Shown: positions 1-64,000 of the stretch, in pieces
Numbering within the stretch: position 1 is the first letter of the stretch
Layout of the letters: each line of letters opens with the position of its first letter
Origin: an uncultured Bacillales bacterium
GTDB lineage: Bacteria; Bacillota_I; Bacilli_A; RF39; UBA660
NCBI GenBank assembly: GCA_947564265.1
Contig: CANOBK010000007.1
Coordinates: forward strand, 38,529-102,528
DNA length: 64,000 nucleotides
Direction: 5' to 3'
Translations under genes and position numbers: made by a program
The notes under the pieces: generated by a model
Database searches by the model: none
The model's input: the letters and a program-made list of their open reading frames with translations, nothing else
Told to the model about the DNA's origin: nothing

Positions 1-16
1 AATAGGAGGGGTTAAG

Positions 17-688
17 ATGTATAAAGAGTTAGTATTAAATAATGATCCAAAATCAATTCTTAGTGAAACAATTCGTACATTAAGAACAAACTTACAATTT
101 GCATCTGTCGATAAAAAACTACGTACCATTTTAATTACAAGTAGTGTGCCAGGAGAAGGAAAAAGCTTTATTGCAGCAAACTTAGCAGTTGCTTTTGCGC
201 AAAGTGGAACAAGAGTATTACTAGTAGACTGTGATATTAGAAAAGGACGTCAGCATTATATTTTTGATTCTCATAACCAAAAAGGATTATCTAACTTATT
301 GTTAGAAAATGTAAGAGAAAAATACCAAGAATATATTCAAGAAACCAAGATTAAAAATCTTTCTGTTATGTTTCGTGGAGTAACACCACCAAATCCATCA
401 GAATTATTAGGCTCAGAAAAAAATAAAGAATTAATCGAAATTCTAAAAAACGAATATGATCTAATTATTTTCGACTCTGCACCAGTCAATGGTGGATTAA
501 CAGATTCTTTGATTATGAGTACCTTAGTAGATGGTGTTGTGATCGTCAGTGTACACAAAGAAACACCAAAATCTTTACTTACTACAACAAAGAAAAGCTT
601 ACAAAATGTTGGTGCCAATATCTTAGGAACTGTACTAAATCGTGCGAATAGTGGGTCAAAGAAATATTATGGACACTATTACGGATAG
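17..688 (+). CDS. cpsD: BY-kinase, CpsD/CapB/YwqD-type protein-tyrosine kinase (capsule/EPS regulation)
   Basis: AGGAGG RBS just upstream of ATG; Walker A 'SSVPGEGKS', Walker A' 'LLVDCDIRKG', Walker B 'LIIFDSAP', C-terminal tyrosine cluster 'KKYYGHYYG'. Confidence 0.9.
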   Translation: MYKELVLNNDPKSILSETIRTLRTNLQFASVDKKLRTILITSSVPGEGKSFIAANLAVAFAQSGTRVLLVDCDIRKGRQHYIFDSHNQKGLSNLLLENVREKYQEYIQETKIKNLSVMFRGVTPPNPSELLGSEKNKELIEILKNEYDLIIFDSAPVNGGLTDSLIMSTLVDGVVIVSVHKETPKSLLTTTKKSLQNVGANILGTVLNRANSGSKKYYGHYYG

Positions 689-689
689 A

Positions 690-1445
690 ATGGTTGATCT
701 CCATACTCATATTTTACCTGGGGTAGATGATGGAGCGAAAACAATCGAAGAAAGTTTAGAAATTCTTGAGTATCTTTCAGGTTGTGGATTTACAGACTTT
801 GTATTAACATCTCATTATATTCAAAGTACAAAATACAACTCAAATAAAAAAGAAAGAGAAAAAATTCTGAAAGAATTAAAAAAGAATTTATCAAATAAAG
901 ACATAAACTTATACTTAGGAAACGAAGTATATTTATGTGAAAATATTCTTGAGTTATTAGAAAAAAAAGAAATCACGACCTTGAATGGAACAAAGTATCT
1001 ATTGATTGAATTACCGTTAACAGGATACTTAAATAATTTATCCAATATTTTATGTGAGATAACCAATCAAGGATATATTCCAATTGTTGCCCATCCAGAA
1101 AGGTATCATTTTCTTCAAAAAAATAACAAAAGAATTCGTGAATTATTAGAATTTAATTGTCTACTTCAATGTAATATTGATAGTATTACAGGAAAATATG
1201 GAAAAGGTGCAAAAAAACTGATGAAATGGCTTTTAAAGAATGATTTAGTTCAGTTTGTCGCAACAGATACTCATTATGTAGAGAAAGACAAATATTTAAA
1301 GAAGTCATTAAAAAAGTTAAAGAAAACAGTGGGAAATGAAAAATTCATAGAACTAACAAAGACAAATCCTTTGAAAGTATTAAAGGAAGAAACAGTTGAA
1401 GGAAATTTAGAATATTTAATAGAAGAGGAACGAAATAGAAAGTAG
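690..1445 (+). CDS. cpsB: PHP-family protein-tyrosine phosphatase, CpsB/YwqE type
   Basis: N-terminal 'VDLHTHILPGVDDG', later 'VAHPERY' and 'ATDTH' metal-ligand motifs; ATG at 690 lies 1 nt after the kinase stop (ORF-track start 642 would overlap the kinase). Confidence 0.88.
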   Translation: MVDLHTHILPGVDDGAKTIEESLEILEYLSGCGFTDFVLTSHYIQSTKYNSNKKEREKILKELKKNLSNKDINLYLGNEVYLCENILELLEKKEITTLNGTKYLLIELPLTGYLNNLSNILCEITNQGYIPIVAHPERYHFLQKNNKRIRELLEFNCLLQCNIDSITGKYGKGAKKLMKWLLKNDLVQFVATDTHYVEKDKYLKKSLKKLKKTVGNEKFIELTKTNPLKVLKEETVEGNLEYLIEEERNRK

Positions 1446-1546
1446 TTTCTCTTTTTTTGTCTTTTTTTGTAAAAAGGTAGGAATTTTTTTTAAAATACCT
1501 ATTCGAAAAAGATGAGAACTTATATAATGAGAGTGGAAGTGATAAA

Positions 1547-3277
1547 ATGCAAGAAGATGGATTTAATTTAGTAATTGACAATGTAAGTGAGCAAGTTCAA
1601 ATTGGGAATAAGACTAAGACTATTTTATCAAATTTATCTCTCAGCATAGAACGTGGAGAATTTATTGCAATTGTCGGATGCTCTGGGGCAGGAAAAACCA
1701 CTTTAATGAATATATTAAGTGGATATAGTAAACCTAGTAAAGGCAACATCTATATTGAGGGTTTAGATCTTTTAGAAAATGAAGAATATTTCAAAGGTAG
1801 AATTGCTTATGTTCCACAAGAAGAGATTTTAGATCAGAGTTTAACTCTATATAAGTCTTTAGAATATTCATTGAAATTAAGAATTAAAAATGTTAGTAAG
1901 AGGGAAAGTAAAAAGACCATTCATCATATTTTAAAGATATTAGAGTTATTCCATGTAAAAAATACAATGATTAGGAATTTAAGTGGTGGTGAAAAAAAGA
2001 GAGCTTCCATTGCAACAGAAATGCTTAGTGATCCTAATTTATTTTTATTAGATGAACCTACGAGTGGATTAGATGCTAATATTGAAAAAAAGATTATGCG
2101 ACAGTTAAGAGAGATTGCAGATACTGGAAAGACCATTGTAATTACAGCACATACTGTATCCAATTTGAATCTATGTGACAAAGTACTCTTTATGGGAACA
2201 AGTGGTAGAATTTGTTATTATGGACCTTACAAAGATATTTTTAAATATTTTGGAGTTCAAGAATTTGTAGATATCTATGATTTATTAAAGGAAGATTCTG
2301 CTACTTGGTATAAAAAGTATAAAGAAAATCAAAAAAAGATTGAATTACCAGAGGAAATGAAGATAGATAAAAAGGAAAGGGTAGGCTTTTTTTGTCAAAC
2401 GATTACTTTAGTAAGGAGATACTTATCTTCTTTAATTAATAATAAATTGATGCTGTTATTATTATTGGGGCAGGCCCTATTAATGGGTTCTTTAATTTGT
2501 GTGGCAGTTGAAAAAAAAGGTTTTCTAAATCCAATGACCTCATCGATGATGTGTGTTGCTTTTACTCTAGCATCTATGTGGCTAGGATTATTTAATACGA
2601 TTCAGGAAATTGTCAAGGAAAGAGACATGCTGAAAAAGGAATATATGAGTGGTTTAAATTTTGCTTCCTATATTGTTTCTAAAATTATTGTCGTTGCCTT
2701 TTTATGTTTATATCAGGCAATTACTTGTGTTACTATTGTTTATTTTCATTTAAGCCCGAGACCAGAAGATGTGTTAGTATTTAATACACTAGTTGCATTA
2801 ATTGTTAATTTTTTCCTAGTTGCATTTTCTACTAGTATTATTGGATTATTCATTTCATCTTTAGTCAAGGATTCAAAAACAACATTAATTCTTTCTCCAC
2901 TTTACATGATGATTCAGATGCTTTTTTCTGGCATGTTTGTTCCCTTTGTAAAACTTACTGAGAATATTTCTTATTTTACTTCTGGTAGATGGGGCTTTGA
3001 AAGTTTTGGAACTATCAGTCATTTGACAAAATATGGTGTTATGGAACCTACTGAGAATTTCTTTAAGTTTACACAAAACCATATTGTGAGTATATGGATA
3101 ATTACAGTTTTGATTTCATTATTATTTTTGATATTCAGTATTTATGCTATTCGAATTAATATCTTATCAAAGAAGAAGGATGCATTAATTTTAGATGAAG
3201 AGAAGTTTAAAGTTAGAAGGAGAAAAACAAATCATATGTGGAGTCAAAGGAAAAAATTATTACAGAGTGAGGGATGA
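1547..3277 (+). CDS. Fused ABC transporter ATPase + ABC-2-type permease (ABCG-like half transporter)
   Basis: Walker A 'GCSGAGKTT', signature 'LSGGEKKRASIA', Walker B 'LFLLDEPTSGLD'; C-terminal half has multiple hydrophobic spans. Confidence 0.85.
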   Translation: MQEDGFNLVIDNVSEQVQIGNKTKTILSNLSLSIERGEFIAIVGCSGAGKTTLMNILSGYSKPSKGNIYIEGLDLLENEEYFKGRIAYVPQEEILDQSLTLYKSLEYSLKLRIKNVSKRESKKTIHHILKILELFHVKNTMIRNLSGGEKKRASIATEMLSDPNLFLLDEPTSGLDANIEKKIMRQLREIADTGKTIVITAHTVSNLNLCDKVLFMGTSGRICYYGPYKDIFKYFGVQEFVDIYDLLKEDSATWYKKYKENQKKIELPEEMKIDKKERVGFFCQTITLVRRYLSSLINNKLMLLLLLGQALLMGSLICVAVEKKGFLNPMTSSMMCVAFTLASMWLGLFNTIQEIVKERDMLKKEYMSGLNFASYIVSKIIVVAFLCLYQAITCVTIVYFHLSPRPEDVLVFNTLVALIVNFFLVAFSTSIIGLFISSLVKDSKTTLILSPLYMMIQMLFSGMFVPFVKLTENISYFTSGRWGFESFGTISHLTKYGVMEPTENFFKFTQNHIVSIWIITVLISLLFLIFSIYAIRINILSKKKDALILDEEKFKVRRRKTNHMWSQRKKLLQSEG

Positions 3278-3281
3278 TAGG

Positions 3282-3869
3282 ATGAGAAATAAAACAATTG
3301 TATTAGCATCTAATAATCAACATAAGTTAAAAGAATTTAAAGAAATTTTAACAGAGTATCAAATTCTTTCATTAAATGAGATTGAGTATACTGAGGAAAT
3401 TGAGGAAAATGGAAAAACCTTTGAAGAAAACGCACTTATTAAGGCAAAAACAATCCATGACTATTTAAAAGTACAAGGACTGAATTATTTAGTAATTGCA
3501 GAAGATAGTGGTTTATGTGTCGATTCCTTAAATGGTGAACCTGGAATCTACAGTGCAAGATATGCTGGAATTCGCGGAGATGATCAAGCCAATCGAGATA
3601 AACTCCTAGAAAAGTTAAATGGTAAAAAGAGGGATGCCTATTTCATTTGTACGATTCTAGTGTACTATCCAAATGGAGGACATAAAACCTTTGTTGGAAA
3701 AACCTTTGGTAAAATTACAGAACAAGAATTAGGTAGTAAGGATTTTGGTTATGATTGTATTTTCTATTCTAATGATTTAAACAAGACATTTGGGGAAGCA
3801 ACTGAGAAAGAGAAAAACGGTGTTTCTCATCGTGGGAGAGCAATTCAAGAAATGATAAGGGAATTATAG
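3282..3869 (+). CDS. rdgB: dITP/XTP pyrophosphatase (Ham1/RdgB family)
   Basis: 'IVLASNNQHKLKEFKEIL', 'AEDSGLCVDSLNGEPGIYSARY', 'FGYDCIF', 'SHRGRA'; ATG 3282 follows the ABC gene stop, so the ORF-track start 3195 is an overlap artefact. Confidence 0.9.
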   Translation: MRNKTIVLASNNQHKLKEFKEILTEYQILSLNEIEYTEEIEENGKTFEENALIKAKTIHDYLKVQGLNYLVIAEDSGLCVDSLNGEPGIYSARYAGIRGDDQANRDKLLEKLNGKKRDAYFICTILVYYPNGGHKTFVGKTFGKITEQELGSKDFGYDCIFYSNDLNKTFGEATEKEKNGVSHRGRAIQEMIREL

Positions 3870-3884
3870 TGTGGGTGATAAAAG

Positions 3885-5084
3885 ATGTCGATTGTTAAAG
3901 TGTTAAACGTAGGACAGGGAGATAGTATGATTCTAAAACATCCTGATGACTGTAATTGTGGAGAACATGAAAAAACAATTTTAATTGATCTTGGACCAGG
4001 TGATGGAGGTAGGAACCCGAAAGTAGGTGGGATTGATTATGATATAACAAACAGGCTGAATTGTAATGAAAATCTTCATATATTTTTAACACATTCTCAT
4101 ATGGATCATATTAATGGATTTCGATTTTTTTGGTCAAATTGGTCAAAGTTAAATCGAATTAGTGAAATCACAGTACCTTGTTATCACAATCAATGTGTTT
4201 TAATCGCAGAAGCACTGTTAAAATTAAAGGGAGTTCAAAACTTAAATCCAAATAGTGTGATCGATACGTTAAAACAAATTTTAATCAATCAATCATTTTT
4301 GGCCTGGATGAGTAAAAAGAAGGATATTATCACTTATGCATATGAGGGGAAACCTATTTGTGAACATATTACCTGTCTTAATCCTCCTAAATTTTATGTC
4401 CCAACTGATGGATATTATTATGATTATGATAGGGAACGTTTCTATCGCTTAGCAGATGATTTGTTTATGCCAGAATTTGCTGAGAAAATAAAATACTTTA
4501 TAAAATATGGCAGACCATATAAAAAATACGAGGATACTGATGAAGATTATTGGTTAGAGGTGAAAGAGAAACACTCGATGGAAATGAAGGAATCTCGATT
4601 CCGTTTCGTAGCTCATTTCTTTTTAGAGAATCAGGAAGAATTACAATTATTTAATTGGGAAAGTACCTACGGCAATTATAGAAAACTATATAGAAATTAT
4701 TGTAAATATGCTCATAAAGCTTGTATTGTATTGAAAGCTACATTTGGAGAAGATACAATGTTATTTACAGGTGATGCAGAAAGGCAAGTATTCGAACGAT
4801 TAATCAAAGAAGGAAAATATCAAGAACTGTCGGCAGAGTATTTAAAAATGCCCCATCATGGAAGTAAATATAATATAAATCTTAATATATTAAAAACAAT
4901 CCATCCCAAAGCAGCTATTATCTCTCATGGAAGTCGATATCATCATCCGAATAAATCTACAACAGATTTGTTGAGACAACAAAATATAGAATTTTATTTA
5001 ACAAATGATGCAATAAAAAAGGGGCAACTTCCAATTTATAAAAAGGATAATCCTCCCAACAATAGTTTTATTGAGGTAGAGTAA
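3885..5084 (+). CDS. MBL-fold metallo-hydrolase, ComEC/Rec2 C-terminal-domain-like, stand-alone
   Basis: 'VLNVGQGDS', HxHxDH motif 'HSHMDHINGF', 'FTGDAE', 'MPHHGS'; no membrane competence domain attached. Confidence 0.75.
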   Translation: MSIVKVLNVGQGDSMILKHPDDCNCGEHEKTILIDLGPGDGGRNPKVGGIDYDITNRLNCNENLHIFLTHSHMDHINGFRFFWSNWSKLNRISEITVPCYHNQCVLIAEALLKLKGVQNLNPNSVIDTLKQILINQSFLAWMSKKKDIITYAYEGKPICEHITCLNPPKFYVPTDGYYYDYDRERFYRLADDLFMPEFAEKIKYFIKYGRPYKKYEDTDEDYWLEVKEKHSMEMKESRFRFVAHFFLENQEELQLFNWESTYGNYRKLYRNYCKYAHKACIVLKATFGEDTMLFTGDAERQVFERLIKEGKYQELSAEYLKMPHHGSKYNINLNILKTIHPKAAIISHGSRYHHPNKSTTDLLRQQNIEFYLTNDAIKKGQLPIYKKDNPPNNSFIEVE

Positions 5085-5109
5085 TAAATTTTAATTATGA
5101 GGTGGTAAA

Positions 5110-6009
5110 ATGGAAAGAGAAGTATTAAAGTCTAGAGATGGATATTCTTTAGATGTCCATATATTTGAAGTAAAAAAAGCAAATGCTGTGATACAAATAA
5201 TTCATGGAATGGAAGAACATCAAGAACGATATGAACCGTTTATTGAATTTTTAAATAAAAATGGATTCTCTGTAGTAAGTTCTGATATGAGAGGACATGG
5301 AAGTAGTGCGAAGGATCTTGGTTACTTTAAAGATAAAAAAGGATATTTAGAATTAGTAGAAGATCAAAAGACTGTAACTGCTTTTATTAAAAAGCGTTTT
5401 CAGAATGTTCCTATCTACTTGTTTGCGCATTCTATGGGAACTATTATTACACGAGTCCTTTTACAAGAAAATTCATCTAATTATGAGAAAGTTGTTTTAT
5501 CAGGATATCCGAACTATCAGGTAGGCGCTCATTTTGGAATCATAACTGCGAATGTTATTCAGTTCTTTCATGGTCCTAAATATAAATCAAAACTGTTAAG
5601 TTCCTTAAGCATTGGTTCTTTTAACAAAAAAATTAAAAATCCAAAAACAGATCTTGATTGGATTAGTTATAATGAAGAAAATGTAAAAGCCTACATGGAA
5701 GATCCTTACTGTGGAATTGGTTTTACTTGTTCAGCTTTTAATGATTTATTTCATCTTGTTGTACTCATGCATCAACCAAACAAATATCACAATGTCAATG
5801 AAAAAATGAAACTCTTATTACTAAGAGGACTCGATGATCCATGTACTGGAGGAGAGAAGGGAGCAAATGATTCCTACCAAGTCTTACTAAAGGCTGGATT
5901 CAAATCAATTCAACGAATCGATTATCCTAATATGCGACATGAAATTATTGCGGAGAAGGAAAAGAAAAAAGTATATCAGGATACTTTAAAATTTTATCAA
6001 GAAAAGTAA
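5110..6009 (+). CDS. Alpha/beta hydrolase, lysophospholipase/monoacylglycerol-lipase-like
   Basis: GAGGTGG RBS; 'IIHGMEEHQERY', nucleophile elbow 'AHSMGT', C-terminal 'MRHEI'. Confidence 0.8.
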   Translation: MEREVLKSRDGYSLDVHIFEVKKANAVIQIIHGMEEHQERYEPFIEFLNKNGFSVVSSDMRGHGSSAKDLGYFKDKKGYLELVEDQKTVTAFIKKRFQNVPIYLFAHSMGTIITRVLLQENSSNYEKVVLSGYPNYQVGAHFGIITANVIQFFHGPKYKSKLLSSLSIGSFNKKIKNPKTDLDWISYNEENVKAYMEDPYCGIGFTCSAFNDLFHLVVLMHQPNKYHNVNEKMKLLLLRGLDDPCTGGEKGANDSYQVLLKAGFKSIQRIDYPNMRHEIIAEKEKKKVYQDTLKFYQEK

Positions 6010-6010
6010 T

Positions 6011-6040
6011 AAAAAAAGTCTAGAAATCCTAGATTTTTTT
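6011..6040. terminator. Putative rho-independent terminator (A-tract/hairpin/T-tract)
   Basis: TCTAG(6019-6023)/CTAGA(6029-6033) stem extended by A-run pairing with the T-run 6034-6040. Confidence 0.55.
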
Positions 6041-6116
6041 ACTGAGAAAAAGATATTTAAATAAAATAACTTTTTTGTGTTACAATAAAAATAACAAATA
6101 ATAAAGGAGGATATTT

Positions 6117-7001
6117 ATGGATTTAAAGAAATTATTTGGTTATCAAGGTAAGACAGTAGTAATTACAGGTTCTGCATCAGGAATGAGTAAATCAGCAACA
6201 GAGTTATTATTAGAGTTAGGAGCAGAAGTATATGCGATTGATATTAATCCGATCGATTTACCAGTTAAAAAAGCATTTCAAGCAGACTTAAGTAAGAAGG
6301 AAGAGATTGATAAAGTAATTGAAGAATTACCTAAAAAGATTGATGCTTTATTCTTATGTCATGGGATTGCTTATTTTCCTGGGAAGGAACTACTTGTACA
6401 AAAGGTAAATTTCTATAGTCAAAAATATATGACAGAACAATTACTAGAAAGAATTTCAGATCATGGATCTGTTACTTATATTTCTTCTGTTGGAGGATTT
6501 GGATGGCAACAGGTTTATAGTCAAGCTGTTGAATTAATTAATTTACCTACTTGGGAAGATGCAATGAAATGGTATGAAGAGCATCCAGAACTAATTCAGA
6601 GTGCTTATGTATTTGCTAAACAATGTTTGGAGTCTTATGTAACTTATAAATGTATGTCAAAGGAATTTATTGATCGCAAGATTCGTATCAACGCAATTAA
6701 TCCAGGAGATACTACAACTGGATTAACGGAAGATTTTAATAAATCGACAAGTCCTAATGGAGATGTTAAAGAGGGAGAAGAAATGATTTCTAATATCTTC
6801 TTAAAAAGTTGGAATGGGTATGCTGCAGAACCAGAAGATATGGGATATCCTATGGTAGTAATCGGTAGTGATATTTGTTCTTATATGTCAGGACAATTAA
6901 TTTATATTGACTTTGGATTAACTTCTTCATGGACTAGTGGAGCTTTATTACAGGCAAATCAAAAGACAATTGAAGAAATATCAAAGGAAGCAAATGATTA
7001 A
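6117..7001 (+). CDS. SDR-family oxidoreductase
   Basis: AAGGAGG RBS; 'VVITGSASGMSK' dinucleotide-binding motif, YxxxK as 'YVFAK', 'NAINPGDT'. Confidence 0.8.
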   Translation: MDLKKLFGYQGKTVVITGSASGMSKSATELLLELGAEVYAIDINPIDLPVKKAFQADLSKKEEIDKVIEELPKKIDALFLCHGIAYFPGKELLVQKVNFYSQKYMTEQLLERISDHGSVTYISSVGGFGWQQVYSQAVELINLPTWEDAMKWYEEHPELIQSAYVFAKQCLESYVTYKCMSKEFIDRKIRINAINPGDTTTGLTEDFNKSTSPNGDVKEGEEMISNIFLKSWNGYAAEPEDMGYPMVVIGSDICSYMSGQLIYIDFGLTSSWTSGALLQANQKTIEEISKEAND

Positions 7002-7020
7002 TATTTAAAACTTTTTCAAA

Positions 7021-7046
7021 GGCCAAACTTAATGTTTGGTCTTTTT
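7021..7046 (+). terminator. Rho-independent terminator
   Basis: GGCCAAAC (7021-7028) / GTTTGGTC (7034-7041), one G-U pair, followed by TTTTT. Confidence 0.7.
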
Positions 7047-7126
7047 CTAAGAATAATTTCTTAGAGGAATATAAAACTAAGTAGTGCATATAAAAAGATA
7101 GAGGTATGAAAAAAATTAGAAAACTA

Positions 7127-7155
7127 TTGACGATTTTACCAATTTATGGTATAAT
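7127..7155 (+). promoter_or_regulatory. Sigma-A-type promoter for the first cohesin gene
   Basis: -35 TTGACG (7127-7132), 17-nt spacer, extended -10 TGgTATAAT (TATAAT 7150-7155). Confidence 0.7.
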
Positions 7156-7181
7156 ATGCGACAACTTAGGGGGAAATTGAA

Positions 7182-7913
7182 ATGAAAAAGAAATTAGTAT
7201 TAGGTACAATTTTAGCTGGGATGTTATTAAGCATAACTCCAGTAGATGCAAAAGGAACTGCAAAGGTAAGCTTTGTGTCAGACAATGAAGTAAAAGTAGG
7301 GGATACTTTTACAGTAAAACTACAAGTATCAGATATTAAGGATACTTATGATGGTGTTGTTAGTATGAGTGGACGTTTGTCTTTTGATCAGGACATAATT
7401 GAATTTGTTTCTGCTAAAGGAATCGAAACACCTTACCAATTCCAAATGAATGAAAGAACAATGATGATAGCAGGCCTTGATTTTACCTTAAAAAATGGCT
7501 TCTATGATACCTTAACTGTCTATGAATTCACATTTAAGGCTATTCAAGAAGGTACTTCTAATATTACCTTAGAAAAATCTACTTTAACTGATAGTAAGGG
7601 TTATATTACCAATACAGTGGTTAATCAGGAAATCGAAGTAAAAGAAGAAAATACCATCGATGAGATTATTCCTACAGAGGAAAAAACTTCAATAGTTTTA
7701 GAAGACAAGAAGGATATAGCAAAAGAAGAAAACGTTGTAGAAGTCGAGAAAGAGGAAAAAGTAGAATCTAGCAAGGAAGAAAAACCAGTAGCCCAAGAGA
7801 AGACTACTACTTCTGATACTAAAAAAGCAAAAAGAGTAAGAAGAATTTATCGTTCTCAAAAATTTCAACGAGTAGTAAAAGACATCGTTTTAAAGTTAAA
7901 GAACTTATTTTAA
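7182..7913 (+). CDS. Secreted cohesin-domain protein with Glu/Lys-rich linker and strongly basic C-terminal tail
   Basis: Signal peptide 'MKKKLVLGTILAGMLLSITPVDA'; cohesin-like 'VKVGDTFTVKLQVSDIKDTYDGVVSMSGRLSFDQDIIEFVSAKG ... YEFTFKAIQEGTSNITL'; tail 'KKAKRVRRIYRSQKFQRVVKDIVLKLKNLF'. Confidence 0.7.
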   Translation: MKKKLVLGTILAGMLLSITPVDAKGTAKVSFVSDNEVKVGDTFTVKLQVSDIKDTYDGVVSMSGRLSFDQDIIEFVSAKGIETPYQFQMNERTMMIAGLDFTLKNGFYDTLTVYEFTFKAIQEGTSNITLEKSTLTDSKGYITNTVVNQEIEVKEENTIDEIIPTEEKTSIVLEDKKDIAKEENVVEVEKEEKVESSKEEKPVAQEKTTTSDTKKAKRVRRIYRSQKFQRVVKDIVLKLKNLF

Positions 7914-7916
7914 GAG

Positions 7917-7942
7917 AGAAGATTGTGATATCTTCTTTTTTT
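7917..7942 (+). terminator. Rho-independent terminator
   Basis: AGAAGAT (7917-7923) / ATCTTCT (7930-7936) stem followed by a T-run. Confidence 0.65.
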
Positions 7943-7965
7943 ATATCTTTCTTTGCATAAAAGAC

Positions 7966-7995
7966 TTGTTTTCTTTTTTTAAAATATGCTATAAT
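7966..7995 (+). promoter_or_regulatory. Putative sigma-A promoter (extended -10)
   Basis: TTGTTT (7966-7971), 18-nt spacer, TGcTATAAT (TATAAT 7990-7995). Confidence 0.5.
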
Positions 7996-8020
7996 GAATT
8001 TACAAGGTAGGTAGTATAGT

Positions 8021-8509
8021 ATGAAAAATTTAAATAAGAAAACATTGATTATCATTGCTAGTATTCTAGTAGTTGTGCTTGTAGTATTAACAGTTTTTAT
8101 CTTAAATCCATTTGCAAAGAGTGCCTCTCAAGAAGAGGATATGAAGAAAAAACTTGAAACGATGGGTGCAGAGTTTTATGAAGACTTCTATTACAAACAA
8201 ATTGATTCTTTAGGGGAAGAGAAAGCAGACTTTCTAAAAAAATATGAAACTTTAGGGATTAAAGTTGACTTAGGAAATCTTTCTCGTTATAAAGGACAGA
8301 ATGATAGTGAAGAAATTTTAAAAGAATTTGTTAACAAAGAAACAAATAAAGCTTGCGATAAAAATAAGACACAAGTAATTATTTATCCACAAAGCCCTTA
8401 TGATAAAAAATCATATAAGCTTGAAGTTAAATTAGAATGTGGATTTGAGACAGAAAAAGAAAATGAAGAAAACAATGAAACCAAAAATAATGAGAACAAA
8501 GAGCAGTGA
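8021..8509 (+). CDS. Membrane-anchored hypothetical protein
   Basis: N-terminal TM 'LIIIASILVVVLVVLTVFIL', acidic/Lys-rich ectodomain; no recognised domain. Confidence 0.65.
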   Translation: MKNLNKKTLIIIASILVVVLVVLTVFILNPFAKSASQEEDMKKKLETMGAEFYEDFYYKQIDSLGEEKADFLKKYETLGIKVDLGNLSRYKGQNDSEEILKEFVNKETNKACDKNKTQVIIYPQSPYDKKSYKLEVKLECGFETEKENEENNETKNNENKEQ

Positions 8510-8557
8510 TGCTCTTTTTCTTTGCATGAAATAATATAAACAGTAAATACTAATGAT

Positions 8558-8587
8558 AAGAAAGACGTTTGGTAGTCTTTCTTTTTT
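8558..8587 (+). terminator. Rho-independent terminator
   Basis: AAGAAAGAC (8558-8566) / GTCTTTCTT (8575-8583), 9-bp perfect stem, then a T-run. Confidence 0.75.
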
Positions 8588-8739
8588 AGTCAACTTAAAA
8601 ACGGAAAAATGTAAAACAATCTAGTGACTTTACATCTATTGACAGCTGTTTACATTTGTTTTGCACAAAAGGACTAGTCAATTGTCAAATTGTCTGTTAT
8701 AGTCGAATTAAAGATAAAGAAAGATATGGAGTTGTTATT

Positions 8740-11700
8740 ATGAAAAAGAAATTCAAATATTTATTAGTTAGTATGATCATGATGTTTGCAGTTTGCTTAC
8801 CAAATTCAGTATTTGCAGCAGCAGATCATAATCTTAGTTTAAGTGGAGTTGTCTGTCCAGTAGAAAATTATGCAGACAAAACAGGAAAGGATATCTATTA
8901 TGCCTGTATGGAAGATTACCTGGATGGAAACTTAGACGCAGGTCTTATCAGTAGTGGAGATAATGTAGAACCTGGAACTACTGTTATGGTAATCTTAAAT
9001 TATAAACCAGGAGATTCTCATGACGTAGTTGCCCTAAATGCAACTCTTCGTTATGACTCTACAAAATGGACACCTCTTGTACAAGAAGGAGACGACTTTT
9101 ATGATGAGACTCAATTTCCAAAGCCAGGAAGAAGAGTAACTTGGCAAACCTCTTTTAATGTTAGAGGTCCTGGAGATATCAGTTATTATATAGAAGATAC
9201 AGCTAATACAATGACTCCAATTAGTCAAGATACAGAATTAGGATATGTATTCCTAAAGTTAAATGATGATGTACAACCCAATGATGATATTACTTTAACT
9301 TTAGGGGATGAGCCAGGAGATACTGACTTTGCAGATGATAATGGAGATCAAGTAAGACCTTATACCTTAACCGATATGCCTCTTACCTCAACAGGTGCTT
9401 CTGAGTCTACTGATGCAAGTTTAAAAACTTTAACTGTAAAAAATGGAACAACAACTTATGCGTTAGACCCAACTTTTACTCCAGGAAGTACAGCTGTTAC
9501 TTCTTATACAGCAAAAGTACCTAATAATATTACATCTGTTGATATCGATGCTACAGTAAATGAAAGCCATGCAACTATTTTACCTGCTGGTTTAGGAACT
9601 AAATCATTAAATGTCGGTGATAACTCTTTTGATATTATTGTAACAGCTCAATCAGGAGCAACGGAAACTTATACAGTTCATGTTTATCGTTTATCAAATG
9701 ATGCAAGTTTATCAAGTTTAACTACAGATGGTACGAGTGTACCAGGATTTGTAAAAACAACAACGACTTATACACTTCCTGATGTTGCAGCATCAAAAAG
9801 TACCATGGTAATTGGTGCTACAGTATCTGATACAGGAAAAGCAAAGATTGTAAGCGGTACAGGTACTGTAAATTTAGTAGCAGGGGATAATAGCTTTGAT
9901 GTAGTAGTAGAAGCAGAAGATGGAACTCAAGAAACTTATACAATTAAAGTAAAAAAATTATCAAATAATGTAAAACTTGCAAGTTTAAATGTAACAAGTA
10001 ATCCACAAGGAACTTTATCACCTGCATTCTCAAGTACAAATATGAGTGGTTATACTTTTACATATGATTTAACAGCACCACAAATTACTGTGGCAGCTAC
10101 AGTAGAAGATACAGGAAAAGCAAAAATTGCTATCGTAGATGTTTCTACTAATGCGAGTGCGACAGGTACTCCACAATTAGATTCAGCAACAGAAACTTTC
10201 GCAAATACAGTAACGAAAGTATCTGTTATCGTAACAGCAGAGGATGGAACAGTTCAAGCTTATCCAATTACCTTATCTCGTTCTAAATCTACGAATACTT
10301 ATTTATCAAGTTTATCACTTACAGAAACAACTTTAAACGAAGCGTTCGTAAAAACAACACGTACCTATACAGCAACGGTTGCATCAAACGTTACTAGTGT
10401 AACTGTAAATGCAGTAGCTGAAGATGCTCCAAGAGCTACAATCAAATCAATTACAGGAAATACAAACTTACAATATGGAAATAATCCAATTGTCATCACT
10501 GTAAAAGCAGAAAGTGGATTAGAAGAAACTTATACAATTAACTTAACTCGTGAAAAATCAAATGTGGCAACTTTAGATGATTTAACAGTAGACGGAACAA
10601 CCGTTCCTGGATTTAATAAAAATACCTTTACTTATACAATTCCAGGAAGTGTTGCTTATAATAAAACATCAGTTACGATTGGAACTGTTAAAACAGATAC
10701 CAATTCAACAGTAACTGGAGATGGATCAGTAAACTTAACAACAGGATCAAATCAAATTGTTGTCAAAGTAACTGCTCAAAATGGGGTTGACTTTAACGAA
10801 TATAAAATCAATATTGAACGCGACAAAAATAGTGATAATACAGTTCATAGTTTAACAGTAGCAGGAAAAACGCCTACATTAAATGCATCTGGAAATTATG
10901 AAGTAACTCTTCCAAATGGAAAGACAACATTAGATCCAAGTGATGTAAATGTTACAGTAGGGGATGGAGCAACTGTTAATAAGGGAGCTGCAATCACATT
11001 ATCAACTGAAAACGTTAATACGTATCAATTTACAGTTACCAGTGAATCTGGAGTAACAAAAACGTATACAGTATTAGTTACAAGAGAACCATCAACTTCA
11101 ACAACACTTTCTAAAGTAACTTTAAATATTGGAGCAGATAGTAGTAGAAGTTGTGTTATGAGTGGAGATACTTGTAAAATTACGATTCCAGCAGATACAA
11201 CAGACTTTACCCTAACAACTGAAATTCCAGCAACTTCAACAATTTCTCCAGTAGATGGAACACCTCACAGTATGGCATTAACAGAAAGTTCAAAAAATAT
11301 TACATTAACAGTAACAGCAGAGGATGGAACAACAACTAAAGATTATACATTAGTAGTAGAAAGAGAAAAATCTACTGTAAATACATTAGCTACTCTTACA
11401 ACGGATTCTGGAACTTGGGATCAAACATTTGCACCAGGAACAAATAATTATACAATCAATGTTGATGGTAGTGTTGATTCAATCAATGTAACAGCAACTT
11501 TAACAGATTCTCGTGCAGAAATTATCAGTGGTACAGGACCTCATGCATTAAATGTTGGGAATAATTCAATTACTGTTCGTGTAAAAAGTGAATCTGGTGC
11601 TTTCAATGATTACAATCTTACAGTAATAAGAGCACAAAAATCAGATAATAGTTTATTAGATTTAACAGTAGATGGAACAACGGTTCCTGGATTCAACAAA

Positions 11701-13464
11701 GATGTTTTAGAATATACATTAACTAATGTACCTAATTCAACAACAAGTATCACAATTGGAGTAACAAAATCTGATACAGATGCAACAGTTACTGGTACTG
11801 GTAGAAAAGCATTACAAGTTGGACCAAATACATTTGAAGTAACAGTAAAAGCACAAAATGGTGATGAACAAACTTACAAGATTCATGTAACAAGGGATGC
11901 AAATGATGAAGCTAGATTAAGTTCATTAGTAATTAATGGGCAAACTTTAGACCCAGCTTTCGATAAAGATACCTTTGATTATGAAATTACAGTAGATGCA
12001 ACAAAAGATACATTATCACCAAATGAAATTACTGCCATTCCAGTAGATACAAATGCAACAGTAGTAAAAGATGCTGCACTTAGTCTATCTACAACAATGG
12101 ATAATTATTATGAAATCAATGTAACAGCAGAAGATGGACATACACAAAAGACTTATACAATTAAAGTAAATCGTCCAAAATCAAGTGATGCTACTTTAAA
12201 GGCAGTCAATGTAACTGGAGGTTCTTTATCACCAGCAATTAGTCCTACAGAAACAAATTATACAATTACACTTCCAACTGGAAGTACAAACTTCTCAATT
12301 GAAGGTATTGCTAATGCAGGAACAACTCAAGTATTTGGAAACGGTTCTTATACCTTAGCTGATGGAACCGTAACACTTACAACAAGAGCAGAAGATGGAA
12401 CAGAATTAACTTATACATTTACAATTAAAGAAACTTTAAGTAATGATGCAACTCTTGCTAGTTTAAGTGTAACAGATCACAATTTAGATAAAACGTTCCA
12501 ACCAACAGAAAAGAGCTATAGTATTGGGGATGTTACTTATGGTACAACTCAATTAGTAGTAAATGCAGTAGCAACCAATATTGATTCTACAATTGAATAT
12601 TTCTTAGATGGAACACTTCAAGCAAATAACATTATTAATATTCCTAATACATTAGGATCAAAAACAATTACAGTAAAAGTAACTGCACCAGATGGAACTA
12701 CAACAGAGTCTTATGATATTGCTTATAACTTGGTTCAATCAAGTAATGCTTTCTTAAAGAGCATTGTACCATCTGTTGGAATTTTAAATCCATCTTTCGT
12801 AAATACTACAAAGGATTATGAAGTGGCAGTAAATGGAACAACTACTAGTATTAGCTTTGATCTTGAAGCAGAAGATAGCAATTCACAAATTACGGTAAAT
12901 GGTGAAACAGCAACTGGAACTAAAACAGTTACAATGTCTAACTTAGTAGATGGAGAAAATCCACTTACTATCCTAGTAACTGCACAAGATGGAACAACAG
13001 AAACTTATACAGTAGTAGTTAAGAAAGAAGTAAGTATTTCAGAAGTAATTACTTCAGATGTTTATGGACATGTAATTAAAGATGACACTTATATTATGAC
13101 TGTGACAGAACATACAACTGGAAGTCAAATGAAAGATCAATTGGATAATCCAAATGAATATTTAGAAGTATGGACAGCTGACGAAACAACACAAGTTGCA
13201 GATACTGATGAAATGGCAACTGGTATGGTTGTAAAACTAATGATTGGTGGGCAAGAAAAAGATCGTAAGTACATTGTAATTAAAGGAGATGTTAGTGGAG
13301 AAGGAGTCATTGACTTATATGACGCTACTATAATTTTAAATCATGTATTGTTACCACAATTAACAGGTGCCTATGAGCAAGCAGGATATGTTAGTGCAGA
13401 TACTGAAATTGATTTATATGATGCAACTATGATTCTAAACTATGTATTATCGCAAAGCTGGTAA
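8740..13464 (+). CDS. Giant secreted surface protein: N-terminal cohesin-like region, 13 cadherin-like beta-sandwich repeats, X-module, C-terminal dockerin
   Basis: GGAG RBS then ATG 8740 ('MKKKFKYLLVSMIMMFAVCLPNSVFAAAD' signal peptide); 13 units each ending 'E/K-TYT-I/V-x-V-x-R/K'; C-terminus 'KGDVSGEGVIDLYDATIILNHVL...VSADTEIDLYDATMILNYVL'. Confidence 0.8.
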   Translation: MKKKFKYLLVSMIMMFAVCLPNSVFAAADHNLSLSGVVCPVENYADKTGKDIYYACMEDYLDGNLDAGLISSGDNVEPGTTVMVILNYKPGDSHDVVALNATLRYDSTKWTPLVQEGDDFYDETQFPKPGRRVTWQTSFNVRGPGDISYYIEDTANTMTPISQDTELGYVFLKLNDDVQPNDDITLTLGDEPGDTDFADDNGDQVRPYTLTDMPLTSTGASESTDASLKTLTVKNGTTTYALDPTFTPGSTAVTSYTAKVPNNITSVDIDATVNESHATILPAGLGTKSLNVGDNSFDIIVTAQSGATETYTVHVYRLSNDASLSSLTTDGTSVPGFVKTTTTYTLPDVAASKSTMVIGATVSDTGKAKIVSGTGTVNLVAGDNSFDVVVEAEDGTQETYTIKVKKLSNNVKLASLNVTSNPQGTLSPAFSSTNMSGYTFTYDLTAPQITVAATVEDTGKAKIAIVDVSTNASATGTPQLDSATETFANTVTKVSVIVTAEDGTVQAYPITLSRSKSTNTYLSSLSLTETTLNEAFVKTTRTYTATVASNVTSVTVNAVAEDAPRATIKSITGNTNLQYGNNPIVITVKAESGLEETYTINLTREKSNVATLDDLTVDGTTVPGFNKNTFTYTIPGSVAYNKTSVTIGTVKTDTNSTVTGDGSVNLTTGSNQIVVKVTAQNGVDFNEYKINIERDKNSDNTVHSLTVAGKTPTLNASGNYEVTLPNGKTTLDPSDVNVTVGDGATVNKGAAITLSTENVNTYQFTVTSESGVTKTYTVLVTREPSTSTTLSKVTLNIGADSSRSCVMSGDTCKITIPADTTDFTLTTEIPATSTISPVDGTPHSMALTESSKNITLTVTAEDGTTTKDYTLVVEREKSTVNTLATLTTDSGTWDQTFAPGTNNYTINVDGSVDSINVTATLTDSRAEIISGTGPHALNVGNNSITVRVKSESGAFNDYNLTVIRAQKSDNSLLDLTVDGTTVPGFNKDVLEYTLTNVPNSTTSITIGVTKSDTDATVTGTGRKALQVGPNTFEVTVKAQNGDEQTYKIHVTRDANDEARLSSLVINGQTLDPAFDKDTFDYEITVDATKDTLSPNEITAIPVDTNATVVKDAALSLSTTMDNYYEINVTAEDGHTQKTYTIKVNRPKSSDATLKAVNVTGGSLSPAISPTETNYTITLPTGSTNFSIEGIANAGTTQVFGNGSYTLADGTVTLTTRAEDGTELTYTFTIKETLSNDATLASLSVTDHNLDKTFQPTEKSYSIGDVTYGTTQLVVNAVATNIDSTIEYFLDGTLQANNIINIPNTLGSKTITVKVTAPDGTTTESYDIAYNLVQSSNAFLKSIVPSVGILNPSFVNTTKDYEVAVNGTTTSISFDLEAEDSNSQITVNGETATGTKTVTMSNLVDGENPLTILVTAQDGTTETYTVVVKKEVSISEVITSDVYGHVIKDDTYIMTVTEHTTGSQMKDQLDNPNEYLEVWTADETTQVADTDEMATGMVVKLMIGGQEKDRKYIVIKGDVSGEGVIDLYDATIILNHVLLPQLTGAYEQAGYVSADTEIDLYDATMILNYVLSQSW
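9412..13029 (+). repeat. 13 divergent protein-level tandem repeats (about 88-105 aa) of cadherin-like beta-sandwich type
   Basis: Each unit starts like 'S-(D/N)-A-x-L-x-x-L-x-V' with 'T-x-Y-T-x-x-V' and ends '(A/T)(E/Q)DG...(T/E)YT(I/V)xVxR'. Copies are divergent at the DNA level. Confidence 0.75.
13282..13461 (+). other. Dockerin-like module (divergent class)
   Basis: Two EF-hand-like segments: 'DVSGEGVIDLYD' + helix 'ATIILNHVL', and 'YVSADTEIDLYD' + helix 'ATMILNYVL' (the first Asp of loop 2 is replaced). Confidence 0.65.
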
Positions 13465-13476
13465 GATAGTTAAAAT

Positions 13477-13503
13477 AGAGGTAGAAATTCTACCTCTTCT
13501 TTT
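13477..13503 (+). terminator. Rho-independent terminator
   Basis: AGAGGTAG / CTACCTCT stem (13477-13497) followed by TCTTTTAT. Confidence 0.8.
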
Positions 13504-13683
13504 ATTGACACCTAAAAGTACATATTTGACAATTTTTGTCGAAAAATAGCTTTTAATTCTGTCTAGATTATGCTATCCTTATAATAAGGAAGGAGCATAA
13601 ATAGTAGAATAATATAATTAATTAAGCAATAATTGACAAATATTAGATTCAATGATTTATGAACTAAAAGTAGGAGGAAGTAT

Positions 13684-15891
13684 ATGAAAAGAATAAAAAG
13701 TTTAAATTTATTGATGATTTTAGCACTTATATTTACAACCTTTAGTTTTACAGTTCCAGTAGAAGCTGCTGGTAAGGGTGGCTTTGGGTTTGACGGGAAC
13801 TCTAAAGTTGCTTTGGGGGAAAATATTACGGTTTCACTATATATATCTGATATCGCAGATACAGATGGTGGAGTATGTAGTTTAGAAACAAATATTCAGT
13901 TTGATAGTACATATCTAGAGTATGTATCATATAAATCAACCTGTCCATTTGGTGCCAAATTAGTTCCAGAAAATAGCTATAAAATAGCAGGTATGGATTT
14001 TATGCAAACTAGTTGTTTTACTGCTAAGACTGGTGTTATGGAAATTACATTTAAGGCAATTAAAGAGGGAGAAACGGAAGTCTCTGCAATTAATACAAAA
14101 TTAAATGACACAAAAAATAGGTTAACAGCTACAGGTGGGTCAAAAAAAATTACGATTGGACCAAAGAGTACACCAACTCCAACACCAACTCCAACGCCTA
14201 CACCTACGCCAACAAATAAACCGACACCAACACCAACTCCAACGCCACCACCATCAAAGAGTAGTGATGCAACATTGAAGAGTTTGATAGCAAGTGGGTA
14301 TACATTAAGCCCAAGTTTCTCAGCAAACACAACAAATTACACGGTAAAGGTACCTAGTGATGCAACCAATGTAATATTACAAGGTACAGCAAACCATGGA
14401 AAAGCAACGATTGCAGGTCTTGGAACAATTAATTTAACTGGAAATAATACAACAGCTACTATTACAGTAACTGCTGAAGATGGTAGCAAGAAGACATATA
14501 CAATTAATATTGAAAAAGAAGCTAAGAACGAACCTGCTAAGGATGGAGATGCAACATTAAAAAGCTTAAGTGTTAGCGGATACACCTTAAATCCAACTTT
14601 CAAGAGTAATGTAAATACATACTCTATGACAGTTAAAAATAATATTACTAGTTTAAATGTAGATGCAGTTGCAAATAGTAGCAAAGCAAATGTCGAAATT
14701 TCTGGTAATAGAAACTGGAAAGTAGGAGTAAACGTAGTTACAATTAAAGTAACTGCTGAAAATGGTAATGTAAATACCTATATTGTAAACGTAACGAGAG
14801 AAGCTGCAAAAACAAATAATACAGCTACTCCAAAGCCTAAATCATCAGATAACTATTTGAATGATTTAATTATTAATTCATCACATGAAATTAGTCCAAA
14901 ATTTAATAAGAATACATCAAACTATACAGTAACAGTACCTTATGAGGTAGATAAATTAGATTTAAGTTATGTTACAAGTAATTCTGCTGCTAAAGTAAAA
15001 GTAAATGGAAATAGTAATTTCTTAGTAGGAGAAGTTAATACTGTTGAACTTGAAGTAACAGCTGAAGATGGAACAATTCGAGTTTATACATTGAATGTTA
15101 CTCGTAGTACTCAAAATGGAAAGACGGATTTAAAAGAATTAACAGTAACAAATGGAACTTTAAGTCCAAATTTTGATCCAAGTGTTTTGGAATATACTAC
15201 AAAAGTAGATGGAAAAACAGATAAGTTAGATATTAAAGCAATCGCAAAAGATGCAGATTCTAAAGTAGAAATTATTGGTAATGATAATCTAAAAGAGGGT
15301 AATAATACTGTTTTAGTAAAAGTTACTGATAAAAATGGATTTACCAAGTACTATACAATCAATGTAGAAAAAGAAGCTAAGAAAAATACCATTTTAGGTT
15401 TATCACCACTTCAATTTGGAATTATTGCTAGTATTATTGGATTGTTATTATTCCTATTACTATTCCTATTATGGAAGAGAAAAGATGATGAGGAAGAAGA
15501 AGTAAAAGAAGAACCAGTAGGACCTGCTCCAGTAACACCAATTATTGAAGTAAAACCAGAATTTAATTTCAGTTCTAAAAATACTTCTGATGATGATGTT
15601 GTTCATGGTAATATGAATCAGGATAGTACAGTTACTACAGGTAGTGATGCTATAGCTGCTACAAGAACACTTCCAGCAATTGAAGCAACTTATGAGGATG
15701 TTGAAGATAGAGTTCCTTATGATCCATATGATGAAACAGTAACGAAAAAGGAATTAATCGATGCAATTAATGAAGCGACAAAGACAAAAGATCCAGCAAA
15801 ATTAAAAATGTTATTAGAACAAGATGCATTGAATCAAAAGAAAAAAGAAATTAGAAAAAAGGAAGAAGAATTAAGAAGGAAAAAATACTAA
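13684..15891 (+). CDS. Membrane-anchored scaffold: cohesin, Thr-Pro linker, 4 cadherin-like repeats, TM helix, ~190-aa acidic/coiled-coil cytoplasmic tail
   Basis: AGGAGG RBS; signal peptide; cohesin-like 'GENITVSLYISDIADTDGGVCSLETNIQFDSTYLEYVSYKS ... MEITFKAIKEGETEVS'; 'TPTPTPTPTPTPTPT'; repeats ending 'KTYTINIEKE','NTYIVNVTRE','RVYTLNVTRS','KYYTINVEKE'; TM 'FGIIASIIGLLLFLLLFLLW' then 'KRKDDEEEE...'. Confidence 0.8.
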   Translation: MKRIKSLNLLMILALIFTTFSFTVPVEAAGKGGFGFDGNSKVALGENITVSLYISDIADTDGGVCSLETNIQFDSTYLEYVSYKSTCPFGAKLVPENSYKIAGMDFMQTSCFTAKTGVMEITFKAIKEGETEVSAINTKLNDTKNRLTATGGSKKITIGPKSTPTPTPTPTPTPTPTNKPTPTPTPTPPPSKSSDATLKSLIASGYTLSPSFSANTTNYTVKVPSDATNVILQGTANHGKATIAGLGTINLTGNNTTATITVTAEDGSKKTYTINIEKEAKNEPAKDGDATLKSLSVSGYTLNPTFKSNVNTYSMTVKNNITSLNVDAVANSSKANVEISGNRNWKVGVNVVTIKVTAENGNVNTYIVNVTREAAKTNNTATPKPKSSDNYLNDLIINSSHEISPKFNKNTSNYTVTVPYEVDKLDLSYVTSNSAAKVKVNGNSNFLVGEVNTVELEVTAEDGTIRVYTLNVTRSTQNGKTDLKELTVTNGTLSPNFDPSVLEYTTKVDGKTDKLDIKAIAKDADSKVEIIGNDNLKEGNNTVLVKVTDKNGFTKYYTINVEKEAKKNTILGLSPLQFGIIASIIGLLLFLLLFLLWKRKDDEEEEVKEEPVGPAPVTPIIEVKPEFNFSSKNTSDDDVVHGNMNQDSTVTTGSDAIAATRTLPAIEATYEDVEDRVPYDPYDETVTKKELIDAINEATKTKDPAKLKMLLEQDALNQKKKEIRKKEEELRRKKY
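14170..14253 (+). repeat. Thr-Pro dipeptide linker coding repeat
   Basis: (ACN CCN)n encoding TPTPTPTPTPTPTPTNKPTPTPTPTPPP. The antisense 'GVGVGV' ORF at 13977-14330 is its complement. Confidence 0.9.
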
Positions 15892-15909
15892 CAGTTGGAG
15901 GTAAACATT

Positions 15910-16809
15910 ATGAAGAAAAATAATAGGAAATTATTTCATTTCATTATCCTATCTTTTTTCTTCTTTTTTTGTCCCTTTTTGGTTGATGCAGAAGGGACTG
16001 CTATTTCAGGATTCAAAGTAGTTGGTAATCCTTATTTAGAAGAGACTTTTGATGTTATTTTATATTTAGATGAGATTAAGGGTACTTCTGATGATTTAGG
16101 ACTTGCGGGTATTCAAGGGTATTTCTACTATGACAAGGATAAATTGGAACTTGTTAGTTATGAGTCTTTGGCACCTTATACAATAATTTTTTCTGAAAAT
16201 CGTGTTGTTGGCTTGGGAATTTATGAGTATATGAATGGATATCAAGATATTTTAAGATTTACTTTTAAAGCGAAAAAGAAGGGAGATGCTATTATAAATT
16301 TTCCAGATTTAGATTCTCCTGACTCAAAAGCAGAAAAGGTCTATATCACAGGGTGCCAAGAAACACTCTCTATTACTAATCGTCCAGAACCATTAACAAT
16401 CGATGAGACAAGTATTTATGTACTTACAAAAACCTCTAAAAAATTAACGGTGAGTTATAATTTAGAGGGAACTGTAACTGGTTCTTGGTCTTCAGAAAAT
16501 CCTAGTATCGCAACCGTTAGTCAAGATGGGACCGTAACGGGAGTATCTCAGGGTATTACAAAAGTAATCTATCAAACAAATAATGGTTATCGTGTAGAAT
16601 GTACAGTAACAATTTCTAATTATCTAAAGGGTGATGTTACAAAAAACGGGAAAGTCAATATAAAAGATGTAATGGATGTAATGTATTTTTACACAAGAAA
16701 AAAGACGCCAACTGAAGATTTATATATTATTGGAGATATGAATAATGATGGAAAATTGAATTTGAAAGATGCTAATCTTATTCTTGCAGTTTATTTGAAG
16801 AAATTCTAA
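15910..16809 (+). CDS. Adaptor-type protein carrying both a cohesin and a dockerin (cohesin - Big_2 - dockerin)
   Basis: GGAGGT RBS then ATG 15910; signal peptide; cohesin-like 'LEETFDVILYLDEIKGTSDDLGLAGIQGYFYYDKDKLELVSYES ... LRFTFKAKKKGDAIINF'; Big_2-like 'SWSSENPSIATVSQDGTVTGVSQG'; dockerin 'GDVTKNGKVNIKD...GDMNNDGKLNLKD'. Confidence 0.75.
   Translation: MKKNNRKLFHFIILSFFFFFCPFLVDAEGTAISGFKVVGNPYLEETFDVILYLDEIKGTSDDLGLAGIQGYFYYDKDKLELVSYESLAPYTIIFSENRVVGLGIYEYMNGYQDILRFTFKAKKKGDAIINFPDLDSPDSKAEKVYITGCQETLSITNRPEPLTIDETSIYVLTKTSKKLTVSYNLEGTVTGSWSSENPSIATVSQDGTVTGVSQGITKVIYQTNNGYRVECTVTISNYLKGDVTKNGKVNIKDVMDVMYFYTRKKTPTEDLYIIGDMNNDGKLNLKDANLILAVYLKKF
16621..16806 (+). repeat. Dockerin-coding module, copy A (paralogous to 17581-17763)
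   Basis: Encodes 'YLKGDVTKNGKVNIKDVMDVMYFYTRKKTPTEDLYIIGDMNNDGKLNLKDANLILAVYLKKF'; aligns without gaps to copy B at protein and DNA level. Confidence 0.8.
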
Positions 16810-16892
16810 ATTATAATAGTTAATAGTATAGATAAATCTGTACTATTTTTCTTTTGCAATATTATGAATTTGTGAGAAAAAAAATCGAAATC

Positions 16893-16921
16893 TAGACTTT
16901 CTTGTAAGCAAGTGCTATAAT
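16893..16921 (+). promoter_or_regulatory. Putative sigma-A promoter (extended -10)
   Basis: TAGACT (16893-16898), 17-nt spacer, TGcTATAAT (TATAAT 16916-16921). Confidence 0.5.
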
Positions 16922-16965
16922 AGAAATAAGAACAAGATAGATGTGAATATGATAAGGAGGGGAGT

Positions 16966-16985
16966 GAAACAACGAATGTTGTTTC
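16966..16985 (+). promoter_or_regulatory. Perfect 8-bp hairpin between a strong SD and the start codon
   Basis: GAAACAAC-GAAT-GTTGTTTC. SD AAGGAGGGG lies at 16954-16962 and the ATG at 16996. No SD is present at normal distance from the ATG. Confidence 0.5.
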
Positions 16986-16995
16986 AATTATTAAA

Positions 16996-17766
16996 ATGAA
17001 GTTAGGCGTTAGAAAGAAAATAGTAGTTACAATATTCTTTTTATTTAGTATTTTTTGGATCAATCCATTTTCTGTGAATGCAGCGGATGATACTACAGGA
17101 AAAAGAAATATTGAAGATGCAGTTGTCGAGGGTCTTTATAATTATCCTTTTACAGGGGCTTATATAAAACCAGATACTATTGTTGTAAAATATGGAGATG
17201 AAGTATTAGTAGAAAATACAGATTATACAATCACCTTTTCAGGTTTTTATGGTCCAGGTACAATTACTGTTACTATCAAAGGAAGAAAAAATTATGAAGG
17301 TACTTTGATTAAAGAATATGACATTATTAGAAATACCAATTATATTTTAAGAATTAATAAGCCAGTAGTAAGTCTCTCACTTCAAGGAACTCAGACTTTA
17401 AGCTTATATACGACACCAAATGTTTATATTAATCCTAGTAAAATTAAATGGGAATCTTCTGATTCTAATGTTGTTTCTGTTGATGAGTCTGGTAATTTAA
17501 CACCTATTCAATTAGGAAATGCAACTATTACAGCAACGTTTAATGGGCAAAGTGTAACTAGTCAAGTAACGGTAGTAGAATATCTAAAAGGGGATATCAA
17601 TAAAGATGGGAAAGTTAACTTAAGAGATGTTATGGAAATTCTGTATTTTTATACAAAAAAGAAGATACCAACGGAAGAAAGTTATGTACTAGGAGATATG
17701 AATGAGGATGGGAAACTGAACTTGAAAGATGCTACGCCAATTATAGAAATCTATTTGAAGAAATAA
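16996..17766 (+). CDS. Secreted dockerin protein (N-terminal MBG/YGX-like domain - Big_2 - dockerin)
   Basis: Signal peptide '...FWINPFSVNAADD'; 'FTGAYIKPDTIVVKYGDEVLVENTDYTITFSGFYGPGTITVTIKGRKNYEGT'; Big_2-like 'IKWESSDSNVVSVDESGNLTPIQLGNATITA'; dockerin 'GDINKDGKVNLRD...GDMNEDGKLNLKD'. Confidence 0.75.
   Translation: MKLGVRKKIVVTIFFLFSIFWINPFSVNAADDTTGKRNIEDAVVEGLYNYPFTGAYIKPDTIVVKYGDEVLVENTDYTITFSGFYGPGTITVTIKGRKNYEGTLIKEYDIIRNTNYILRINKPVVSLSLQGTQTLSLYTTPNVYINPSKIKWESSDSNVVSVDESGNLTPIQLGNATITATFNGQSVTSQVTVVEYLKGDINKDGKVNLRDVMEILYFYTKKKIPTEESYVLGDMNEDGKLNLKDATPIIEIYLKK
17581..17763 (+). repeat. Dockerin-coding module, copy B
   Basis: Encodes 'YLKGDINKDGKVNLRDVMEILYFYTKKKIPTEESYVLGDMNEDGKLNLKDATPIIEIYLKK'. 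Confidence 0.8.
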
Positions 17767-17767
17767 A

Positions 17768-18481
17768 ATGAAGAAAAAATATCAAATTTATATCATTAAT
17801 GGGATAATTATAATTTTAATCGCTATATTTTTATTTTCTACTTATCGATTCCTTAGACTTTCTTATTTCAAAGAGTCAAGTAGAAAAGCAAATGAAAAAA
17901 TTATTGAAAAGGTAATTATTCCATTAGAAACTTCTGACAAAGAGGAAGAAGACGAAATTTTTACTGTGGATTTTCAAAAACTAAAAGAAATCAATAGTGA
18001 TGTAATTGGTTGGATTTATATTCCAGGCACAAAAATTAACTATCCAATTGTACAAAGACAAGATAATTCCTATTATTTGACTCATGATATTAATAAAAAA
18101 TATAATATCTTGGGATCTATCTTCATGAATTCTTCAAATCATAGTGACTTTTCAGATTCTAATACCATTTTATTTGGACATAATAATCATCAAGATAATT
18201 TAATGTTTACAGATTTAAAAGAAATCTATGATGGGAACTTAGGAAATCAATTAGATATTTATATCTACACAGAAGAAAAAAATTATATATATCAGATTTA
18301 TTCTGTATACTTAGCGACACCATCAGATGAGAGTCCACTAAACACAGCAATAGACTTTTTTGATCGAACAGAGAGGGAATTTCTTTATGACCAAACAGAT
18401 ATTAAAAAAACGTTAACTTTATCTACCTGTTATAAGGATAGTAGCAAAAGAATTATTATTCATGCGTCAAGAAGTGTCTAA
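17768..18481 (+). CDS. srtB: Class B sortase
   Basis: N-terminal TM anchor; 'VIGWIYIPGTKINYPIVQ', 'DNSYYLTHD', catalytic His 'ILFGHN', catalytic Cys 'TLSTC', Arg 'IIIHASR'; ATG is 1 nt after the upstream stop (translational coupling). Confidence 0.85.
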   Translation: MKKKYQIYIINGIIIILIAIFLFSTYRFLRLSYFKESSRKANEKIIEKVIIPLETSDKEEEDEIFTVDFQKLKEINSDVIGWIYIPGTKINYPIVQRQDNSYYLTHDINKKYNILGSIFMNSSNHSDFSDSNTILFGHNNHQDNLMFTDLKEIYDGNLGNQLDIYIYTEEKNYIYQIYSVYLATPSDESPLNTAIDFFDRTEREFLYDQTDIKKTLTLSTCYKDSSKRIIIHASRSV

Positions 18482-18567
18482 TAGATAAATAACCTGTTTT
18501 ATTTATCAGAAATAAATGTTATGATAGTAGTAAGAAAATAGGAGAACCCTATCTATAGGAGGATATT

Positions 18568-21500
18568 ATGAAACTAAAAAAGAAGTATAAAGGAATATTG
18601 TTATCTTTTGTATTAGTGGCAATTTTAGCAGTGACGAATTTGATTGCTGGGGCCTCTAATATCGCAAAAATGACAATTGAACCATTAGCAGGGGATATTG
18701 AACCAGGAGATACGTTTACATTAAATATAAAACTTCAAGATTCTGGGGAATTTGACGGATTAGGTTTCAAATTGAATTATGATAATACAGCATTCGAATT
18801 TCAAAATGCAACCTATTTAGAGGGAAAATATGCAGGTTCATTGATAATGACCAATAATTCCGGTAACCAGGTAATTTTTGGTTTTACTCATACTGTTGAT
18901 ACTGGAACAAATTATGAGGATTGTAATGGAATCATTGCAACGGTAACCTTTAAGGCGAAGGATACAGCCGTTGGGGAATATGATTTTAGATTAGCTATGG
19001 ATCGTGTAACTGATGACGATGAATTCTTCAAAACAGATGCTGATATGAATGATACAGATTTGGAACTAGAAACAGGTTCTTTAAAAGTAAAAGTTAAAGT
19101 AGATGCAACAGATATTAATGTTTCACCAACAAGTATTAGTTTGATTAAAGGTGATTCAACAACGATTTCAGTAGCACCTATTCCTAGCAAAGTAACTACT
19201 TTAAGAAATGCAAGTATTACGGCTAGTCCTAGTGGAATTGTTAATGTTGATAACGATGGAAATGTAGAAGCTGTTGGAAATGGTACTGCTACTATTAGTG
19301 TAACTGCTTATGGAATTACAAAAACTGTTTCAGTAACTGTTACCAATCCACTTGTAGGAATTTCTCTAGATAAAACATCCTTAGAATTGGGAAAAGGGGA
19401 AACTTATAAATTAACAGCAACTTTAAATCCAACCGATACTTCAGAATCTAAAGACATCACTTGGACATCTTCTAATGATCAAATTGCTTCTGTTAGTAGC
19501 GACGGTACAGTAACTGCTGTTGGGAATGTAGGAGATACAAAAGCAACGATTCGTGCTACTTCTTCAAACCCTACGATTTATGCAGAATGTGTAGTTGATA
19601 TCGTGATTCCAATTACTTCTGTAGATATGGATGAAAATCCAATTACGATGAATAAAGGAGATACGAAACAATTATCTTTCACCTATGAACCTAGTAATAC
19701 AACACAAAATAAGACAATTACTTGGGAGTCTTCTGATCCAACGGTTGCTACTGTAACCAATGGAAAAGTAACTGCTATCAAAGGTGGTACTACTACAATT
19801 ACTGCTTCTATGTTAAATAAGAAATGGACGAAGTCAGTAGAAATTACAGTAGAAGTTGGATTAAATGATGTAACTTTCAGTCCAATGAGTGTAGAATTAT
19901 TACCAGGACAAGATCAAGAAATTACAAAAACGTTTGATCCATTCGATGCAACACATAAGGATATTACTTGGAATTCTACAGATACAGGAGTAGTGACTGT
20001 AGATACGAATGGTAAGATTCATGCTGTAGCAGCAGGTACAACAACGGTAACTGCTACTTATCAAACATTAACTGGACAAAAAACAAAAACAATCAATGTA
20101 AAAGTATTAATTCCAATTACTGGAGTTACAATTAAACCAAATAGTAGTATTACAATTAATAAAGGTGAAACTACAACCTTATCAGTAGAAGTTACTCCTG
20201 CCAATGCAGAAGAAGATAAAACAGTAACTTGGAGTAGTGATACACCGAATGTTGCTTCTGTCGATCAGTCAACTGGTGTAGTTACTGCTAAAAGTGGTGG
20301 TAGTGCTACCATTACTGGTACTTTAAAAAATGGTAAAACCGTAACTGCCTATATTAATGTTCATGTACCAGTTAGTGGTGTAACTTTAAATCAAACAGAG
20401 TTAAATTTAAATAAGGGTGATACTTATAATGGGTTAGTTGCAACAATTAATCCAAGTGATGCAACAGTGCAAGCTGTTACATGGAGTAGTTCTGATACAG
20501 CAGTTGCAACAGTAGATGCTTCAACTGGAGTCATTACTGCAAAAGCAGATGGAACTGCTATTATTACAGCTACTGCTGAAGGAAAAACGGCAACAGTTAC
20601 TGTAAAAGTGACAACTGCTGTAACAAGTGTATCCATTGATCAAGGAACAACAAAAACAATGATAAAAGGAGATACAGATACTTTAACAGCTACTGTACTT
20701 CCAAACGATGCAACTGATAAAACAGTGACTTGGAGTAGTGATAACTCAGGAATCGTTAGTGTAGATGCGAATGGTAACATTGCTGCTAAAGCAGGTGGCC
20801 AAGCAATCATTACTGCCAAAGCAGGAAGCAAAACAAGTACAATTACTATTACAGTTCGAGTACCAATTACAAAATTTGAATTAGCTTCACAAGATCAAAA
20901 TCCAACGATTCTTAGAGGTGCTAAAAATGCAAAAACTTTAACGACAATTATTGGACCAGATGATGCAACAGATGATAGAACTATTACTTGGACTTCTTCA
21001 GACAATACGGTAGCAACCGTAGATGCTACTGGTAAAGTTACCGGATTAAAAGAAGGAACAGCAGTTATTACAGGTACCTTAAATTCAACGGGTGCTACTG
21101 TTCGTTCTAATGTTACAATTCAAGTAATTGAACTTACAGGAATTAAAGTATCTTTAGAAACTGATGATGTTTTAAAAGGAAAGAGCTATCCTGTTACTGT
21201 AACGCCAATTCCAGAAGATTCAACTGAACTTGAGAATATCGTATTCGAAAGCAGTGATGAAGATATCTTCACCGTTTCTAGTGATGGTATCATTACTGGA
21301 GTAAAAGAAGGAACTGCAACATTGACAGTAACCGTTTTAGGACCTGGTGTTACAAGAGCTAATCCAATTACAGAACAGATTGAAATTCATGTTCGTGAAA
21401 TTGCTCTAGAAGGAATTGCGATTGTTCCAATTGAAGGAACATTAACAGTTGGAGAAACAACACAAATCGAGCTTGATTTAATTCCAGAAGATGTAACAGA

Positions 21501-21783
21501 TGACATTAAGATTGTATACAAATCAAGTGATGAAACAATTGCAACTGTAGATGAAAATGGTGTAGTAACTGCTTTAAAAGAGGGAAAAGTTAAAATTTCA
21601 GTTATAGCAAGTACGGATGCTGCTGAATTTACATCAGAAACAGAAATTACAATTGTAAAACCTAGTGTAAGTCCAAGTACTTCTGTAGAGGCAACTACAA
21701 AATACCTAATCATTTCAGCCGTTTCTATGGTTCTAGTTGGAGGACTTATCGTTACAAAAAGAAAAATGAAAAAGGTAAAATAA
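18568..21783 (+). CDS. Cell-surface scaffold: cohesin + 10 Big_2 domains + C-terminal hydrophobic anchor with basic tail
   Basis: AGGAGG RBS; signal peptide; cohesin-like 'IEPGDTFTLNIKLQDSGEFDGLGFKLNYDNTAFEFQNATY ... ATVTFKAKDTAVGEYDF'; ten units of '...L.KG.T..L.ATV.P.DA.....TW.SSD..VA.VD..G.VTA...G.A.ITA'; C-terminus 'SPSTSVEATTKYLIISAVSMVLVGGLIVTKRKMKKVK'. Confidence 0.85.
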   Translation: MKLKKKYKGILLSFVLVAILAVTNLIAGASNIAKMTIEPLAGDIEPGDTFTLNIKLQDSGEFDGLGFKLNYDNTAFEFQNATYLEGKYAGSLIMTNNSGNQVIFGFTHTVDTGTNYEDCNGIIATVTFKAKDTAVGEYDFRLAMDRVTDDDEFFKTDADMNDTDLELETGSLKVKVKVDATDINVSPTSISLIKGDSTTISVAPIPSKVTTLRNASITASPSGIVNVDNDGNVEAVGNGTATISVTAYGITKTVSVTVTNPLVGISLDKTSLELGKGETYKLTATLNPTDTSESKDITWTSSNDQIASVSSDGTVTAVGNVGDTKATIRATSSNPTIYAECVVDIVIPITSVDMDENPITMNKGDTKQLSFTYEPSNTTQNKTITWESSDPTVATVTNGKVTAIKGGTTTITASMLNKKWTKSVEITVEVGLNDVTFSPMSVELLPGQDQEITKTFDPFDATHKDITWNSTDTGVVTVDTNGKIHAVAAGTTTVTATYQTLTGQKTKTINVKVLIPITGVTIKPNSSITINKGETTTLSVEVTPANAEEDKTVTWSSDTPNVASVDQSTGVVTAKSGGSATITGTLKNGKTVTAYINVHVPVSGVTLNQTELNLNKGDTYNGLVATINPSDATVQAVTWSSSDTAVATVDASTGVITAKADGTAIITATAEGKTATVTVKVTTAVTSVSIDQGTTKTMIKGDTDTLTATVLPNDATDKTVTWSSDNSGIVSVDANGNIAAKAGGQAIITAKAGSKTSTITITVRVPITKFELASQDQNPTILRGAKNAKTLTTIIGPDDATDDRTITWTSSDNTVATVDATGKVTGLKEGTAVITGTLNSTGATVRSNVTIQVIELTGIKVSLETDDVLKGKSYPVTVTPIPEDSTELENIVFESSDEDIFTVSSDGIITGVKEGTATLTVTVLGPGVTRANPITEQIEIHVREIALEGIAIVPIEGTLTVGETTQIELDLIPEDVTDDIKIVYKSSDETIATVDENGVVTALKEGKVKISVIASTDAAEFTSETEITIVKPSVSPSTSVEATTKYLIISAVSMVLVGGLIVTKRKMKKVK
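19105..21660 (+). repeat. Array of 10 Big_2 (bacterial Ig-like group 2) domain-coding units
   Basis: Ten recurring 'TW(T/S)SS(D/N)..(V/I)A(T/S)V' cores spaced about 85-95 aa apart. Confidence 0.8.
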
Positions 21784-21784
21784 A

Positions 21785-22618
21785 ATGAAAAGAATATTAG
21801 GAATTTATTTATTACTGCAAATCTTACTAATTCCTAATGTGTATGCTGAGGAACTACCTACAATTTCTGTAGGTAGTTTTGACGCCTATATAGGAGAAAA
21901 GATTGTAGTACCTATTACAATTAAAAACAATCAAGGTTGTAGTTATCTTGGAATTAAAATCAATTATGATGATTCAAGTTTGGACTTTTTAGATTCCAAA
22001 ATAAAAGGATTAGAAAATGCAGATCTAAAGGATATTCAAAGAGATGAAGATGTGATTACACTTTATGCTATGGCATTTCAAGATAATAAAACGATGAAGG
22101 ATAACGGTGTTATCGCAGAACTTAGTTTTCAGGTAAAAGAAAATGCCGTGACGTCAGAGTTAAGGCTTGAAGTAACGGATTACGGTGGTGAAGACTTAGT
22201 AGATTTCGACTTTAGGCAGGAAAATGGTATTATAAGAATTGCCGAACGTAAGGTGACAAATTCTACTGAAGATTTAACGCAATCACTTCCTTCTTCTGAA
22301 GGAGTAGTGACATGGAAATCATCTGATGAATCCGTTACATCTATAAATGAAGAAGGAATCGCAACTTTTTCCAAAGAAGGAACTTCTAAAATTACAGGGC
22401 TTGATTCTGATGGAAATATCATTATAGAAAAAGAATATAGTGTAGTGGATGAGACAAAGAAAGCCAAGAAAGAAACTGAAAAGGAAGACGAAAGAAAAAA
22501 GAAGAAGCCAAATGGAATCATCTATATTTTTGGTTCTTTAGGAATTCTTCTCATTCTAAGTATTTTATTAATTATAATCAAGTATTGTCATCATTCAAGA
22601 ATTAAGAAGGCAAATTAA
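21785..22618 (+). CDS. Small membrane-anchored cohesin protein (cohesin - Big_2-like - Lys/Glu linker - TM)
   Basis: ATG 1 nt after the upstream stop; signal peptide 'LLLQILLIPNVYA'; cohesin-like 'AYIGEKIVVPITIKNNQGCSYLGIKINYDDSSLDFLDSKI ... AELSFQVKENAVTSELRL'; 'VTWKSSDESVTSINEEG'; C-terminal TM 'IIYIFGSLGILLILSILLIII' + 'KYCHHSRIKKAN'. Confidence 0.75.
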   Translation: MKRILGIYLLLQILLIPNVYAEELPTISVGSFDAYIGEKIVVPITIKNNQGCSYLGIKINYDDSSLDFLDSKIKGLENADLKDIQRDEDVITLYAMAFQDNKTMKDNGVIAELSFQVKENAVTSELRLEVTDYGGEDLVDFDFRQENGIIRIAERKVTNSTEDLTQSLPSSEGVVTWKSSDESVTSINEEGIATFSKEGTSKITGLDSDGNIIIEKEYSVVDETKKAKKETEKEDERKKKKPNGIIYIFGSLGILLILSILLIIIKYCHHSRIKKAN

Positions 22619-22738
22619 TTATTGTTTGTCTTTTTTTATGTGATAGATTATGTTAAGAAAAATTGCGTAAGTTCCAATGAAAATTGGTAGAAAAAATCAA
22701 TTAAAAAATATAAGATATTTGAGGAAAGGAGGAAAAAG

Positions 22739-23164
22739 ATGGGACTTGGAAATAAAATTCTAACATTAAGAAAACAGGCAAATATTACACAGGAAGATCT
22801 AGCAGAAAAGTTAAATGTAACAAGGCAGACAATTTCAAAATGGGAATTAGAAGAAACAGCACCAGATATTAAGCAAGCAAAAGAATTATCGAAGATTTTT
22901 CATGTCAGTCTCGATGAACTAGTTGATAACGAAATTAAGGACTTATTAGTAGAAAAGGTTAGCAATACAGAAAAACTAGCAGGTCTAATTATTAGGATTA
23001 TCAAAATAGGTGGATGTATCCTATTCACACTCTTTGTGATTGATATCCTTATTTTCTTAGCCTTTACCGTTCATAATATCGTCGAAAATAACCAATCTAG
23101 GACGAAAGAAGAGGTAAGTTACAATTTGATAAAAAAAGAATCCAATCAAACTTTTATTTTGTAA
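22739..23164 (+). CDS. XRE-family HTH regulator with C-terminal transmembrane segment
   Basis: 'LRKQANITQEDLAEKLNVTRQTISKWE' HTH_3 motif; TM 'IGGCILFTLFVIDILIFLAFTV'. Confidence 0.85.
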   Translation: MGLGNKILTLRKQANITQEDLAEKLNVTRQTISKWELEETAPDIKQAKELSKIFHVSLDELVDNEIKDLLVEKVSNTEKLAGLIIRIIKIGGCILFTLFVIDILIFLAFTVHNIVENNQSRTKEEVSYNLIKKESNQTFIL

Positions 23165-23211
23165 TTGAGATTCTTCATTTTGAAATAGAAAAAATTTAAA
23201 AAAATTTAAGG

Positions 23212-23237
23212 AAAGATAGAGTCATCTATCTTTTTTT
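23212..23237 (+). terminator. Rho-independent terminator
   Basis: AAAGATAGA (23212-23220) GTCA TCTATCTTT (23225-23233) then a T-run. Confidence 0.8.
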
Positions 23238-23266
23238 CTGTTATACTAAATAAAAGGAGTGGGAAG

Positions 23267-23695
23267 GTGAAAGATAAAAAGAAATGGTTATTTGGTGGAA
23301 TTCTTTTCCTTTTGATTCTAGCAATCGCAATCGTTTTATTTTTTAATAGAAATCTGATTGATAAAGAGAATGTCAAAATTACGATTAGTGAATCTAAAAT
23401 CTATCAAAAGGAAGAAATCGAATCTGCGATTGACATAGTAATGAAAAAGTTCGAGGATTTTCCAGCAACCTTAGAAGAAATCTGGTATCAGGACGATGAA
23501 AAACTTTTTATGGAATGGGCGGAGAACTATGATGCTGAAGAAGCAATTGTATTGTATTCTAATTTTACAACTTATGATACAGATGATATGTATAGTCAAG
23601 GATTTGGAAGAAACTTGAAATACGAAAAATACCAATGGTTTTTAGTTCGCAATGAAGGGGAATCTTGGGAGTTAAAAACATGGGGATGGGGATAG
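23267..23695 (+). CDS. Membrane-anchored hypothetical protein
   Basis: AAGGAG RBS, GTG start; N-terminal TM 'WLFGGILFLLILAIAIVLFF'; no recognised domain. Confidence 0.6.
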   Translation: MKDKKKWLFGGILFLLILAIAIVLFFNRNLIDKENVKITISESKIYQKEEIESAIDIVMKKFEDFPATLEEIWYQDDEKLFMEWAENYDAEEAIVLYSNFTTYDTDDMYSQGFGRNLKYEKYQWFLVRNEGESWELKTWGWG

Positions 23696-23729
23696 AATCC
23701 CTTAAAAATAAAGAATAGGAGTAAGGAAG

Positions 23730-24197
23730 TTGAAAAAGAGAAGTTTATTATTGATTGTATTAAGTACCATGATTTTATTTACTGGTTGTAACCAAAAAGC
23801 AAAAGATGTAGAGAGTGCTGGTGAAAAGAAAACTGAAAATGAAGAACGTTGGATATTAGAAAATGATCAGGAAGTAATCGACCGTGTTACTTTAGAAAAA
23901 ATTGAACAAGAATTAGAAAAAGTAGATCAATTAGAATCAGAATATTTGGTATTAATGCCACTAGAAAAAATCGCACATACTAACTATATTCAAGTGTATA
24001 ATGATACAGTAGTCGAGAATGAAAAAAGTGAAGAAGAAAAGTTCCATGTAGAAGTTTGCTTCTTAAAAGGGGAAGAAGATGACTTCGAATTGCTTGGAAA
24101 AGATAATTTAACGGAAGAAGAGGTTTTAGAAATTTTAGAGGACTATTTTTTAAATCGAAAAATACCGGATACAGGGGATTGGTATTTAGTAAGTTAG
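23730..24197 (+). CDS. Putative lipoprotein, acidic
   Basis: AGGAG RBS, TTG start; signal + lipobox-like 'LSTMILFTGC'; Glu-rich mature part. Confidence 0.6.
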   Translation: MKKRSLLLIVLSTMILFTGCNQKAKDVESAGEKKTENEERWILENDQEVIDRVTLEKIEQELEKVDQLESEYLVLMPLEKIAHTNYIQVYNDTVVENEKSEEEKFHVEVCFLKGEEDDFELLGKDNLTEEEVLEILEDYFLNRKIPDTGDWYLVS

Positions 24198-24206
24198 GAG
24201 AAATCT

Positions 24207-24785
24207 ATGAAGAAAAGAGAACGAGTCATTTTAATCCTTTGTTTTTTGATTATTGTCATTTCTATCGGAGGATATTTTGGTGTACAGTATTTCTTAAATC
24301 GTGATTTAGAAAAGGAAAAAGAAGAACTGAAGAAGACAATCGATCAGTATGGTTTCGTAGAAAAAGAAACGGTTACAACTTTGATTGCCAAATTTAATAC
24401 AGAGATTATAGAGGATGGAATCAATCAGCCTGCAAGGGAAAACTTTATGGAACCCTCTACTGCAGAGTATTGGTATCAGCTGACCAATCATATCTATTGT
24501 TATGTTGTAACTTTAGATTTTACAGGAGATAAGGAAAAAGATATTGTATCTATGATGGCTATTCATTATCCCAAAGAAGGTGGAGATGAACTTGCACTTG
24601 CCTATACAAAAAGTTTACTGAAGGCAAATCAAGAAAACTTAACGGATCAGGAAATTGAAAACTTACTATGGGAAGCGGCAACTTCTACAAATTCTGAAAA
24701 TGTCCAAAGTGGAAAAGGAATTGCCGTTTCTTTTAAAGAAGCAGAGGATCATTATGAATATCAAGTTATTCGTATCTATGAATAG
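24207..24785 (+). CDS. Membrane-anchored hypothetical protein
   Basis: AGGAG RBS; N-terminal TM 'VILILCFLIIVISIGGYFGV'. Confidence 0.6.
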   Translation: MKKRERVILILCFLIIVISIGGYFGVQYFLNRDLEKEKEELKKTIDQYGFVEKETVTTLIAKFNTEIIEDGINQPARENFMEPSTAEYWYQLTNHIYCYVVTLDFTGDKEKDIVSMMAIHYPKEGGDELALAYTKSLLKANQENLTDQEIENLLWEAATSTNSENVQSGKGIAVSFKEAEDHYEYQVIRIYE

Positions 24786-24859
24786 AATGTTGAAAAAAGA
24801 GAACAAAAGAATATTTCTCTTTTTTTCATTGTAAGAGCACGTAAACCAATAAAAAAGTC

Positions 24860-24889
24860 TTGACATAGGATTCAATTTTATGAAATAAT
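24860..24889 (+). promoter_or_regulatory. Putative sigma-A promoter
   Basis: -35 TTGACA (24860-24865), 18-nt spacer ending in TGa, -10 AATAAT (24884-24889). Confidence 0.55.
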
Positions 24890-24968
24890 GGATAGCGTGC
24901 TATGTATAAGAAAGATAAGAATTTCTTAACTATATTGATTCAATTATATGGATTAGAGAGGGAGTATT

Positions 24969-26954
24969 ATGAAAAAATTAGATTTAGGAAAAGACAATAT
25001 TAACAAGTTATTATTATCATTTGCTATACCTTGTGTTATTAGCATGTTAATTAATTCAGTTTATAATATTGTCGATCAGATTTTTATTGGAAAGGGAGTT
25101 GGAACAGTAGGAAATGCCGCTACTAATGTTATCTTTCCCCTAGTGTTAATCTTTGGTGCAGTTGCTTCTTTAATTGGAAATGGAACGAGTGCTAATTTGT
25201 CATTAAAACTAGGAGAAGGGAAGAAAGAAGAGGCAAAACAATCTCTAGGAAGTTCTATCACTGTTTCCGTAATGATTGCTTGTATCGTTGGTATTTTATC
25301 CTATTTTCTTTTACCACATTTAGTACATTTCTTTGGAAGTACAGAGACAGTTTATCCTTATGCTTTAGCCTACGGAAAAATTATTGCGATAGGATCCCCT
25401 TTTGTTATTATTTATTCCATGTTATCAAATGTGATTCGGGCTGATGGTTCTCCTAAGTATTCTATGATTATGTTGGTGATAGGCGCTGTTATTAATATTA
25501 TTTTGGATCCTATCTTTATCTTTGGTTTTCATATGGGAGTAGAAGGAGGTGCTTGGGCTACAGTCATTGGACAAGTGGTTTCCTTTCTAATTGCAATCTT
25601 CTATATTCCAAAAATAAAAAGTGTAAAGTTAGAGAAAAGAGACTTTGTCCCAAACAAATCAATTTTTAGAATTTTGGGTCTAGGATTGTCTAGTTTTATC
25701 ACGCAAATGACAGTTTTAGTTTTATTTGTATTTATGAATAATATGTTAACTAGGTTAGGTGCTGATACCAAGTTTGGTGCGGATACTCCGTTATCTGTTT
25801 ATGGAATTATTTCAAAAATAAATAGTCTCTATATTTCTTCTGTTCTTGGTATTGCGATTGGTTCCCAACCAATTATTGGATTCAACTATGGAGCAGGAAA
25901 TAAGAAACGAGTAAAGGAAGTATTAAGAAAGGTATTAACCGTAAATTTCATCATTGGAATTATTTTTAATTTGATTTTTGTACTATTCCCAGAACAGTTA
26001 GTGAGTCTCTTTATTACGAAATCTGATGCAAGTTATGAACTGTTTATTGAGTTTGCTGTTCTCACTTGTAGATCGATGATGCTAGTAATGGGGATTAACG
26101 TGTTAGAAATTACAACTAGTATTGTTGTTCAGTCTTTGGGAAATGTTTTAAAAGCAACGATGGTTTCCTTTATTCGTCAGATTCTTTTATTCATCCCAAT
26201 CGCATGTCTTTTAAGTCTTGTATTTCATAAGGGAATTTATGGAGTCTTATACGCAGGACCAATCGCTGATATAATTTGCTTCTTGATTTGTATTTTCATT
26301 TTTGGTTCAGAGTATAAGAAATTAACAGAGGTCGAGGAGACGAAAGTAAAAGAATATGCTTCTAGTAAGAAACATTCCTCTTATAAGGGAAAACATATTG
26401 TTGTGACAATTTCTAGAGAATATGGAAGTGGCGGACGTTATGTCGGACAGTTACTAGCAGAACAATTAGGAGTTCCTTTTTACGATAAAGAATTAATTAG
26501 TCTAAGTGCGAAAGAGTCTGGATTGTCTAAAGAATATATTGAAAAAATTGATGAGAAGAATTCTTCTATGAAAACAGAAAGTAATAACGATGATCGACTA
26601 TTTATCGCAGAAACAAAAGTCATTCAAGATTTAGCAAAAAAAGAGTCTTGTGTGATTGTAGGAAGATGTGCTGATTATATTTTAAAAGATCATAAAGATG
26701 TGTTAAAAATATTTTTATATAGTGATGATCATAGTAAAGAAGAACGCGCAACTAAGTATTATGATATTCCTAAAAACAAAGCTTCTAAGTATATTAAGGA
26801 CATCAATAAAAAAAGAGCAAAGCATTATAAGTACTATACAGGGAGAGATTGGAATGAACGTAGTAATTACGACTTATTAATTAATGTTGATACTTTTGGA
26901 GTAGAAAAGACTGCCAATCAATTACTGGATTATATTAAAAATAGAGGAGAGTAG
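24969..26954 (+). CDS. MATE-family efflux transporter fused to a C-terminal cytidylate-kinase-like (AAA-like) domain
   Basis: N-terminal ~450 aa with about 12 hydrophobic spans and a MATE-like start 'LLLSFAIPCVISMLINSVYNIVDQIFIGKG'; C-terminal ~200 aa 'ISREYGSGGRYVGQLLAEQLGVPFYDKELI ... VIVGRCADYIL', typical of the cytidylate kinase-like family. Confidence 0.75.
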   Translation: MKKLDLGKDNINKLLLSFAIPCVISMLINSVYNIVDQIFIGKGVGTVGNAATNVIFPLVLIFGAVASLIGNGTSANLSLKLGEGKKEEAKQSLGSSITVSVMIACIVGILSYFLLPHLVHFFGSTETVYPYALAYGKIIAIGSPFVIIYSMLSNVIRADGSPKYSMIMLVIGAVINIILDPIFIFGFHMGVEGGAWATVIGQVVSFLIAIFYIPKIKSVKLEKRDFVPNKSIFRILGLGLSSFITQMTVLVLFVFMNNMLTRLGADTKFGADTPLSVYGIISKINSLYISSVLGIAIGSQPIIGFNYGAGNKKRVKEVLRKVLTVNFIIGIIFNLIFVLFPEQLVSLFITKSDASYELFIEFAVLTCRSMMLVMGINVLEITTSIVVQSLGNVLKATMVSFIRQILLFIPIACLLSLVFHKGIYGVLYAGPIADIICFLICIFIFGSEYKKLTEVEETKVKEYASSKKHSSYKGKHIVVTISREYGSGGRYVGQLLAEQLGVPFYDKELISLSAKESGLSKEYIEKIDEKNSSMKTESNNDDRLFIAETKVIQDLAKKESCVIVGRCADYILKDHKDVLKIFLYSDDHSKEERATKYYDIPKNKASKYIKDINKKRAKHYKYYTGRDWNERSNYDLLINVDTFGVEKTANQLLDYIKNRGE

Positions 26955-26975
26955 ATTTGAATATCTACTCTTTTT
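26949..26975 (+). terminator. Rho-independent terminator (overlaps the stop codon)
   Basis: GAGTAGAT (26949-26956) / ATCTACTC (26963-26970) then TTTTT. Confidence 0.8.
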
Positions 26976-27022
26976 GTGCTATAGTGAAATAGAATATATA
27001 TTTTAAATAGGGAGTGAAAAGA

Positions 27023-27652
27023 GTGACAGAAAAGGTTGAAAGTACTTTAACATTTTATAAACTATGTAACAAATTAAAAGATACAATTAGAAAAGGACCT
27101 CTAATATGGAATATCAAAAGAGAAAGAATTGAAAGTGTAGCTGAACATATTTATGGAGTTCAAATGCTTGCTTTATCTATTTATTATCAATTTCAATATA
27201 AACTAGATATCAAAAAAGTAATTTATATGATTGCACTTCATGAGTTGGAAGAAATTGAAATCGGTGATTTAGCCTTCTTTGAAATAGATGATGAAGAAAA
27301 ATTAATTCAAGGAAAGAGAGCGACAGATTATATATTAAAAGATATATTAGGAAAAGAGGAAATATCTAAAATATTAGATGAATTTAATGAAAGAAAGACG
27401 GAAGAAGCAAGGTTTGCATATCATTGTGACAAATTAGAATTTGATATTCAAATAAAGCTTTATGATCAGGAAAAATGTTTTGATTTAAATCATCAAGAAG
27501 GTAATCCAATTTTAAATAATGTGGAAGTAAGAAAATACTTAGATAGTGAAAAAAATATTTCCAATGTTTTTATAGAGTTTGACCGTGCCAAATATCAAGA
27601 TGACCAGAATTTTATTCAAATTATTGATTATTTAAAGGAAAATGATATCTAA
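27023..27652 (+). CDS. HD-domain hydrolase, YfbR-like 5'-deoxynucleotidase family
   Basis: 'ESVAEHIYGVQMLA' and 'ALHELEEIEIGD' HD motifs. GTG 27023 has better SD spacing than the ORF-track GTG 27014. Confidence 0.7.
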   Translation: MTEKVESTLTFYKLCNKLKDTIRKGPLIWNIKRERIESVAEHIYGVQMLALSIYYQFQYKLDIKKVIYMIALHELEEIEIGDLAFFEIDDEEKLIQGKRATDYILKDILGKEEISKILDEFNERKTEEARFAYHCDKLEFDIQIKLYDQEKCFDLNHQEGNPILNNVEVRKYLDSEKNISNVFIEFDRAKYQDDQNFIQIIDYLKENDI

Positions 27653-27717
27653 AATAAGGAATAGGGAATATGAGATTAGAGGAATATCGGTCAAGAATTA
27701 TAAGTAGGTGAATTTTT

Positions 27718-28386
27718 ATGAATAAAATTTTAATCATAGAAGATAATGAAGAAATTAGTAGTATGTTAAATCAATTATTAACTAGTAATGATTATCAAAC
27801 AATCACTGCTTTTTCTGGAACTGAAGGATTATTATTACATTCTAAGGAGATTGATTTAATTCTTCTAGACTTAATGCTTCCTGGAAAAAATGGAGAAGAG
27901 ATTATTCGTGAATTAAAAGAAAAGCATTCTGTCCCAGTGATTGTTATGAGTGCGATTCATGATTTAGATAAAAAATTAGATTTATTTGAACTAGGTGCAG
28001 ATGATTATGTAACGAAACCGTTTCATAATGAAGAATTACTCGCAAGAATCAAAGTCCACTTAAGAAATCATAAAGAAGAAGATTCTTCTATTTTACATTA
28101 TAAGGATATTGAGTTAAATAGAAATAATTTTACAGTTTCTTGTAATCATCAAGAAATTATCTTTACGAAATGTGAATTTGAACTTTTAAAGACATTGATG
28201 GAAAATCCCAATCAGGTATTTACAAAAAGCATTTTGTTTGATCGCGTTTGGGGAGATGAAGATTCTGCTGATGATAATACATTGAATGTACATATCAGTA
28301 AAATTCGAAATAAATTAAAAGAAAAAAATCCCAATCAAGAATATATAGAAACGATTTGGAGTATTGGGTATCGAATGAAAAAGTAA
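27718..28386 (+). CDS. OmpR-family response regulator
   Basis: Receiver 'LILLDLMLPGKNG', 'DDYVTKPF'; winged-helix 'LNVHISKIRNKL...TIWSIGYRM'. Confidence 0.9.
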   Translation: MNKILIIEDNEEISSMLNQLLTSNDYQTITAFSGTEGLLLHSKEIDLILLDLMLPGKNGEEIIRELKEKHSVPVIVMSAIHDLDKKLDLFELGADDYVTKPFHNEELLARIKVHLRNHKEEDSSILHYKDIELNRNNFTVSCNHQEIIFTKCEFELLKTLMENPNQVFTKSILFDRVWGDEDSADDNTLNVHISKIRNKLKEKNPNQEYIETIWSIGYRMKK

Positions 28387-28437
28387 CATTTGATTCTACT
28401 ACTATCATGAATTAAATGTGGAAAGGAAATGAGTTAA

Positions 28438-29241
28438 ATGATGAAAAATAATCAAAAGAAAAAGTCTATTTGGGGTCCTAAGAAATTAAAAATGAATTTG
28501 GAACAAACTGTTCGAACTCTAGAAGAAAGAAATCTGTTAGCAAAAAACATTTATCCCTTAGTATTTGTTTTAAATGAGGAAGATTTAATATTATTTGAAG
28601 AAGGAATTTTCGATTTTTCTTTGAAAGAATATTATAGAAAGTTAGAACTATCAAAGAAAGACTCTTCTGTTTCTTATATTGCCTTGAACCCAGAAAAAAT
28701 AGAGCAATCCTTTTTTGATGGAACGATTTATTTAGATTCAATCAAATTATCCGATGGAACAGAAAGATTTGTTCAAAATGTATGTCATAGTGTTAATCGA
28801 ACGCTTACTTATATTGGCGTTACTTCAAAAAGAAAATTATTGGTAAGAGAGGGAGAAATAGAATTTCTTTCCTTACAAGATTTAGCAAAGCAAGCAGTAT
28901 ACGAGTATGAAAAAGAAAATAGAAAACGGAAGGTATTTTCTCAACAAGAGATTGATGAAATTCATGAAAGGGGACATTTAACACCTTTAGAAAAAGCAAA
29001 AGAATGGAGTTCTATGGGTCTTTGTGCACCTGGAGATTATGCTGGTAGTGCGAAAAATCGTTGTCATCAATTTGGAAATTGTAAAGATTGCCTAATAGAT
29101 TATGCCTACGGTCAAGATGAACATGTTTCTATTTATGATTACTTGAAAATTGTCAACATTGAAAAAGAGGAAACTGGAGATACCTTTCATTCTGAAGAAG
29201 TATCAGTAAAAAAGATTGGTACTAAGGATTATAAAAATTAA
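28438..29241 (+). CDS. Hypothetical protein with Cys-rich C-terminal segment
   Basis: No recognised domain; 'GLCAPGDYAGSAKNRCHQFGNCKDCLIDY'; sits between the response regulator and the ABC genes. Confidence 0.6.
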   Translation: MMKNNQKKKSIWGPKKLKMNLEQTVRTLEERNLLAKNIYPLVFVLNEEDLILFEEGIFDFSLKEYYRKLELSKKDSSVSYIALNPEKIEQSFFDGTIYLDSIKLSDGTERFVQNVCHSVNRTLTYIGVTSKRKLLVREGEIEFLSLQDLAKQAVYEYEKENRKRKVFSQQEIDEIHERGHLTPLEKAKEWSSMGLCAPGDYAGSAKNRCHQFGNCKDCLIDYAYGQDEHVSIYDYLKIVNIEKEETGDTFHSEEVSVKKIGTKDYKN

Positions 29242-29257
29242 GAAATATTTAAGAATT

Positions 29258-29285
29258 GTGTTAAGAGTTTTTTAACACTTTTTTT
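29258..29285 (+). terminator. Rho-independent terminator
   Basis: GTGTTAA (29258-29264) / TTAACAC (29272-29278) then TTTTTTT. Confidence 0.7.
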
Positions 29286-29316
29286 ATATACTGTTTTTTG
29301 ATAAGGAGAGAATATT

Positions 29317-30231
29317 ATGAAAGATGTTATATTAAAGACAAATAATTTAACGAAAAAATATAAAAATTTTGCTGCGCTTGATAATGTCTCTATTACCATT
29401 AGGAAGGGAGATATCTATGGTTTAATTGGGAGAAATGGTGCGGGTAAAACAACACTAATGAAACTTATCACAACCCTTACGAACCCAACGAGTGGTGAAT
29501 TTGAATTATTTGGAGAGGGGAGTAATCACTTAACAGAGAATAAGAGACGGATTGGTTGTTTAATCGAAAACCCATCCTTTTTTCCAAACTTAACTGCCTA
29601 TGAAAACTTAAAATATTATTCGATTCAAAAGGGAATTGTTGATATGACACAGATTGAGGAATCTCTTGAACTAGTAGGATTAGAAGATGTGAGAAATAAA
29701 AAATTCAAAAACTTTTCATTAGGAATGAAACAACGACTAGGAATTGCTTTTGCAATCTTAGATCATCCAGATTTTATTATTTTAGATGAACCAATTAATG
29801 GACTAGATCCTATTGGAATTAGCGATCTACGAGAGACTTTTAAAAGATTAAATGAAGAGAAAAATATTACGATTTTAATTTCGAGCCATATTCTGTCAGA
29901 ACTATATGCAGTAGCTAGTAGGTTTTGCATTTTAGAACATGGTCGTGTGGTTAAAGAATTAACCAAAGAAGAACTCGATATCGAGTGTAGTAAATGTATT
30001 GTAATTCAAACAGATGATGTTAAAAAGGCAACAACTGTATTAGAAAAAGAATTAAAGACAACGAATTATAAAGTAATCGACAAGAGGGAAATTCGATTGT
30101 ATGAGTATTTAGATCAAACTAGTAAAGTAAGTAAAGCCTTAACAAAACATGACATTGATATTTTAGGCTTATATGAAACTGGAATTACCCTTGAGGAATA
30201 CTTTAAATCTGTGGTTAAGGAGGCTAACTAA
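29317..30231 (+). CDS. ABC transporter ATP-binding protein (ABC-2 / lantibiotic- or bacitracin-protection-like)
   Basis: Walker A 'GRNGAGKTT', signature 'FSLGMKQRL', Walker B 'FIILDEPINGLD'. Confidence 0.88.
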   Translation: MKDVILKTNNLTKKYKNFAALDNVSITIRKGDIYGLIGRNGAGKTTLMKLITTLTNPTSGEFELFGEGSNHLTENKRRIGCLIENPSFFPNLTAYENLKYYSIQKGIVDMTQIEESLELVGLEDVRNKKFKNFSLGMKQRLGIAFAILDHPDFIILDEPINGLDPIGISDLRETFKRLNEEKNITILISSHILSELYAVASRFCILEHGRVVKELTKEELDIECSKCIVIQTDDVKKATTVLEKELKTTNYKVIDKREIRLYEYLDQTSKVSKALTKHDIDILGLYETGITLEEYFKSVVKEAN

Positions 30232-30232
30232 A

Positions 30233-31072
30233 ATGATTAATCTAATGAAAGCAGATCTATATCGAATTTTAAAAGGAAAAGCAATTTATGTTGTACTATT
30301 TATCATCATTGCTCTATCCCTAGTAAGTGCAATTGGACTTACTCCTGGACATGTTGGAATGACTTCTATGACAGAATCTACAATTAATATTAATGATGAA
30401 GAAATGTTAGGAATTATGGCAGAGACAAACAGTTTAAAGGATCTTAGAACTTTAATGAAATCCCATGGAGGATATGAACTAGATCAGGCCGTTCTTGGGA
30501 CTAACATGAATCTATATTACGTTTTTATTGTAATGGTTGTTATTGTCTTATGTACGGATTTTTCTAATAAGTCAATTAAAAATACATTGTCTTCTGCGAT
30601 TTCTAGAAATAAATATTATTGGTCTAAAGCAATTCTTATCTTTTTGATTTGTACATTTCTAGTTCTATTTAATAATTACTTCTTTTATTTCACGAATCTT
30701 TTAATAAATGGAAAAAATTTTGCTTCTTCACTTTCTGATATTTTTAAATCAACAATGATTCAGTTTCCATTAATTTATGGTATAATGAGTTTATTAATCT
30801 GCTTTGCGTTTTTGTTTAGGAGGACATCTAGTTTCAATACGATTGCTATTCCATTTGTTATGGTATTTCAACTTTTGATTTTAGGAGTTACGAGTCTTTT
30901 TCGAATTCGGGCAGATTGGTTTTATCAATATGAAATTCAAAATGCATTAGCAAACTTAGTGAATCACCCAACGGGAGAGTATATTTTAAATTGTGCGTTA
31001 CTTGGATTTTTCTATATCGTACTATTTAATATCATTGGATACTATGCATTTAAAAATGTTGAAATCAAATAG
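30233..31072 (+). CDS. ABC-2-type permease
   Basis: ATG 30233 is 1 nt after the ATPase stop; 'MINLMKADLYRILKGKAIYVVLFIIIAL' plus about 6 hydrophobic spans. Confidence 0.8.
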   Translation: MINLMKADLYRILKGKAIYVVLFIIIALSLVSAIGLTPGHVGMTSMTESTININDEEMLGIMAETNSLKDLRTLMKSHGGYELDQAVLGTNMNLYYVFIVMVVIVLCTDFSNKSIKNTLSSAISRNKYYWSKAILIFLICTFLVLFNNYFFYFTNLLINGKNFASSLSDIFKSTMIQFPLIYGIMSLLICFAFLFRRTSSFNTIAIPFVMVFQLLILGVTSLFRIRADWFYQYEIQNALANLVNHPTGEYILNCALLGFFYIVLFNIIGYYAFKNVEIK

Positions 31073-31087
31073 AAAGGTAAGTGAAGA

Positions 31088-31996
31088 GTGATGGGGATTG
31101 TCATATTCTTTCTCATGATGATAATTCTAGGACTCAGTGCTTATCTTTTTTCTATGAAACGAGAGTTAAAAAGAATTAAAAATTCTATTGTACAAATGAA
31201 AGGCTGTGATAGTAACGTGTTGTTACATCAAGAAATTTCTTCTAAAGAACTAAATGATTTAATCGTAGAGATTAATTTTTTATTAAAGGGAATTAAACAA
31301 AAAGAAATTTTCTTTGAGCGAAGTAATCATAATTTAAAGAAAATGATGATGAATATTTCTCATGACTTAAGGACTCCACTTACTTCTGCTTTAGGGTATA
31401 TTGAACTAATTTTAACTTCTAATTTATCCAAAGAAGAGGAAGAAAAAGAATTGAGAATTATTGAAGAGAGACTGAAACGTTTGGAAGAACTGATTTCTTC
31501 TTTCTTTGATTTTTCAAAAGTTCTATTAAAGAAAGAAGACTTAGAATTAACAATAGTCAATGTTGTAGCTGTTTTAGAATCTTCGATTGCCCATTCTTAT
31601 GAAGATTATCTAAAAGAGAATCGTAAGATTCTGTTTCAGAAAGAAGAGACAAAGATTAAGAGTTTTTCTAATTCAGAAATGTTAACTAGAATCTTTGATA
31701 ATTTAATTGGAAACGCTCTTAAGCATAGTCAAGGAAATTTAGAAATTTCTATTTCTAAAAAAGAAAGAATTCAAATAATCTTTCGAAATCAATTACATAA
31801 TTCTACGCTAGAAATCGACAAAATCTTTGATGAGTTTTATACAGAGGATGTTTCGAGAACTAAAGGAGGAACTGGTCTTGGACTTGCGATTGCAAAGGAA
31901 TTCACACAAGCTTTAGGGGGAACAATCGAAGCGAGAAAAGAGAAAAAGTATTTAAAAATAATCTTAGAACTACCCAAAGAAGAAGAATTTCGGTAA
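31088..31996 (+). CDS. Sensor histidine kinase (short, single N-terminal TM)
   Basis: H-box 'ISHDLRTPLTS', N-box 'DNLIGNALKHS', G-box 'GGTGLGLAIAKE'. Confidence 0.88.
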   Translation: MMGIVIFFLMMIILGLSAYLFSMKRELKRIKNSIVQMKGCDSNVLLHQEISSKELNDLIVEINFLLKGIKQKEIFFERSNHNLKKMMMNISHDLRTPLTSALGYIELILTSNLSKEEEEKELRIIEERLKRLEELISSFFDFSKVLLKKEDLELTIVNVVAVLESSIAHSYEDYLKENRKILFQKEETKIKSFSNSEMLTRIFDNLIGNALKHSQGNLEISISKKERIQIIFRNQLHNSTLEIDKIFDEFYTEDVSRTKGGTGLGLAIAKEFTQALGGTIEARKEKKYLKIILELPKEEEFR

Positions 31997-32021
31997 GATA
32001 TAAATAGGAGGGATGATTTCT

Positions 32022-32699
32022 ATGGCAGAGAAGAACAAGAAGAAGTATTATTTATTTGAAATGAAAGGGGCTCCCTTAAATATTATTAGTGTAATTCTAT
32101 TCTTATTTTTTCTGATTTTAACGGAGATATTAATACCTTCCTTTGAAATAGGAGGAGATTCTTTAAGTATTTCCTTTTTACTTCTTATTTTTGTATTTGT
32201 TTTTCATGAAGTTTTACATAGTATTTCTTATGTAATTTGTGGAGCAGATTTTAAGAATATTACGTATGGTGCCCATTTAGAAAAAGGGATTTTCTGTTGT
32301 CTCTGTAAACAGAATATTTCTAAGAAAAATATTTTAATTTCCTTACTAACACCTTTTGTAGTGATTGGCATACTGACTTATTTTTTAGGAATTTTGTTTT
32401 CTAATTCTGTTTTGATTTTTTTATCGATTCTTAATATTTCTGGTTGTTCAGGAGACTTAGTTATGTTTTTTGATTTATGTAGACTTTCTAATTTTGAATA
32501 CTCTGAATATGATAATCCCATGGCTTTTGGATTATATAGTGGAGATGATTTCAGTAAAAAGAAGTTGTTTGGTCTTAGATATTTAGGAAGTAAGGATCAG
32601 TTAGAAAAGACGGTTTTAAAAAAGGTAACGATTACTAAGTCTAGTGTGGTTATCCTAGTGATTTACTTTACTTTTGCGATTCTTAATATTGTAATGTGA
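32022..32699 (+). CDS. Polytopic membrane protein with HExxH motif (DUF3267-like putative zincin peptidase)
   Basis: 'FHEVLHS' in a TM context, 4-5 hydrophobic spans. ATG 32022 has better SD spacing than 32013. Confidence 0.55.
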   Translation: MAEKNKKKYYLFEMKGAPLNIISVILFLFFLILTEILIPSFEIGGDSLSISFLLLIFVFVFHEVLHSISYVICGADFKNITYGAHLEKGIFCCLCKQNISKKNILISLLTPFVVIGILTYFLGILFSNSVLIFLSILNISGCSGDLVMFFDLCRLSNFEYSEYDNPMAFGLYSGDDFSKKKLFGLRYLGSKDQLEKTVLKKVTITKSSVVILVIYFTFAILNIVM

Positions 32700-32710
32700 T
32701 GGAGATTATT

Positions 32711-32739
32711 TATTAAATCATTAGAAACTATGCTATAAT
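32711..32739 (+). promoter_or_regulatory. Putative promoter (extended -10)
   Basis: TGcTATAAT (TATAAT 32734-32739); weak -35 TATTAA. Confidence 0.4.
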
Positions 32740-32767
32740 GGAATAGAAAAGTTAATGGAGGTAACAT

Positions 32768-33526
32768 ATGCTAAAAGTAAAAAATTTGAAAAAGAAATTT
32801 ATTCGTTGGAATGAAAAAAAACAAAAGCAAGAATTTTATGCAGATAACGGAATTAGTTTTACTGCTAAGGAAGGAGAAATTGTAGGGATTCTTGGACCAA
32901 ATGGAGCGGGGAAAACCACACTACTTCGAATGATTGCAGGAATCCTTGAACCAACGGAAGGAACTATTGATTTTGATGGACTGAATTATCAAGAAAATGA
33001 AATAGAAATCAAAAAGAGTATCGCTTATTTATCAGGAAATACAAAAATCTATAATACGTTATCTACTTATGAGTTACTAACGATGTGTTGTGATTTTTAT
33101 GATGTTCCTAGTGAGGTTCGAGAAGGGAGAATTAAAGAAATTTCCAAAACCTTAGGAATGGAAGAGTTTCTTTATAATAAAATTGAACGACTTTCTACTG
33201 GACAAACACAAAAAGTCAATATCGCAAGATGTATGGTTCATGATCCTAAATACTATATCTTAGATGAAGCAACTAGCGGATTAGATATTATTTCTAGTCA
33301 GATTATTTTAGATTTTATCAAAGGGGAAAAGAAAAAAGGAAAGACAATTCTTTATTCAACCCATTATATGGAAGAAGCAGAAAATATTTGTGATAATGTC
33401 ATTATGGTAAATAAGGGAGTTGTGATTAAAGAAGGAACCCCAGAACAAATTAGAAAAACAACGAAAACAACGAATCTAAGAGATGCCTTCTTTGCTTTGA
33501 TTGGGGGTGTAAGTGATGAAGAATAA
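32768..33526 (+). CDS. ABC transporter ATP-binding protein (NatA-like)
   Basis: Walker A 'GPNGAGKTT', signature 'LSTGQTQKV', Walker B 'YYILDEATSGLD'. Confidence 0.88.
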   Translation: MLKVKNLKKKFIRWNEKKQKQEFYADNGISFTAKEGEIVGILGPNGAGKTTLLRMIAGILEPTEGTIDFDGLNYQENEIEIKKSIAYLSGNTKIYNTLSTYELLTMCCDFYDVPSEVREGRIKEISKTLGMEEFLYNKIERLSTGQTQKVNIARCMVHDPKYYILDEATSGLDIISSQIILDFIKGEKKKGKTILYSTHYMEEAENICDNVIMVNKGVVIKEGTPEQIRKTTKTTNLRDAFFALIGGVSDEE

Positions 33527-34664
33527 AATTTTTCATATGCTAAAAAAAGAAATCAGGGAAATGTTTCGAGATAAAAAATCATTATCGATGATGCTAGTTG
33601 TTCCGATTATGATTCCACTTTTGGTAATTGGAATGAGTGCTCTTTTTGAAATGCAAATGAACAAACCAGTAACCGACTATAATCGAATTGGTTTTGCTTA
33701 TGATTTAGGAGAAGTGGAAGAAAACCTTGCAAAGGAATTTGAAATAGATATCACTACAGGGGATGAAGAAGAAATTGAATCAATGTATCAAGATGGACTC
33801 CTTGACTTATATGTTACCAAGGAAAGTCAAGAATATACGATTCATGGGGATGATAATGACACAACCTCTTATGCCTCTTCCTTAGTAGAAAGCTACTTTA
33901 GTGCTTATAAAGAGTATTTACAGGGAGAGTATTTAGGAGACTATGAGATTGACCCTCAAGAAGTAATCAGTATTATTCAGGTAAATAAAGATATTGTAGA
34001 AAAAGAAAATTATTTTGCGAGCTACATTACCAATTATGCATTTTTATTCATTTTAATGGCAATTACTGTTTCAGCGACTTATCCATCGACGGATGCGACA
34101 GCTGGTGAAAAAGAACGTGGAACGTTGGAAACTTTACTTACTTTTCCAATTCGAAGTAAAGATATCATTCTTGGAAAATTCTTAAGTGTTAGTCTTTCTT
34201 CTGTAATTACTGGGATTATCAGTTTAATTTTAATGGTTATTTCTTTAGTAATTGCAGGTAACATGTTTGAAATTTATAAAGGAGTAGAAATGATGCTTCC
34301 TGTTAGCAGTTTAATTTTCTCAGGAATTGTTATTATCGCATATTCTCTTCTAATCAGTGGATTATGTATTGCAGTCGCTAGTAAATCAAAGACCTTTAAA
34401 GAAGCACAAAGTGCCCTAACACCACTTACCTTCATTTCTTTCTTTCCAGGAATGATTGCCTTTATGATTAACGTAGAAAGTAGTGCCTTACTTTCTTTAG
34501 TACCATTCTTGAATTTCTCTTTATTATTTACGGATATCACGAATGGAACAGTTAACTATATTAATATCTTCTTAATGTTGTTATCTACTATTGTCGTGAT
34601 TGGAATTGTATTGGGAATCATTATTAAGCAATATAAATCAGAAAAGGTTTTATTTTCAGAATAG
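33513..34664 (+). CDS. ABC-2 permease (NatB-like)
   Basis: Overlaps the upstream stop by 14 nt; N-terminal TM, large loop, then 5 C-terminal TM spans. Confidence 0.8.
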   Translation: MMKNKIFHMLKKEIREMFRDKKSLSMMLVVPIMIPLLVIGMSALFEMQMNKPVTDYNRIGFAYDLGEVEENLAKEFEIDITTGDEEEIESMYQDGLLDLYVTKESQEYTIHGDDNDTTSYASSLVESYFSAYKEYLQGEYLGDYEIDPQEVISIIQVNKDIVEKENYFASYITNYAFLFILMAITVSATYPSTDATAGEKERGTLETLLTFPIRSKDIILGKFLSVSLSSVITGIISLILMVISLVIAGNMFEIYKGVEMMLPVSSLIFSGIVIIAYSLLISGLCIAVASKSKTFKEAQSALTPLTFISFFPGMIAFMINVESSALLSLVPFLNFSLLFTDITNGTVNYINIFLMLLSTIVVIGIVLGIIIKQYKSEKVLFSE

Positions 34665-34743
34665 AAGTTAAAAAAGTATGTTGGATTAAATTTCTTCCAG
34701 AATACTTTTTTTATGTTATAATAATTGGAAAAGGAGAACAACT

Positions 34744-35970
34744 ATGGAGAAGGAAAAAGTAGTCCCATTACTTAAAAATGTATTTCCTCTAAACCAGGAA
34801 AGATTTCTAGTATTAAAAGAGGAGTCAGAGCAGCTTCTTCTTTATGATGAGATCAATCAAATCTATTTTGATATCAAACCCACGAATCAAGTGAGCAACT
34901 TTGTAACAAGTGACCTTTTTGGATTTCATATTGAATTAACTTATGAGAAAACGAATGGACTGAGTCGACAGATTGAAATGTTAGATACAGGAAAAATATT
35001 ATTGGATGAAATTCGTTTGGTGGAGGGAGAATACACAGCAACTTTTACTTCGAGTGAAAAATTAGTATCCTTTGAATTAGGTGAAGAGGAATTATTAGAA
35101 AAAGTAGTTTTTACTGGCTCTAATGAAATCACTCGGGTAGGAAATTACTATTTAGTAACTATTCCGAATCAGACTTACTTTGATATTTCTTTAAGAAAAG
35201 GAGAAGCAGAGATTTATACAGAACACCATGCTAAAAAATTAGATCAAGCGCTTGAATGTAATAGGATTAGAATAGCACAAGGTAAAAATAATAGAAATCA
35301 TATCGATACTACGACAGCAACAGAAGGAACTTGTAAGATTTATCGGATGACTTATATGGGAGAAGATGAACCAAATTATAGTAGTTATTTTATCTCTTCT
35401 GTTTCAGACGATTTAAATAGATTTAGTGAATGGGCACCATATCAATTTTCTAGTATAGATAATCCTTATCAAATTCTTCTTAGAGACGCAGAAACGAAAA
35501 AGGAAGAGATTATTTCCTATTTGACTTTTATGAAATGGAATCCAGACCATCTTCGATTAACGATTTTGAAAATGAAGGATGAATTTGAAATCTTTATTCT
35601 GGGTAGTGGAACGTATCATTGCACGAAACTTCCAGTTTTACATTCTAATTTGATTGATAGTGATGAACTTAAAATCCTTTGGGAATATTTAGAAACAGTG
35701 ATTACGGATTCTTCTTTTTTAGAAATCCTAAGTCAAGAATTGATTCATTTTTCCGATATCTTAAGACAAGAGTCGAAAGAAGATGTTTTAGATACCTTTT
35801 CGACAGAGAGTTTATTTAATCAAGGAATGGAAGAAACCAAAAGAATGATTTGTTCTAATCAAAATTCTGTAATAGAGCAGCTTTTAAAGAAAAGAAATTC
35901 TTTTGAATTAAACATTTCAAAAGAAAAAATAAAAGAATATAAGGATGAGATTCAAGGAGGAAAAAGATGA
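34744..35970 (+). CDS. Hypothetical cytoplasmic protein (408 aa), no recognised domain
   Basis: AAGGAG RBS; long uninterrupted ORF; its stop overlaps the SDR start (ATGA). Confidence 0.7.
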   Translation: MEKEKVVPLLKNVFPLNQERFLVLKEESEQLLLYDEINQIYFDIKPTNQVSNFVTSDLFGFHIELTYEKTNGLSRQIEMLDTGKILLDEIRLVEGEYTATFTSSEKLVSFELGEEELLEKVVFTGSNEITRVGNYYLVTIPNQTYFDISLRKGEAEIYTEHHAKKLDQALECNRIRIAQGKNNRNHIDTTTATEGTCKIYRMTYMGEDEPNYSSYFISSVSDDLNRFSEWAPYQFSSIDNPYQILLRDAETKKEEIISYLTFMKWNPDHLRLTILKMKDEFEIFILGSGTYHCTKLPVLHSNLIDSDELKILWEYLETVITDSSFLEILSQELIHFSDILRQESKEDVLDTFSTESLFNQGMEETKRMICSNQNSVIEQLLKKRNSFELNISKEKIKEYKDEIQGGKR

Positions 35971-36665
35971 AAGAAATTATAATTGTAAGTGGTGGAGCGA
36001 GTGGACTTGGTTATCACTTAGTGAAACAACTTTTAGAAAAAGGTTTTACTGTTTGTGCGATTGACTTTAATAAGAAAAAATTAGAAGAGTTAGAAAAAGA
36101 ATTTCATGAAAATTACTATTCTTTTTGTGGAGATGTATCTGATCAATTATTTGTAGAACAAACAATTTCAGAAATTTCTAAGATGGGAACGATTTCTGGA
36201 CTGATTAACAATGCAGGAGAGCCTTCTTTTAAAATGCCAAAGGACTATCAGAAGGAAGATATCACTCGTTGCTTTAAAGGATTAGAAGGAATGATTCTGT
36301 TAACTTCGAGAGTTTTACAAGCAACTTCTGAATCCAATGTAAAAATTATCAATGTTATGTCTTCTGCTGCTCTTAGAGGAAATCAACAAGAAAGTGTTTA
36401 TTGTGCAACAAAATGGGGTGAACGTGGCTATACAGAGAGTTTAAAAGTGGCTTATAAAGGAACGAGTGTCAAAGTAATTGGAGTTTATCCTGGAGGAATG
36501 GATACTGATTTTTATCAGAATAGTAGGGATTATGTATCATTAGAAAAACAACATACATTTATGAATCCAAAAGATGTCGCAGAGATTATGATTACTAATA
36601 TTTTTAATGATTTGAATTTAACAGTCAGTGATTTAATGATTGAACGGAATCCTAAGAAAGATTAG
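35967..36665 (+). CDS. SDR-family oxidoreductase
   Basis: 'IIVSGGASGLGYHL', 'NNAG', YxxxK as 'YCATK'. Confidence 0.85.
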   Translation: MKEIIIVSGGASGLGYHLVKQLLEKGFTVCAIDFNKKKLEELEKEFHENYYSFCGDVSDQLFVEQTISEISKMGTISGLINNAGEPSFKMPKDYQKEDITRCFKGLEGMILLTSRVLQATSESNVKIINVMSSAALRGNQQESVYCATKWGERGYTESLKVAYKGTSVKVIGVYPGGMDTDFYQNSRDYVSLEKQHTFMNPKDVAEIMITNIFNDLNLTVSDLMIERNPKKD

Positions 36666-36676
36666 AGGTAGAAAAT

Positions 36677-37393
36677 ATGTTAAACAAGAGAAATAAAGAA
36701 GTGAAAGAAAAGTATTACTTTGTGAAATTAAAAGGAGCAGGAGTATTAAGCATTCATGAAGAAAAAAATTTAAGTGAAGATGAGTATCATCCTGCTGAGG
36801 AAATTGAAACGGGATCTTATCAAAAACTAGTTGTAGAAAAAGGGGAAACTGGTAGTGCAGTTTATAATCTATTGGTTACTCCTGAAGAATATTCTGCTTT
36901 TCGATTTAAAACAATCAAATTTCAAAAAGCAAATAATGCTACTCTTGATGGATTTTCCTATGATAAAGAACATGGTATTGTTGTTTATGGAGTTATTGAT
37001 GGTATTTATGCGACAATGGAGAATGGAAAATGTTATGATGTAGTTTCAGGAGAAGTGATTCCATGGAGTATTATCTCTTATTATGTAGAAAGAGAAACTG
37101 TTGAACAACTGGAGGATATGCGTCATGATTTAGAAACGATTCATGGTCATGAGGATGTTTATATTCAATTAATGAGAGATCAATTTAAATTATTAGAAGC
37201 AGGAGAAGAAAATCTAAGAATCGCTACCAAAAAATACGAGGAAAAGTATGAACAGGCAATCAAACAATTAGAGGAAGAAAGGAATAAAAAACAACAACGG
37301 TATAAAGTTATCCTAAGACGGCAAAAGCCAATGATTTTATCAGAAAAATTAAAAATAAAACAGTTGATTGATACAATTAGAAGTAGTAAATAA
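36677..37393 (+). CDS. Unknown-family protein, tandem paralogue 1 of 3
   Basis: Shares 'YF.(V/I).L.G', 'EYH', 'LDGF.YDKE.G.V.YG...G.YA', 'YDV..G..IPW', 'RET' and a C-terminal Lys/Glu coiled-coil ending 'QLIDTIRSSK' with the next two ORFs. Confidence 0.75.
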   Translation: MLNKRNKEVKEKYYFVKLKGAGVLSIHEEKNLSEDEYHPAEEIETGSYQKLVVEKGETGSAVYNLLVTPEEYSAFRFKTIKFQKANNATLDGFSYDKEHGIVVYGVIDGIYATMENGKCYDVVSGEVIPWSIISYYVERETVEQLEDMRHDLETIHGHEDVYIQLMRDQFKLLEAGEENLRIATKKYEEKYEQAIKQLEEERNKKQQRYKVILRRQKPMILSEKLKIKQLIDTIRSSK

Positions 37394-37432
37394 TTTATAA
37401 AAATATTATGAAGAATAGTAGGTGAGCAATCA

Positions 37433-38146
37433 GTGGAACATAATGAGTTAGAAGAGGATTATTTTTTAATTCACTTAGAGGGATTGGGCAACAATCTTTT
37501 AGCAATCCAAGAGAAAAAACAATTAGAAGAGAAAGAATATCATTCGATCAGTCGGGAAGAAAGTGGTACTTATTCTATTTTGGTCGATATAGAAAAGAGA
37601 ACAGGCAGAAATATTTATTCTTTAGGAGTACATGAAGAGTGTTATCATACTTATCAATTTGAATCAGTCTCTTTTCAAAAAATAAATGACTTTGCCTTCG
37701 ATGGCTTTGAATATGACAAAGAAAGAAAAGTTGTCTTTTACGGATATATTTATGGTCTTTATGCGGTGAAAAGTGGTGATGATTATTATGACGTCATTAC
37801 AGGACAGAAAATTCCATGGGGAGTGATTCATACTGTATCAGAAAGAGAAACCAAAGATGATTTTGAAACTATGATAGAAGATTTAGAATTTATTCAAGGG
37901 CACAAAGATATTTATCTGAAGTTTATAGAAGAGGTACTCCGTCTGCTACAAGAAGGAGCAAATAATAGAGAAGCAGCAGTGACCCGTTATAGAAAAAATT
38001 ATCATGAAAAGAAACAACAAGAGGATTTTAAATTGAAACAGCAGCTAGAAAATGGAAAACGATTGCGCGAAGAAAGAAGAATAGAAAATGCTCCAAAAAG
38101 AGAAAAAGTAAAAGAATTAATTGATGGAATAAGAAACAGTGATTAG
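37433..38146 (+). CDS. Unknown-family protein, tandem paralogue 2 of 3
   Basis: AGGTGA RBS + GTG start; collinear homology to 36677 and 38190; ends 'ELIDGIRNSD'. Confidence 0.75.
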   Translation: MEHNELEEDYFLIHLEGLGNNLLAIQEKKQLEEKEYHSISREESGTYSILVDIEKRTGRNIYSLGVHEECYHTYQFESVSFQKINDFAFDGFEYDKERKVVFYGYIYGLYAVKSGDDYYDVITGQKIPWGVIHTVSERETKDDFETMIEDLEFIQGHKDIYLKFIEEVLRLLQEGANNREAAVTRYRKNYHEKKQQEDFKLKQQLENGKRLREERRIENAPKREKVKELIDGIRNSD

Positions 38147-38189
38147 AAAGACGAATAATTAAATTATATGAAGATAGTGAGAAAAGAAG

Positions 38190-38930
38190 ATGAATAAACA
38201 AGATTTAAAAGAAACATATTTTTTAATTCAATTAAAAGGCAATTTCGGTGAAATGTTAAGTCTTCTGGAAGAAAAAAAATTGTCAGAAAATGATTATCAT
38301 CCAATAGATGTCAATCAAGCAAGCATGTATCGCCTTTTAGTAGAGACACAAGCAGAGACTGGGAATAATATCCCTGCTTTAGGTGTATTTAAAGAACCTT
38401 ACAAGGACTATAAATTTGAATCTGTATTTTTTCAAATTGTAAATGACTTTACTTTAGATGGATTTTTATATGATAAGGAAAGAGGAGTCGTTTTCTATGG
38501 AAATGTTTCTGGACTGTATGCAGTAGAAAGAGATAATGCTTATTATGATGTAATTACAGATGAGAAGGTTCCGATAGAAGGAATTGATAGAGTTTCTAAA
38601 ATAGAAACTTTAGATCACTTTCTAAATATGGTAGAAGATTTGAAAATTATAGGAAAGTGTAAAGAAATTTATCATGAAGTTGTAGAAGAGGAACTTCGCT
38701 TATTAAAGGAAGGTGAAAATAATAGAGTAATTGCCCATCAGCGTTATAGAGATAACTACAATCAAGCAAAAAAGTTAGCTGCAGAAACAGAGAAAGCGAA
38801 AGAGGAAAAAAAACAGAGAGAGAAAACATGGGAAGAATATATGAAATCTGCAAAAGCAACTGAAAAGGTAATTGACTCTAAAAGAGAAGAGGCTAGTCAA
38901 TTAATTTATCAAATTCGAAATAATAATTAG
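38190..38930 (+). CDS. Unknown-family protein, tandem paralogue 3 of 3
   Basis: Collinear homology ('FESVFFQIVNDFTLDGFLYDKERGVVFYG..SGLYAV....YYDVIT'); ends 'QLIYQIRNNN'. Confidence 0.75.
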   Translation: MNKQDLKETYFLIQLKGNFGEMLSLLEEKKLSENDYHPIDVNQASMYRLLVETQAETGNNIPALGVFKEPYKDYKFESVFFQIVNDFTLDGFLYDKERGVVFYGNVSGLYAVERDNAYYDVITDEKVPIEGIDRVSKIETLDHFLNMVEDLKIIGKCKEIYHEVVEEELRLLKEGENNRVIAHQRYRDNYNQAKKLAAETEKAKEEKKQREKTWEEYMKSAKATEKVIDSKREEASQLIYQIRNNN

Positions 38931-38957
38931 AAAGTGATTTTATCATTTTCTTTTTTT
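38930..38957 (+). terminator. Rho-independent terminator
   Basis: GAAAGTGAT (38930-38938) / ATCATTTTC (38942-38950), one G-U pair, then TTTTTTT. Confidence 0.6.
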
Positions 38958-38971
38958 GAAGGAGGAATAAG

Positions 38972-39496
38972 ATGCAGGTAGTTCATCCACTATCACCAAT
39001 TTATGATGAAAATTCTAAAGTTTTGATTTTGGGAAGTATGCCATCTGTGAAGTCTAGAGAGGTTGGTTTTTATTATGGTCATCCCAAAAATCGTTTTTGG
39101 AAAGTTTTAGAAAAAGTTTATGAGGAAAAAATAGGAGAGAGTAAGGAAGAAAAGATTTTATTTTTAAAGAAACACCATATTGCCCTTTTTGATGTTTTAA
39201 AGAGTTGTGATATTGCCTCTTCTAAAGATCAATCTATTAAAAATCCAGTACCAAACGATTTTACTGAGATTTTAGAAAATACAAAAATAAAAGTGATTTT
39301 TACAACAGGAAGAAAGGCACAGGAACTGTATCACAAATACTGTTATCCGAAAACAAAAATAGAAGCCATCTATTTACCAAGTACTTCTCCTTGTAATTGT
39401 CCAAAAGGAATTGAGGACAAATTAGAGAACGCTTATAAAGAGATAAAGAAATATACGGAAAATTCTTTTTCCTCGTCTAAAAAAATGATAGAATAG
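38972..39496 (+). CDS. UDG-superfamily DNA glycosylase, family-6-like (DNA-deoxyinosine / hypoxanthine-DNA glycosylase)
   Basis: GAAGGAGG RBS; 'ILGSMPSVKSREVGFYYGHPKNRFW', 'LPSTSP'. Confidence 0.7.
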   Translation: MQVVHPLSPIYDENSKVLILGSMPSVKSREVGFYYGHPKNRFWKVLEKVYEEKIGESKEEKILFLKKHHIALFDVLKSCDIASSKDQSIKNPVPNDFTEILENTKIKVIFTTGRKAQELYHKYCYPKTKIEAIYLPSTSPCNCPKGIEDKLENAYKEIKKYTENSFSSSKKMIE

Positions 39497-39513
39497 TACT
39501 AAGGAGTGATTGT

Positions 39514-40143
39514 ATGAAAGTGTTATTAGCAACCACAAACGATGCAAAAATTAAATATTACGGAACAAGATTAAAAGAAAAGGGAATTAATCTTGTAACA
39601 TTAAAAGATTTAGAGATAGATGTTGATGTGGATGAAACGGGGAAGGATCCAATTGAAAATGCAGTGATTAAAGCAAAAACTTATTACGAAATTAGCCAAC
39701 TTCCTACGATTGCAATCGATGACGGATTATTTTTTGAAAATGTACCAGAAGAGGTTCAACCAGGAACCCATGTTCGTAGAGTGGGTGAAAAAAGACTGAA
39801 TGATCAAGAAATGATTGAACATTATATTAATCTTGTAAATCAATATGGTACAGATGGAAAATTAAATGGATATTTTTTAAAAGGAGTAGCAGTTGTAAAC
39901 GGAGAAAACAATTATACTTTTGACTACAAATCTAATCGTCACTTTACAAATAGGCAGAGTAATTTCTTAGATAAAGGATATCCTTTAGATTCAATTCAGA
40001 TTGTTGTTCCTATCAATAAATTTAAGTGTGAATTAACAAAAGAAGAGGAAGAGGCTACTTTAGGTATTGAAAAGAAAGAAATATTTGGATTTATTTTAAA
40101 AACAATTCAGGAAATAGAAAAGAGAGTTCTAAGAGAATGGTGA
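39514..40143 (+). CDS. Ham1/ITPase-like non-canonical purine NTP pyrophosphatase, divergent paralogue
   Basis: 'KVLLATTNDAKIKYY', 'ENAVIKAK', 'IAIDDGLFFENVPEEVQPGTHVRR'; lacks the C-terminal SHR motif. Confidence 0.65.
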   Translation: MKVLLATTNDAKIKYYGTRLKEKGINLVTLKDLEIDVDVDETGKDPIENAVIKAKTYYEISQLPTIAIDDGLFFENVPEEVQPGTHVRRVGEKRLNDQEMIEHYINLVNQYGTDGKLNGYFLKGVAVVNGENNYTFDYKSNRHFTNRQSNFLDKGYPLDSIQIVVPINKFKCELTKEEEEATLGIEKKEIFGFILKTIQEIEKRVLREW

Positions 40144-40152
40144 AATCATAGT

Positions 40153-40824
40153 ATGGAAATCAAAGATTTAAATAAAAAATATGATGTACTTCAAAAGAAA
40201 TATGGAGCTAAAGAACTTGATTCTATTTATAATGGAGGTTTAGAAGAAAACCCTGATATCTGTTTTGTATTTATGAATCCAACAGGAAGGAATATTGCCT
40301 CTACGAAAGAATGGAAAGGAAGAAAATCTCCCTGGATTGGTACAAAGAATATTTGGGATTTGTTTTATGCAATCGATTTAGTTGATGAAGATTTATATTT
40401 AGAAATCAAACAAAAAAAGGGAAGCGAATGGACGGAAGAATTTGCAGATATTGTCTATCAAAATGTGGAAGCACACCGTTACTTTATTACGAATTTAGGA
40501 AAATGTACACAGGTTGATGCTAGACCACTTCCAGATTCTGTTTATAAGGAATATTTAAATTTACTATATAAAGAGTTTGAAATTCTAAAACCAAAAGTTA
40601 TTATTCTTTTTGGAAATCAAGTGAGCTCTATTGTGTTAGATCAGAAAATTTCTGTTTCACAAAGTAGAAAAACCTGCTATGAGAAAAAAATTAAAAAAGA
40701 AACTTATAAATTTTACCCTGTCTATTATCCGATTGGAAATGGGAGATTTAATATTGATAAGTCAATTGAAGATATCAAATGGATTATGAAACAGGAATTA
40801 GGGAAGACGGAGGTAGTAAAATGA
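40153..40824 (+). CDS. UDG-superfamily protein, divergent (family 4/SMUG-like motif A 'FMNPTG')
   Basis: 'ICFVFMNPTGRN', 'ITNLGKCTQ', 'VIILFGNQVS'. Confidence 0.6.
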   Translation: MEIKDLNKKYDVLQKKYGAKELDSIYNGGLEENPDICFVFMNPTGRNIASTKEWKGRKSPWIGTKNIWDLFYAIDLVDEDLYLEIKQKKGSEWTEEFADIVYQNVEAHRYFITNLGKCTQVDARPLPDSVYKEYLNLLYKEFEILKPKVIILFGNQVSSIVLDQKISVSQSRKTCYEKKIKKETYKFYPVYYPIGNGRFNIDKSIEDIKWIMKQELGKTEVVK

Positions 40825-41300
40825 GTCATAAACCAGAACAAGTTAAAATGACGAATATGTGTATGATTATGGATCCTAAGACTGGAAAAGTGTTAGTTCA
40901 AAACCGGAATAAAAATGATTGGGATGGAGTTTCTTTTCCAGGAGGACATATTGAAAGAGGGGAACCAATTATTCTTTCTGTTTTCCGAGAAATATTTGAA
41001 GAAACAGGACTAAAGGTGAAAAATTTAGTTCCTTGTGGTTGTAAAGACTGGTATGATTATGAAAAAGAAGAACGATATTTAGTTTTATTTTATAAGACTT
41101 CTTCTTATGAGGGAAAACTTCTTCCAAGGTCGAAGGAAGGAGAAAACTTTTGGATGAGTATTGAAGAAATTAAACAGTCCGTTGTAGCAGAAGATTTTAT
41201 AGAGATGTTAGAAATTTTTACAGGGGATTCTCCTTATCAAGAATTTTTCTATGAGGATCATGGAGAAGAAGAACCTCGTTGGGTGAAAAAGTTTTATTAG
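40821..41300 (+). CDS. NUDIX hydrolase, MutT/8-oxo-dGTPase-like
   Basis: Perfect Nudix box 'GGHIERGEPIILSVFREIFEETGL'; ATG 40821 overlaps the upstream stop (ATGA). Confidence 0.85.
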   Translation: MSHKPEQVKMTNMCMIMDPKTGKVLVQNRNKNDWDGVSFPGGHIERGEPIILSVFREIFEETGLKVKNLVPCGCKDWYDYEKEERYLVLFYKTSSYEGKLLPRSKEGENFWMSIEEIKQSVVAEDFIEMLEIFTGDSPYQEFFYEDHGEEEPRWVKKFY

Positions 41301-41307
41301 GATATAA

Positions 41308-42033
41308 ATGATGGAAAGTAATAAGCAAGAGAAATTAGAACAGTTGTTTAGAGAAATGTCAAACTGTAAGAATTGTTGTCATTTAGTTAAGAAAAATGGG
41401 AAAGATTGTTCTTTAATCAACATTTATCAAGAACCTGAGTTTTATCAAAATATTCCTTCTATTTGGACGGACTGGTACCGAAGAGTAGATGCCGATATTA
41501 TGATAATTGGTCAAGATTGGGGACCTTATGAAGAAATGAAAAAATTTCATGATCAATATTTGCTTGATAAAACTCCTAATCATTGGAACTATCTAATAGA
41601 GGAAGAAAAAAGCATGACTAAAAAAATGTTAACGAAATATTTGATGGAGTCTTCTAAGGGTACGAATCATGAAATGAAGGAATCAGATATGAATCATATT
41701 TATGTTACGAATGCGATTATGTGTGCGAGAAAGGGCAATCATTATCGTGGGGATAATATTCAGCTAAAAGAATCAACGATCGGTTGTTCCCGCTTTTTAA
41801 AAAGGCAAATAGAGATTGTAAATCCTAAAATAATTGTAACATTAGGATACTATCCATTACTTTCTCTTTCTCATATTTTTCATTTTAAAATTGAAGATAA
41901 TTTGACAAAAACGATTGAAAAAATGCCTGAAATACAGGTTCAAAATTACCGGATTATTCCTCTTTATCATCCAACTGCGCAAGTAAATAAAGAAAGACAA
42001 ATCGCTCAGTATGAACGAATTTGGAAGAGTTAG
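41308..42033 (+). CDS. UDG-superfamily protein, family-4-like with N-terminal Cys cluster and variant motif A 'GQDWG'
   Basis: 'CKNCCHL...CSL', 'IMIIGQDWGP', 'VTNAIMCAR', 'PLYHPTAQ'. Confidence 0.6.
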   Translation: MMESNKQEKLEQLFREMSNCKNCCHLVKKNGKDCSLINIYQEPEFYQNIPSIWTDWYRRVDADIMIIGQDWGPYEEMKKFHDQYLLDKTPNHWNYLIEEEKSMTKKMLTKYLMESSKGTNHEMKESDMNHIYVTNAIMCARKGNHYRGDNIQLKESTIGCSRFLKRQIEIVNPKIIVTLGYYPLLSLSHIFHFKIEDNLTKTIEKMPEIQVQNYRIIPLYHPTAQVNKERQIAQYERIWKS

Positions 42034-42049
42034 GAAAGGAGTTGATAGA

Positions 42050-42715
42050 ATGGCTTGTGAAATCAAATATGTAGGAAAATATCGAAATGGAAAAGAAAAG
42101 TATTGGTGTCTTACTCATAAGGAAAAGGCTTCTGATAAAAATGGAACAAAACTTAAGGAATGTCTTTCTCCTAATAAATCTCTCTTTGATAAAAAAAGCA
42201 GATTTGAGTCATCAGAGGTACAATCAATTAAAATTATATTTCCTAATTTATTGAAAAGTAAATCTTTTCAGATATTAATGAATGGAAAAGAAGTCCCTGG
42301 TGTTTTTTCTATCGGAGATTCTCTTATAGAACCACAAAATTTTATCGGTTTGTTTCTAGCAAAGCTAAATGGAATCAAATTAGAAAAGGCAATTTGTTCT
42401 CATTGCGGACATCTTCATAATGATAATTCTCTTTTTGCGATTACTCCTCATAGAAAACATCTTTGTCATTATTGTGGCCATGAATTTTTCTGTAAGGAAG
42501 CAAATGTAGGAAGTGAATTTCTTGGTTATTTTGTGATTCCAGAAATTCAGTTAAAAAAGGCTACTCTCGAAATCAAAGAAACAGCATGTGTTACTTATGA
42601 CATTCTATCAGGAAAAGTTCTAGTAGATGATATGGAAGTAGATTCTGTTTTGATTGGAAAAGAAAAATTAGAAATTCAAAAATGGATTAGTCAAGCAATT
42701 TTAAGTAACCTATAA
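42050..42715 (+). CDS. Hypothetical Zn-ribbon protein
   Basis: AAGGAG RBS then ATG 42050; 'CSHCGHLHNDNSLFAITPHRKHLCHYCGHEFFC' (paired CxxC-type knuckles). Confidence 0.6.
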   Translation: MACEIKYVGKYRNGKEKYWCLTHKEKASDKNGTKLKECLSPNKSLFDKKSRFESSEVQSIKIIFPNLLKSKSFQILMNGKEVPGVFSIGDSLIEPQNFIGLFLAKLNGIKLEKAICSHCGHLHNDNSLFAITPHRKHLCHYCGHEFFCKEANVGSEFLGYFVIPEIQLKKATLEIKETACVTYDILSGKVLVDDMEVDSVLIGKEKLEIQKWISQAILSNL

Positions 42716-42737
42716 AGAATTAAAGGGGGTATATGTG

Positions 42738-43010
42738 ATGGATTTATTATTTGAATTTTTAATAGAACTGACTATGGAAGGCGCCATTGAAGTTAGCAAG
42801 AACAAAAAGATAAGTAATTGGATTAGGTATCCACTAATTATTTTGATTATACTGTTCTTTAGTGTAGTAATCTTAGGAATCTTTATTTTAGGTATTATCG
42901 TAAGAAAAGATAATTTATTCTTATCAATTTTACTCATCGCACTCAGTATCTTTATGTTAACTGCATCTATTCTAAAGTTTAAAAAAATATATATTGAAAA
43001 GAAACAGTAA
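42738..43010 (+). CDS. Small two-TM membrane protein
   Basis: AAAGGGGG RBS; 'YPLIILIILFFSVVILGIFILGIIV' and 'LFLSILLIALSIFMLTASIL'. Confidence 0.5.
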   Translation: MDLLFEFLIELTMEGAIEVSKNKKISNWIRYPLIILIILFFSVVILGIFILGIIVRKDNLFLSILLIALSIFMLTASILKFKKIYIEKKQ

Positions 43011-43046
43011 ATATAATAATATAAGTATATGAGAAAGGAAGATATT

Positions 43047-43418
43047 ATGAAAAATAATTATGAAACTTGGACAAGAGAATTTTTAGAATCTTGGAAGAAC
43101 TTAGATTGGGAGAAAACATTAGAAACACTTGATAAAGAAGTAGTTTATTATGAAAATCCAATCGATGAACCTTGTAAAAATTTTGAAGAGGTAACTGCTT
43201 TATGGAATGTTGTTGCTACTAATCAAAAAGATATTGATTATCAATTTGAAGTAATTGCGTTTGATGAGAAGTTTTGTATCATTAACTTTCAAATGACTAG
43301 AACAATGACAGCCACTAATAAAAAGCAACAGATTGATGGTGTATTTCAAATTTCTTTAAATAGCGAAAACAAATGTACTTATTTTAAACAATGGAGATTT
43401 ACAAAAGAGGAAGCTTAA
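43047..43418 (+). CDS. NTF2/SnoaL-like fold protein
   Basis: Small protein with 'WTREFLESWKNLDWEKTLETL...VVYYENP'. ATG 43047 follows the internal AAAGGAAG SD. Confidence 0.5.
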   Translation: MKNNYETWTREFLESWKNLDWEKTLETLDKEVVYYENPIDEPCKNFEEVTALWNVVATNQKDIDYQFEVIAFDEKFCIINFQMTRTMTATNKKQQIDGVFQISLNSENKCTYFKQWRFTKEEA

Positions 43419-43423
43419 ATTTT

Positions 43424-43888
43424 ATGAATTCCAAGAATTTAAAGGAACAAATCCTTTTGAATTTAAAAGAACAACTTTCGGGAGAACAATTTCAATTTTT
43501 AGAATCAAAAAACATGCATCTTGGAATTTTTACAGAACCCTATCTCACTTATATGCTAGATGGGAAAAAGACAATTGAGTCTAGATTTAGTAAAAATAAA
43601 ATTGCGCCCTATGAAAAAATAGAATTAGGGGACATTGTTCTAGTTAAGAAATCAGGGGGAAAGGTTTTAGCTTTTTTTACAATCAAAGAAATTTTATTTT
43701 TTGATTTAGAGGAAACTCCAATTTCTGAAATTAGAAAAAAATATGAAAAGGAATTATGTGTAGAGGAAGCATTCTGGAAGCAGAAAGAAAAGAGTAGATA
43801 TGGAACTCTAATTAGAATTGATCAAATTGAAAGATTGAAACCCTTTTCTATTTCAAAAAAGGGAATGCAAACTTGGATCAAATTGTAA
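43424..43888 (+). CDS. ASCH-domain protein
   Basis: 'EPYLTYMLDGKKTIESRFSKNKIAPYEKIELGDIVLVKKSGGKVLAFFTI'. Confidence 0.6.
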   Translation: MNSKNLKEQILLNLKEQLSGEQFQFLESKNMHLGIFTEPYLTYMLDGKKTIESRFSKNKIAPYEKIELGDIVLVKKSGGKVLAFFTIKEILFFDLEETPISEIRKKYEKELCVEEAFWKQKEKSRYGTLIRIDQIERLKPFSISKKGMQTWIKL

Positions 43889-43985
43889 GTGAAAAAAATT
43901 ATGAAAAATAAAAGGAACAAAAAGATAGTAAATGTTCCTTTTATTTAGTATAATGGTAGTAATAAAGAAAATTGGGAGTGAAAAA

Positions 43986-46505
43986 ATGATAGAACTAAAA
44001 GACGTACATAAGACGTATAAATCGAAAAGGAGTAAAAGTACCAAAGCCTTAGATGGAGTTTCGTTAACTCTCGGAAATCAAGGAATGACTTTTATTCTAG
44101 GAAAGAGTGGATCTGGTAAATCAACTTTATTAAATGTTCTAGGGGGACTGGATAAGTATGATTCTGGAGATATGTTAATTCTTGGAAAAAGCAGTAAATC
44201 TTTTACACAGGCAGATTTTGATTCTTATCGAAATACCTATGTAGGATTTATCTTTCAAGAGTTCAACATTTTGGAAGATTATGATGTCTATCAAAATATT
44301 GTCCTTGCCTTACAACTTCAACAGAAAGAAGTAAATGATAAAGAAATTAATCAACTATTAGATAAGTTGGAATTAACAGAATTAAAGAAACGAAAAGTAA
44401 ATGAATTATCTGGAGGACAAAAGCAAAGAGTAGCGATTGCACGTGCCTTAATTAAACAACCGAAAATTATTTTAGCAGATGAGCCTACTGGAAACCTAGA
44501 TAGTAAAACTGGGCGCCAGGTAATGGAACTTTTAAAGAAGATTTCTAAGGAAAAACTAGTAGTAATCGTTTCACACGATGAAGAATATGCTCATGAATAT
44601 GGTGACCGAATTATTGAGATTAAAGATGGAAAAGTCGTAAAAGACTCTAAGAAAATTGAGGAAAATGGTGATGAAGAAAATCATTATCAGACAGTAAAAT
44701 CTCATTTGCCACTGAAAGATAGTTTTAAACTAGGAATTGGGAGTCTAAAGCATAAAAAAGTAAAACTAGTATTTACAGTGTTACTTACCGTTCTAACTCT
44801 TGGATTCTTAAGTTGTACAGATACCCTATCTAGTTATGACTTTAGTGTAGGTCATGCGAAGTTACTAGCGGATAGAAATGAGCAATTTCTACAAGTAGAA
44901 AAGAACTTTGTATCAAGAGATAAAAAGGGAGAAGCAGAGGACGTGGTTACTCTTTCAATGGATGATGATACCTTAAAGAATATTCAAGAAAAAGTGAATC
45001 AAGAAGGTTATGAAGTTTATAAATACTATGATAAAAATTCTTGGGGAGAACCTAGTACGATTCAAAATATCTTACATATTCAAGATGATTCTTATTCTGA
45101 GAGTAAAGCTGAGATTGTAGTAGCGAATGATCTATCTAAGATATTGAGAGAAAGTGTTACTGGTAGAAATCCTAGTGCACCGAATGAAATTGTAATCTCT
45201 AATCAAACAGCAGATTTAATTCTTCAAAAGGGAGTAGAAGTTCATGAAATTGTAGTGAAGAATGAATTTAAGGAATCTTATGTTTTTCAACCAAAATCTT
45301 ATGAAGAAATTTTAAATACAAATTATACTTATTACTTTGGTGTATTAGGGGAAGTTAAAATTGTTGGAATTATCAATTATGATTTGAGTTCTATTTCTCG
45401 CCAATATGAGGAGAATGTTTTAAACAAAATTTATGTAAATGAAGGTTTTATTTCGAATTTAAAAACAGAAGAGTTAAATTCTATAAAATCTAATTATGCA
45501 GTAAACTTAGATGTAACAGGATTGGAAATTCCTAGTGACTATACTATGTCTGTAGCAAACTCTACAGTTTTAAATCATGAAATAGAATATTTTGATGGAA
45601 CTGGATGGAAAAAAACTAGTCAATTAAATGAGAATGAAATCATTCTTTCTATGAGACAAATTGATCCAACGGGAAGCTATGGCGATGATTTGTATAATTA
45701 TACAAGTCAAAATTATAATATGGATTATAATGAAGCAACAAAACGTTTTCTAGCAAATTATATTAGTGAAAAGAATGTAATTGGTCAGAGTGCTACTTTT
45801 AGAGTTAATTATCAAACAATGAATCAGGATTTTGTTAAAGAATATAATAATTTGACTGTTATCGGTGTATATTATGAAGAAATGTCTTCAGATTACTATG
45901 GTGATAATAATTACTTCTCGAATCAGCTATTAGGTGAATATATCCAACAGCCGATAGAAAAATCTAGTGTTTTATATCCGATGACTAGCAAATCAGAATT
46001 TAAAAAATTGTCTAGTATGTTTCCTATTGAAACGGAATTGGCTATAAAATCTACTTATAGTGGTACAATGGCTTATGAAAAGATGTTCTTTGATTCAATT
46101 AAAACACTAGCTTCTTATGTAGGGATGGTCTTTATTGTATTTACAGCATTTTTAATTATTAACTTTATGTTTAATAGTATTAGTTATCGAAAAAAAGAAA
46201 TTGGTGTGTTAAGAGCACTTGGTTCTAGAAGTCTCGATGTAATGAAAATTTTCTTATGGGAAGCTTTTTGTCTTTCTGTTATCTCTGGAACAATTGCCTC
46301 TATCTTACTTGTAGTAGTATCGAATTTTATGAATTCTTATATTATGACAAAACTAGCGGGAATGTTAACAACACCATTTATTGTAGGTATTCGACAATTT
46401 GTTGTTATTTATTTCTTAGTATTTGCGGTTACTTTTATTTCTAGTATTTTACCACTACTTCGAATTTCTAAAATGAGACCGATTGATGCAATCTTAAATA
46501 AATAA
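43986..46505 (+). CDS. MacB/FtsX-type fused ABC transporter (ATPase + large extracytoplasmic domain + FtsX permease)
   Basis: GGGAGTGA RBS; Walker A 'GKSGSGKST', 'LSGGQKQRVAIARAL', 'IILADEPTGNLD'; C-terminal 'YRKKEIGVLRALGSRS' FtsX motif. Confidence 0.88.
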   Translation: MIELKDVHKTYKSKRSKSTKALDGVSLTLGNQGMTFILGKSGSGKSTLLNVLGGLDKYDSGDMLILGKSSKSFTQADFDSYRNTYVGFIFQEFNILEDYDVYQNIVLALQLQQKEVNDKEINQLLDKLELTELKKRKVNELSGGQKQRVAIARALIKQPKIILADEPTGNLDSKTGRQVMELLKKISKEKLVVIVSHDEEYAHEYGDRIIEIKDGKVVKDSKKIEENGDEENHYQTVKSHLPLKDSFKLGIGSLKHKKVKLVFTVLLTVLTLGFLSCTDTLSSYDFSVGHAKLLADRNEQFLQVEKNFVSRDKKGEAEDVVTLSMDDDTLKNIQEKVNQEGYEVYKYYDKNSWGEPSTIQNILHIQDDSYSESKAEIVVANDLSKILRESVTGRNPSAPNEIVISNQTADLILQKGVEVHEIVVKNEFKESYVFQPKSYEEILNTNYTYYFGVLGEVKIVGIINYDLSSISRQYEENVLNKIYVNEGFISNLKTEELNSIKSNYAVNLDVTGLEIPSDYTMSVANSTVLNHEIEYFDGTGWKKTSQLNENEIILSMRQIDPTGSYGDDLYNYTSQNYNMDYNEATKRFLANYISEKNVIGQSATFRVNYQTMNQDFVKEYNNLTVIGVYYEEMSSDYYGDNNYFSNQLLGEYIQQPIEKSSVLYPMTSKSEFKKLSSMFPIETELAIKSTYSGTMAYEKMFFDSIKTLASYVGMVFIVFTAFLIINFMFNSISYRKKEIGVLRALGSRSLDVMKIFLWEAFCLSVISGTIASILLVVVSNFMNSYIMTKLAGMLTTPFIVGIRQFVVIYFLVFAVTFISSILPLLRISKMRPIDAILNK

Positions 46506-46515
46506 AGTTACATAC

Positions 46516-46548
46516 AAAAACAATGGTTCAATCTACCATTGTTTTTTT
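46516..46548. terminator. Bidirectional rho-independent terminator between convergent genes
   Basis: AAAAACAATGG (46516-46526) / CCATTGTTTTT (46536-46546). Confidence 0.85.
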
Positions 46549-46551
46549 GTT

Positions 46552-47127
46552 TTATTTTTTCTTTTTACTTAGGATATAAGGAGTAAGGACGCCAACGGTT
46601 CTTTCTTCGTGAATTTCTCCTTGAATGCATAAATCGATAATTTCTTCATAATCTTTCCAAACAAATCCTTCGATGACTTCATCCTCTTCTAATTTAGGAC
46701 CATCTTTACTAACTTCATAATCTGTGATTTCATAATAATAAAGATCCCAAATAACACCAGCACCATCATGAGAGATTTTCAGAAGTTTTGGGTTTTTTAC
46801 AATTACGCCAACTTCTTCCATGACTTCTTTTGGTACTGTTTTTTCTACATGTTCTAGAACGGTATCTTCTTGAATTGATTTTTTATAATCATCTAAGGAA
46901 TCAAATACTTTTCCTCCTGGTAATCGGTAATCCCAGCCATTTAGTTCATAGCGAAATTCTCGAGATAAGAGAATTTTCATATTCTCTTCATCTACGATTA
47001 AAGCGCGGATTCCTGGAGGGCGTCTCACCATATTTCTTTTTACTGTTTTTTCCTTTCCTTCGATTAAAAAGGTCTCTTCTGTTTGAATAAATTCAAAAAA
47101 ACCATTGTCAAATAGTGACTTTTCCAT
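46552..47127 (-). CDS. NUDIX-like hydrolase with an interrupted Nudix box
   Basis: 'LPGGKVFDS...(insert)...KEVMEEVGV'; ADP-ribose-pyrophosphatase-like overall layout. Confidence 0.6.
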   Translation of the reverse strand: MEKSLFDNGFFEFIQTEETFLIEGKEKTVKRNMVRRPPGIRALIVDEENMKILLSREFRYELNGWDYRLPGGKVFDSLDDYKKSIQEDTVLEHVEKTVPKEVMEEVGVIVKNPKLLKISHDGAGVIWDLYYYEITDYEVSKDGPKLEEDEVIEGFVWKDYEEIIDLCIQGEIHEERTVGVLTPYILSKKKK

Positions 47128-47170
47128 AATATCAACTCCTAGTTCGATTATAACATTTTTCTATTAAGAT

Positions 47171-47201
47171 TTCATTAAAAATGGAGAAACTGTGCTATAA
47201 T
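47171..47201 (+). promoter_or_regulatory. Putative promoter (extended -10)
   Basis: TGTGcTATAAT (TATAAT 47196-47201); weak -35 TTCATT. Confidence 0.5.
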
Positions 47202-47246
47202 GAAAGTGGGTAGAAGGGAGGGAGAGTTCTGAAGAAGCGGCAAGAA

Positions 47247-48203
47247 GTGTATGACCTCTATTGGTATTTTGCATGGGAGAGACAAAATATATTTATTAGG
47301 AAGCAAGAAGGACAATCTCCCCCTTGGACGAAAGACCCTATCCTAAAGCAATATAAATTTTGTAATAGTTACCGAGTGAATGATCGAGTAAGTCAGTATT
47401 TATTAAAAAATGTAATTTATAATGGAAAGGTTTATTCTAAAGAAGATATGCTATTTCGTATTTTACTATTTAAGTTCTTTAATAAAGAAAGTACTTGGCA
47501 ATTACTTGAACAGGAGTTAGGTGAGATTACCTTAAAAACATTCTCTATAAAAAAGTATTCATCTATTCTAGAGACGGCGATTTCAAAAGGAATCAAAATT
47601 TACAATGATGCCTATATTAGTTGTGCAACTAAAGCTTATGGATATGATCGAAAACATGACAATCATCTAGCGTTATTAGAACATATCTTTAAAATAGATC
47701 AAGCACATTTAGAATTATTAAATGCTAAAACGATGAAAGATGCCTTTCATATTCTAAAAAGATATCCTCTTATTGGAAACTTTATGGCTTATCAGCTTGT
47801 AACAGACATTAATTATAGCGATATTGTATCTTGGGAAGAAAATGAATTTACGGTAGCGGGACCAGGATCTGAGAGAGGGATTAAAAAGTGTTTTATTGAT
47901 AAAGGAGGACTCTCGAATGAAGAAATTATTCGTTATATGTATGAACATCAAGAAGAAGAGTTTCTTCGGTTAGGATTCGATTTTAAAAGAATCGGAAATC
48001 GTTCTCTTCAACTAATTGATTGTCAAAATATTTTTTGTGAATTAGATAAGTATTGTAGAGTTTATTTTCCTGAGTTAAAATCAAATCGAGTAAAGATAAA
48101 AAAGAAATACATTCCTAAAAAAGGAAAGATAGAGTATATCTATCCACCAAAATGGAATATAAAAGGAGATGGAGATAATTATGAGAAAAGAAGATATTTT
48201 TGA
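47247..48203 (+). CDS. Possible member of the thymidine-hypermodification family (aGPT-Pplase / 5-hmdU DNA kinase helical-domain; databases label relatives 'nucleotide kinase domain-containing')
   Basis: From memory only: N-terminal 'LYWYFAWERQNIFIRKQEGQSPPWTKDPILKQYKFCNSYRVNDRVSQYL'. GTG start. Confidence 0.4.
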   Translation: MYDLYWYFAWERQNIFIRKQEGQSPPWTKDPILKQYKFCNSYRVNDRVSQYLLKNVIYNGKVYSKEDMLFRILLFKFFNKESTWQLLEQELGEITLKTFSIKKYSSILETAISKGIKIYNDAYISCATKAYGYDRKHDNHLALLEHIFKIDQAHLELLNAKTMKDAFHILKRYPLIGNFMAYQLVTDINYSDIVSWEENEFTVAGPGSERGIKKCFIDKGGLSNEEIIRYMYEHQEEEFLRLGFDFKRIGNRSLQLIDCQNIFCELDKYCRVYFPELKSNRVKIKKKYIPKKGKIEYIYPPKWNIKGDGDNYEKRRYF

Positions 48204-48297
48204 ATTAGGAATGGGAACTTGGAAAATTAATCCAGAGGATTTTGAACAAGATTTAGAAGCTTTACTTTATTCCTATAATCATGGTCAAAACTCTTAA
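48181..48297 (+). pseudogene. 5' fragment (38 codons) of an aldo/keto reductase
   Basis: 'MRKEDIFELGMGTWKINPEDFEQDLEALLYSYNHGQNS*' matches an AKR N-terminus ('LG.GTW') and then stops. Confidence 0.6.
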
Positions 48298-48317
48298 CTT
48301 GTTATGTAGAAGCTGGA

Positions 48318-48689
48318 TTGATCAATGAAAATACAGTAATCTTTGCCCATTCAATTGCACCAGTCTTTATTTCAAAGTTTTTAATTAAAAATAAATTGAA
48401 AGTAAAGCGATGCGTCTTCGTTTGTGGTTTTAACAATTACTTGGGGATTGATGAAGAATACGATACCGTGAATAAAAGTATGTATTTAGAAAATCTAAAC
48501 GAGGTAAAAAACTACTGTGATGATATTGTTTGTTTTTATTCTGATAATGATCCTTATGTAAAACAAAGCGTTGAAAAAGAATTTGCAGATACCATTACGA
48601 CAAATCAAATTATGATTCCTGGTGGAGGTCATTTGAACTCTGAAAGTGGTTATCAGGAATTTAGTGAATTATTAAACTACTTATCATAG
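48318..48689 (+). pseudogene. N-terminally truncated YdeN/RBBP9-like serine hydrolase
   Basis: Begins inside the fold at 'NTVIFAHSIAP' (nucleophile elbow); TTG pseudo-start, no RBS; about 55-60 N-terminal residues are missing. Confidence 0.5.
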
Positions 48690-48714
48690 AAATAGGAAGA
48701 AATTTCTTTTTAAA

Positions 48715-48743
48715 TTTACTTACTCAAGCAATTAGAGTATAAT
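48715..48743 (+). promoter_or_regulatory. Putative sigma-A promoter of the WYL-regulator operon
   Basis: TTTACT (48715-48720), 17-nt spacer, TATAAT (48738-48743). Confidence 0.6.
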
Positions 48744-48783
48744 AACTAAGAAATCAGAAAGAAATCTTTCAGAGGTGATTCTA

Positions 48784-49260
48784 ATGTCAAAGGTTAGTAA
48801 CGTATTAACGATGATTGAATACTTAAGTAGTGGTAGAAAGTATAATATTCAGGAATTATCAGAATTATTAGAGGTATCTCCAAGAATGATTCGTGTTTAT
48901 AAAGATGAGATTGAAAAAGCAGGAATTTATATTGATACAATCAAGGGTCCTTATGGAGGTTATGTATTAAATCAAAATATTCATGTTCCGAAACGATTTA
49001 TCTCACCGAATCCGATTCGTGTTGAAAATAAAGAAATATTCAATATTGTGAGTAGAGGGATTAAAGAGAATTGTAAATGTAAAATTCATTATTATTCGAA
49101 AGGAAATACCTTAACTTCTAGAATCATTCATCCTTATGAATTAATTCTATTTGGAGACGAATGGGGTGTTGCTGCCTATTGTGAATTGCGAGATGAAATT
49201 AGACATTTTTATATTAATCGAATTGAGTCGATTCAATTATTAGAAAATTTTTCTAACTGA
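48784..49260 (+). CDS. Short HTH + WYL-domain transcriptional regulator (YafY/BrxR/CapW-like layout)
   Basis: GAGGTG RBS; HTH 'YNIQELSELLEVSPRMIRVYKDEIEKAG'; WYL-type 'FGDEWGVAAYCELRDEIRHFYINRIESIQLLE'. Confidence 0.75.
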   Translation: MSKVSNVLTMIEYLSSGRKYNIQELSELLEVSPRMIRVYKDEIEKAGIYIDTIKGPYGGYVLNQNIHVPKRFISPNPIRVENKEIFNIVSRGIKENCKCKIHYYSKGNTLTSRIIHPYELILFGDEWGVAAYCELRDEIRHFYINRIESIQLLENFSN

Positions 49261-49313
49261 CAGATATATTGCCTCTTCTTTTTGTATGATGATATTGAAA
49301 GAGAGGTTTTTAA

Positions 49314-50345
49314 ATGATAAAACATAATTTTACAGAACCAACCAGTATTAATTTTTCAAAGTTAGAAGAGAGAATCATGGCGGTCAATCATCCTGATTTT
49401 ACAAAAGTAGAAGAAATTCGTGAAATGATTTATGGTTTAATTGTTGATGGTAAGCCAACGTTAATTATGGCAACTGGTGGATCGAAGGTTGTTGCCTATT
49501 ATTTGCAACTTATTTTAGAAAGAATAAAATTTAGTGGGATTATTACGGAAGTAATCGAACCAAGAGATTATTTTTATAAGGAAAATCGAGAAATGTTTTC
49601 AAATTTAATTGTAATCTCTGCGAGTGGGAGAACTAATGGGGTTAAAGAGGCACTTGCTGATTTTCAAGGAAATAAGTATCTTTTATGTGAAGAGGGAAAT
49701 TCTTTGGGAGATTTTACGGTTTCATGGAAGAATGAACTCTATGAGAAAGAAAAAAGCTTTATTTCTCTTGCCTCTAGCTTAGCACCAATTACACTTTTAT
49801 TAGATGCAACAACGTCATTAAGACTAGAACTGAGTTCAAAAGAGCTTCGGGATATCAATGAAAAAATCCATGATTTGTTACTTCGAAGTCAAGAGAAGGT
49901 AGAGTGTTTACCCGTTGATTTTAAAGATACAAGTCTAATTCAAATTATGACAGGTTATGAAACAAGAGTATCTAGTAGTGTATTAGAATCTAACTTGGTA
50001 GAGTCTGGTGCTTGTATTCCTGTTTTACATGATAAAGGTTCGTTTTGTCATGGAAGAAGTAATTTATTATTTCAAAATCCAGAAAGTAAATGCATCTATT
50101 TGACTCATGGAAGAAAAGAGCTGGATTCAATCTTAATTGATTTAATTGGGGAAGAATATTCTAATCTATCGGTTTTTGATACAGAGGATTTAAATGACGA
50201 TATTTTCTGGAGGGAATATTATTTAATGTTACAAATGTACTTTTTATCTAAAAAGGTTGCAGAGGACAAAAATATAGATTTAACACAGCCAGAATATAAT
50301 CCTAAGATTATCAAAAAAATTTATTCATTTAAGGGGGAAATGTAA
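49314..50345 (+). CDS. Unknown protein with N-terminal SIS-like (phosphosugar-binding Rossmann) signature
   Basis: 'LIMATGGSKVVAYYLQLILE ... NLIVISASGRTNGVKEAL' resembles SIS motifs; the rest is unrecognised. Confidence 0.45.
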   Translation: MIKHNFTEPTSINFSKLEERIMAVNHPDFTKVEEIREMIYGLIVDGKPTLIMATGGSKVVAYYLQLILERIKFSGIITEVIEPRDYFYKENREMFSNLIVISASGRTNGVKEALADFQGNKYLLCEEGNSLGDFTVSWKNELYEKEKSFISLASSLAPITLLLDATTSLRLELSSKELRDINEKIHDLLLRSQEKVECLPVDFKDTSLIQIMTGYETRVSSSVLESNLVESGACIPVLHDKGSFCHGRSNLLFQNPESKCIYLTHGRKELDSILIDLIGEEYSNLSVFDTEDLNDDIFWREYYLMLQMYFLSKKVAEDKNIDLTQPEYNPKIIKKIYSFKGEM

Positions 50346-50346
50346 G

Positions 50347-50961
50347 ATGGAACGATTAACTTATGTAACTAGTAATTCTAAAAAATATATTGCAGTAAAG
50401 GAACATTTTGAAGAAGAGGGCTTAGAACTAGATTATTTTATACAAGATCTTTTTGAACCCGAAATTAATGATATTGAGAAAATATCAAGAACGAAAGCAG
50501 AGGAAGCCTATTCTATCTTAGGAAAACCTTGCTTTGTCGCAGATAGTGGATTTTATATTGATCATTATCCTGGAAATCCTGGGTATCCAGGAGCTTTTGC
50601 GAAACGAAGTGGAGTTAGTTCTGATATTGATTCTTTATTAAAGGTCATGGAGAACGTTTCGGATAGGACTTGTCGGTTTGTTGATTGTTTAACGTTTTAT
50701 GATGGAAAAGACTTTTATACTTTTTATGGGGTTAGTGAGGGTAGTTTGGCAGATACTCCTAGGGGAGAACATACGGAAAAAGCTAAATCCAATTTATGGA
50801 GATTATTTATTCCAAAAAATTGTTCTAAAACTTTAGCCGAGATGACTGACTATGAAAGAAAGACAAGAGAAGATGGTCGTACTTCTGCGACAGAACTCTT
50901 TGCGAAATGGTATAAGAATGAGTATAACAAAGGAAAAATTATAAAAAAGGAGTATTCATAA
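50347..50961 (+). CDS. Ham1/ITPase-like NTP pyrophosphatase, second divergent paralogue
   Basis: ATG 1 nt after the upstream stop; 'TYVTSNSKKYIAVKEHF', 'FVADSGFYIDHYPGNPGYPGAFAKR', 'LFIPKNCSKTLAEMTDYERK'. Confidence 0.65.
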   Translation: MERLTYVTSNSKKYIAVKEHFEEEGLELDYFIQDLFEPEINDIEKISRTKAEEAYSILGKPCFVADSGFYIDHYPGNPGYPGAFAKRSGVSSDIDSLLKVMENVSDRTCRFVDCLTFYDGKDFYTFYGVSEGSLADTPRGEHTEKAKSNLWRLFIPKNCSKTLAEMTDYERKTREDGRTSATELFAKWYKNEYNKGKIIKKEYS

Positions 50962-51017
50962 AAATCGTAGGAAGGTATTTTCAATTAGAAAGTGTTGTGT
51001 TATACTGAATCTGTAAA

Positions 51018-51058
51018 GGGCTAGTAGAGACTTTATTGTTTTTACTAGTCCTTTTTTT
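51018..51058 (+). terminator. Putative rho-independent terminator (long loop)
   Basis: GGGCTAGTA (51018-51026) / TACTAGTCC (51043-51051) then TTTTTTT. Confidence 0.5.
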
Positions 51059-51075
51059 GTTGGAGGTTTTAAGAT

Positions 51076-51237
51076 ATGGATGCAAAAGAGATAGGGCAAT
51101 TTATTGCAAAATGTAGAAGGGAACAAGGCTATAGTTAAAATCAATTGGGAATTCTTCTTGGAATATCTGGAAAATCTATTTCTAAATGGGACTTTAGTAT
51201 ACCAGATATATTTTTTGTTAAGTTCATAAGTAAATGA
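51076..51237 (+). pseudogene. XRE-family HTH gene inactivated by an in-frame stop
   Basis: GGAGG RBS; 'MDAKEIGQFIAKCRREQGYS*NQLGILLGISGKSISKWD...' with TAA at 51136-51138 inside the HTH. Confidence 0.7.
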
Positions 51238-51762
51238 GTATCAGTAGAAGAATTGTTGGAAGCGAAAAAGAAAGATGATGTCATGAATCAATGAGGAAAC
51301 AAAATTCTCCAAAGGGATTCTAGAAGTCTTTCTAATATTTGTGTTTTGTAAGGGGACTTATTAAGTCCATCTTCTTTTTTTTAGGTATGGACTTAACAAG
51401 TCCTCCCAAAAATTTCCAATTTGTATTATTGTGGAGGAAAAGAGGTAAGTTTAAATAAAAAAGATTAGTATATTTACACTAAGAATGGCACTACTATTAG
51501 GTATTTCAACTTATGATGTTTAGCAAGCTATCAACATGATACTATTGCTACAACACTAGTTAAGAGTAAAGATTATACTTTTTCAATAACTGGATATTAG
51601 AAGGTATTTGACTTCAGTGCAGGATCTCGAACATCTATGATGGAATGAATGGCGTTGATATTGTACTATAAAAATTATTAATTTTGGTAACAACGTAATT
51701 TTGCAAAATGCGTATGAGCTGCAGATAGTGTTTGTTATAAATACAAAGAAGAGGAGAAAATT

Positions 51763-52857
51763 ATGAAAAAACGAGGTAAAATATTTTTAGGTATCACCTT
51801 AATTTTTGTGTTTGTAACATTATTTAGTTATCTAAATAGAAATCAAATTTTAACATTTGTAGAAAAAAGAAAATTTTCTCAACTTGGATATCAAGAAGAA
51901 GACATTACTACAATTTACAAAGAACTTTCAGTTGAACAAAGAAAAAAACTACTAAAGCTAGATTATTTTGATTCAATACAAGATATATTACAATCGGAAA
52001 ATTATCAATCTAATAACCTATTTCTTTATTTATCTTATATTAAAGAAAATCGATTATCAAGGGAACTTATTTCAGATGCTATATTATTGGTGAATGAAGG
52101 AATTGATCAATCATATTCCGAAGAATTGGTTAGTATTGTAAAAAGTGAATTTTATTTATCTAATCGTTTGGATCGATATCTTTCTTATCAGAAAATTCAT
52201 GATGTTTCTGTAGAAGAGGTAATTCGTGATGTAAATGCTAATATAGATTTTCCATTTTATACAAATACAGTGCCTTGTGATTCAACGAAGGGAACCTCTT
52301 TGCTTATTAATAAATATTATTATTTAGATAAAGAAAACTTTTCTGATGACTTAGTAGTAATGGATCCAAGTTATGATAATCAAAATGGTGATCAATTGAA
52401 TCGGATTGCTTATGGGTCCTTTAAACAATTAGTGGATGATGCAGAAAGAGAAGGTTATCATATTCGTAATAATTCTGCTTATCGTAGTTATGAAACTCAA
52501 GAAGCAATATATAATAATTATAAAAATCAATATGGCTTTGATGAAGCAGAAAAATGGGCTGCTCGTCTAGGATATTCAGAACATCATTCTGGATTATCAT
52601 TAGATGTAGGTGTTGAGAAAAGATATGCAATTGGAAAATTCGAATATTCAAAAGAGTTTACATGGATGAAGGAAAATGCCTATAAATATGGATTTATTTT
52701 AAGATATCCAAAGGAAAAAGAACTTCTTACAGGAGTAAATTATGAGCCATGGCATTATCGTTACGTAGGATTAGAAATAGCTACTTATATTTATGAGCAT
52801 GATATTACTTTTGAGGAGTATTATGCATATTTTATAGAAAATGAAAAGAATCATTAG
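51763..52857 (+). CDS. M15B (VanY-like) D-alanyl-D-alanine carboxypeptidase, membrane-anchored
   Basis: N-terminal TM; 'SAYRSYETQ', 'SEHHSGLSLD', 'EPWHYRYVG'. Confidence 0.85.
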   Translation: MKKRGKIFLGITLIFVFVTLFSYLNRNQILTFVEKRKFSQLGYQEEDITTIYKELSVEQRKKLLKLDYFDSIQDILQSENYQSNNLFLYLSYIKENRLSRELISDAILLVNEGIDQSYSEELVSIVKSEFYLSNRLDRYLSYQKIHDVSVEEVIRDVNANIDFPFYTNTVPCDSTKGTSLLINKYYYLDKENFSDDLVVMDPSYDNQNGDQLNRIAYGSFKQLVDDAEREGYHIRNNSAYRSYETQEAIYNNYKNQYGFDEAEKWAARLGYSEHHSGLSLDVGVEKRYAIGKFEYSKEFTWMKENAYKYGFILRYPKEKELLTGVNYEPWHYRYVGLEIATYIYEHDITFEEYYAYFIENEKNH

Positions 52858-52884
52858 ATTAAGAGTGAATTTAGTAATTATCAA

Positions 52885-52924
52885 CAAAAAAACTATAGAG
52901 TGTTTTTTCTACTCTATAGTTTTT
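52885..52924. terminator. Bidirectional rho-independent terminator
   Basis: ACTATAGAGT (52892-52901) / ACTCTATAGT (52911-52920), 10-bp perfect stem flanked by an A-run and a T-run. Confidence 0.8.
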
Positions 52925-53261
52925 CCATTTCCCAACTTCTAAAAGAAATACAATCTCCGTTTTGATTAAATTTAATTTCATAGATTCCGTTAAATTCTTT
53001 AACATCCCTTTGAAAATTCCACTCTACAATGGCAGTTTTTCCTTCTATTGCTAGAATCTTAAAGTCTATTTCTTTAATATCTTGATTTTTAATATGTTCC
53101 CATTCTTTTTTGATTTCTTCAAATGTAGTGTAGGGTTTTGTAAAAGGAGTTTCTTGATAAAGTGTTGTTTTTTGAAAAAGTGAGGATGCCTTTTCTGGTT
53201 TTTTTTGAAACCAATATTCTTTTAGTTGACTTAGCCAATTTTCTACATAAGTTCGTTCCAT
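52914..53261 (-). CDS. NTF2/SnoaL-like small protein
   Basis: 115 aa; 'AIVEWNFQRDVKEFNGIYEIKFNQNGDCISFRSW'. Confidence 0.5.
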   Translation of the reverse strand: MERTYVENWLSQLKEYWFQKKPEKASSLFQKTTLYQETPFTKPYTTFEEIKKEWEHIKNQDIKEIDFKILAIEGKTAIVEWNFQRDVKEFNGIYEIKFNQNGDCISFRSWEMEKL

Positions 53262-53262
53262 T

Positions 53263-53682
53263 TTATTTTTCCTTAAAATCCTTTTTTATTTCTTGTAATA
53301 CTTCTTCTGATACTCCCGTTTTATACATTGCTACTCCTGTAGGCCATTCTTTATCAATCCATGTAAGATTATATCGTTGGATTTCTTTGTCATATCTAGG
53401 AATCGCGTGAAAGTGAACGAAATTTTCCTTCATCATATTCGCATGATAATTAAATTTTACTGCCCCATATAATGTTTTGCATCTTTCTTCAAAAAGTTTA
53501 CAAACTTCACTAAATTCTGCCATTTCTTCTTTGGTTACCTCTGCCAAAGAAGGGCATTCTCTTTTTAAAAGAATAATACAACTTCCTAGAGTAACTGGTA
53601 CTGGTCTTAATAATAAAACCCAATCATTAAATTCTTTAATAATCAAATCTTCTCGATTGAATCTACCTGCAAATTCATACAT
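53263..53682 (-). CDS. HIT-family-like nucleotide hydrolase/transferase (variant histidine triad)
   Basis: 'NFVHFHAIPRY' (HxHx with the third His replaced). Confidence 0.6.
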   Translation of the reverse strand: MYEFAGRFNREDLIIKEFNDWVLLLRPVPVTLGSCIILLKRECPSLAEVTKEEMAEFSEVCKLFEERCKTLYGAVKFNYHANMMKENFVHFHAIPRYDKEIQRYNLTWIDKEWPTGVAMYKTGVSEEVLQEIKKDFKEK

Positions 53683-53892
53683 AAACTTCTCCTCCTTAAA
53701 TGATTTATATTTTTATTATACACTAATTTATTTAGAAAATGGTTGAAATTTTTCTATAGCATTATATGATAATTTGTTATAATAAAGATAATATTATTAT
53801 AATTAAGAATATTTAGGAGGAGCAGAATGAATTTTGATGAAGAAATTAATAGATATCATATTACATAGATGATGAATAGGAGAGAATAAGAA

Positions 53893-54324
53893 ATGAATAT
53901 AGTTGAATATAAAGATCACGATAAATTAATCCCATTTTATGCTTCTCGTGGTATAGAGGTGTCAAAACAATTTGAAAATCCACCAATTTTTTCATATATT
54001 ATTGAAGATGAAAGCGCTCTTGTTGCCGCTATTACTTGCAGTGAAATTTTGGGTACTTTTATTATCGAAGCAATTGCCGTAAGTGAACAATACGAAAGAC
54101 AACATATAGGTACCAAACTTTTAGGTTTTGCAGTTGCCAAAGCGAAAGAAATGAAGGCGGATAATATAATTTTAAATGCCAAAAATCCAATTTTGTTTGA
54201 GAAAAATGGTTTTTTGATTATTAGGAAAGAGGATGTCCCAGTTGATTCTTATTCTTATTGTTTTGAATGTCCCGATTACCAAGTTACCTGTTTCCCCAAA
54301 ATTATGAAATATAATAAAAATTAA
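53893..54324 (+). CDS. GNAT-family N-acetyltransferase
   Basis: 'RQHIGTKLLGFAVAKAKEMKADNIILNA...FEKNGF'. Confidence 0.8.
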   Translation: MNIVEYKDHDKLIPFYASRGIEVSKQFENPPIFSYIIEDESALVAAITCSEILGTFIIEAIAVSEQYERQHIGTKLLGFAVAKAKEMKADNIILNAKNPILFEKNGFLIIRKEDVPVDSYSYCFECPDYQVTCFPKIMKYNKN

Positions 54325-54410
54325 TCAAACTTTATGTAACAGAAAAATTGTTTGATATTTCTATGAAAGTGTGTTAAAATAAGGTAATATTTTTTAGGGG
54401 GAGAGAAAAT

Positions 54411-54770
54411 ATGAATCTTGGACACTTACTTATACAAAATCGGTGCGCTAGCGCTGGTACATCCTTTTCAGTATTCAAAGTAGAACCAGGGAGTTCAAAA
54501 AAGGAAACTTTAGGATGTGCTTATGTTGAACAGGAGTATGCCAAGGTATTGGATTATTCTGGACAAGAAGTCATTGATTATGAACCTTGTGTCAAATTAT
54601 CTACGGATCGTTATAGTGAAAAACTGATGCCATATATTCCAGAAATTGAGATAGTATTAACAAATTATTTAGCTAGAAAAAATATGGAAGATAAAATCTC
54701 ACAAATAGCACAAGCTTTAGGTTTAGACTCAGATCAGTTTGTTCAAATTCAAAAGAAGAATACAAAATAA
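54411..54770 (+). CDS. Hypothetical protein
   Basis: GGGGGAG RBS; 119 aa; no recognised domain. Confidence 0.55.
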   Translation: MNLGHLLIQNRCASAGTSFSVFKVEPGSSKKETLGCAYVEQEYAKVLDYSGQEVIDYEPCVKLSTDRYSEKLMPYIPEIEIVLTNYLARKNMEDKISQIAQALGLDSDQFVQIQKKNTK

Positions 54771-54832
54771 AAAATCTGTGTTTAAAAATGTGAATTGTTT
54801 ACTAACAGAATTATCATTATAGTAATAATAGA

Positions 54833-54866
54833 CTACACTTTGATTAAAATGAAAGTGTAGTTTTTT
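54833..54866 (+). terminator. Rho-independent terminator
   Basis: CTACACTTT (54833-54841) / AAAGTGTAG (54852-54860) then TTTTTT. Confidence 0.85.
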
Positions 54867-54971
54867 GATTTTTATCTGATTCTATTTTGAATATTTTAGA
54901 AATTTAAGGGAAATCAATTGTTATATAGGAAGCTCGCTTAAAATATAGTATAATTAATTTGGGTGATAACT

Positions 54972-55451
54972 ATGGAAATAATAGATTATTCTAGTCAGTA
55001 TGACAATCACATCAAAGACTTGCTTGTTGAATTACAAAAATATATAGTGGAGATAGATAAAGAGAAATATAATATCTTAACAAATGAATATAGAGAAAAA
55101 TATTTTGAAAAAATCATGGATGAAGTAAATCAATATGAAGGGAAAATATTTTTGGCAAAAGAGGAAGAATCGATTATTGGTCTTATTATTGGCGTTATTA
55201 ATAATGAAGATGAAAAAACTTACGATTTTTCTGCTCCAAAAAGAGGCCGAGTAATTGAATTGATAGTATCCAATAAATATCGTTCAAATGGTATTGGGAA
55301 GCAATTATTAAATAAAATGGAGAGTTATTTTAAGGAAGTTGGATGTAAGGGTGTTTTAATTGATGTTTTTGCTTATAATGAGAATGCTCAAAGATTTTAT
55401 TATAAAAATGGATATTTCAATCGGAATATCGAGATAATGAAAAAAATATAA
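54972..55451 (+). CDS. GNAT-family N-acetyltransferase
   Basis: 'YRSNGIGKQLLNKMESYFKEVGCKGVLIDV...AQRFYYKNGY'. Confidence 0.8.
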   Translation: MEIIDYSSQYDNHIKDLLVELQKYIVEIDKEKYNILTNEYREKYFEKIMDEVNQYEGKIFLAKEEESIIGLIIGVINNEDEKTYDFSAPKRGRVIELIVSNKYRSNGIGKQLLNKMESYFKEVGCKGVLIDVFAYNENAQRFYYKNGYFNRNIEIMKKI

Positions 55452-55510
55452 AAGTTTGATTGAGATATGTAAACTACCTGTATACAAAGTGAATTTTTAA
55501 TTTAAAAAAA

Positions 55511-56650
55511 ATGATTCATGGTACAATACAAGCAAATAATTTTTTATTTAAAGGGGTGATTAATTTGGGCATTGTTATTTTCTTTACTATTTTTATTGGT
55601 TTAATAGTAATCGCATATCAGTTAGGTATAAAATCTGGAAATATAACGATTAATAATTTAGACAATAAGGATGCAGGAAAAGTAAATACTTTTCAATCGG
55701 GGCTTTTTAAGAAAATATTTTGGATTCCCTCTATTCTATGGATTTTATTATCATTTCTTGTAATAGAAGATATTTTAGATTTGTTATTTTTTATCATTCC
55801 AGTAGATTCATTTCTTTTACTAGTTTGGCTTGATATTTCCATCATCATTACACGACATATACTATTTAAAAGAAATGGTATTAGTAGTTCAAATAATGAG
55901 AACATCGTGTATGATGAAAAAAGTATTAGTAAATTTAAAAAAATAAGATTTCCCTTAATCATGAGTATTATTACTTTTCTTGTCGGATGTATATTAGCTT
56001 ATACATCTATCGGTTTACCTCTTAATAAAGATTTATTCATAATACTAGCAGTAAGTTATTTTCCCTTTCTATTGTTTTTAATAATTACATTATTGTGCTA
56101 TTACTTTGGAGATAAGAAACAAAAACGATTTGTTTTTAAAGCAATTGCAGGAGTTTTATCATGGTTGTTAATTTATTATTATTTTATTGCGATATTCACG
56201 ATTTGTTTATTAGAATCAGTAAATCCCGTAACAAATATAAAATATTATAAACATTATGTTGGTGGATCTGAACTTACCAAAGTATTTCCTAAGAAAATTC
56301 CAGATGATGTAGAAAATATTGAATTTTACTATGCTCCTGGCATATTACAGGGTGGAACGAATTATGTTTTATATTATATTGATAGAAATATGACACCAGA
56401 AAAGTTTAATGAAAATTATAAGAAACAAGCAATCTGGATTGGTCATAAAAAAGAGTATACAGAAAAGAATGGTTTGTTATCTGGCGCATTTGCTTATACA
56501 CCTGCATACTTGAAAAATGAGGAAGATTATACGATATATTTAGTAGAAGGGGAATGTGATAATTCAGGATATTGTAATCATGGAAAATTTTTATTAGCTG
56601 CCTATAATGAACAAACAAATGAAGTGATATTTAGTGCTGAGTCTTGGTAA
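55511..56650 (+). CDS. Polytopic membrane protein with C-terminal soluble domain, unknown function
   Basis: Several TM spans. The real start is possibly TTG 55565, after the AAAGGGGTGA SD. Resembles the ORF at 58367. Confidence 0.6.
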   Translation: MIHGTIQANNFLFKGVINLGIVIFFTIFIGLIVIAYQLGIKSGNITINNLDNKDAGKVNTFQSGLFKKIFWIPSILWILLSFLVIEDILDLLFFIIPVDSFLLLVWLDISIIITRHILFKRNGISSSNNENIVYDEKSISKFKKIRFPLIMSIITFLVGCILAYTSIGLPLNKDLFIILAVSYFPFLLFLIITLLCYYFGDKKQKRFVFKAIAGVLSWLLIYYYFIAIFTICLLESVNPVTNIKYYKHYVGGSELTKVFPKKIPDDVENIEFYYAPGILQGGTNYVLYYIDRNMTPEKFNENYKKQAIWIGHKKEYTEKNGLLSGAFAYTPAYLKNEEDYTIYLVEGECDNSGYCNHGKFLLAAYNEQTNEVIFSAESW

Positions 56651-56815
56651 AAAGTAAAAGATGATAATAGAAATAATCTAAATATCATCTTTTTTATTGA
56701 AACGTGATTTTATAATAATATAAAAGTTGAAATAATTTTTATGAAGGTATAGAAAGTTGAACATTTTGTGGTATAATATTGGACTAAAAGTGAGCTTTAC
56801 TGGGTGGTGATAGTT

Positions 56816-57412
56816 ATGAGAGTATATCGAATTATATCTGCTAGAGAAATTACAAATATGTATCAAGGTTCTAAGGAAAGGTGTGCAGTAGTAAAAGGGC
56901 AAAACACCCATCATTACGAAGATGGTACTTCCTATATTCATTTCTTTCGATATAGCGAATCAGCAGAATATTATTTTAAAAGATATCGTGTGTCCATGAA
57001 TCATTTAGATGAATATATTGCCTATATGACAGCAAACATTCCAGGTGATATTTTAAGAAATAGAATGGGGTATGGATTCTATAATTTAGAGGAGGCTCCT
57101 TTTGATTCTTTTGATATTCCAATTCCAGAGTATGCGATTCCGGAAGAAGAAATGAAACCAGAGTATATTGTAGAAGTAAATAGTTTTATTAAATATGAAT
57201 ATAAAAAGAATAATGAGGAGTATCAAAAATATTTAGAATTAATGAGGCAACTTTCAAATCAATATCAGTATGATTTTTACAAAATAGCAAAATATCTAGA
57301 AGGTTGTAATCTGGAAGAATTATTAGGAGTAAAGGATGATGATAGAACAGAATCTGAAATATTTCAGGACAAGCTGAAACAGTTATCTAAAATATTCCCT
57401 TTGTATGATTAG
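56816..57412 (+). CDS. Hypothetical protein
   Basis: GGTGGTGA RBS then ATG 56816; no recognised domain. Confidence 0.55.
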   Translation: MRVYRIISAREITNMYQGSKERCAVVKGQNTHHYEDGTSYIHFFRYSESAEYYFKRYRVSMNHLDEYIAYMTANIPGDILRNRMGYGFYNLEEAPFDSFDIPIPEYAIPEEEMKPEYIVEVNSFIKYEYKKNNEEYQKYLELMRQLSNQYQYDFYKIAKYLEGCNLEELLGVKDDDRTESEIFQDKLKQLSKIFPLYD

Positions 57413-57438
57413 TTAAAGAAATGTGTAGTCTTACGAGA

Positions 57439-58176
57439 TTACATTTTTTTAGTTAATACACTTCTAATATCCCTAAATTCTGTAATACTGGCATCAGCAG
57501 TTGAGATTAATTTTTCTTTTTCCTCAGTAATATCTTCTTCTGAATTGATTGTATAATCTAAGTAGATTGAGTGTATTCCTGCTTTATGACTTGGGATGAT
57601 ATCTACTTTTGAGTCTCCGATATGTACTGTTTCTGATGGGTCTAATTGATATCTTTTTAATAACCAATCAAATCCGACTTTGACAAATTTAAGATAATTG
57701 TTTTCTGAAGAGTGAATGGCACAAAAATACTTTGTGAGATTATGCCAATCTAGTTTTTTTAATGCTTGATTTTGGAACCAATTACTATAAGCATATAATT
57801 GATAATTTTCAGATAATTGTTGAAGTTCTTCTGGTACTTCCTCACTGATATAGGTTTCTGACGCTTCTAACTCGAACATGACATTTTTTAATTTTTCTCC
57901 TGAAGAACCGTATTCACGTAAAGAACTTATATTTTTTTCTAGTAACATACTATAAATTTGTTCATCTGCTTCTCCTGTAATGATAGCGTGATACTCTCTT
58001 TCTTTCATTGATCGAAACAATCCTATAAGAGCTTCGTCTGTGTATGGGATTCCAAGAATATTAAGTGATTTTTCTAAAAAACTTGGAATATCTTTCCAAC
58101 GAGTAATTGTTCCATCAATATCAAGAATGATTGCTTTTATGTCAGCGTTTGCCGATAATTTATCAATTATAATCAT
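57439..58176 (-). CDS. HAD-superfamily hydrolase
   Basis: Motif I 'IILDIDGTIT', motif IV 'HIGDSKVDI'. Confidence 0.8.
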   Translation of the reverse strand: MIIIDKLSANADIKAIILDIDGTITRWKDIPSFLEKSLNILGIPYTDEALIGLFRSMKEREYHAIITGEADEQIYSMLLEKNISSLREYGSSGEKLKNVMFELEASETYISEEVPEELQQLSENYQLYAYSNWFQNQALKKLDWHNLTKYFCAIHSSENNYLKFVKVGFDWLLKRYQLDPSETVHIGDSKVDIIPSHKAGIHSIYLDYTINSEEDITEEKEKLISTADASITEFRDIRSVLTKKM

Positions 58177-58366
58177 AGTCCCACCTCGTTTGTATATTAT
58201 AATTTAAATTATTATTTTCTACAAGATTTATTAATTGATGATTTTTATACCATGATTAGAAATTTTATATATTTCTAGATTTTTGATTTATCATGATAGT
58301 TGTTGAGATATCCTTGTTGATTTGATACAATCAATGTAAATAAAAATTGAGTGAGGTGGATTTTTA

Positions 58367-59410
58367 ATGAATCAAAGAAATGAAAAAGAGTATGAAATTT
58401 TAAAATCAAAGTTTTTCTTAAGATTGTTTGGGATTCCATCTATTGTTTTGGTTTTTCTTTCTTTTCTTTCTATGATACTAGATGAGGGAGGGGATTCTCT
58501 TACATTGGGTGACATTTTTTCTATTGATATTTTGTTAGTATTATTATGGTTTGGAATTTCCTTTCTAATTACTTTAGGTGTCCATGAAATCAATCGAAAT
58601 AGAGCTCAATCTATCAAGAAAGAATCTTCTTCTAGAAAAAAGACAAATTCTATCGATTCTCGAATAGGGGTAGATAAAAAAGAGTTAGAAACTGCTACGA
58701 ATCTTAGTGCCAATCTGCATTCTAAAGTTATAAAAACAGGAATGCTTCTCTTATTTGTTTTGACGATAGTAAGTTTGTGGGGTGCTTTAATCATTGTATT
58801 TATGGTAAATGAAATGAATCACCGACATGGTTTTGATTTTGTGAAGGATATGTGGATTTTCTGGTGTTTGTTACCAATTCCTATTCTTTCTATCTTACTA
58901 GGTTTTAAATATAAGAAGGCAGGATTTAAATGTACTAAAAATATTGTAGCTGGCTTCATCATTGGATTTTTATTATTGATTTATGGTTCTTTTTGTAGGT
59001 TTCCCACATATAGTGAAGACTATAGTAAGCTAGATGCCTATCGAGATATGATTGATGTAGAACTTCCAGAACATGGAGAATTACATATCCAAGATTGGAA
59101 TAATGGTGACAAATTAGAGTATACAGTTGTCAGCGTATATTATGATAAACAGGATGTGCGAAATCTTGTAAATAGTATTGAGAATAGTGATAATTGGATT
59201 TTAAGTACTGAAATAAAGTCATTGCTAACGATATTTCTCCCATCTTCTTTTCGTTCTAATTCAGATACTTATTTTTCTATCTATAATCAATCAACAAATC
59301 AATATAATACTATTCCAGAAGCTTCCGGAGATTATGAGATTTACGCTATGAAATATGATCAATCCGAAAAACTTTTAGAAATTCATAAATTTGTCTATTC
59401 CTATCGATGA
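58367..59410 (+). CDS. Polytopic membrane protein with C-terminal soluble domain, unknown function
   Basis: GAGGTGG RBS; same topology and N-terminal motif ('F..IPSI...LSFL') as the ORF at 55511. Confidence 0.6.
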   Translation: MNQRNEKEYEILKSKFFLRLFGIPSIVLVFLSFLSMILDEGGDSLTLGDIFSIDILLVLLWFGISFLITLGVHEINRNRAQSIKKESSSRKKTNSIDSRIGVDKKELETATNLSANLHSKVIKTGMLLLFVLTIVSLWGALIIVFMVNEMNHRHGFDFVKDMWIFWCLLPIPILSILLGFKYKKAGFKCTKNIVAGFIIGFLLLIYGSFCRFPTYSEDYSKLDAYRDMIDVELPEHGELHIQDWNNGDKLEYTVVSVYYDKQDVRNLVNSIENSDNWILSTEIKSLLTIFLPSSFRSNSDTYFSIYNQSTNQYNTIPEASGDYEIYAMKYDQSEKLLEIHKFVYSYR

Positions 59411-59465
59411 GTAGAAAGTTAGAAATATAAGGGAGACATTCTTTCTCTTTTTTCCACTAAACAAG

Positions 59466-59499
59466 AAACCTCTTGATTTGATTGTCAAGAGGTTTTCTC
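59466..59499. terminator. Bidirectional rho-independent terminator
   Basis: AAACCTCTTGA (59466-59476) / TCAAGAGGTTT (59485-59495), 11-bp perfect stem. Confidence 0.8.
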
Positions 59500-59506
59500 T
59501 TTAAAA

Positions 59507-60364
59507 TTAATGATATTTTGAATTTCCTTTTTTGGATTTTATTTTTTTATAAATGGTTAAATGATATGTCTTATTTTTATATTTGATAAATAAATCCTCC
59601 TTCGTATCATTATAAAATAGGGTAACGATTTCATTTTTTTGTATTTTGTTTTTTGTTTCTATTCGATATCTAATGTTTTCAAATTGAATCATATTATCCG
59701 CAATTGTTTTTCTTATTTTCAAATGATAAAAATCTTTGTAATCAATATTTGCTTTTTTATAATGGATTCGTTTTTTATTTTCTGATCTTTTCACATTTTT
59801 ATAGATAGACTTAAAGGGAAGTATTTTTACGGAATACTTATTTGCTAAATATTGTACTTCTAATGGAGTGTTAGTAAAAAAATTAACAAAAGAAATATTT
59901 TGAGGAGCTCCATAATTACTTAGAATGAAATAAAATATTTTTTGAAAACTTTTCCTATCATTTTTTAAACTAGTAAAATTGAATAACATTGTTTCTGTTT
60001 TATAATCAATTACTTCAAAGTAATAATTTCCTTTTTGTTTTATTTTTTTGATAAAGACAATTTCTTCTTCTACTTTGAAATTACTTAATATTTTACAGAG
60101 AGAAGAGTAGCTTATTCGATATTTCAGTTCGTTTAAATAGAAGTCTTTATAAGATTTATAATTACTTTTAAGATAGTCGTTTATGATTTCTGTTTGGAAA
60201 TCAATTTTTTTGTTTTTGGGTATATAATTCTCTTTTGTTAATTTCCTATTTAAGCGAATTAAAGATTTGGGATGATATCCAGTTTGTTCCGCTAGTTCTT
60301 TATAGGTTTTATTTCCCTTGTTTTTTAATAATTCAATCATTTTTTCTTGAGATACTTTCTTCAT
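59507..60364 (-). CDS. HTH protein with degenerate integrase/transposase-core-like region (possible domesticated or decayed IS gene)
   Basis: N-terminal HTH 'KTYKELAEQTGYHPKSLIRLNRKL'; middle 'YYFEVIDYKTETMLFNF...ILSNYGAPQNISFVNFFT' has rve-like spacing but lacks the DNG/E acidic residues; very Lys/Asn/Ile/Tyr-rich. Confidence 0.35.
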   Translation of the reverse strand: MKKVSQEKMIELLKNKGNKTYKELAEQTGYHPKSLIRLNRKLTKENYIPKNKKIDFQTEIINDYLKSNYKSYKDFYLNELKYRISYSSLCKILSNFKVEEEIVFIKKIKQKGNYYFEVIDYKTETMLFNFTSLKNDRKSFQKIFYFILSNYGAPQNISFVNFFTNTPLEVQYLANKYSVKILPFKSIYKNVKRSENKKRIHYKKANIDYKDFYHLKIRKTIADNMIQFENIRYRIETKNKIQKNEIVTLFYNDTKEDLFIKYKNKTYHLTIYKKIKSKKGNSKYH

Positions 60365-60454
60365 GCATAAAAGTATAACATATTACAGGTAACATTTAAA
60401 TATTATTTTTACTTTTTTGATATAAATTCTCTTTTTTTATTAAAATGATGATGA

Positions 60455-61015
60455 GAGGAGGAATGTTTTATAAAAAGAGAAGTAGAGGTCGTTGCTTTTG
60501 ATTTAGGTGGTGTTCTCGCTTATTGGGACTTATCAGTATTAACAGAAGAGGAATTGTTTTTGTTACGAGTCTATCTCAATCGGAATCGAGAAATGGATCC
60601 TTGTCTTTTAGAATATGCAAAACAGAAAATCTCAGAAATTTATTTGAAAATTCATAAATTAAATAAGGAAGCAATTTCTACCTTAGAAATGCTACAACAA
60701 GAGAAAGTAAAATCAGCTATATGGACGAATAATATTAGAGAAATTGATCATTGGTTTGATGAAATTAATTTATATCGATATATCAATAGGGAGAGTATTG
60801 TTAATTCTTATGATTTAGGAGTCAATAAGCCTAACATGAAGTTTTATTATGCAGCGTTAAATATTTTAAAAACAAATCCACAGAGCATTCTTTTTTTAGA
60901 CGATCGAGAGGAAAATAGAATAGGGGCTAGAAAGTGTGGAATTATTTCTACGGAATATACCATGGAACAAAGCTTACAAAAAACGGTTGAGAGGGAAATT
61001 AGGAGGCTGAAATAG
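60455..61015 (+). CDS. HAD-superfamily hydrolase (subfamily IA-like) lacking a canonical in-frame start codon
   Basis: Motif I 'VAFDLGGVL' is encoded at 60491-60517, upstream of the ORF-track TTG (60554). The frame is open from 60455 with no ATG/GTG/TTG. GAGGAGG SD lies at 60455-60461. 'WTNN' and 'FLDDREEN' motifs follow. Confidence 0.6.
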   Translation, partial: EEECFIKREVEVVAFDLGGVLAYWDLSVLTEEELFLLRVYLNRNREMDPCLLEYAKQKISEIYLKIHKLNKEAISTLEMLQQEKVKSAIWTNNIREIDHWFDEINLYRYINRESIVNSYDLGVNKPNMKFYYAALNILKTNPQSILFLDDREENRIGARKCGIISTEYTMEQSLQKTVEREIRRLK

Positions 61016-61016
61016 G

Positions 61017-62903
61017 ATGATAATAATTGAATTAGGTAGTATTCAAGATATTCATGGGAAAGCCGGGAGACTGAATCAGTTATATCATGATTTTCCTATC
61101 GCAAGGGGATTTATTCTTCCTTATGAGAACTTTTTAAAATTTTTAAGTTTCAATCATATTTCTTTACAGGATGATAGAAATACGATAAGAGAACGTATTA
61201 TGAAGGGAATTCTTCCTTTCGAAAAAGAATTATTGGATTATTTTAAAAAGAATAACTATGAGAACGTAATTGTTAGATCTAGTGCTTCTATTGAAGATAG
61301 TGATTCCTATTCTTTTGCTGGGCAATTTGAATCGTATGCTAATACTAAAATCGATTCTTTGATTTCTCATATCAAAAGGTGTTGGGTATCTCAGTTTTCG
61401 GATTCTGTAATGGAATATTTAGTGGAAAATAAAATGATGAAAGAGTTTACTTTTGATGTTTTGATTCAAGAAATGATTGATACCGACATTTCAGGAGTAG
61501 CTTTTTCTATTAATCCTAGTAATGGGTCTAAGGAAGTATTAGCAGAAGTTGCCAATACTCCTTGTGAGGAAGTAGTCAGTGGAACTGTGATACCACATTT
61601 ATATCACATAAGAAATCAAATAGAGGCAGATTCCTTTTTTTCTAAAGATAAACTTTTGATCATTCAAGAAAGTATACAAAGACTAAAAAGAATTTTCAAA
61701 GCAGAAATTGAAATAGAATTCGGCTTTCAAAAGAATCAATTTTATTTATTTCAAGTAAGACCTATTACAAGAATTTATTTTTCGCTAGTAGATTACATAA
61801 ATGCAGAATTTTGGTGCTCATTTAAAAATAATAATTGGACTTTATTTCATAGAAGTCTTTGGATTCTAGGAGCTACAAGGTATAAAGCTAGAAAAATTCA
61901 TAATGAAGTTACAGAAGATATTACCCTTTATTATCCGCATAATCAAAAACAAATGAGAGGATTTAATGGAAATCAACCACCTCTTGATGAAATAACAATT
62001 AAATGTCACACGGATTCGGATATTCATCAATATATTCAAGAATCTTATCAACTTTCAAAAGAAATGAAAGAGTTATCTTCTATGATTTGTCATAATATAA
62101 AAGATAATGATTATCTGAATTTTAAAATAAATTTAAGGAAACTAATTCAGAAAAATGCAATCCTTAATTCTTACGAATACTTAATAGGTTCTTTGGGAAA
62201 TGCGCTACATGATCAATTACATAGAAAGACCATTCAAAATATAGAAAAGTGGCGTAATGATTCTAGTAACAGCTATTTTCCTATTTATGATACTATTTTT
62301 GAATATGTTTTCCATTCCTTTCACTTTACGATTGAATTCAATCTATTTAAAAATTATATCCATGTACAGGAACTACTGAATCTTTGCGATAAAAAATTAA
62401 AGCCTGAGATTTTAATGAAGAGAATTATCAAAAGGAATGAATATGGGTTTGTCCTTTTAAATATTCATGAGAAGAAGTATTGTAATAAAATCATTACAGA
62501 TAAGAAAGTTATTATGACTGTTATGAATCGGTTTCATCAGTTATATGAAGGAATTTTAATGGATAATGATTCTAATAAAATAAAAGGGAAGTCCACTTTT
62601 AAAAATGGAAAAGTAATAGTTGGGGAGTGTATCTTGATAAAGGATAATGATACTGATATTTCGAAGATGGATTTAAAAGATAAAATCTTAGTCTGTGAGG
62701 TTACAACTTCAAAGGATGTTCTGTATCTAAAAAAAGTAAAAGCACTTATTGTTAATAATGGGGGAGTTTTGTGTCATTCGGCTATATTTTCAAGAGAATT
62801 TAAAATTCCTTGCTTAATGGGATGTCAAATTGCAACAGAAGTTTTCCGTACAGGAGATATTCTTTCTTATCATGTAGATGAAGAGTTTGTAGAAAAATTA
62901 TAA
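61017..62903 (+). CDS. PEP-utilising-enzyme family protein: PPDK_N-type ATP-grasp + unknown helical middle + phosphohistidine swivel domain
   Basis: 'VIVRSSASIEDSDSYSFAGQFESY', 'ISGVAFSINP'; C-terminal 'VNNGGVLCHSAIFSREFKIPCLMG'; ATG 1 nt after the HAD stop. Confidence 0.75.
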   Translation: MIIIELGSIQDIHGKAGRLNQLYHDFPIARGFILPYENFLKFLSFNHISLQDDRNTIRERIMKGILPFEKELLDYFKKNNYENVIVRSSASIEDSDSYSFAGQFESYANTKIDSLISHIKRCWVSQFSDSVMEYLVENKMMKEFTFDVLIQEMIDTDISGVAFSINPSNGSKEVLAEVANTPCEEVVSGTVIPHLYHIRNQIEADSFFSKDKLLIIQESIQRLKRIFKAEIEIEFGFQKNQFYLFQVRPITRIYFSLVDYINAEFWCSFKNNNWTLFHRSLWILGATRYKARKIHNEVTEDITLYYPHNQKQMRGFNGNQPPLDEITIKCHTDSDIHQYIQESYQLSKEMKELSSMICHNIKDNDYLNFKINLRKLIQKNAILNSYEYLIGSLGNALHDQLHRKTIQNIEKWRNDSSNSYFPIYDTIFEYVFHSFHFTIEFNLFKNYIHVQELLNLCDKKLKPEILMKRIIKRNEYGFVLLNIHEKKYCNKIITDKKVIMTVMNRFHQLYEGILMDNDSNKIKGKSTFKNGKVIVGECILIKDNDTDISKMDLKDKILVCEVTTSKDVLYLKKVKALIVNNGGVLCHSAIFSREFKIPCLMGCQIATEVFRTGDILSYHVDEEFVEKL

Positions 62904-62986
62904 ATGTATTAAGGAACGAAAAAGGAGGTAATGATAGATTTTGTATCACTATCTCCTTTTTGAATGGATGATAAAATAGTCAGTAT

Positions 62987-63856
62987 TTACTTTAAATACT
63001 GAATAAATGTTTTACTAGCGAATGTTAGAGAAACAGACTTATTTGTTGCCAAATAGATATTGATATTTGGTATTTTTTTATTGATTTCTAATTCTTTTAA
63101 TGTTTTAAAATTTCTTTTTGCTAAATCAATAATTACAAAACCGATTCCTAAGCCAATATTTGTGAATTCAGTAATTAATTCTTGACTAACAACTTCCATA
63201 GTAGGTATTAATTTTACATGATTTTCTAAAGCAATATGATCTAAAAGCTTTCTACTATTCGATTCTTCTTTCTGTAATATCAATGGATACTTATTTAGAT
63301 CTTCAAATTTTCGAATTTCATCTTTATAGAATTCCGGATGATAGATAAATCCTTGCTTTAATTCCTTTATTTTTTCTAAATCTAAATTTGTTTCCTTGAT
63401 ATTACTTTCGTTAAAAATTACAAAATCTAATTTTCCTAGTTTTAAGTCATTGATCAAGTTGCTTGTTAAATCGTTTTTAATGTTGATATGAATCTTTGGA
63501 AATTTGGTGTGAAATTTTTGAATGCTATCTAACAAAATTAATTTTGTTAGGGTGGTGGAACATCCGATTTTTATTTCTCCTTTTGATAAGTCTTTAAATG
63601 ATGTAAATTCATTTTCTGCATTATTTATAAGTTCAAGGGCACCTTTTACGTACTCATAAAACATTTTTCCTTCTTCGGTTAGTTCCATTCCTTTATTACT
63701 TCTTAAAAATAATGTTCCATCTAATTGTTCTTCTAATTTTTTAATCGATTGTGAGATTGCTGGTTGTGAGATGTGTAATTCCTCACTAGCTTTTGTCATA
63801 TGTTTATTTTTTGCTACAACATAAAAAACTTTGTATAATTCTAAATCTATATTCAT
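62987..63856 (-). CDS. LysR-family transcriptional regulator
   Basis: 'LYKVFYVVAKNKHMTKASEELHISQPAISQSIKKLEEQLDGTLFLR'. Confidence 0.9.
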   Translation of the reverse strand: MNIDLELYKVFYVVAKNKHMTKASEELHISQPAISQSIKKLEEQLDGTLFLRSNKGMELTEEGKMFYEYVKGALELINNAENEFTSFKDLSKGEIKIGCSTTLTKLILLDSIQKFHTKFPKIHINIKNDLTSNLINDLKLGKLDFVIFNESNIKETNLDLEKIKELKQGFIYHPEFYKDEIRKFEDLNKYPLILQKEESNSRKLLDHIALENHVKLIPTMEVVSQELITEFTNIGLGIGFVIIDLAKRNFKTLKELEINKKIPNINIYLATNKSVSLTFASKTFIQYLK

Positions 63857-63946
63857 TATAAGTTCTCCTTATCGATATTATAACATAAATATATTTTACT
63901 TATCAATAAACTTAGAATAAAATGAAAGTGAAAGGAAGGAAATAAT

Positions 63947-64000
63947 ATGTTTGAAAATTTAAATATTGTTGTAGGTATTACAGGAGGAATTGCTGCCTAT
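63947..64000 (+). CDS. 5' end (18 codons) of a flavoprotein, CoaBC-like; truncated by the window
   Basis: AAGGAAGG RBS; 'MFENLNIVVGITGGIAAY' matches the CoaBC/flavoprotein N-terminal 'GxTGGIAAYK'. Confidence 0.5.
   Translation, partial: MFENLNIVVGITGGIAAY

Follow-up and report, generated by a model that had tools for sequence, protein, structure and literature searches.

A nine-gene cohesin-dockerin locus with its own class-B sortase, probably a non-enzymatic surface display system of uncultured gut Bacilli

A locus of nine genes in a gut Bacilli genome probably specifies a hierarchical, non-enzymatic, wall-anchored cohesin-dockerin system for the display of adhesins or fibrils, made of two joined modules. 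It occupies positions 7182-22618 of the plus strand of a 64,000-nt stretch of DNA, here called the window, from an uncultured Bacillales bacterium (GTDB lineage Bacteria; Bacillota_I; Bacilli_A; RF39; UBA660; assembly GCA_947564265.1, contig CANOBK010000007.1, positions 38,529-102,528 of the forward strand), and encodes six cohesins (one of them borderline), three dockerins, 17 Cadherin-like and 13 Big_2 domains, one class-B sortase and one small membrane protein that matched no family. The evidence comes from module identities, topology signals, synteny, a conserved sorting motif and co-variation. The nine genes and their coordinates, first drawn up in an earlier sequence-only reading of this DNA, were correct on re-checking; all nine products carry an N-terminal signal or anchor, and the starts of 8740 and 15910 are consistent with the N-termini of their orthologues. 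The features, with genes named by their first position and cohesins labelled c1 to c5, are as follows.

7127-7155, plus strand: promoter-like site 5′ of the first gene (TTGACG-17-TATAAT with TG), a consensus match only, of a kind no commoner than in shuffles
7182-7913, plus strand: c1, a secreted protein with a group-I cohesin (aa 23-158), an E/K-rich linker and a basic amphipathic C-terminal helix
8021-8509, plus strand: small N-terminally anchored protein with a transmembrane (TM) segment (aa 9-27) and a conserved ectodomain of ~110 aa containing two Cys
8740-13464, plus strand: giant (1574 aa) with a signal peptide, a divergent cohesin-like domain (aa 47-206), 13 Cadherin-like repeats (aa 237-1431), a ~78-aa unassigned region and a borderline type-B dockerin (aa 1510-1574)
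13477-13497: terminator-like hairpin after the giant gene
13684-15891, plus strand: c2 protein with a group-I cohesin (aa 28-162), a Thr-Pro linker, four Cadherin-like repeats, a TM segment (aa 578-596) and a conserved cytoplasmic tail of about 135 aa (aa ~600-735)
15910-16809, plus strand: adaptor with a group-I cohesin (c3, aa 27-161), a Big_2 domain and a type-A dockerin (aa 235-299, Pfam)
16996-17766, plus strand: small dockerin protein with an Ig-like N-domain, a Big_2 domain and a type-A dockerin (aa 193-256)
17768-18481, plus strand: class-B sortase with an N-terminal TM segment, His in LFGHN, Cys in TLSTC and Arg in RIIIHA
18568-21783, plus strand: stalk scaffoldin (1071 aa) with a group-II cohesin (c4, aa 29-175), ten Big_2 domains (aa 179-1023) and a sorting signal
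21670-21780: sorting signal of 18568 (aa 1035-1071), SPSTS followed by 19 hydrophobic residues and KRKMKKVK
21785-22618, plus strand: c5 with a group-II cohesin (aa 26-156), a Big_2 domain, a C-terminal TM segment (aa 245-263) and a short basic tail

Pfam and NCBIfam searches gave zero matches to GH, CBM, SLH or other catalytic families among the locus proteins, and a six-frame scan of the window placed every module of the cohesin, dockerin, Big_2 and Cadherin-like families within 7182-22618, in agreement with the earlier description of the locus as enzyme-free. A recognised adhesive head domain was likewise absent from this window.

Profile-HMM searches of the module-bearing proteins recovered the module families, with the 15910 cohesin, the giant N-terminus and the giant dockerin scoring below threshold. 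Pfam Cohesin (PF00963, curated threshold 24.1 bits) matched 7182 and 21785 with 27.6 and 33.5 bits, and the isolated domains of 13684 and 18568 with 36.2 and 44.5 bits. The isolated 15910 domain scored below the threshold (16 bits, E 0.015) and is a cohesin by predicted fold, as its AF2 model (pLDDT 87) matched C. perfringens 2vo8/2jh2 with a Foldseek TM of 0.81, 2xdh with 0.70 and 2vn5 with 0.60; superposition on the solved nine-stranded β-sandwich cohesins was made for this domain alone. The giant N-terminus, also below the threshold (22.0 bits, E 2e-4), matched no other family, and the equivalent domain matched Cohesin in five of six orthologues; hhalign probability against the other five locus cohesins was <8%, and the single-sequence AF2 model had a pLDDT of 35. 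Five of the six cohesins proposed earlier, described as clear, were thus recovered, four by Pfam and 15910 by fold, and the sixth stays probable and borderline. A profile of all six domains searched against the PDB matched exclusively cohesins. By hhalign, group I comprises c1, c2 and c3 (99.8% for c1 with c2, 98% for the adaptor cohesin with c1 and c2), and group II comprises c4 and c5 (97%). Each cohesin-bearing protein has a single cohesin, with no tandem cohesins in the locus.

Dockerins were recognised as a duplicated segment of ~22 residues, each copy made of a Ca loop of EF-hand type (D/N in positions 1, 3, 5, 9 and 12) and a helix after it. This duplication is present in all three C-termini for which it had been claimed, and the dockerins of 16996 (30.6 bits; Ca loops DINKDGKVNLRD/DMNEDGKLNLKD) and 15910 (23.5 bits; DVTKNGKVNIKD/DMNNDGKLNLKD) exceed the Dockerin_1 threshold (PF00404, 22.9 bits). 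The giant dockerin falls just short at 20.0 bits and its second Ca loop begins with Y (YVSADTEIDLYD); its duplication is clear and its family membership borderline. The adaptor and the small dockerin protein carry one type (A) and the giant another (B). Self-built HMMs counted 13+4 Cadherin-like repeats, exactly the 17 reported before, and 10+1+1+1 Big_2 domains, 13 against the earlier "at least 12".

The sortase matched Pfam Sortase (PF04203) with 65.2 bits, and its best 15 PDB matches were all class B, with the catalytic His, Cys and Arg aligned. It scored 143.8 bits against TIGR03064, under the equivalog cut-off of 153.75, and is therefore class-B-like, outside that curated equivalog. The sequence-only reading had linked the sortase to the dockerin gene 16996, which indeed lies one base upstream of it (the same gap separates 18568 from 21785); the likely partner of the sortase is however the downstream stalk. 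The SPSTS of 18568 lies 37 residues from the C-terminal end, and a six-frame scan of the window found no other genuine ORF with a C-terminus resembling a sorting signal, the one further pattern match being a 67-aa antisense ORF within the giant gene. The motif is kept as SP[SNKD]TS in eight of eight orthologues, including a relative of 43% identity, and the stalk gene directly follows the sortase gene in all eight. The Big_2 stalk, with a conserved sorting signal that is always encoded beside the sortase, is thus its likely substrate, although we know of no class-B sortase shown to use an SPxTS motif. The three C-terminal membrane anchors reported earlier accordingly become two plain anchors, on 13684 and 21785, and one cell-wall sorting signal. 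In relatives, a second class-B sortase adjoins a separate protein whose C-terminus has NPST[NS] plus a sorting signal, which repeats the pairing of sortase and substrate genes.

Some class-B-like sortases of streptococci assemble pili, and the PDB matches of the locus sortase include S. pyogenes 3psq. A covalent pilus, polymerised by the sortase from the Big_2 protein and with cohesins decorating the shaft, is nevertheless highly improbable, since a regex scan of the locus found no YPK pilin motif, E-box or second protein with a sorting signal, each sortase has one substrate-like gene, and the stalk is a ten-domain Big_2 rod without a pilin fold. The closest known systems include Clostridioides difficile SrtB with its (S/P)PxTG substrates, which cleaves SPKTG and SPSTG, and which shares with the locus a class-B sortase, adhesin-like substrates and an SPxT-type motif 17-45 residues from the C-terminus (PMC4155245). 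The final motif residue here is S, not G, and the sortase has a single predicted substrate, encoded beside it, unlike the single housekeeping SrtB with its several dispersed substrates; the match between the two sortases is at family level only (E 4e-18).

A search of related genomes found the locus to be syntenic in about eight uncultured Bacilli genomes. The small dockerin gene lies directly 5′ of the sortase in relatives A, B (contig L007), C, D, F and G, a place taken in the distant relative H by a 906-aa Big_2-dockerin protein. Other dockerin cargo, with LRR, CAP or transglutaminase-like domains, is inserted at the same place in relatives, whose cargo appears adhesin-like from its BspA-type LRR_5, Big_2 and CAP domains. 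The insertion of LRR, transglutaminase-like and CAP cargo means that the gene set is neither sealed nor complete, contrary to the earlier notion of a dedicated, complete set.

Cohesin-dockerin pairs are understood almost wholly through polysaccharide-degrading complexes, with few worked examples among the many non-cellulosomal modules that genomes contain, and the locus might be an ordinary anchoring locus of the cellulosome or amylosome type, with its dockerin-tagged enzymes encoded elsewhere in the genome. Our view of this genome spans 64 kb only, and one relative's cargo has a weak Transglut_core match, making catalytic cargo possible; scaffoldin genes also lie apart from enzyme genes in the sca cluster of Ruminococcus flavefaciens (PMC4081043). 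We consider this explanation quite unlikely, as the window has no GH, CBM or SLH module, the dockerin proteins in nine related loci have repeats, LRR or CAP domains and none a CAZyme, and cohesins occur singly in every protein, in contrast to scaffoldins that integrate enzymes. In addition, a pattern scan of species-representative genomes showed that, in the four related MAGs, type-A dockerins occur at this locus alone, with no type-A dockerin-tagged CAZyme beyond it. Membership of a cellulosome or amylosome is disfavoured by the lack of dockerin-bearing CAZymes (in the window and the nine related loci) and of a multi-cohesin scaffoldin and a CBM. Module identities, the absence of catalytic, CBM or SLH modules and synteny in relatives all favour what was first proposed for the locus, a non-cellulosomal surface assembly that encodes a class-B sortase of its own.

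The sca systems of R. flavefaciens and R. champanellensis, with the anchoring scaffoldin ScaE, adaptor scaffoldins and the non-enzymatic dockerin adhesin CttA (PMC4081043), do resemble the locus in several respects. Both have a single-cohesin anchoring scaffoldin (fixed covalently to the wall by sortase in sca, as predicted here from the genes), a cohesin-plus-dockerin adaptor for hierarchical docking, and clustered scaffold genes with strain-level plasticity, and CttA is an adhesive dockerin protein without an enzyme (PMC4081043). The locus differs in having a class-B sortase encoded inside it, an SPxTS rather than LPXTG motif, extra membrane-anchored cohesins, one with a conserved cytoplasmic tail, and a cargo of Cadherin-like, LRR and CAP proteins, without a multi-cohesin enzyme-integrating scaffoldin, CBM or glycoside hydrolase, and in its host, an uncultured member of the Bacilli and not of the Oscillospiraceae. 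By fold, the adaptor cohesin lies nearest to solved cohesins of the non-cellulosomal C. perfringens pairs (e.g. NagJ/GH84C, GH33), which also match the locus profile by sequence and where cohesin-dockerin binding is likewise employed outside plant-cell-wall degradation. The C. perfringens modules belong to secreted toxins and glycosidases and couple one enzyme with another, whereas here there is no enzyme, and the modules are proposed to build an anchored multi-tier structure.

Partners for three of the six cohesins (13684, adaptor and stalk) were proposed from co-variation, using Mantel tests over 6-7 genomes. Identity in the giant dockerin followed that in c2 (r=0.92, p=0.01) and c3 (r=0.83, p=0.02), and c4 followed the dockerins of the adaptor (r=0.83, p=0.006) and the small protein (r=0.75, p=0.0002), with cross terms between cohesins and non-partner dockerins near zero. 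This suggests that the giant dockerin pairs with the cohesins of 13684 and the adaptor, and the adaptor and small-protein dockerins with that of the stalk; the co-variation overall rests on 4-7 non-independent genomes, and a neutral marker, the sortase, was likewise correlated with the identity among dockerins (r=0.79 and 0.57), so that phylogeny accounts for part of the signal. Variants occur as B1 and B2 giant dockerins with matching c2 and c3 cohesins, and as A1, A1′ and A2 dockerins with matching stalk cohesins. Two strains with 95-100% DNA identity fall to 49-72% in the c2 cohesin and in the cohesin/Big_2 region of the adaptor, and a similar local dip is found at the stalk cohesin where type-A dockerins differ, which agrees with the two proposed pairings and suggests that specificities are swapped between strains as module-precise cassettes.

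The surplus of cohesins over dockerins (six against three) and the three anchoring depths (membrane, wall and free) could also fit a self-assembling, S-layer-like lattice or coat, a mesh of dockerin-tipped rods held together by the cohesins at all three depths, without discrete fibres. Since the giant combines a cohesin-like domain with a dockerin, head-to-tail chaining is conceivable, and the near-symmetric helices of its dockerin suggest a dual binding mode. The N-terminal domain of the giant, itself a borderline cohesin, did not however co-vary with its own dockerin (r=0.14), contrary to self-chaining, and the variable LRR and CAP cargo of relatives suits display more than a coat, making a lattice unlikely.

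In the wall-anchored display system that we favour, the matching of plugs and sockets, the action of the sortase on SPSTS, the length of the fibre and its adhesive function are predictions. In module II (16996 to 21785), the class-B sortase would cut the SPSTS of the 1071-aa stalk and join the stalk to peptidoglycan, presenting the group-II cohesin on the tip of ten Big_2 domains. This cohesin would take the type-A dockerins of the adaptor and the small protein and, in other strains, of LRR, CAP and transglutaminase-like cargo. In module I (7182 to 13684), the type-B dockerin of the giant, with its 13 Cadherin-like repeats, would plug into group-I cohesins, either that of the adaptor, which would mount the giant onto the wall-anchored stalk, or that of the membrane protein 13684 with its conserved cytoplasmic tail. 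The resulting enzyme-free fibre might reach roughly 100 nm. The likeliest role seems to be adhesion in the gut, to surfaces of the host, of food particles or of bacteria; the Pfam description of the Cadherin-like family PF12733 points to carbohydrate binding, and if so, polysaccharide capture would fit equally well.

In fibrillar adhesins of Gram-positive bacteria, Ig-like repeats form a stalk that carries an adhesive tip (PMC9210967). The locus has comparable long Big_2 and Cadherin-like stalks (10 Big_2 domains with a sorting signal, and 13 Cadherin-like repeats), a wall anchor and a fast-diverging distal module. Here, in contrast, stalk and 'tip' are separate polypeptides, probably joined non-covalently by cohesin and dockerin, and the tip would therefore be exchangeable and several cargoes could share one anchor. 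The locus would be a compact and complete case of cohesin-dockerin logic used purely for surface architecture or adhesion in gut Bacilli, valuable for its dedicated sortase, clear hierarchy of anchor, adaptor and cargo, and natural specificity variants, and the A and B variants would form a panel of probably orthogonal pairs for tests of how specificity is encoded and for the engineering of protein assemblies.

The last 55 aa of the 13684 tail are 84-96% identical across orthologues, with the window protein as reference, whereas the cohesin of the same protein ranges from 36 to 90%. The tail defines an unnamed family of 74 representative clusters which share one outside architecture, and two distant genomes have a type-B-dockerin Cadherin-like giant directly 5′ of a cohesin-Cadherin-TM-tail gene, without the sortase module. 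The upstream half of the locus (dockerin-tipped giant and cohesin-TM-tail protein) is thus part of a more widespread family that occurs where the sortase half is missing, a second respect in which the earlier label of a dedicated, complete set is too strong, and this conserved-tail family points to a wider system missed by annotation. The strong conservation of the tail, the common outside architecture and the pairing with a dockerin-tipped giant retained in distant genomes could indicate that the 13684 family are mainly transmembrane receptors, which would relay the docking of the giant via the tail to a partner in the cytoplasm, either as a signal or to establish a link with internal structures, with the surface fibre being secondary. 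This has only a slim chance of being correct, as the tail gave no match to known signalling domains and no cognate regulator consistently adjoins the locus, with a downstream HTH gene present in some relatives only.

A more far-reaching combination, which we put forward tentatively and regard as unlikely, joins the wall-anchored fibre to a strain-variable plug-and-socket code with cassette exchange, and to a widespread membrane-cohesin family coupling the outer fibre to the cytoplasm. If the code is true, matched cohesin and dockerin specificity cassettes would be traded, by recombination precise to the module, among gut strains that are nearly identical elsewhere, and each strain would therefore build only its own fibre, or steal or refuse the cargo of its neighbour. 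If the family reading is true, the coupling of fibre and cytoplasm may be physical or informational, with a Cadherin-like giant ending in a dockerin as the companion of each tail protein; to our knowledge, there is no report of transmembrane use of cohesin-dockerin binding.

The c1 protein has no TM segment besides its signal peptide, and its basic amphipathic C-terminal helix is conserved among orthologues, and the conservation of c5 extends to the distant relative L020, at 43% identity. The ninth gene, 8021, does encode a small membrane-anchored protein outside known families, as had been described, with no significant Pfam, NCBIfam or PDB match; it is conserved in the same place in genomes W, B, D and E, and a gene of similar size is found there in F.

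The nine same-strand genes between positions 7182 and 22618 of the window, here named by gene start, were accurately described in the sequence-only reading:

7182 (+ strand), free cohesin protein (cohesin c1)
8021-8509 (+ strand), small protein, signal-anchored, with two Cys in its conserved ectodomain of ~110 aa
8740 (+ strand), the giant
13684 (+ strand), membrane cohesin protein (c2)
15910 (+ strand), adaptor (c3)
16996 (+ strand), small dockerin protein
17768 (+ strand), sortase
18568 (+ strand), stalk (c4)
21785 (+ strand), terminal cohesin protein (c5)

All nine products carry an N-terminal signal peptide or signal anchor. Profile searches matched the expected families, with Pfam detecting in whole proteins Cohesin (7182 and 21785), Dockerin_1 (8740, 15910 and 16996), Cadherin-like repeats (the giant and 13684), Big_2 (15910, 16996, 18568 and 21785) and a Sortase domain (17768). 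The isolated N-terminal domains of 13684 (36.2 bits) and 18568 (44.5 bits) were above the Cohesin threshold, and two cohesins stayed below it, those of 15910 and of the giant N-terminus. The 15910 domain scored 16 bits, and its AlphaFold model (pLDDT 87) superposes on solved cohesins, with the non-cellulosomal cohesins of C. perfringens as best structural match (TM 0.81). Our own HMMs counted exactly the 17 Cadherin-like repeats claimed earlier and 13 Big_2 domains, where at least 12 had been proposed, and a six-frame scan placed all Cohesin, Dockerin, Cadherin-like and Big_2 modules of the 64-kb window within the locus. No long DNA-level tandem repeats were found, so that the domain arrays must be old and have diverged. 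In 13684, 14 copies of ACACCA (14170-14253) encode the Thr-Pro linker, a simple repeat which could vary in length through slippage. Promoter-like sites were fewer than expected from shuffles and terminator-like sites were about two SD above them; since neither was significantly enriched, both were taken as hints only.

The assignment of the sortase to class B held, with 15/15 best PDB matches being class B and the His, Cys and Arg residues aligned, and the protein scores slightly under the NCBIfam equivalog cut-off. Of the three C-terminal membrane anchors proposed, two are TM segments, one internal to 13684 and followed by a ~135-aa tail, and one at the C-terminus of 21785; the third, in 18568, is not a plain anchor but a textbook sorting signal (SPSTS-VEATTKY-(hydrophobic)-KRKMKKVK, 37 residues from the end). 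No other genuine C-terminus of this kind occurs in the six frames of the window, the one further match being a 67-aa antisense ORF within the giant gene. Orthologues of 18568 have SPNTS, SPKTS or SPDTS, including in a relative with a terminal cohesin only 43% identical, and their gene is always located directly 3′ of the sortase gene. The C. difficile SrtB, which cleaves SPKTG and SPSTG, is the nearest known system to the predicted anchoring chemistry (PMC4155245). Some related loci have a second class-B sortase (280 aa) with a 422-aa neighbour, which lacks a Pfam domain and ends in NPST[NS] and a sorting signal (L006 11029-13200; L009 3504-5675; L023 2715-4887). The two form a sortase/substrate pair of their own within the locus of these relatives, as an insertion, and repeat the pattern of one sortase with one neighbour. 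Based on the sorting signal, its conserved motif, the adjoining class-B sortase, the C. difficile precedent and the second pair, the stalk is probably wall-anchored by the locus sortase. Assembly of a pilus by this sortase is disfavoured and was rejected, since pilin motifs are absent and there is a single substrate only.

Comparison with hhalign separated the cohesins into group I (c1, c2 and c3, probability 98–99.8%) and group II (c4 and c5, 97%), while the dockerins are of type B in the giant and of type A in the adaptor, the small dockerin protein and all extra cargo of relatives. Both types have allelic forms which differ among genomes (B1/B2 and A1/A1′/A2, respectively). In 6–7 genomes, identity of the giant dockerin correlated with that of c2 (r=0.92, permutation p=0.01) and of c3 (r=0.83, p=0.02), and the identity of c4 with those of the two type-A dockerins (r=0.83, p=0.006, and r=0.75, p=0.0002), with values near zero in the cross-comparisons. 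Domains on the same polypeptide did not co-vary (c3 with its own dockerin, and the two ends of the giant), and hence the signal is not simple linkage; a neutral marker, the sortase, was likewise correlated with dockerin identity, indicating that the co-variation is partly phylogenetic, in a small sample. A cross-linked lattice is a possible arrangement of these proteins, but the lack of co-variation between the two ends of the giant speaks against it.

The sharpest evidence for pairing is a mosaic between two strains (L006 7779-10734 compared with L009 228-3200), whose DNA is 95–100% identical from the 13684 Cadherin-like repeats up to and including the second sortase gene, where the comparison ends. 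Identity is 49–72% in two patches only, one at the c2 cohesin and one over the cohesin and Big_2 of the adaptor, and these group-I cohesin differences amount to a module-precise, concerted replacement. Between L023 and L016, identity drops to 43–65% at the stalk cohesin and small dockerin gene, where the type-A dockerins differ. We infer that the giant dockerin pairs with c2 and c3, and the type-A dockerins with c4; splitting the dockerins into halves revealed no partner for c1, c5 or the cohesin-like domain of the giant.

This last domain had been called a probable sixth cohesin, and it stays probable. It matched Cohesin with 22.0 bits, just below the threshold, and no other family; a Cohesin match was found in 5/6 giant orthologues, and its family profile matched only cohesins in the PDB (E about 0.01). 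Profile-profile comparison with the other five cohesins was insignificant, and a single-sequence AF2 model had a pLDDT of 35. A homologue search with the domain gave no match; long giants are seemingly not retrievable by such a search. A region of ~78 aa (13033-13266) separates the final Cadherin-like repeat of the giant from its dockerin, at the position where X-modules precede some dockerins, and PDB and Pfam searches with this region gave nothing significant.

The cytoplasmic tail of 13684 (15391-15888 together with the TM) contains the motifs EFKPEFNF(G/S)SKN.(T/S)DDD and PYDPYDE.VTK.ELIDAI.EA..TKD..KLKMLLEQ. TM and tail are much better conserved than the cohesin: among orthologues, identity to the window protein is 84–96% in the final 55 aa of the tail, and 36–90% in the cohesin. 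An exhaustive search for the tail, which defines an unnamed family, gave 74 representative clusters (P0027-P0100), of which 49 had E<1e-10; nearly all are proteins of 600–930 aa that end in the tail. Their layout is a cohesin-like domain, 3–7 Cadherin-like repeats, a TM and the tail; the repeats were present in all full-length members retrieved, and an N-terminal match to the locus cohesin HMM in about half. None of 10 clusters looked up had a functional annotation, the tail had no significant match in PDB or Pfam, and no match to plasmids with tblastn. Alongside display, the family may have a receptor role.

In two distant members (L025 and L026), the tail-family gene directly follows a Cadherin-like giant (2350 and 2839 aa) with a terminal type-B dockerin, and is followed by a second cohesin-Cadherin-TM gene, with no sortase or Big_2 stalk nearby. 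This adjacency independently supports the pairing of the giant dockerin with c2, and the presence of the pair without the sortase half shows that the window locus joins two parts. Module I, the giant and membrane cohesin, is widespread, and Module II, comprising sortase, stalk, terminal cohesin and type-A dockerins, is clade-specific, with the adaptor predicted to bridge both via its group-I cohesin and type-A dockerin. In L025, positions 1-2398, upstream of the pair, hold the last part of a protein of 7165 aa, in which ALK_LTK_GRD glycine-rich regions and Cadherin-like repeats accompany a canonical dockerin.

In agreement with the sequence-only reading, Pfam and NCBIfam scans of the locus found no catalytic module, CBM or SLH, and within this window the locus is enzyme-free. 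Relatives have extra type-A dockerin proteins inserted between adaptor and sortase, with BspA-type LRR_5 and Big_2 domains, such as a 1474-aa protein (L006 15954-20378) in which Big_2 occurs four times and Transglut_core gives a marginal match of 23.3 bits; in the distant relative L020, a protein combines a CAP (cysteine-rich secretory) domain with Big_2 and dockerin (1455-2735). No carbohydrate-active enzymes were found among this cargo. A pattern scan of species-representative genomes found type-A dockerins of four related MAGs in this locus only, which is partial evidence for the enzyme-free reading, as the scan covered type A only and the MAGs are incomplete. A cellulosome-type anchor with enzymes encoded elsewhere is unsupported by anything seen, and we consider it improbable.

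The related contigs have the same gene order. Among 5.8 billion proteins, the adaptor had only 12 homologue clusters (52–100% identity) and the terminal cohesin 8, with named records from uncultured Bacilli/Bacillales MAGs (UBA7057, MGBC119928, CANOYR01, HFG40 and JAAWDC01); a metagenome contig scan with the terminal-cohesin alignment gave a single, irrelevant match (L024). The most distant relative, L020, keeps the core of [dockerin protein]-[SrtB]-[cohesin-Big_2 x10-SPxTS]-[cohesin-Big_2-TM], adjoining spoIVA. A mobile-element or horizontal origin was rejected, as the GC content (0.29–0.345) is close to that of the rest of the window (about 0.26–0.32), the ordinary chromosomal genes flanking the locus are also conserved in relatives, and there is no integrase.

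In its logic, the locus comes nearest to the sca cluster of R. flavefaciens, which has a sortase-anchored ScaE, adaptor scaffoldins and the CttA adhesin (PMC4081043), and in fold to the C. perfringens cohesins. It differs from these and the C. difficile system by a class-B sortase encoded within the locus, with SPxTS, by never having more than one cohesin per protein, and by its lack of enzymes and CBMs, Cadherin-like/LRR/CAP cargo, Bacilli host, and membrane cohesin with conserved cytoplasmic tail; a full-text literature search did not find such a locus or tail family described. In the proposed assembly, SrtB would fix a Big_2 stalk of ~40 nm (estimated from typical Ig-domain dimensions) onto peptidoglycan, and the cohesin at its tip would receive type-A dockerins. 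The giant dockerin would go to the adaptor cohesin, adding 13 Cadherin-like domains, or alternatively to the membrane-bound 13684. The small dockerin protein 16996, which lacks a head domain, may act as a competitor at the stalk cohesin or as its cap; its N-domain had no significant match in PDB or Pfam. Adhesion or the formation of a fibrillar coat at the surface is the most likely function, and capture of polysaccharide by the Cadherin-like repeats is just as compatible.

In the free cohesin 7182, an E/K-rich linker leads to a C-terminal basic amphipathic helix, which is conserved (7800-7910, ..KFQRVVKDIVLKLKNLF; ..LKLKNWF in orthologues). This helix could tether 7182 non-covalently to the membrane or to wall polymers, in which case the protein may not be free. 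The 8021 protein, always encoded between free cohesin and giant in relatives, had no significant match in Pfam, NCBIfam or PDB. Directly downstream of the locus is an HTH_3 regulator gene (22739-23164), at the same place in L010, L018 and L023 and absent in L003 and L016. Further on, a MatE transporter is fused to a cytidylate-kinase-like domain (24969-26954, 661 aa), as also found near the locus in relative L004. At 38972-42033, genes for nucleotide sanitation and repair stand in a row, namely three paralogues of the UDG superfamily, one Ham1-like ITPase and a NUDIX hydrolase; a further Ham1 gene is located at 3195-3869.

Follow-up and report, generated by a model that had tools for sequence, protein, structure and literature searches.

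The window, by which we mean the whole 64-kb stretch of DNA analysed, carries a row of five co-directional genes, the last three of which are paralogues. We see an even chance that these three represent a tiny, undescribed protein family, carried as accessory cargo in an exchangeable chromosomal slot and acting as self-associating, non-enzymatic binders. The five open reading frames had been reported from the sequence at 34744-38930 of the forward strand and are all present at those coordinates; the row is bounded on both sides, as proposed, the borders being a predicted promoter upstream and a terminator-like hairpin downstream. The slot and its contents comprise the following features:

34670..34711, + strand: intrinsic terminator (stem and U-run) closing the ABC-2 operon upstream, the left slot border
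34714..34722, + strand: predicted extended -10 promoter box, TGTTATAAT, read in the sequence
34744..35970, + strand: gene of a 408-aa orphan protein (ORF)
35967..36665, + strand: classical short-chain dehydrogenase (SDR), 232 aa (ORF; adh_short 9e-38)
36677..37393, + strand: paralogue 1, 238 aa, slot-distal lineage (ORF, alignment, tree)
37433..38146, + strand: paralogue 2, 237 aa, GTG start, AGGTGA ribosome-binding site; the modelled copy
38190..38930, + strand: paralogue 3, 246 aa, UDG-proximal lineage (ORF, alignment, tree)
38929..38957, + strand: weak A+U-rich hairpin followed by U7, the right slot border (folding, comparison)

The slot lies between an ABC-2 permease on one side and a UDG/Ham1/NUDIX cluster on the other, so that the neighbours of the row in the window are ABC transporters and genes of DNA repair and nucleotide sanitation. 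Two ABC modules of the peptide-resistance type are found just upstream. The left terminator consists of a 15-bp interrupted stem followed by a U-run (-12.4 kcal/mol, z -2.9) and is kept in the window, in four genomes of relatives (G026, G011, G008 and G002) and at locus L013. Directly after it stands a TGnTATAAT extended -10 pattern with a poor -35 region, a predicted promoter which would drive the cargo genes. TATAAT stands at the corresponding position in most of the loci compared, the empty G026 slot among them; in G011 it is AAAAAT. On the right, a 10-bp hairpin (-8 kcal/mol, z -1.0) is followed by U7 just before the ribosome-binding site of the UDG gene. This is the downstream terminator that had been placed at 38930-38957: its position before the UDG gene is kept in 8 of 8 locus variants, with changed stem letters and whatever the cargo, but the fold is weak and a terminator consensus scan did not call it.

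Within the row the genes are closely packed; every paralogue gene is preceded by a separate ribosome-binding site, and hairpins between these genes were not found. The ATGA overlap of the 408-aa gene with the SDR gene, first noticed by eye, is borne out by the ORF coordinates and makes translational coupling of the two probable. Among relatives, the slot is found empty (G026), with the SDR alone (G011), with the 408-aa gene and the SDR (L015 and L016, both free of paralogues), with this pair and one paralogue copy, or with one or two copies alone; the paralogues of G008 and G002 occur without the 408-aa gene and the SDR, and those of G008 are again in tandem. A row of these five genes also exists in GCA_948932945.1, and a JGI metagenome locus has a version with three of them. 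The number of paralogue copies ranges from 0 to 3. Two of the six closest species lack paralogues; their slots contain either no genes or just the SDR. Since the modules occur separately among loci, the five genes do not have to occur together, and the suggestion of one functional operon or pathway is not supported; the 408-aa/SDR pair and the paralogues appear instead to be separable cargo modules. A single small-molecule pathway or complex, with the SDR acting on a metabolite and the other four proteins serving as accessory subunits, would suit the co-directional, tightly spaced and overlapping genes, the shared promoter and terminator-like hairpin and the recurrence of the row in the assembly and metagenome just named, but it is very improbable given that each module is found without the other, that the SDR also stands alone, that the family has unrelated contexts in other genera and that the 408-aa protein does not match the paralogues in profile comparison (hhalign probability 0.3%, on which kinship was rejected).

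The 408-aa protein and the SDR would form a second, independent cargo module. The 408-aa protein is acidic (pI 4.9), with H161, C172, H186 and C197 invariant; no signal peptide was found, nor any family match in Pfam, NCBIfam, PADLOC or PHROGs, and just 7 homologues were recovered among 5.8 billion proteins. Its gene is present in one of the 29 genomes of the genus, and the protein shares 52% amino acid identity with the allele of a strain that is about 99% identical elsewhere, which points to a hypervariable gene whose entire allele is swapped between strains that otherwise hardly differ. The SDR gene follows it in the window, as it does in each of the seven further loci that carry the 408-aa gene (L013-L018). 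The identification of the SDR itself is secure: the adh_short profile scores above its cut-off, and the translation contains a cofactor motif of the TGxxxGxG type (GGASGLG) and YxxxK (Y-CAT-K). Its nearest relatives in the PDB, 3l6e and 3guy (E 1e-24), are SDRs with a generic family name only.

Flexible genomic islets, of the kind known from defence islands and from variable hot spots of bacterial chromosomes, trade their contents through homologous recombination between conserved flanks. A comparable history may apply here: the promoter and the terminator-like hairpin stay with the slot, and its contents would be gained, lost and exchanged, presumably by the same route. Orthologous copies of the paralogues are 51-58% identical, against 82-91% in the flanks, so the cargo evolves much faster than its surroundings. 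Like flexible genomic islets and cassette slots, the locus combines conserved flanks with variable contents, an empty site among close relatives, whole-allele gene replacement between near-identical strains and, in a comparison of close strains, a mosaic of dS along the slot region. Unlike flexible islets, it is tiny (0-4.2 kb), its cargo is plugged into a fixed frame with its own promoter and terminator-like hairpin, and no integrase, recombinase or att-like repeats were found in the 64-kb window; unlike that of defence islands, its cargo matches no known defence gene.

The paralogy of the last three genes, which form a tandem triplication as the sequence-only reading claimed, is well supported, with 39-50% identity and E-values from 1e-52 to 5e-63. 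Copies 1 and 2 share 39% identity over 235 aa (E 1e-52), copies 2 and 3 share 50% over 195 aa (E 5e-63), so that the earlier estimate of four positions in ten for the latter pair was right as to clear similarity but slightly low, and the alignment of all three has 64 invariant columns. Most of the shared motifs that had been listed are present, with the corrections that EYH reads DYH and RET reads IET in copy 3. Between two strains, which show very few differences, dN/dS of the paralogues is 0.12-0.18; a value below 0.2 between close strains reflects purifying selection rather than a current arms race. Reading frames, paralogy, this dN/dS and ribosome-binding sites together show all three to be genuine, intact genes.

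In the tree, paralogue 1 clusters with P0012 and with copies of G008 (G008_a) and G002 (support 96/93), and paralogue 3 falls in a clade with L013 and the second G008 copy, G008_b (support 100/99), to which it is just 51-54% identical with flanks at 82-91%. The array may accordingly descend from no fewer than two old copies, a distal and a proximal one; the latter would have been duplicated again, with differential loss of copies among species thereafter.

That the family had not been recognised by eye agrees with the searches, as profile libraries, PDB sequences and fold comparison all failed to match it. For the three copies in the window, nothing reached the curated cut-offs in Pfam, NCBIfam, PADLOC or PHROGs; among 32 aligned members compared with Pfam, PADLOC and NCBIfam, no family was matched by more than two; and a sequence-profile search of the PDB returned no match for the family, the weak matches to kinesin and designed helices concerning the helical stalk alone. 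By eye, the paralogue pattern GLYAV..G..YYDVITGxKIP resembles the consensus of the beta-hairpin repeats of WG_beta_rep (PF14903). This candidate was rejected: a whole-genome search missed the three genes at E <= 0.01, and no member was matched at E <= 1. Searches of INPHARED, PLSDB and IMG/VR for a phage, plasmid or viral origin gave no hit to the family.

Word-based searches and pattern scans yielded very few relatives, and 39 clusters of the family were counted among 1.84 billion representatives. Within the genus, 4 of 29 genomes are carriers; elsewhere in the same bacterial family it is 2 of 399, and outside that family but in the same class none of roughly 350. All carriers are metagenome-assembled genomes, several from mouse gut. 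As far as sampled, the proteins thus appear confined to a single family of uncultured Bacilli with small genomes. In other genera, single members adjoin unrelated housekeeping genes (PduL, SecA/RF2, RNase HIII), and within sub-lineages the gene keeps a fixed position beside secA/prfB, pduL or rnhC. Identity between subgroups of the family is 25%.

Paralogue 2 was modelled with AlphaFold2 from an alignment of 16 sequences, the loci having been fetched with a degenerate DNA pattern, and the model reached a pLDDT of 94.5 and a pTM of 0.80; an alignment of four sequences had given an unusable model (pLDDT 44.6). A fold search with the better model found no neighbour in the PDB or BFVD, the two libraries searched. 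The predicted head (about residues 1-186) is an acidic, Tyr-rich beta/alpha domain with a beta-hairpin of about 20 residues, and a long helix of 61 residues is predicted at 158-218. Judging from the pI of the parts and from conservation by region, the distal part of the helix is a spacer (12.8% identity, length 10-45 aa), followed by a short amphipathic C-terminal helix, VKxLIxxIRN, as conserved as the head. The Lys/Glu coiled coil proposed at the C-terminus is upheld as a long, charged, predicted helix; because it holds few hydrophobic residues (16-28%) and many E, K, R, Q and D (53-67%), it resembles a charged single-helix spacer more than a classical coiled coil. Adaptor proteins may combine a globular head, a charged single alpha-helix (ER/K) as spacer and a C-terminal docking helix, and the paralogues are alike in this layout only, an architectural analogy that carries no homology.

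The paralogue proteins are cytoplasmic, and no recognisable catalytic motif was found in them; neither a toxin nor a partner in a pathway is evident. One chain of the family (P0028) contains two full units and another (P0032) one and a half, which, together with the tandem copies of G008, suggests self-association. As clues to function through fusion partners such chains are uninformative: P0028 and P0032 are tandem self-fusions, P0025 is likely a chimera with DUF5105, and P0039 is a repeat artefact. We infer that the paralogues may act as non-enzymatic binders, in homo- or heterodimers, and that the target would differ from paralogue to paralogue and change rapidly.

The alternative that survives best, although we hold it to be unlikely, is a lineage-specific housekeeping or structural protein, for instance a cytoskeletal, division-site or chromosome-associated adaptor, which in most relatives is too diverged to be recognised and has been amplified here without special meaning. 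The fixed positions within sub-lineages favour it and look more like those of a vertically inherited, lineage-specific cellular protein than of a mobile defence gene; purifying selection and the predicted layout of head, spacer and docking helix, typical of adaptors, point the same way, and with subgroups at 25% identity an HMM search may miss remoter members. An essential function, however, would not tolerate the loss seen in two of the six closest species, and the finding of just 6 carriers when some 430 genomes from the bacterial family were searched also speaks against a housekeeping role.

Less probable again, and in our opinion doubtful, is an orphan immunity array in which each paralogue neutralises a different polymorphic toxin or bacteriocin-like effector. 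The effectors would come from competitors or from another part of the same genome, and the array would grow as it collects specificities. The copies do resemble the immunity arrays of polymorphic toxin systems, for example orphan immunity clusters that lie downstream of LXG/Rhs/CDI toxins, in being tandem, divergent, small, cytoplasmic, variable in number (0 to 3), patchily distributed and fast-evolving relative to the flanks, and the slot lies just downstream of the two peptide-resistance-type ABC modules. Such arrays differ, though, in having linked toxin, secretion or trafficking genes, whereas in about 15 loci inspected no toxin-like gene and no LXG/WXG/RHS or secretion gene adjoined the family. 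Where a cognate toxin or its remnant would be expected directly upstream, the SDR, the 408-aa orphan or the ABC permease was found. Single members also stand among housekeeping genes in other genera, a protein of some 240 aa that includes an extended helical stalk exceeds most known immunity proteins in size and complexity, and neither sequence nor fold shows similarity to immunity families in Pfam or the PDB, so that no library match backs this explanation.

Returning to the accessory-binder reading, a role of the paralogues in conflict, either in defence against phages and mobile elements or immunity-like, is possible, and we put it at about one in three. Fast divergence, patchy distribution and variation in copy number are compatible with it; no PADLOC model of known defence systems matched the window proteins or the 32 family members, and neither a known anti-phage protein nor a defence island was identified. 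The most far-reaching form of this reading, in which the paralogues have a new fold and found a new class of recognition proteins that evolve fast and self-associate, perhaps for defence or immunity, and are housed in a miniature expression slot with the 408-aa allele series as a second specificity determinant, is in our estimate improbable, at the same level as the housekeeping protein.

If the model is right, these genes would encode a protein family and fold without a described relative, in uncultured gut Bacilli, several of them from mice, for which almost no experimental biology exists. The family is tiny and its carriers are all metagenome-assembled genomes, and the practical impact will be modest until the proteins are expressed. 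The locus also offers a clean natural case of a very small slot in which promoter and terminator are kept and genes are swapped, duplicated and deleted. Swap sites of this kind usually hold genes on which conflict or selection for a particular niche acts, and the cargo of this slot is therefore a reasonable place to seek functions in defence, immunity or interaction with the host.

The sequence-only reading described five co-directional genes with an ATGA overlap between the 408-aa ORF and the short-chain dehydrogenase/reductase (SDR) gene behind it, and the ORF listing agrees:

34744-35970, forward strand: orphan gene, 408 aa
35967-36665, forward strand: SDR gene, 232 aa, overlapping the preceding gene by ATGA
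36677-37393, forward strand: paralogue 1, 238 aa
37433-38146, forward strand: paralogue 2, 237 aa, GTG start
38190-38930, forward strand: paralogue 3, 246 aa

The paralogy of the last three genes is unambiguous, with 64 invariant columns in their alignment; copies 2 and 3 share 50% identity over 195 aa (E 5e-63), and copies 1 and 2 share 39% over 235 aa (E 1e-52). From the SDR gene through paralogue 3 the genes are separated by gaps of 11, 39 and 43 nt, each of which holds a Shine-Dalgarno-like site, and no hairpins were found in them. A fourth copy was not found elsewhere in the genome, a 1.68-Mb assembly of 25 contigs with 30% G+C.

The triplication belongs to a new, tiny and fast-evolving family. 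Its description as unrecognised is borne out: the window paralogues had zero matches in Pfam, NCBIfam, PADLOC and PHROGs, no family of Pfam, PADLOC or NCBIfam was matched by more than two of 32 aligned members, a profile searched against all PDB sequences met the helical stalk alone (E 1.6 or worse), and the predicted structure has no fold neighbours in the PDB or BFVD. When 1.84 billion representative proteins were searched exhaustively with HMMER, just 39 clusters passed E <= 1e-3, and one of them (P0039) was rejected as a repeat artefact. Among whole genomes, 4 of the 29 species of the genus carry the family, as do 2 of 399 further genomes from the bacterial family; none of ~350 genomes elsewhere in the class has it, and searches of phage genomes, plasmids and IMG/VR contigs were negative. 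The carriers, all MAGs or metagenome contigs, include 'uncultured Bacilli bacterium MGBC...' (MGBC, Mouse Gastrointestinal Bacteria Catalogue; PMC8763404), 'Bacillales bacterium UBA7057' and 'uncultured Tenericutes bacterium'. Outside the clade of the window, single family genes lie directly behind pduL (loci L027, L034), after secA or beside the RF2 gene (L019, L047, L044), or convergent with an RNase HIII gene (L033, L035), and no partner gene is common to these contexts.

In the window, the array lies between an ABC-2 permease gene and a UDG/Ham1/NUDIX cluster. These flanks (to the left an ABC ATPase gene and the ABC-2 permease gene, to the right UDG-Ham1-UDG) are syntenic in related genomes at 82-91% protein identity, and the slot between them is filled as follows:

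Slot contents in the genomes (G) and loci (L) compared
G026: empty
G011: SDR alone, 73% identical
L015 and L016: 408-aa gene and SDR, without a paralogue; IS transposase upstream in L015
L013: 408-aa gene and SDR, one paralogue
Window and L014 (GCA_948932945.1): 408-aa gene and SDR, three paralogues
G008: two paralogues, nothing else
G002: one paralogue, nothing else
G003: shortened 176-aa copy adjoining an RNB-domain protein and GNAT

The ABC operon closes with a good terminator (-12.4 kcal/mol, z -2.9) that forms the left border, is kept in all variants and is followed directly 3' by TGnTATAAT, a box kept in most variants compared (G011 reads AAAAAT). At the right border, an A+U-rich hairpin with a T-run immediately precedes the UDG ribosome-binding site; its position is kept in 8 of 8 variants (equivalents in L056, L057, L010, L011, L013, L015 and L012), with changed stem letters. 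In the window this hairpin (38929-38957) is weak (-8 kcal/mol, z -1.0), is uncalled by the consensus terminator scan, and may act on the UDG/Ham1/NUDIX row as an attenuator or a leaky terminator. Promoter and hairpin stand ~60 nt apart in the empty-slot genome. Comparison of these loci shows the paralogues sitting in a variable slot with a predicted promoter and terminator as its frame, independently of the 408-aa/SDR module; judged by gene order, the five genes are cargo of this slot and not a fixed unit. The proposed operon, with an intergenic region at one end and a terminator at the other, is fair for the frame, whose borders are conserved, but the contents of that frame are interchangeable between relatives.

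In some metagenome contigs (L015:440-1246 and L017:131-1033) an IS-type DDE transposase gene (DDE_Tnp_1) stands immediately upstream of the 408-aa gene, the position taken by the ABC genes in the other loci compared. In G008 only, a 388-aa ORF without a Pfam match (L010:6990-8156) separates the first UDG and Ham1 genes, a second small variable point of the conserved row. Some relatives carry in the UDG/Ham1/NUDIX row a metallo-beta-lactamase-fold gene (L013:12671-13477; L012:3133-3936), whose precomputed Pfam matches include Anti-Pycsar_Apyc1. The window ends its UDG/NUDIX row with a 234-aa Cys/His-rich ORF (42011-42715) containing several CxxC/HxxC pairs, with no Pfam match at E <= 0.001.

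The 408-aa protein has seven homologues among 5.8 billion proteins, its gene occurs in 1 of 29 genus genomes, and searches of family libraries and the PDB gave nothing beyond E 0.019 to histidine-kinase helices. The SDR gene follows it in all seven other carrier loci (L013-L018). H161, C172, H186 and C197 are invariant in all seven homologues and might form a metal-binding site. Between the window and the L014 strain, nucleotide identity is at least 95% in every 100-nt bin save three stretches: 34701 to ~36100 (53-85%), the 36501-36600 bin of the SDR gene (87%) and the 39601-39700 bin of the Ham1 gene (82%). The two 408-aa proteins are 52% identical and the flanking proteins 94-99.7%; by alignment, the gene (window 34744-36100, L014:2152-3500) is a whole-allele replacement that extends ~100 nt into the start of the SDR gene. 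At least six allele classes, 52-85% identical among themselves, occur in public data. Across 32768-41300, dS ranges from 0 to 0.22 (ABC ATPase 0.13, SDR 0.22, paralogues 0.015-0.037, two UDG genes 0), a mosaic suggesting that several tracts within these 9 kb have recombined. Kinship of the 408-aa protein with the paralogue family was rejected by profile comparison (hhalign probability 0.3%); its conserved C-terminal 'SFEL..KEKIKEYQ' is faintly, not significantly, like the paralogues' C-terminal 'KEKVKxLI'.

In a maximum-likelihood tree the slot copies form a single clade (support 91/95) that splits into two lineages. Paralogue 1 clusters with the distal G008 copy and the G002 copy (96/93), and paralogue 3 with L013 and the UDG-proximal G008 copy (100/99); paralogue 2 is the weakly supported sister of the latter group (83/67). 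The two slot lineages argue for an old array, in which two ancestral copies would have been followed by a second duplication of the proximal one and by differential loss. Orthologous copies are just 51-58% identical, against 82-91% for the flanks. Between the window and L014, each paralogue differs by 3-9 nt with dN/dS of 0.12-0.18, a pattern of maintained rather than decaying genes. Two full units are fused in one chain in family member P0028, and one and a half in P0032; these fusions and the recurrence of tandem copies hint at a dimeric or hetero-dimeric function.

AlphaFold gave a pLDDT of 44.6 from four sequences; with a 16-sequence alignment, extended by loci fetched through a degenerate DNA pattern on the motif N-x4-DGF-x-Y-[DN]-x5-V-x-Y, mean pLDDT was 94.5 and pTM 0.80. 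The model comprises:

10-15 and 23-28: two short strands
38-57 and 69-85: very long hairpin
ending by 138: five short strands
141-156, 158-218 (61 residues) and 220-235: helices

An acidic head (residues 1-140; pI 4.3-5.2 for the slot copies) contrasts with a basic tail (pI 8-10.6). Conservation is lowest over residues 187-222 (12.8% mean identity), a stretch that varies in length from 10 to 45 residues and consists of 53-67% E/K/R/Q/D with just 16-28% hydrophobic residues; the last 13 (VKxLIxxIRN) are conserved as well as the head (31.7%). Because the spacer is variable and charged and the final residues are conserved, the model suggests that a charged helical spacer links the globular head to a docking helix. 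The C-terminal coiled coil proposed earlier would accordingly be a spacer, the stretch being too poor in hydrophobics for a classical coiled coil.

A conflict role for the paralogues is possible, although no toxin or defence neighbour was found, the family holds stable positions beside housekeeping genes in other genera, and short-term selection is purifying. A core housekeeping role is disfavoured, since most relatives lack the family, two of the six closest species among them. Membership of a small-molecule pathway is least likely, because the 408-aa/SDR and paralogue modules occur apart. The paralogues would act as non-enzymatic, self-associating binders, and their role would be accessory, possibly conflict-related.

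Follow-up and report, generated by a model that had tools for sequence, protein, structure and literature searches.

The nearest solved folds for two of the proteins described here are those of the family 4 UDGs (UDGa), known from T. thermophilus (1ui0), S. tokodaii (4zbx) and T. maritima (1l9g). In this family motif A reads GE(A/G)PG, Asn80 of the T. thermophilus enzyme reads uracil N3/O4 (PMC5387724), and a variant with an EG-to-QD doublet is catalytically competent (Xia et al., PMC5387724). The motif-B His is dispensable elsewhere in the superfamily, as families 2 and 6 are active glycosylases without it (PMC5387724). BdiUng (Bradyrhizobium Blr0248) has a family-4-like fold and a family-1-like GQD motif A, with a small residue in place of the Tyr of GQDPY, a substitution that admits 5-hmU and xanthine (PMC5449639). 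UDG-like folds are also found in the defence glycosylases Brig1 (PMC11078745) and Brig2. Brig1 is rare, with 42 homologues in a defence-island pattern (PMC11078745), homologues of Brig2 are often found in the vicinity of mobile elements or defence systems, and Brig3-BapA shows that a glycosylase can work from one operon together with a helper hydrolase. We compared these systems with a gene row in an uncultured low-GC gut Bacilli lineage that carries three UDG-superfamily genes beside two NTP pyrophosphatase genes.

Layout of the gene row

Nine co-directional, closely packed ORFs on the + strand occupy positions 38972-43888 of the window, the stretch of 64,000 nucleotides that was analysed. 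The row and its edges contain the following features.

38929..38957, + strand: hairpin and U7 run between the upstream paralog u3 and g1 (U-run read from the sequence)
38972..39496, + strand: g1, family-6 hypoxanthine-DNA glycosylase, HDG (TIGR04274, PF03167, PDB 2l3f)
39514..40143, + strand: g2, divergent Ham1/ITPase-fold NTP pyrophosphatase (Ham1p_like, RdgB alignment)
40153..40824, + strand: g3, UDG-fold protein of an uncharacterised lineage (PF03167, AF2, Foldseek, motifs)
40821..41300, + strand: g4, MutT/NUDIX-family hydrolase (NUDIX domain, PDB matches)
41308..42033, + strand: g5, Fe-S-type UDG-fold protein of an uncharacterised lineage (PF03167, AF2, Foldseek, Cys alignment)
42050..42715, + strand: g6, Cys/His-rich (Zn-ribbon-like) protein (sub-threshold Zn_Ribbon matches only)
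42735..43010, + strand: g7, small two-TM protein (no family in domain searches)
43047..43418, + strand: g8, SnoaL_2/NTF2-like protein (PF12680, 32.8 bits)
43424..43888, + strand: g9, ASCH-like protein with a PUA-like fold (ASCH 20.2 bits, slightly below the cut-off of 21.2)
43898..43954, + strand: terminator-like hairpin, a 14-bp core stem in a longer interrupted stem, then a U-rich tail

ORFs, domain searches and junctions confirmed the nine closely spaced genes and the identities given to them in an earlier, sequence-only reading. The first two intergenic distances are 17 nt and 9 nt, followed by an ATGA overlap of g3 and g4; from g4 to g9 the gaps are 7, 16, 19, 36 and 5 nt. A plausible RBS precedes every start from g1 to g9. 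The true start of g4 is 40821, inside the overlap with the g3 stop, and the true starts of g6, g8 and g9 are likely 42050, 43047 and 43424. The ATGA overlap and the 5-19 nt gaps suggest translational coupling, and we infer that g1-g9 are co-transcribed. No terminator lies inside the row, which has a hairpin at each end. As a caveat, dense same-strand packing is the rule throughout the window.

At the 5' edge, the hairpin at 38929..38957 may be a leaky terminator; its 10-bp stem folds at -8.4 kcal/mol (z = -1.1), which is weak and by itself not significant. A search for a promoter near this edge, ahead of g1, yielded none that could be assigned. The hairpin at 43898..43954, also recovered as inverted repeat I19 in the repeat search, folds at -16.7 kcal/mol (z = -4.7; 0/200 shuffles fold equally well), and a TATAAT box lies 3' of it, ahead of an ABC/FtsX gene. 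It is likely the 3' end of the transcription unit.

These edges bear on a simpler account, in which small housekeeping genes drifted together in a small strand-biased genome, so that the row would be synteny passed on by descent and its genes would share neither regulation nor a pathway. The co-directional run reaches well past the nine genes, the terminator scan found no strong + strand terminator in 32155-46516, and no shared operator was found (Cheo-boxes show no excess). The junctions that point to translational coupling argue against it.

Glycosylase and pyrophosphatase families

All three UDG-superfamily proteins were recognised by HMM, and g3 and g5 also by structure prediction. The first, g1, is an ordinary member of the HDG family with nothing notable that differs. 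It scored 132.8 bits to TIGR04274 (DNA-deoxyinosine glycosylase; equivalog cut-off 80) and 49 bits to PF03167, and in its full-length alignment to 2l3f it matched at 7e-17 over residues 9-143. Its predicted activity would be excision of hypoxanthine.

The other two could be placed in the fold and fell below all curated family thresholds. PF03167 matched g3 at 32.3 bits (cut-off 24.3) and g5 at 49.4 bits; the family-4 models gave 29 bits for g3 (cut-off 125) and 37-43 bits for g5 (cut-offs 125-250). Identity to family 4 UDGs is only 12-22%. AF2 models were confident (pLDDT 88.6 and 92.5, respectively). Since both proteins have confident UDG-fold models and yet lie far under every curated family threshold, they are members of uncharacterised lineages of the superfamily. 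Our literature search found no published characterisation of any g2, g3 or g5 family member.

The best Foldseek matches of g3 were family-4 UDGs (E of about 1e-9, TM 0.62-0.74, 12-18% identity), with significant matches to MUG and TDG as well. Its motif A, FMNPTG in this gene and F[MI]NPTxRN in the family, is of the Asn type and shares its Asn-Pro core with families 2 and 3 (MUG/TDG GINPG; SMUG1 GMNPG). N42 lies within the near-invariant NPT, and N114 aligned with N80 of the T. thermophilus enzyme. Unlike family 4 UDGs, g3 has no Fe-S cysteines, no motif-B His and no family-4 motif-3 Asn. The missing His is a trait in common with family 2; motif B, [YF]P[VI]GxG, is unlike MPSSSAR or HPSPRN, families 2 and 3 gave no sequence-level match, and the scaffold overall is nearer family 4. 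For g3 we predict glycosylase activity of the Asn type (MUG/SMUG-like) on bases that are uracil-like, oxidised or deaminated. Since it has neither a His in motif B nor the motif-3 Asn of family 4, it might be a poor or non-uracil enzyme.

For g5, the best Foldseek match was 4zbx (8e-9). Its N-terminal Cys cluster, noted in the sequence-only reading, is real: in alignment with the S. tokodaii enzyme, C20 and C23, with C139 and C160, sit where family-4 UDGs have their four Fe-S ligands. Also in common with that family are the motif-B His (H221, in YHP of YHP(T/A/V)AQ) and the TN..C.R strand, whose uracil-reading Asn, N135, aligned to S. tokodaii N82. Motif A is IIGQDWGP, with a family-1-like QD doublet and D70 inside the invariant GQDWGP. 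The QD doublet, the motif-B His, the uracil-reading Asn and the 4Fe-4S family-4-like scaffold together predict a uracil-type glycosylase. Because Gly stands for the Tyr of GQDPY, g5 may tolerate 5-substituted uracil. BdiUng is likewise family-4-like in fold with a GQD motif A and a small residue at the Tyr position; unlike g5, it is dimeric, has no Fe-S cluster and carries an extended protrusion instead of motif B. It gave no match to g5 by sequence in the PDB search and was not among the top 50 Foldseek matches. The quoted motifs FMNPTG and GQDWG were in place and invariant in their families (for g3, the NPT core nearly so).

A further reading is that g3, g5 or both are UDG-fold proteins other than glycosylases, either damage-binding or crosslinking proteins of the UdgX type or accessory domains comparable to the UDG-like regions at the N-terminus of A-family DNA polymerases from phages. 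The two missing g3 residues would fit it, as would Foldseek matches to UdgX and to phage DNA polymerases that carry a fused UDG-like domain, and some sources label g5 homologues 'DNA polymerase'. We consider it highly improbable: g3 retains the motif A Asn as in MUG and SMUG, active families without the His are known, g5 retains Asp, Asn and His, and both proteins lack the UdgX motifs, with just 15-17 bits to TIGR03914.

The Ham1-type protein g2 shares the fold and N-terminal catalytic (phosphate/metal) residues of RdgB/Ham1/ITPA. It matched Ham1p_like at 55 bits and E. coli RdgB (1k7k) over residues 2-132 (1e-9), and stayed under all NCBIfam equivalog cut-offs (54 bits vs 145 bits for TIGR00042). 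Family invariants are TTNxAK, DETG, K53, D69-G71 and PG..R89. The half that carries the phosphate/metal residues is conserved; the C-terminal half, which contains the base-recognition region in ITPases, is family-specific and cannot be aligned. Another Ham1, more canonical and only marginally similar to g2, lies 7 kb downstream. For g2 we predict a divergent enzyme of the ITPase type with a functional tie to g3. The NUDIX protein g4 scored 63.5 bits, and its perfect Nudix box (G-x5-E-x7-REIFEETGL) and ATGA overlap, both claimed earlier, were confirmed from the sequence; PDB matches were 3exq (7e-28) and 2b06, 'MutT/nudix family protein' (2e-26). It is predicted to be MutT/MutX-like. Both g2 and g4 are under all equivalog thresholds, the MutT cut-offs included for g4, so their substrate assignments are tentative.

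The last four genes of the row, g6-g9, show no evident tie to base repair. No PDB match or family was found for g6, and none of the 160 related loci examined carries a homologue of it, making it specific to this genome. A g7 homologue lies directly 3' of g3 in locus L016. SnoaL-like genes adjoin g5 homologues in 5/80 loci, 4 of them near-identical. The g9 protein matched phrog_3136 (4e-5), and g9-like genes occur within 10 kb of g3 in 7/80 loci.

Clustering, conservation and phage defence

The UDG genes belong to three distinct lineages and alternate with genes for a Ham1-type and a NUDIX pyrophosphatase; they did not arise from one another by tandem duplication (g3 vs g5, BLASTP E=0.84). By our estimate, random placement among ~1,700 genes would put three within 5 consecutive positions with p ~ 3x(5/1700)^2 = 3e-5, a figure that covers the three UDG genes alone, without the two pyrophosphatases. 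Clustering therefore exceeds chance; the arrangement is non-random and a common aberrant-base theme is reasonable.

The full set is confined to the closest relatives (g3 identity >=83%), with insertions and losses, and is not a conserved unit. These relatives carry HDG-Ham1-g3-(NUDIX)-g5 with varying inserts (a 388-aa gene, YunG, an IS element, Aldedh), and some keep only parts such as HDG-g3 or Ham1-g3. Beyond them every component is found singly in other genomes, and only two sub-modules recur. A g2-type Ham1 lies directly upstream of g3 in 17/76 species-representative loci, which are phylogenetically related and so do not amount to 17 independent events; 2 more loci have another Ham1 type. 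NUDIX-g5 recurs more weakly (directly adjacent in 6/80 loci). The earlier proposal of a dedicated aberrant-base module thus holds for the grouping and theme; a dedicated co-inherited system is contradicted by the independent distribution of the components.

Juxtaposition without functional coupling gains from these solitary components and from unrelated genes interspersed in homologous rows. Because unrelated neighbours also recur (SDR, aldo-keto reductase, Ser hydrolase, SnoaL), the association may partly be inherited synteny in compact genomes. Against this, Ham1-g3 adjacency persists while g2 similarity falls from 373 to ~160 bits, a glycosylase is paired with a pyrophosphatase twice, in unrelated protein families, and five such genes in consecutive positions are very unlikely by chance. 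We regard pure juxtaposition as unlikely.

The sequence-only reading had also raised an anti-phage or anti-modified-DNA system, with Brig1 as its example. In such a system the glycosylases would excise phage-modified bases, as Brig1, Brig2 and Brig3 do, and the pyrophosphatases would destroy the matching modified dNTPs. Known UDG-fold defence glycosylases lend it some plausibility, their best structural match being S. tokodaii family-4 UDG 4ZBY, like g3 and g5 (PMC11078745), as do the 5-hmdU-derived thymidine modifications targeted by Brig2 (bioRxiv 10.1101/2025.10.29.685425) and the helper hydrolase of the Brig3 operon. As in defence islands, the genes that surround the core vary, and those nearby encode, among others, an HMUDK_hel-domain protein, a WYL regulator and an ASCH/PUA-like protein. 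Homologous loci L007 and L009 border on restriction-modification genes or IS elements, and in L182 a g2 homologue has MunI R-M genes on one side and OLD+UvrD genes on the other. Direct checks gave no positive evidence. PADLOC returned only a weak generic NUDIX match, no PHROGs entry was matched by g2, g3 or g5, and among 2.9 million viral contigs g5 occurred in none and g3 in only 5. No integrase, transposase, restriction-modification or toxin gene was found in the window, which encodes ABC transporters, surface proteins, GNATs, HAD, HIT and HD_3; the repeat search found no att-like repeats, and GC content equals that of the flanks. In contrast to rare, island-borne Brig1, g3 is common and conserved (70-89% identical in at least 592 species genomes) and occurs in ordinary chromosomal contexts, beside RNase HII and SOD or peptide deformylase. 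Both g3 and g5 have the uracil-reading Asn, whereas Brig1 uses Glu for a cytosine derivative (PMC11078745). Descriptions of the Brigs thus set g3 and g5, which lack defence-model matches, apart from them, and an anti-phage role appears improbable.

Proposed role of the row

We infer that the row is probably a lineage-specific housekeeping "sanitation" operon for non-canonical bases. Independently distributed genes would have accreted at one syntenic chromosomal site, so that the row would decompose into HDG, Ham1-g3, NUDIX-g5 and accessory genes. At the level of the nucleotide pool, g2 and g4 would hydrolyse aberrant (d)NTPs to monophosphates before polymerase use. At the level of DNA, the three glycosylases would flip out and excise the same base classes once incorporated, and the abasic sites would pass to base-excision repair enzymes encoded outside the row. 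The suggestion that several UDG families in one genome are unusual was overstated, as Bradyrhizobium has at least four (PMC5449639); what stands out is their physical adjacency.

The nine-gene row and its pyrophosphatases

The window is about 30% GC, and nearly every gene lies on the + strand. All nine open reading frames that the sequence-only reading had placed at 38972-43888 were found, profile searches upheld its domain calls, and the grouping proved to be real and non-random. The exact proteins were found only on metagenome or MAG contigs, and the relatives were gut MAGs labelled Bacilli, Tenericutes, 'Mycoplasma sp. CAG:877', Scybalousia or Merdicola.

Genes of the row and its flanking hairpins (window positions).
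5' of g1: weak hairpin followed by U7, from folding
38972-39496, +: g1, hypoxanthine-DNA glycosylase (HDG)
39514-40143, +: g2, Ham1 pyrophosphatase
40153-40824, +: g3, UDG-fold protein
40821-41300, +: g4, NUDIX hydrolase
41308-42033, +: g5, Fe-S-type UDG-fold protein
42050-42715, +: g6, Cys/His-rich protein
42735-43010, +: g7, two-TM protein
43047-43418, +: g8, SnoaL_2/NTF2-like protein
43424-43888, +: g9, ASCH-like protein
43898-43954, 3' of g9: strong hairpin with U-rich tail (-16.7 kcal/mol, z = -4.7), with a TATAAT box beyond

Junction analysis showed gaps of 5-36 nt with a ribosome-binding site at each gene; g3 and g4 genuinely overlap, in an ATGA. A scan found no terminator within the row. 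The short gaps, the overlap, the flanking hairpins and the lack of an internal terminator make a single transcription unit plausible, and we therefore infer co-transcription. A sigma-70 promoter scan was uninformative in this AT-rich DNA (89 found vs 95 expected). SOS control of the row was rejected because the Cheo box GAAC-N4-GTTC showed no enrichment and did not occur upstream of the row.

Protein g1 scored 49.1 bits against PF03167 (gathering threshold 24.3), passed the TIGR04274 equivalog over residues 7-152 (132.8 vs 80 bits), which places it among the family-6 hypoxanthine-DNA glycosylases, and matched PDB 2l3f by sequence (7e-17). Profile search assigned g8 to SnoaL_2/NTF2-like proteins and left g6 and g7 with no family. 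The ASCH profile PF04266 gave g9 20.2 bits (E=1e-3), 1 bit short of the 21.2 cut-off, and a PDB sequence search gave it no match. Searches of 160 related loci, the PDB and the profile libraries gave no homologue of g6, which seems to have been inserted into the row as an orphan in this genome alone.

The two putative pyrophosphatases are g2 and g4. Over residues 3-139 only, g2 matched Ham1p_like (55.2 vs 22.5 bits), and it aligned with E. coli RdgB across residues 2-132 (1e-9); it failed the RdgB/Ham1 equivalog TIGR00042 (53.6 vs 145 bits). Among the 387 matches of its family the ITPase phosphate and metal residues (TTNxAK, DETG, K53, D69 and PG..R89) were conserved, and the C-terminal half was family-specific. 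A NUDIX domain with a textbook Nudix box was present in g4, which failed the MutT equivalogs TIGR00586 (27.2 vs 97.9 bits) and NF008044 (34.7 vs 148 bits) and had Firmicute 'MutT/nudix family' proteins as its nearest structures (3exq, 7e-28; 2b06, 2e-26).

Two UDG-superfamily lineages, g3 and g5

The proposal that three proteins of the row belong to the UDG superfamily was borne out by profile searches, and for g3 and g5 by structure prediction as well. Like g1, g3 and g5 exceeded the PF03167 threshold of 24.3 bits (32.3 and 49.4 bits), and their AF2 models (pLDDT 88.6 and 92.5) had the alpha/beta/alpha UDG fold, with Foldseek E values of 1e-9 to 1e-8 against UDG structures. The best solved structures for both were family-4 UDGs, then UdgX, TDG and MUG, at just 12-22% identity. 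Tandem duplication as the source of the three UDG genes was rejected (g3 vs g5, BLASTP E=0.84).

Neither protein was accepted by an existing family. The family-4 models TIGR00758 (cut-off 125.3) and NF040953 (cut-off 250) gave 29.1 and 28.2 bits for g3 and 37.0 and 43.4 bits for g5. Family-4 motif A is GE(A/G)PG (PMC5449639); g3 has FMNPT and g5 has GQDWG at this position, each invariant within its own family. UdgX is recognised by its GEQPG motif and KRRIH loop (PMC10359453), both absent here, and its model TIGR03914 (cut-off 190) gave only 14.7 bits for g3 and 17.4 for g5. When 25 g3-family and 26 g5-family members were scanned, none came near the curated family-4 or UdgX thresholds. No publication characterising either family was found. 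Proteins g3 and g5 belong to compact, well-conserved UDG-superfamily lineages that fit no curated or biochemically characterised family.

The g3 family was abundant yet compact, with 4,893 matches at 90% clustering, of which the best 120 each had 73% identity or above. When 1.84 billion representatives clustered at 50% identity were searched exhaustively, only 348 clusters passed E<=1e-3. In uncultured gut Bacilli g3 is widespread, and it occurred in at least 592 species-representative genomes at 70% identity or more. Even the most distant members kept F[MI]NPTxRN and PW[IL]G, as well as a motif B, [YF]P[VI]GxG, that has Tyr or Phe in place of the catalytic His. Motif A is of the Asn-Pro type, like that of MUG and SMUG. 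Residue N114 aligned with N80 of Tth UDGa, which hydrogen-bonds uracil N3/O4 (PMC5387724). There was no Fe-S cysteine set in g3, C37 and C118 being its only cysteines.

The smaller g5 family (674 matches) kept an invariant IIGQDWGP motif A, an ITNAIMCAR strand, whose Asn aligned with N82, the residue with which S. tokodaii UDG reads uracil, and a YHP(T/A/V)AQ motif B. Cysteines C20, C139 and C160 were invariant and C23 was present in at least 90% of members; they aligned with the CxxC, KC and AC positions of the S. tokodaii enzyme and are the four predicted 4Fe-4S ligands, a family-4/5 feature. As a family-1 UNG g5 failed: it shares only the GQD and HP cores of GQDPY and HPSPLS (GQDWG, YHPTAQ), and family-1 chains were missing both from the PDB sequence matches with E<=10 and from the 50 best Foldseek matches. 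From its motifs and four cysteines, g5 looks like a natural family-4-type Fe-S scaffold bearing the family-1 Gln-Asp doublet. Until now this combination had only been engineered: the mutagenesis of Xia et al. produced it, and the product was catalytically competent (PMC5387724). Where GQDPY has the Tyr that excludes 5-substituted uracil, g5 has Gly. A small residue at this position in BdiUng lets in 5-hmU and xanthine (PMC5449639), and by analogy we speculate that g5 might likewise admit these bases.

We consider it very improbable that g3 or g5 has some role other than base excision.

Gene order and surrounding genes

The row had been proposed as a dedicated system. A neighbourhood check of g3 homologues on long contigs showed that it is not a conserved one: they carried varying subsets of the row or g3 alone, as in the following loci of other genomes.

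Homologous loci and their gene order.
L009, 83% identity: SDR-HDG-Ham1-g3-NUDIX-g5, then an IS element, Aldedh, SnoaL and ASCH-like genes
L011/L012, 89% identity: HDG-(388-aa gene or YunG)-Ham1-g3-g5, NUDIX missing
L013, 84% identity: RNaseHII-SOD-Ham1-g3-AKR, with HDG, NUDIX and g5 missing
L007, 80% identity: HDG-g3, then a restriction-modification system
L003 and L005, 76-78% identity: g3 alone, in unrelated contexts

Neighbours were counted within 10 kb on either side of g3 in the best 80 g3 loci of the species-representative genomes. The window's own proteins served as phmmer queries (E<=1e-5), so that analogous but divergent partners were missed; the sampled loci are related by descent, and the adjacency counts therefore overstate independent events.

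Neighbours of g3.
g2-type Ham1, any position: 21/80 loci
g2-type Ham1 immediately 5' of g3, same strand: 17/76 loci with enough upstream DNA
other Ham1 type adjoining g3: 2 loci
HDG: 3/80 loci
g4-type NUDIX: 3/80 loci
g5: 1/80 loci
ASCH-like: 7/80 loci
g6: 0/80 loci

Among 80 metagenomic g5 loci, NUDIX directly adjoined g5 in six, SnoaL adjoined it in five (four of them near-identical) and g3 was present in three. Four g2 homologues at 63-66% identity were all solitary, with no g3. From this survey, the most fitting description of the row is HDG + [Ham1-g3] + [NUDIX-g5] + accessory genes. The row probably grew by accretion at a syntenic chromosomal site in a narrow clade, where the same ABC-transporter/histidine-kinase genes lie upstream and an ABC/FtsX gene lies downstream. 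No papers on UDG-Ham1-NUDIX clusters were found in the literature.

We consider a housekeeping two-tier sanitation operon the probable function of the row. That the genes are syntenic and functionally uncoupled is a less likely reading, which we set at roughly one third of that weight; the varying subsets and solitary g2 homologues speak for it, the recurrent Ham1-g3 adjacency against it.

Other features of the window.
8656-22618 and 24969-27652, +: very large surface proteins (7 + 4 cadherin-like repeats, 10 Big_2 repeats) and a cohesin-domain protein
36677-38930, +: three tandem paralogs of 238, 237 and 246 aa directly 5' of g1, repeat spacing 753 and 757 bp
46552-47127, -: NUDIX hydrolase, weakly YffH/AdpP-like, divergent from the 318-aa gene
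47247-48203, +: 318-aa HMUDK_hel protein, 5-hmdU-DNA-kinase helical domain PF18723 (E=9e-104; phrog_2396, 1e-57)
48318-48689, +: Ser_hydrolase, 123 aa, profile positions 54-170
48775-50961, +: WYL-HTH regulator, 343-aa protein and a second, more canonical Ham1/ITPase (82 bits)
53263-53682: HIT
57439-58176: HAD

The tandem paralogs had no Pfam, NCBIfam or PDB match. They have a charged C-terminus that is coiled-coil-like by eye, and their homologues hold the equivalent place 5' of the HDG gene in L011, L012, L015 and L016. PDB sequence searches likewise gave no matches for g6, the paralog just upstream of g1, the HMUDK_hel protein or the 343-aa protein, and the last had no family.

In the HMUDK_hel protein the helical domain spans nearly the whole length, with no P-loop and no kinase domain; a literature search on bacterial stand-alone HMUDK helical domains yielded nothing useful. 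The NUDIX/HMUDK_hel pair recurred in L009 and L011, and single members lay near g3 in L015, L033, L050 and L064. The HMUDK_hel protein is 318 aa here vs 265 aa in relatives, and the Ser_hydrolase that follows it is 123 aa vs 185-190 aa (L011, 16544-17101); these differences suggest that the junction was rearranged or has decayed here.

The WYL/343-aa/Ham1 module, which could be a damage-responsive unit, closes with a strong terminator at 51015-51054. The trio recurred in L011 and L013/L014, WYL and the 343-aa gene lay near g3 in L018, L019 and L077, and WYL and Ham1 followed a g5 homologue in L120. Tandem duplication of the window's two Ham1 genes was rejected (E=9e-4 over 40 residues). Beyond the large surface proteins come a MatE transporter carrying a fused cytidylate-kinase-like domain, and a gene for an HD_3 (YfbR-type 5'-nucleotidase-like) protein; counting HD_3, HIT and HAD, small nucleotide-handling hydrolases are numerous in the window.

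Defence, sanitation and the pairing of enzymes

An anti-phage role for the locus had also been suggested, and some circumstantial points agree with it. UDG-fold defence glycosylases exist, with 4ZBY likewise the best structural match; Brig2 targets 5-hmdU-derived bases, and Brig3 shares an operon with a helper hydrolase. Nearby genes encode an HMUDK_hel protein, a WYL regulator and an ASCH-like protein. The content of the locus is fluid, and the contexts of g3 homologues are mixed, with restriction-modification genes, IS elements or Gabija-like genes adjoining some homologous loci. In L182 (4253-12645), a g2-type Ham1 homologue (63% identity) is flanked on one side by a MunI-type restriction-modification system that includes an MT-A70 methylase and on the other by a Gabija-like pair of OLD-TOPRIM ATPase and UvrD helicase; this was the sole clear defence-island context among the cluster components examined.

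The database and context searches nevertheless did not support this role. PADLOC-DB 2.0 (a 2023 library that predates Brig1-3) matched g4 only, through the generic candidate NUDIX model PDC-S07 at a weak 34.9 bits, and found nothing for the glycosylases or Ham1. PHROGs had no match for g2, g3 or g5, nor for g6 or g8. Among 2.9 million viral contigs, g5 occurred in none and g3 in five loci. Phage origin was rejected on the PHROGs and viral-contig scans; the viral structure matches were generic COG1573 UDG domains at 10-17% identity. The 64-kb window had no integrase, transposase, restriction-modification or toxin gene, no compositional (GC) shift and no att-like repeats. With no tRNA or Rfam element and no flanking direct or inverted repeats either, a mobile element was rejected.

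Distribution and active-site residues also differed from those of the known defence enzymes. Brig1 is rare or sporadic in distribution, and Brig-type glycosylases are found inside defence islands or close to mobile elements (PMC11078745; bioRxiv 2025.10.29.685425). Compared by published description, this rare, island-borne pattern is not that of g3, which is very strongly conserved and broad. At the position where Brig1 has Glu, g3 and g5 each retain the Asn that reads a uracil-type face. We therefore regard anti-phage defence as distinctly unlikely and continue to favour housekeeping sanitation.

The recurrent pairing of glycosylase and pyrophosphatase implies that partner enzymes should act on the same base, and it thus offers a testable substrate guide. 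In a stricter and unlikely version, Ham1-g3 and, more weakly, NUDIX-g5 would be matched two-tier systems, each serving a single non-canonical base that the classical pairs (dUTPase/Ung, RdgB/EndoV, MutT/MutM) leave uncovered. That base might be xanthine, a 5-substituted uracil such as 5-hydroxymethyluracil, or a base analogue frequent in the gut. If its source were phages with modified thymidine, the locus would also serve as a chromosomal barrier against modified DNA, jointly with the HMUDK_hel, WYL and ASCH-like genes nearby. If the anti-phage reading were true, this multi-enzyme strategy, acting on both pool and DNA, would be a further member of the recently described glycosylase-based defences.

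What makes the locus valuable is its two uncharacterised UDG-superfamily lineages, together with the recurrent glycosylase-pyrophosphatase pairing. Characterisation of g3 and g5 would enlarge the UDG family catalogue, and would also show how abundant, uncultured, reduced-genome gut Bacilli exclude uracil and other aberrant bases from their DNA.
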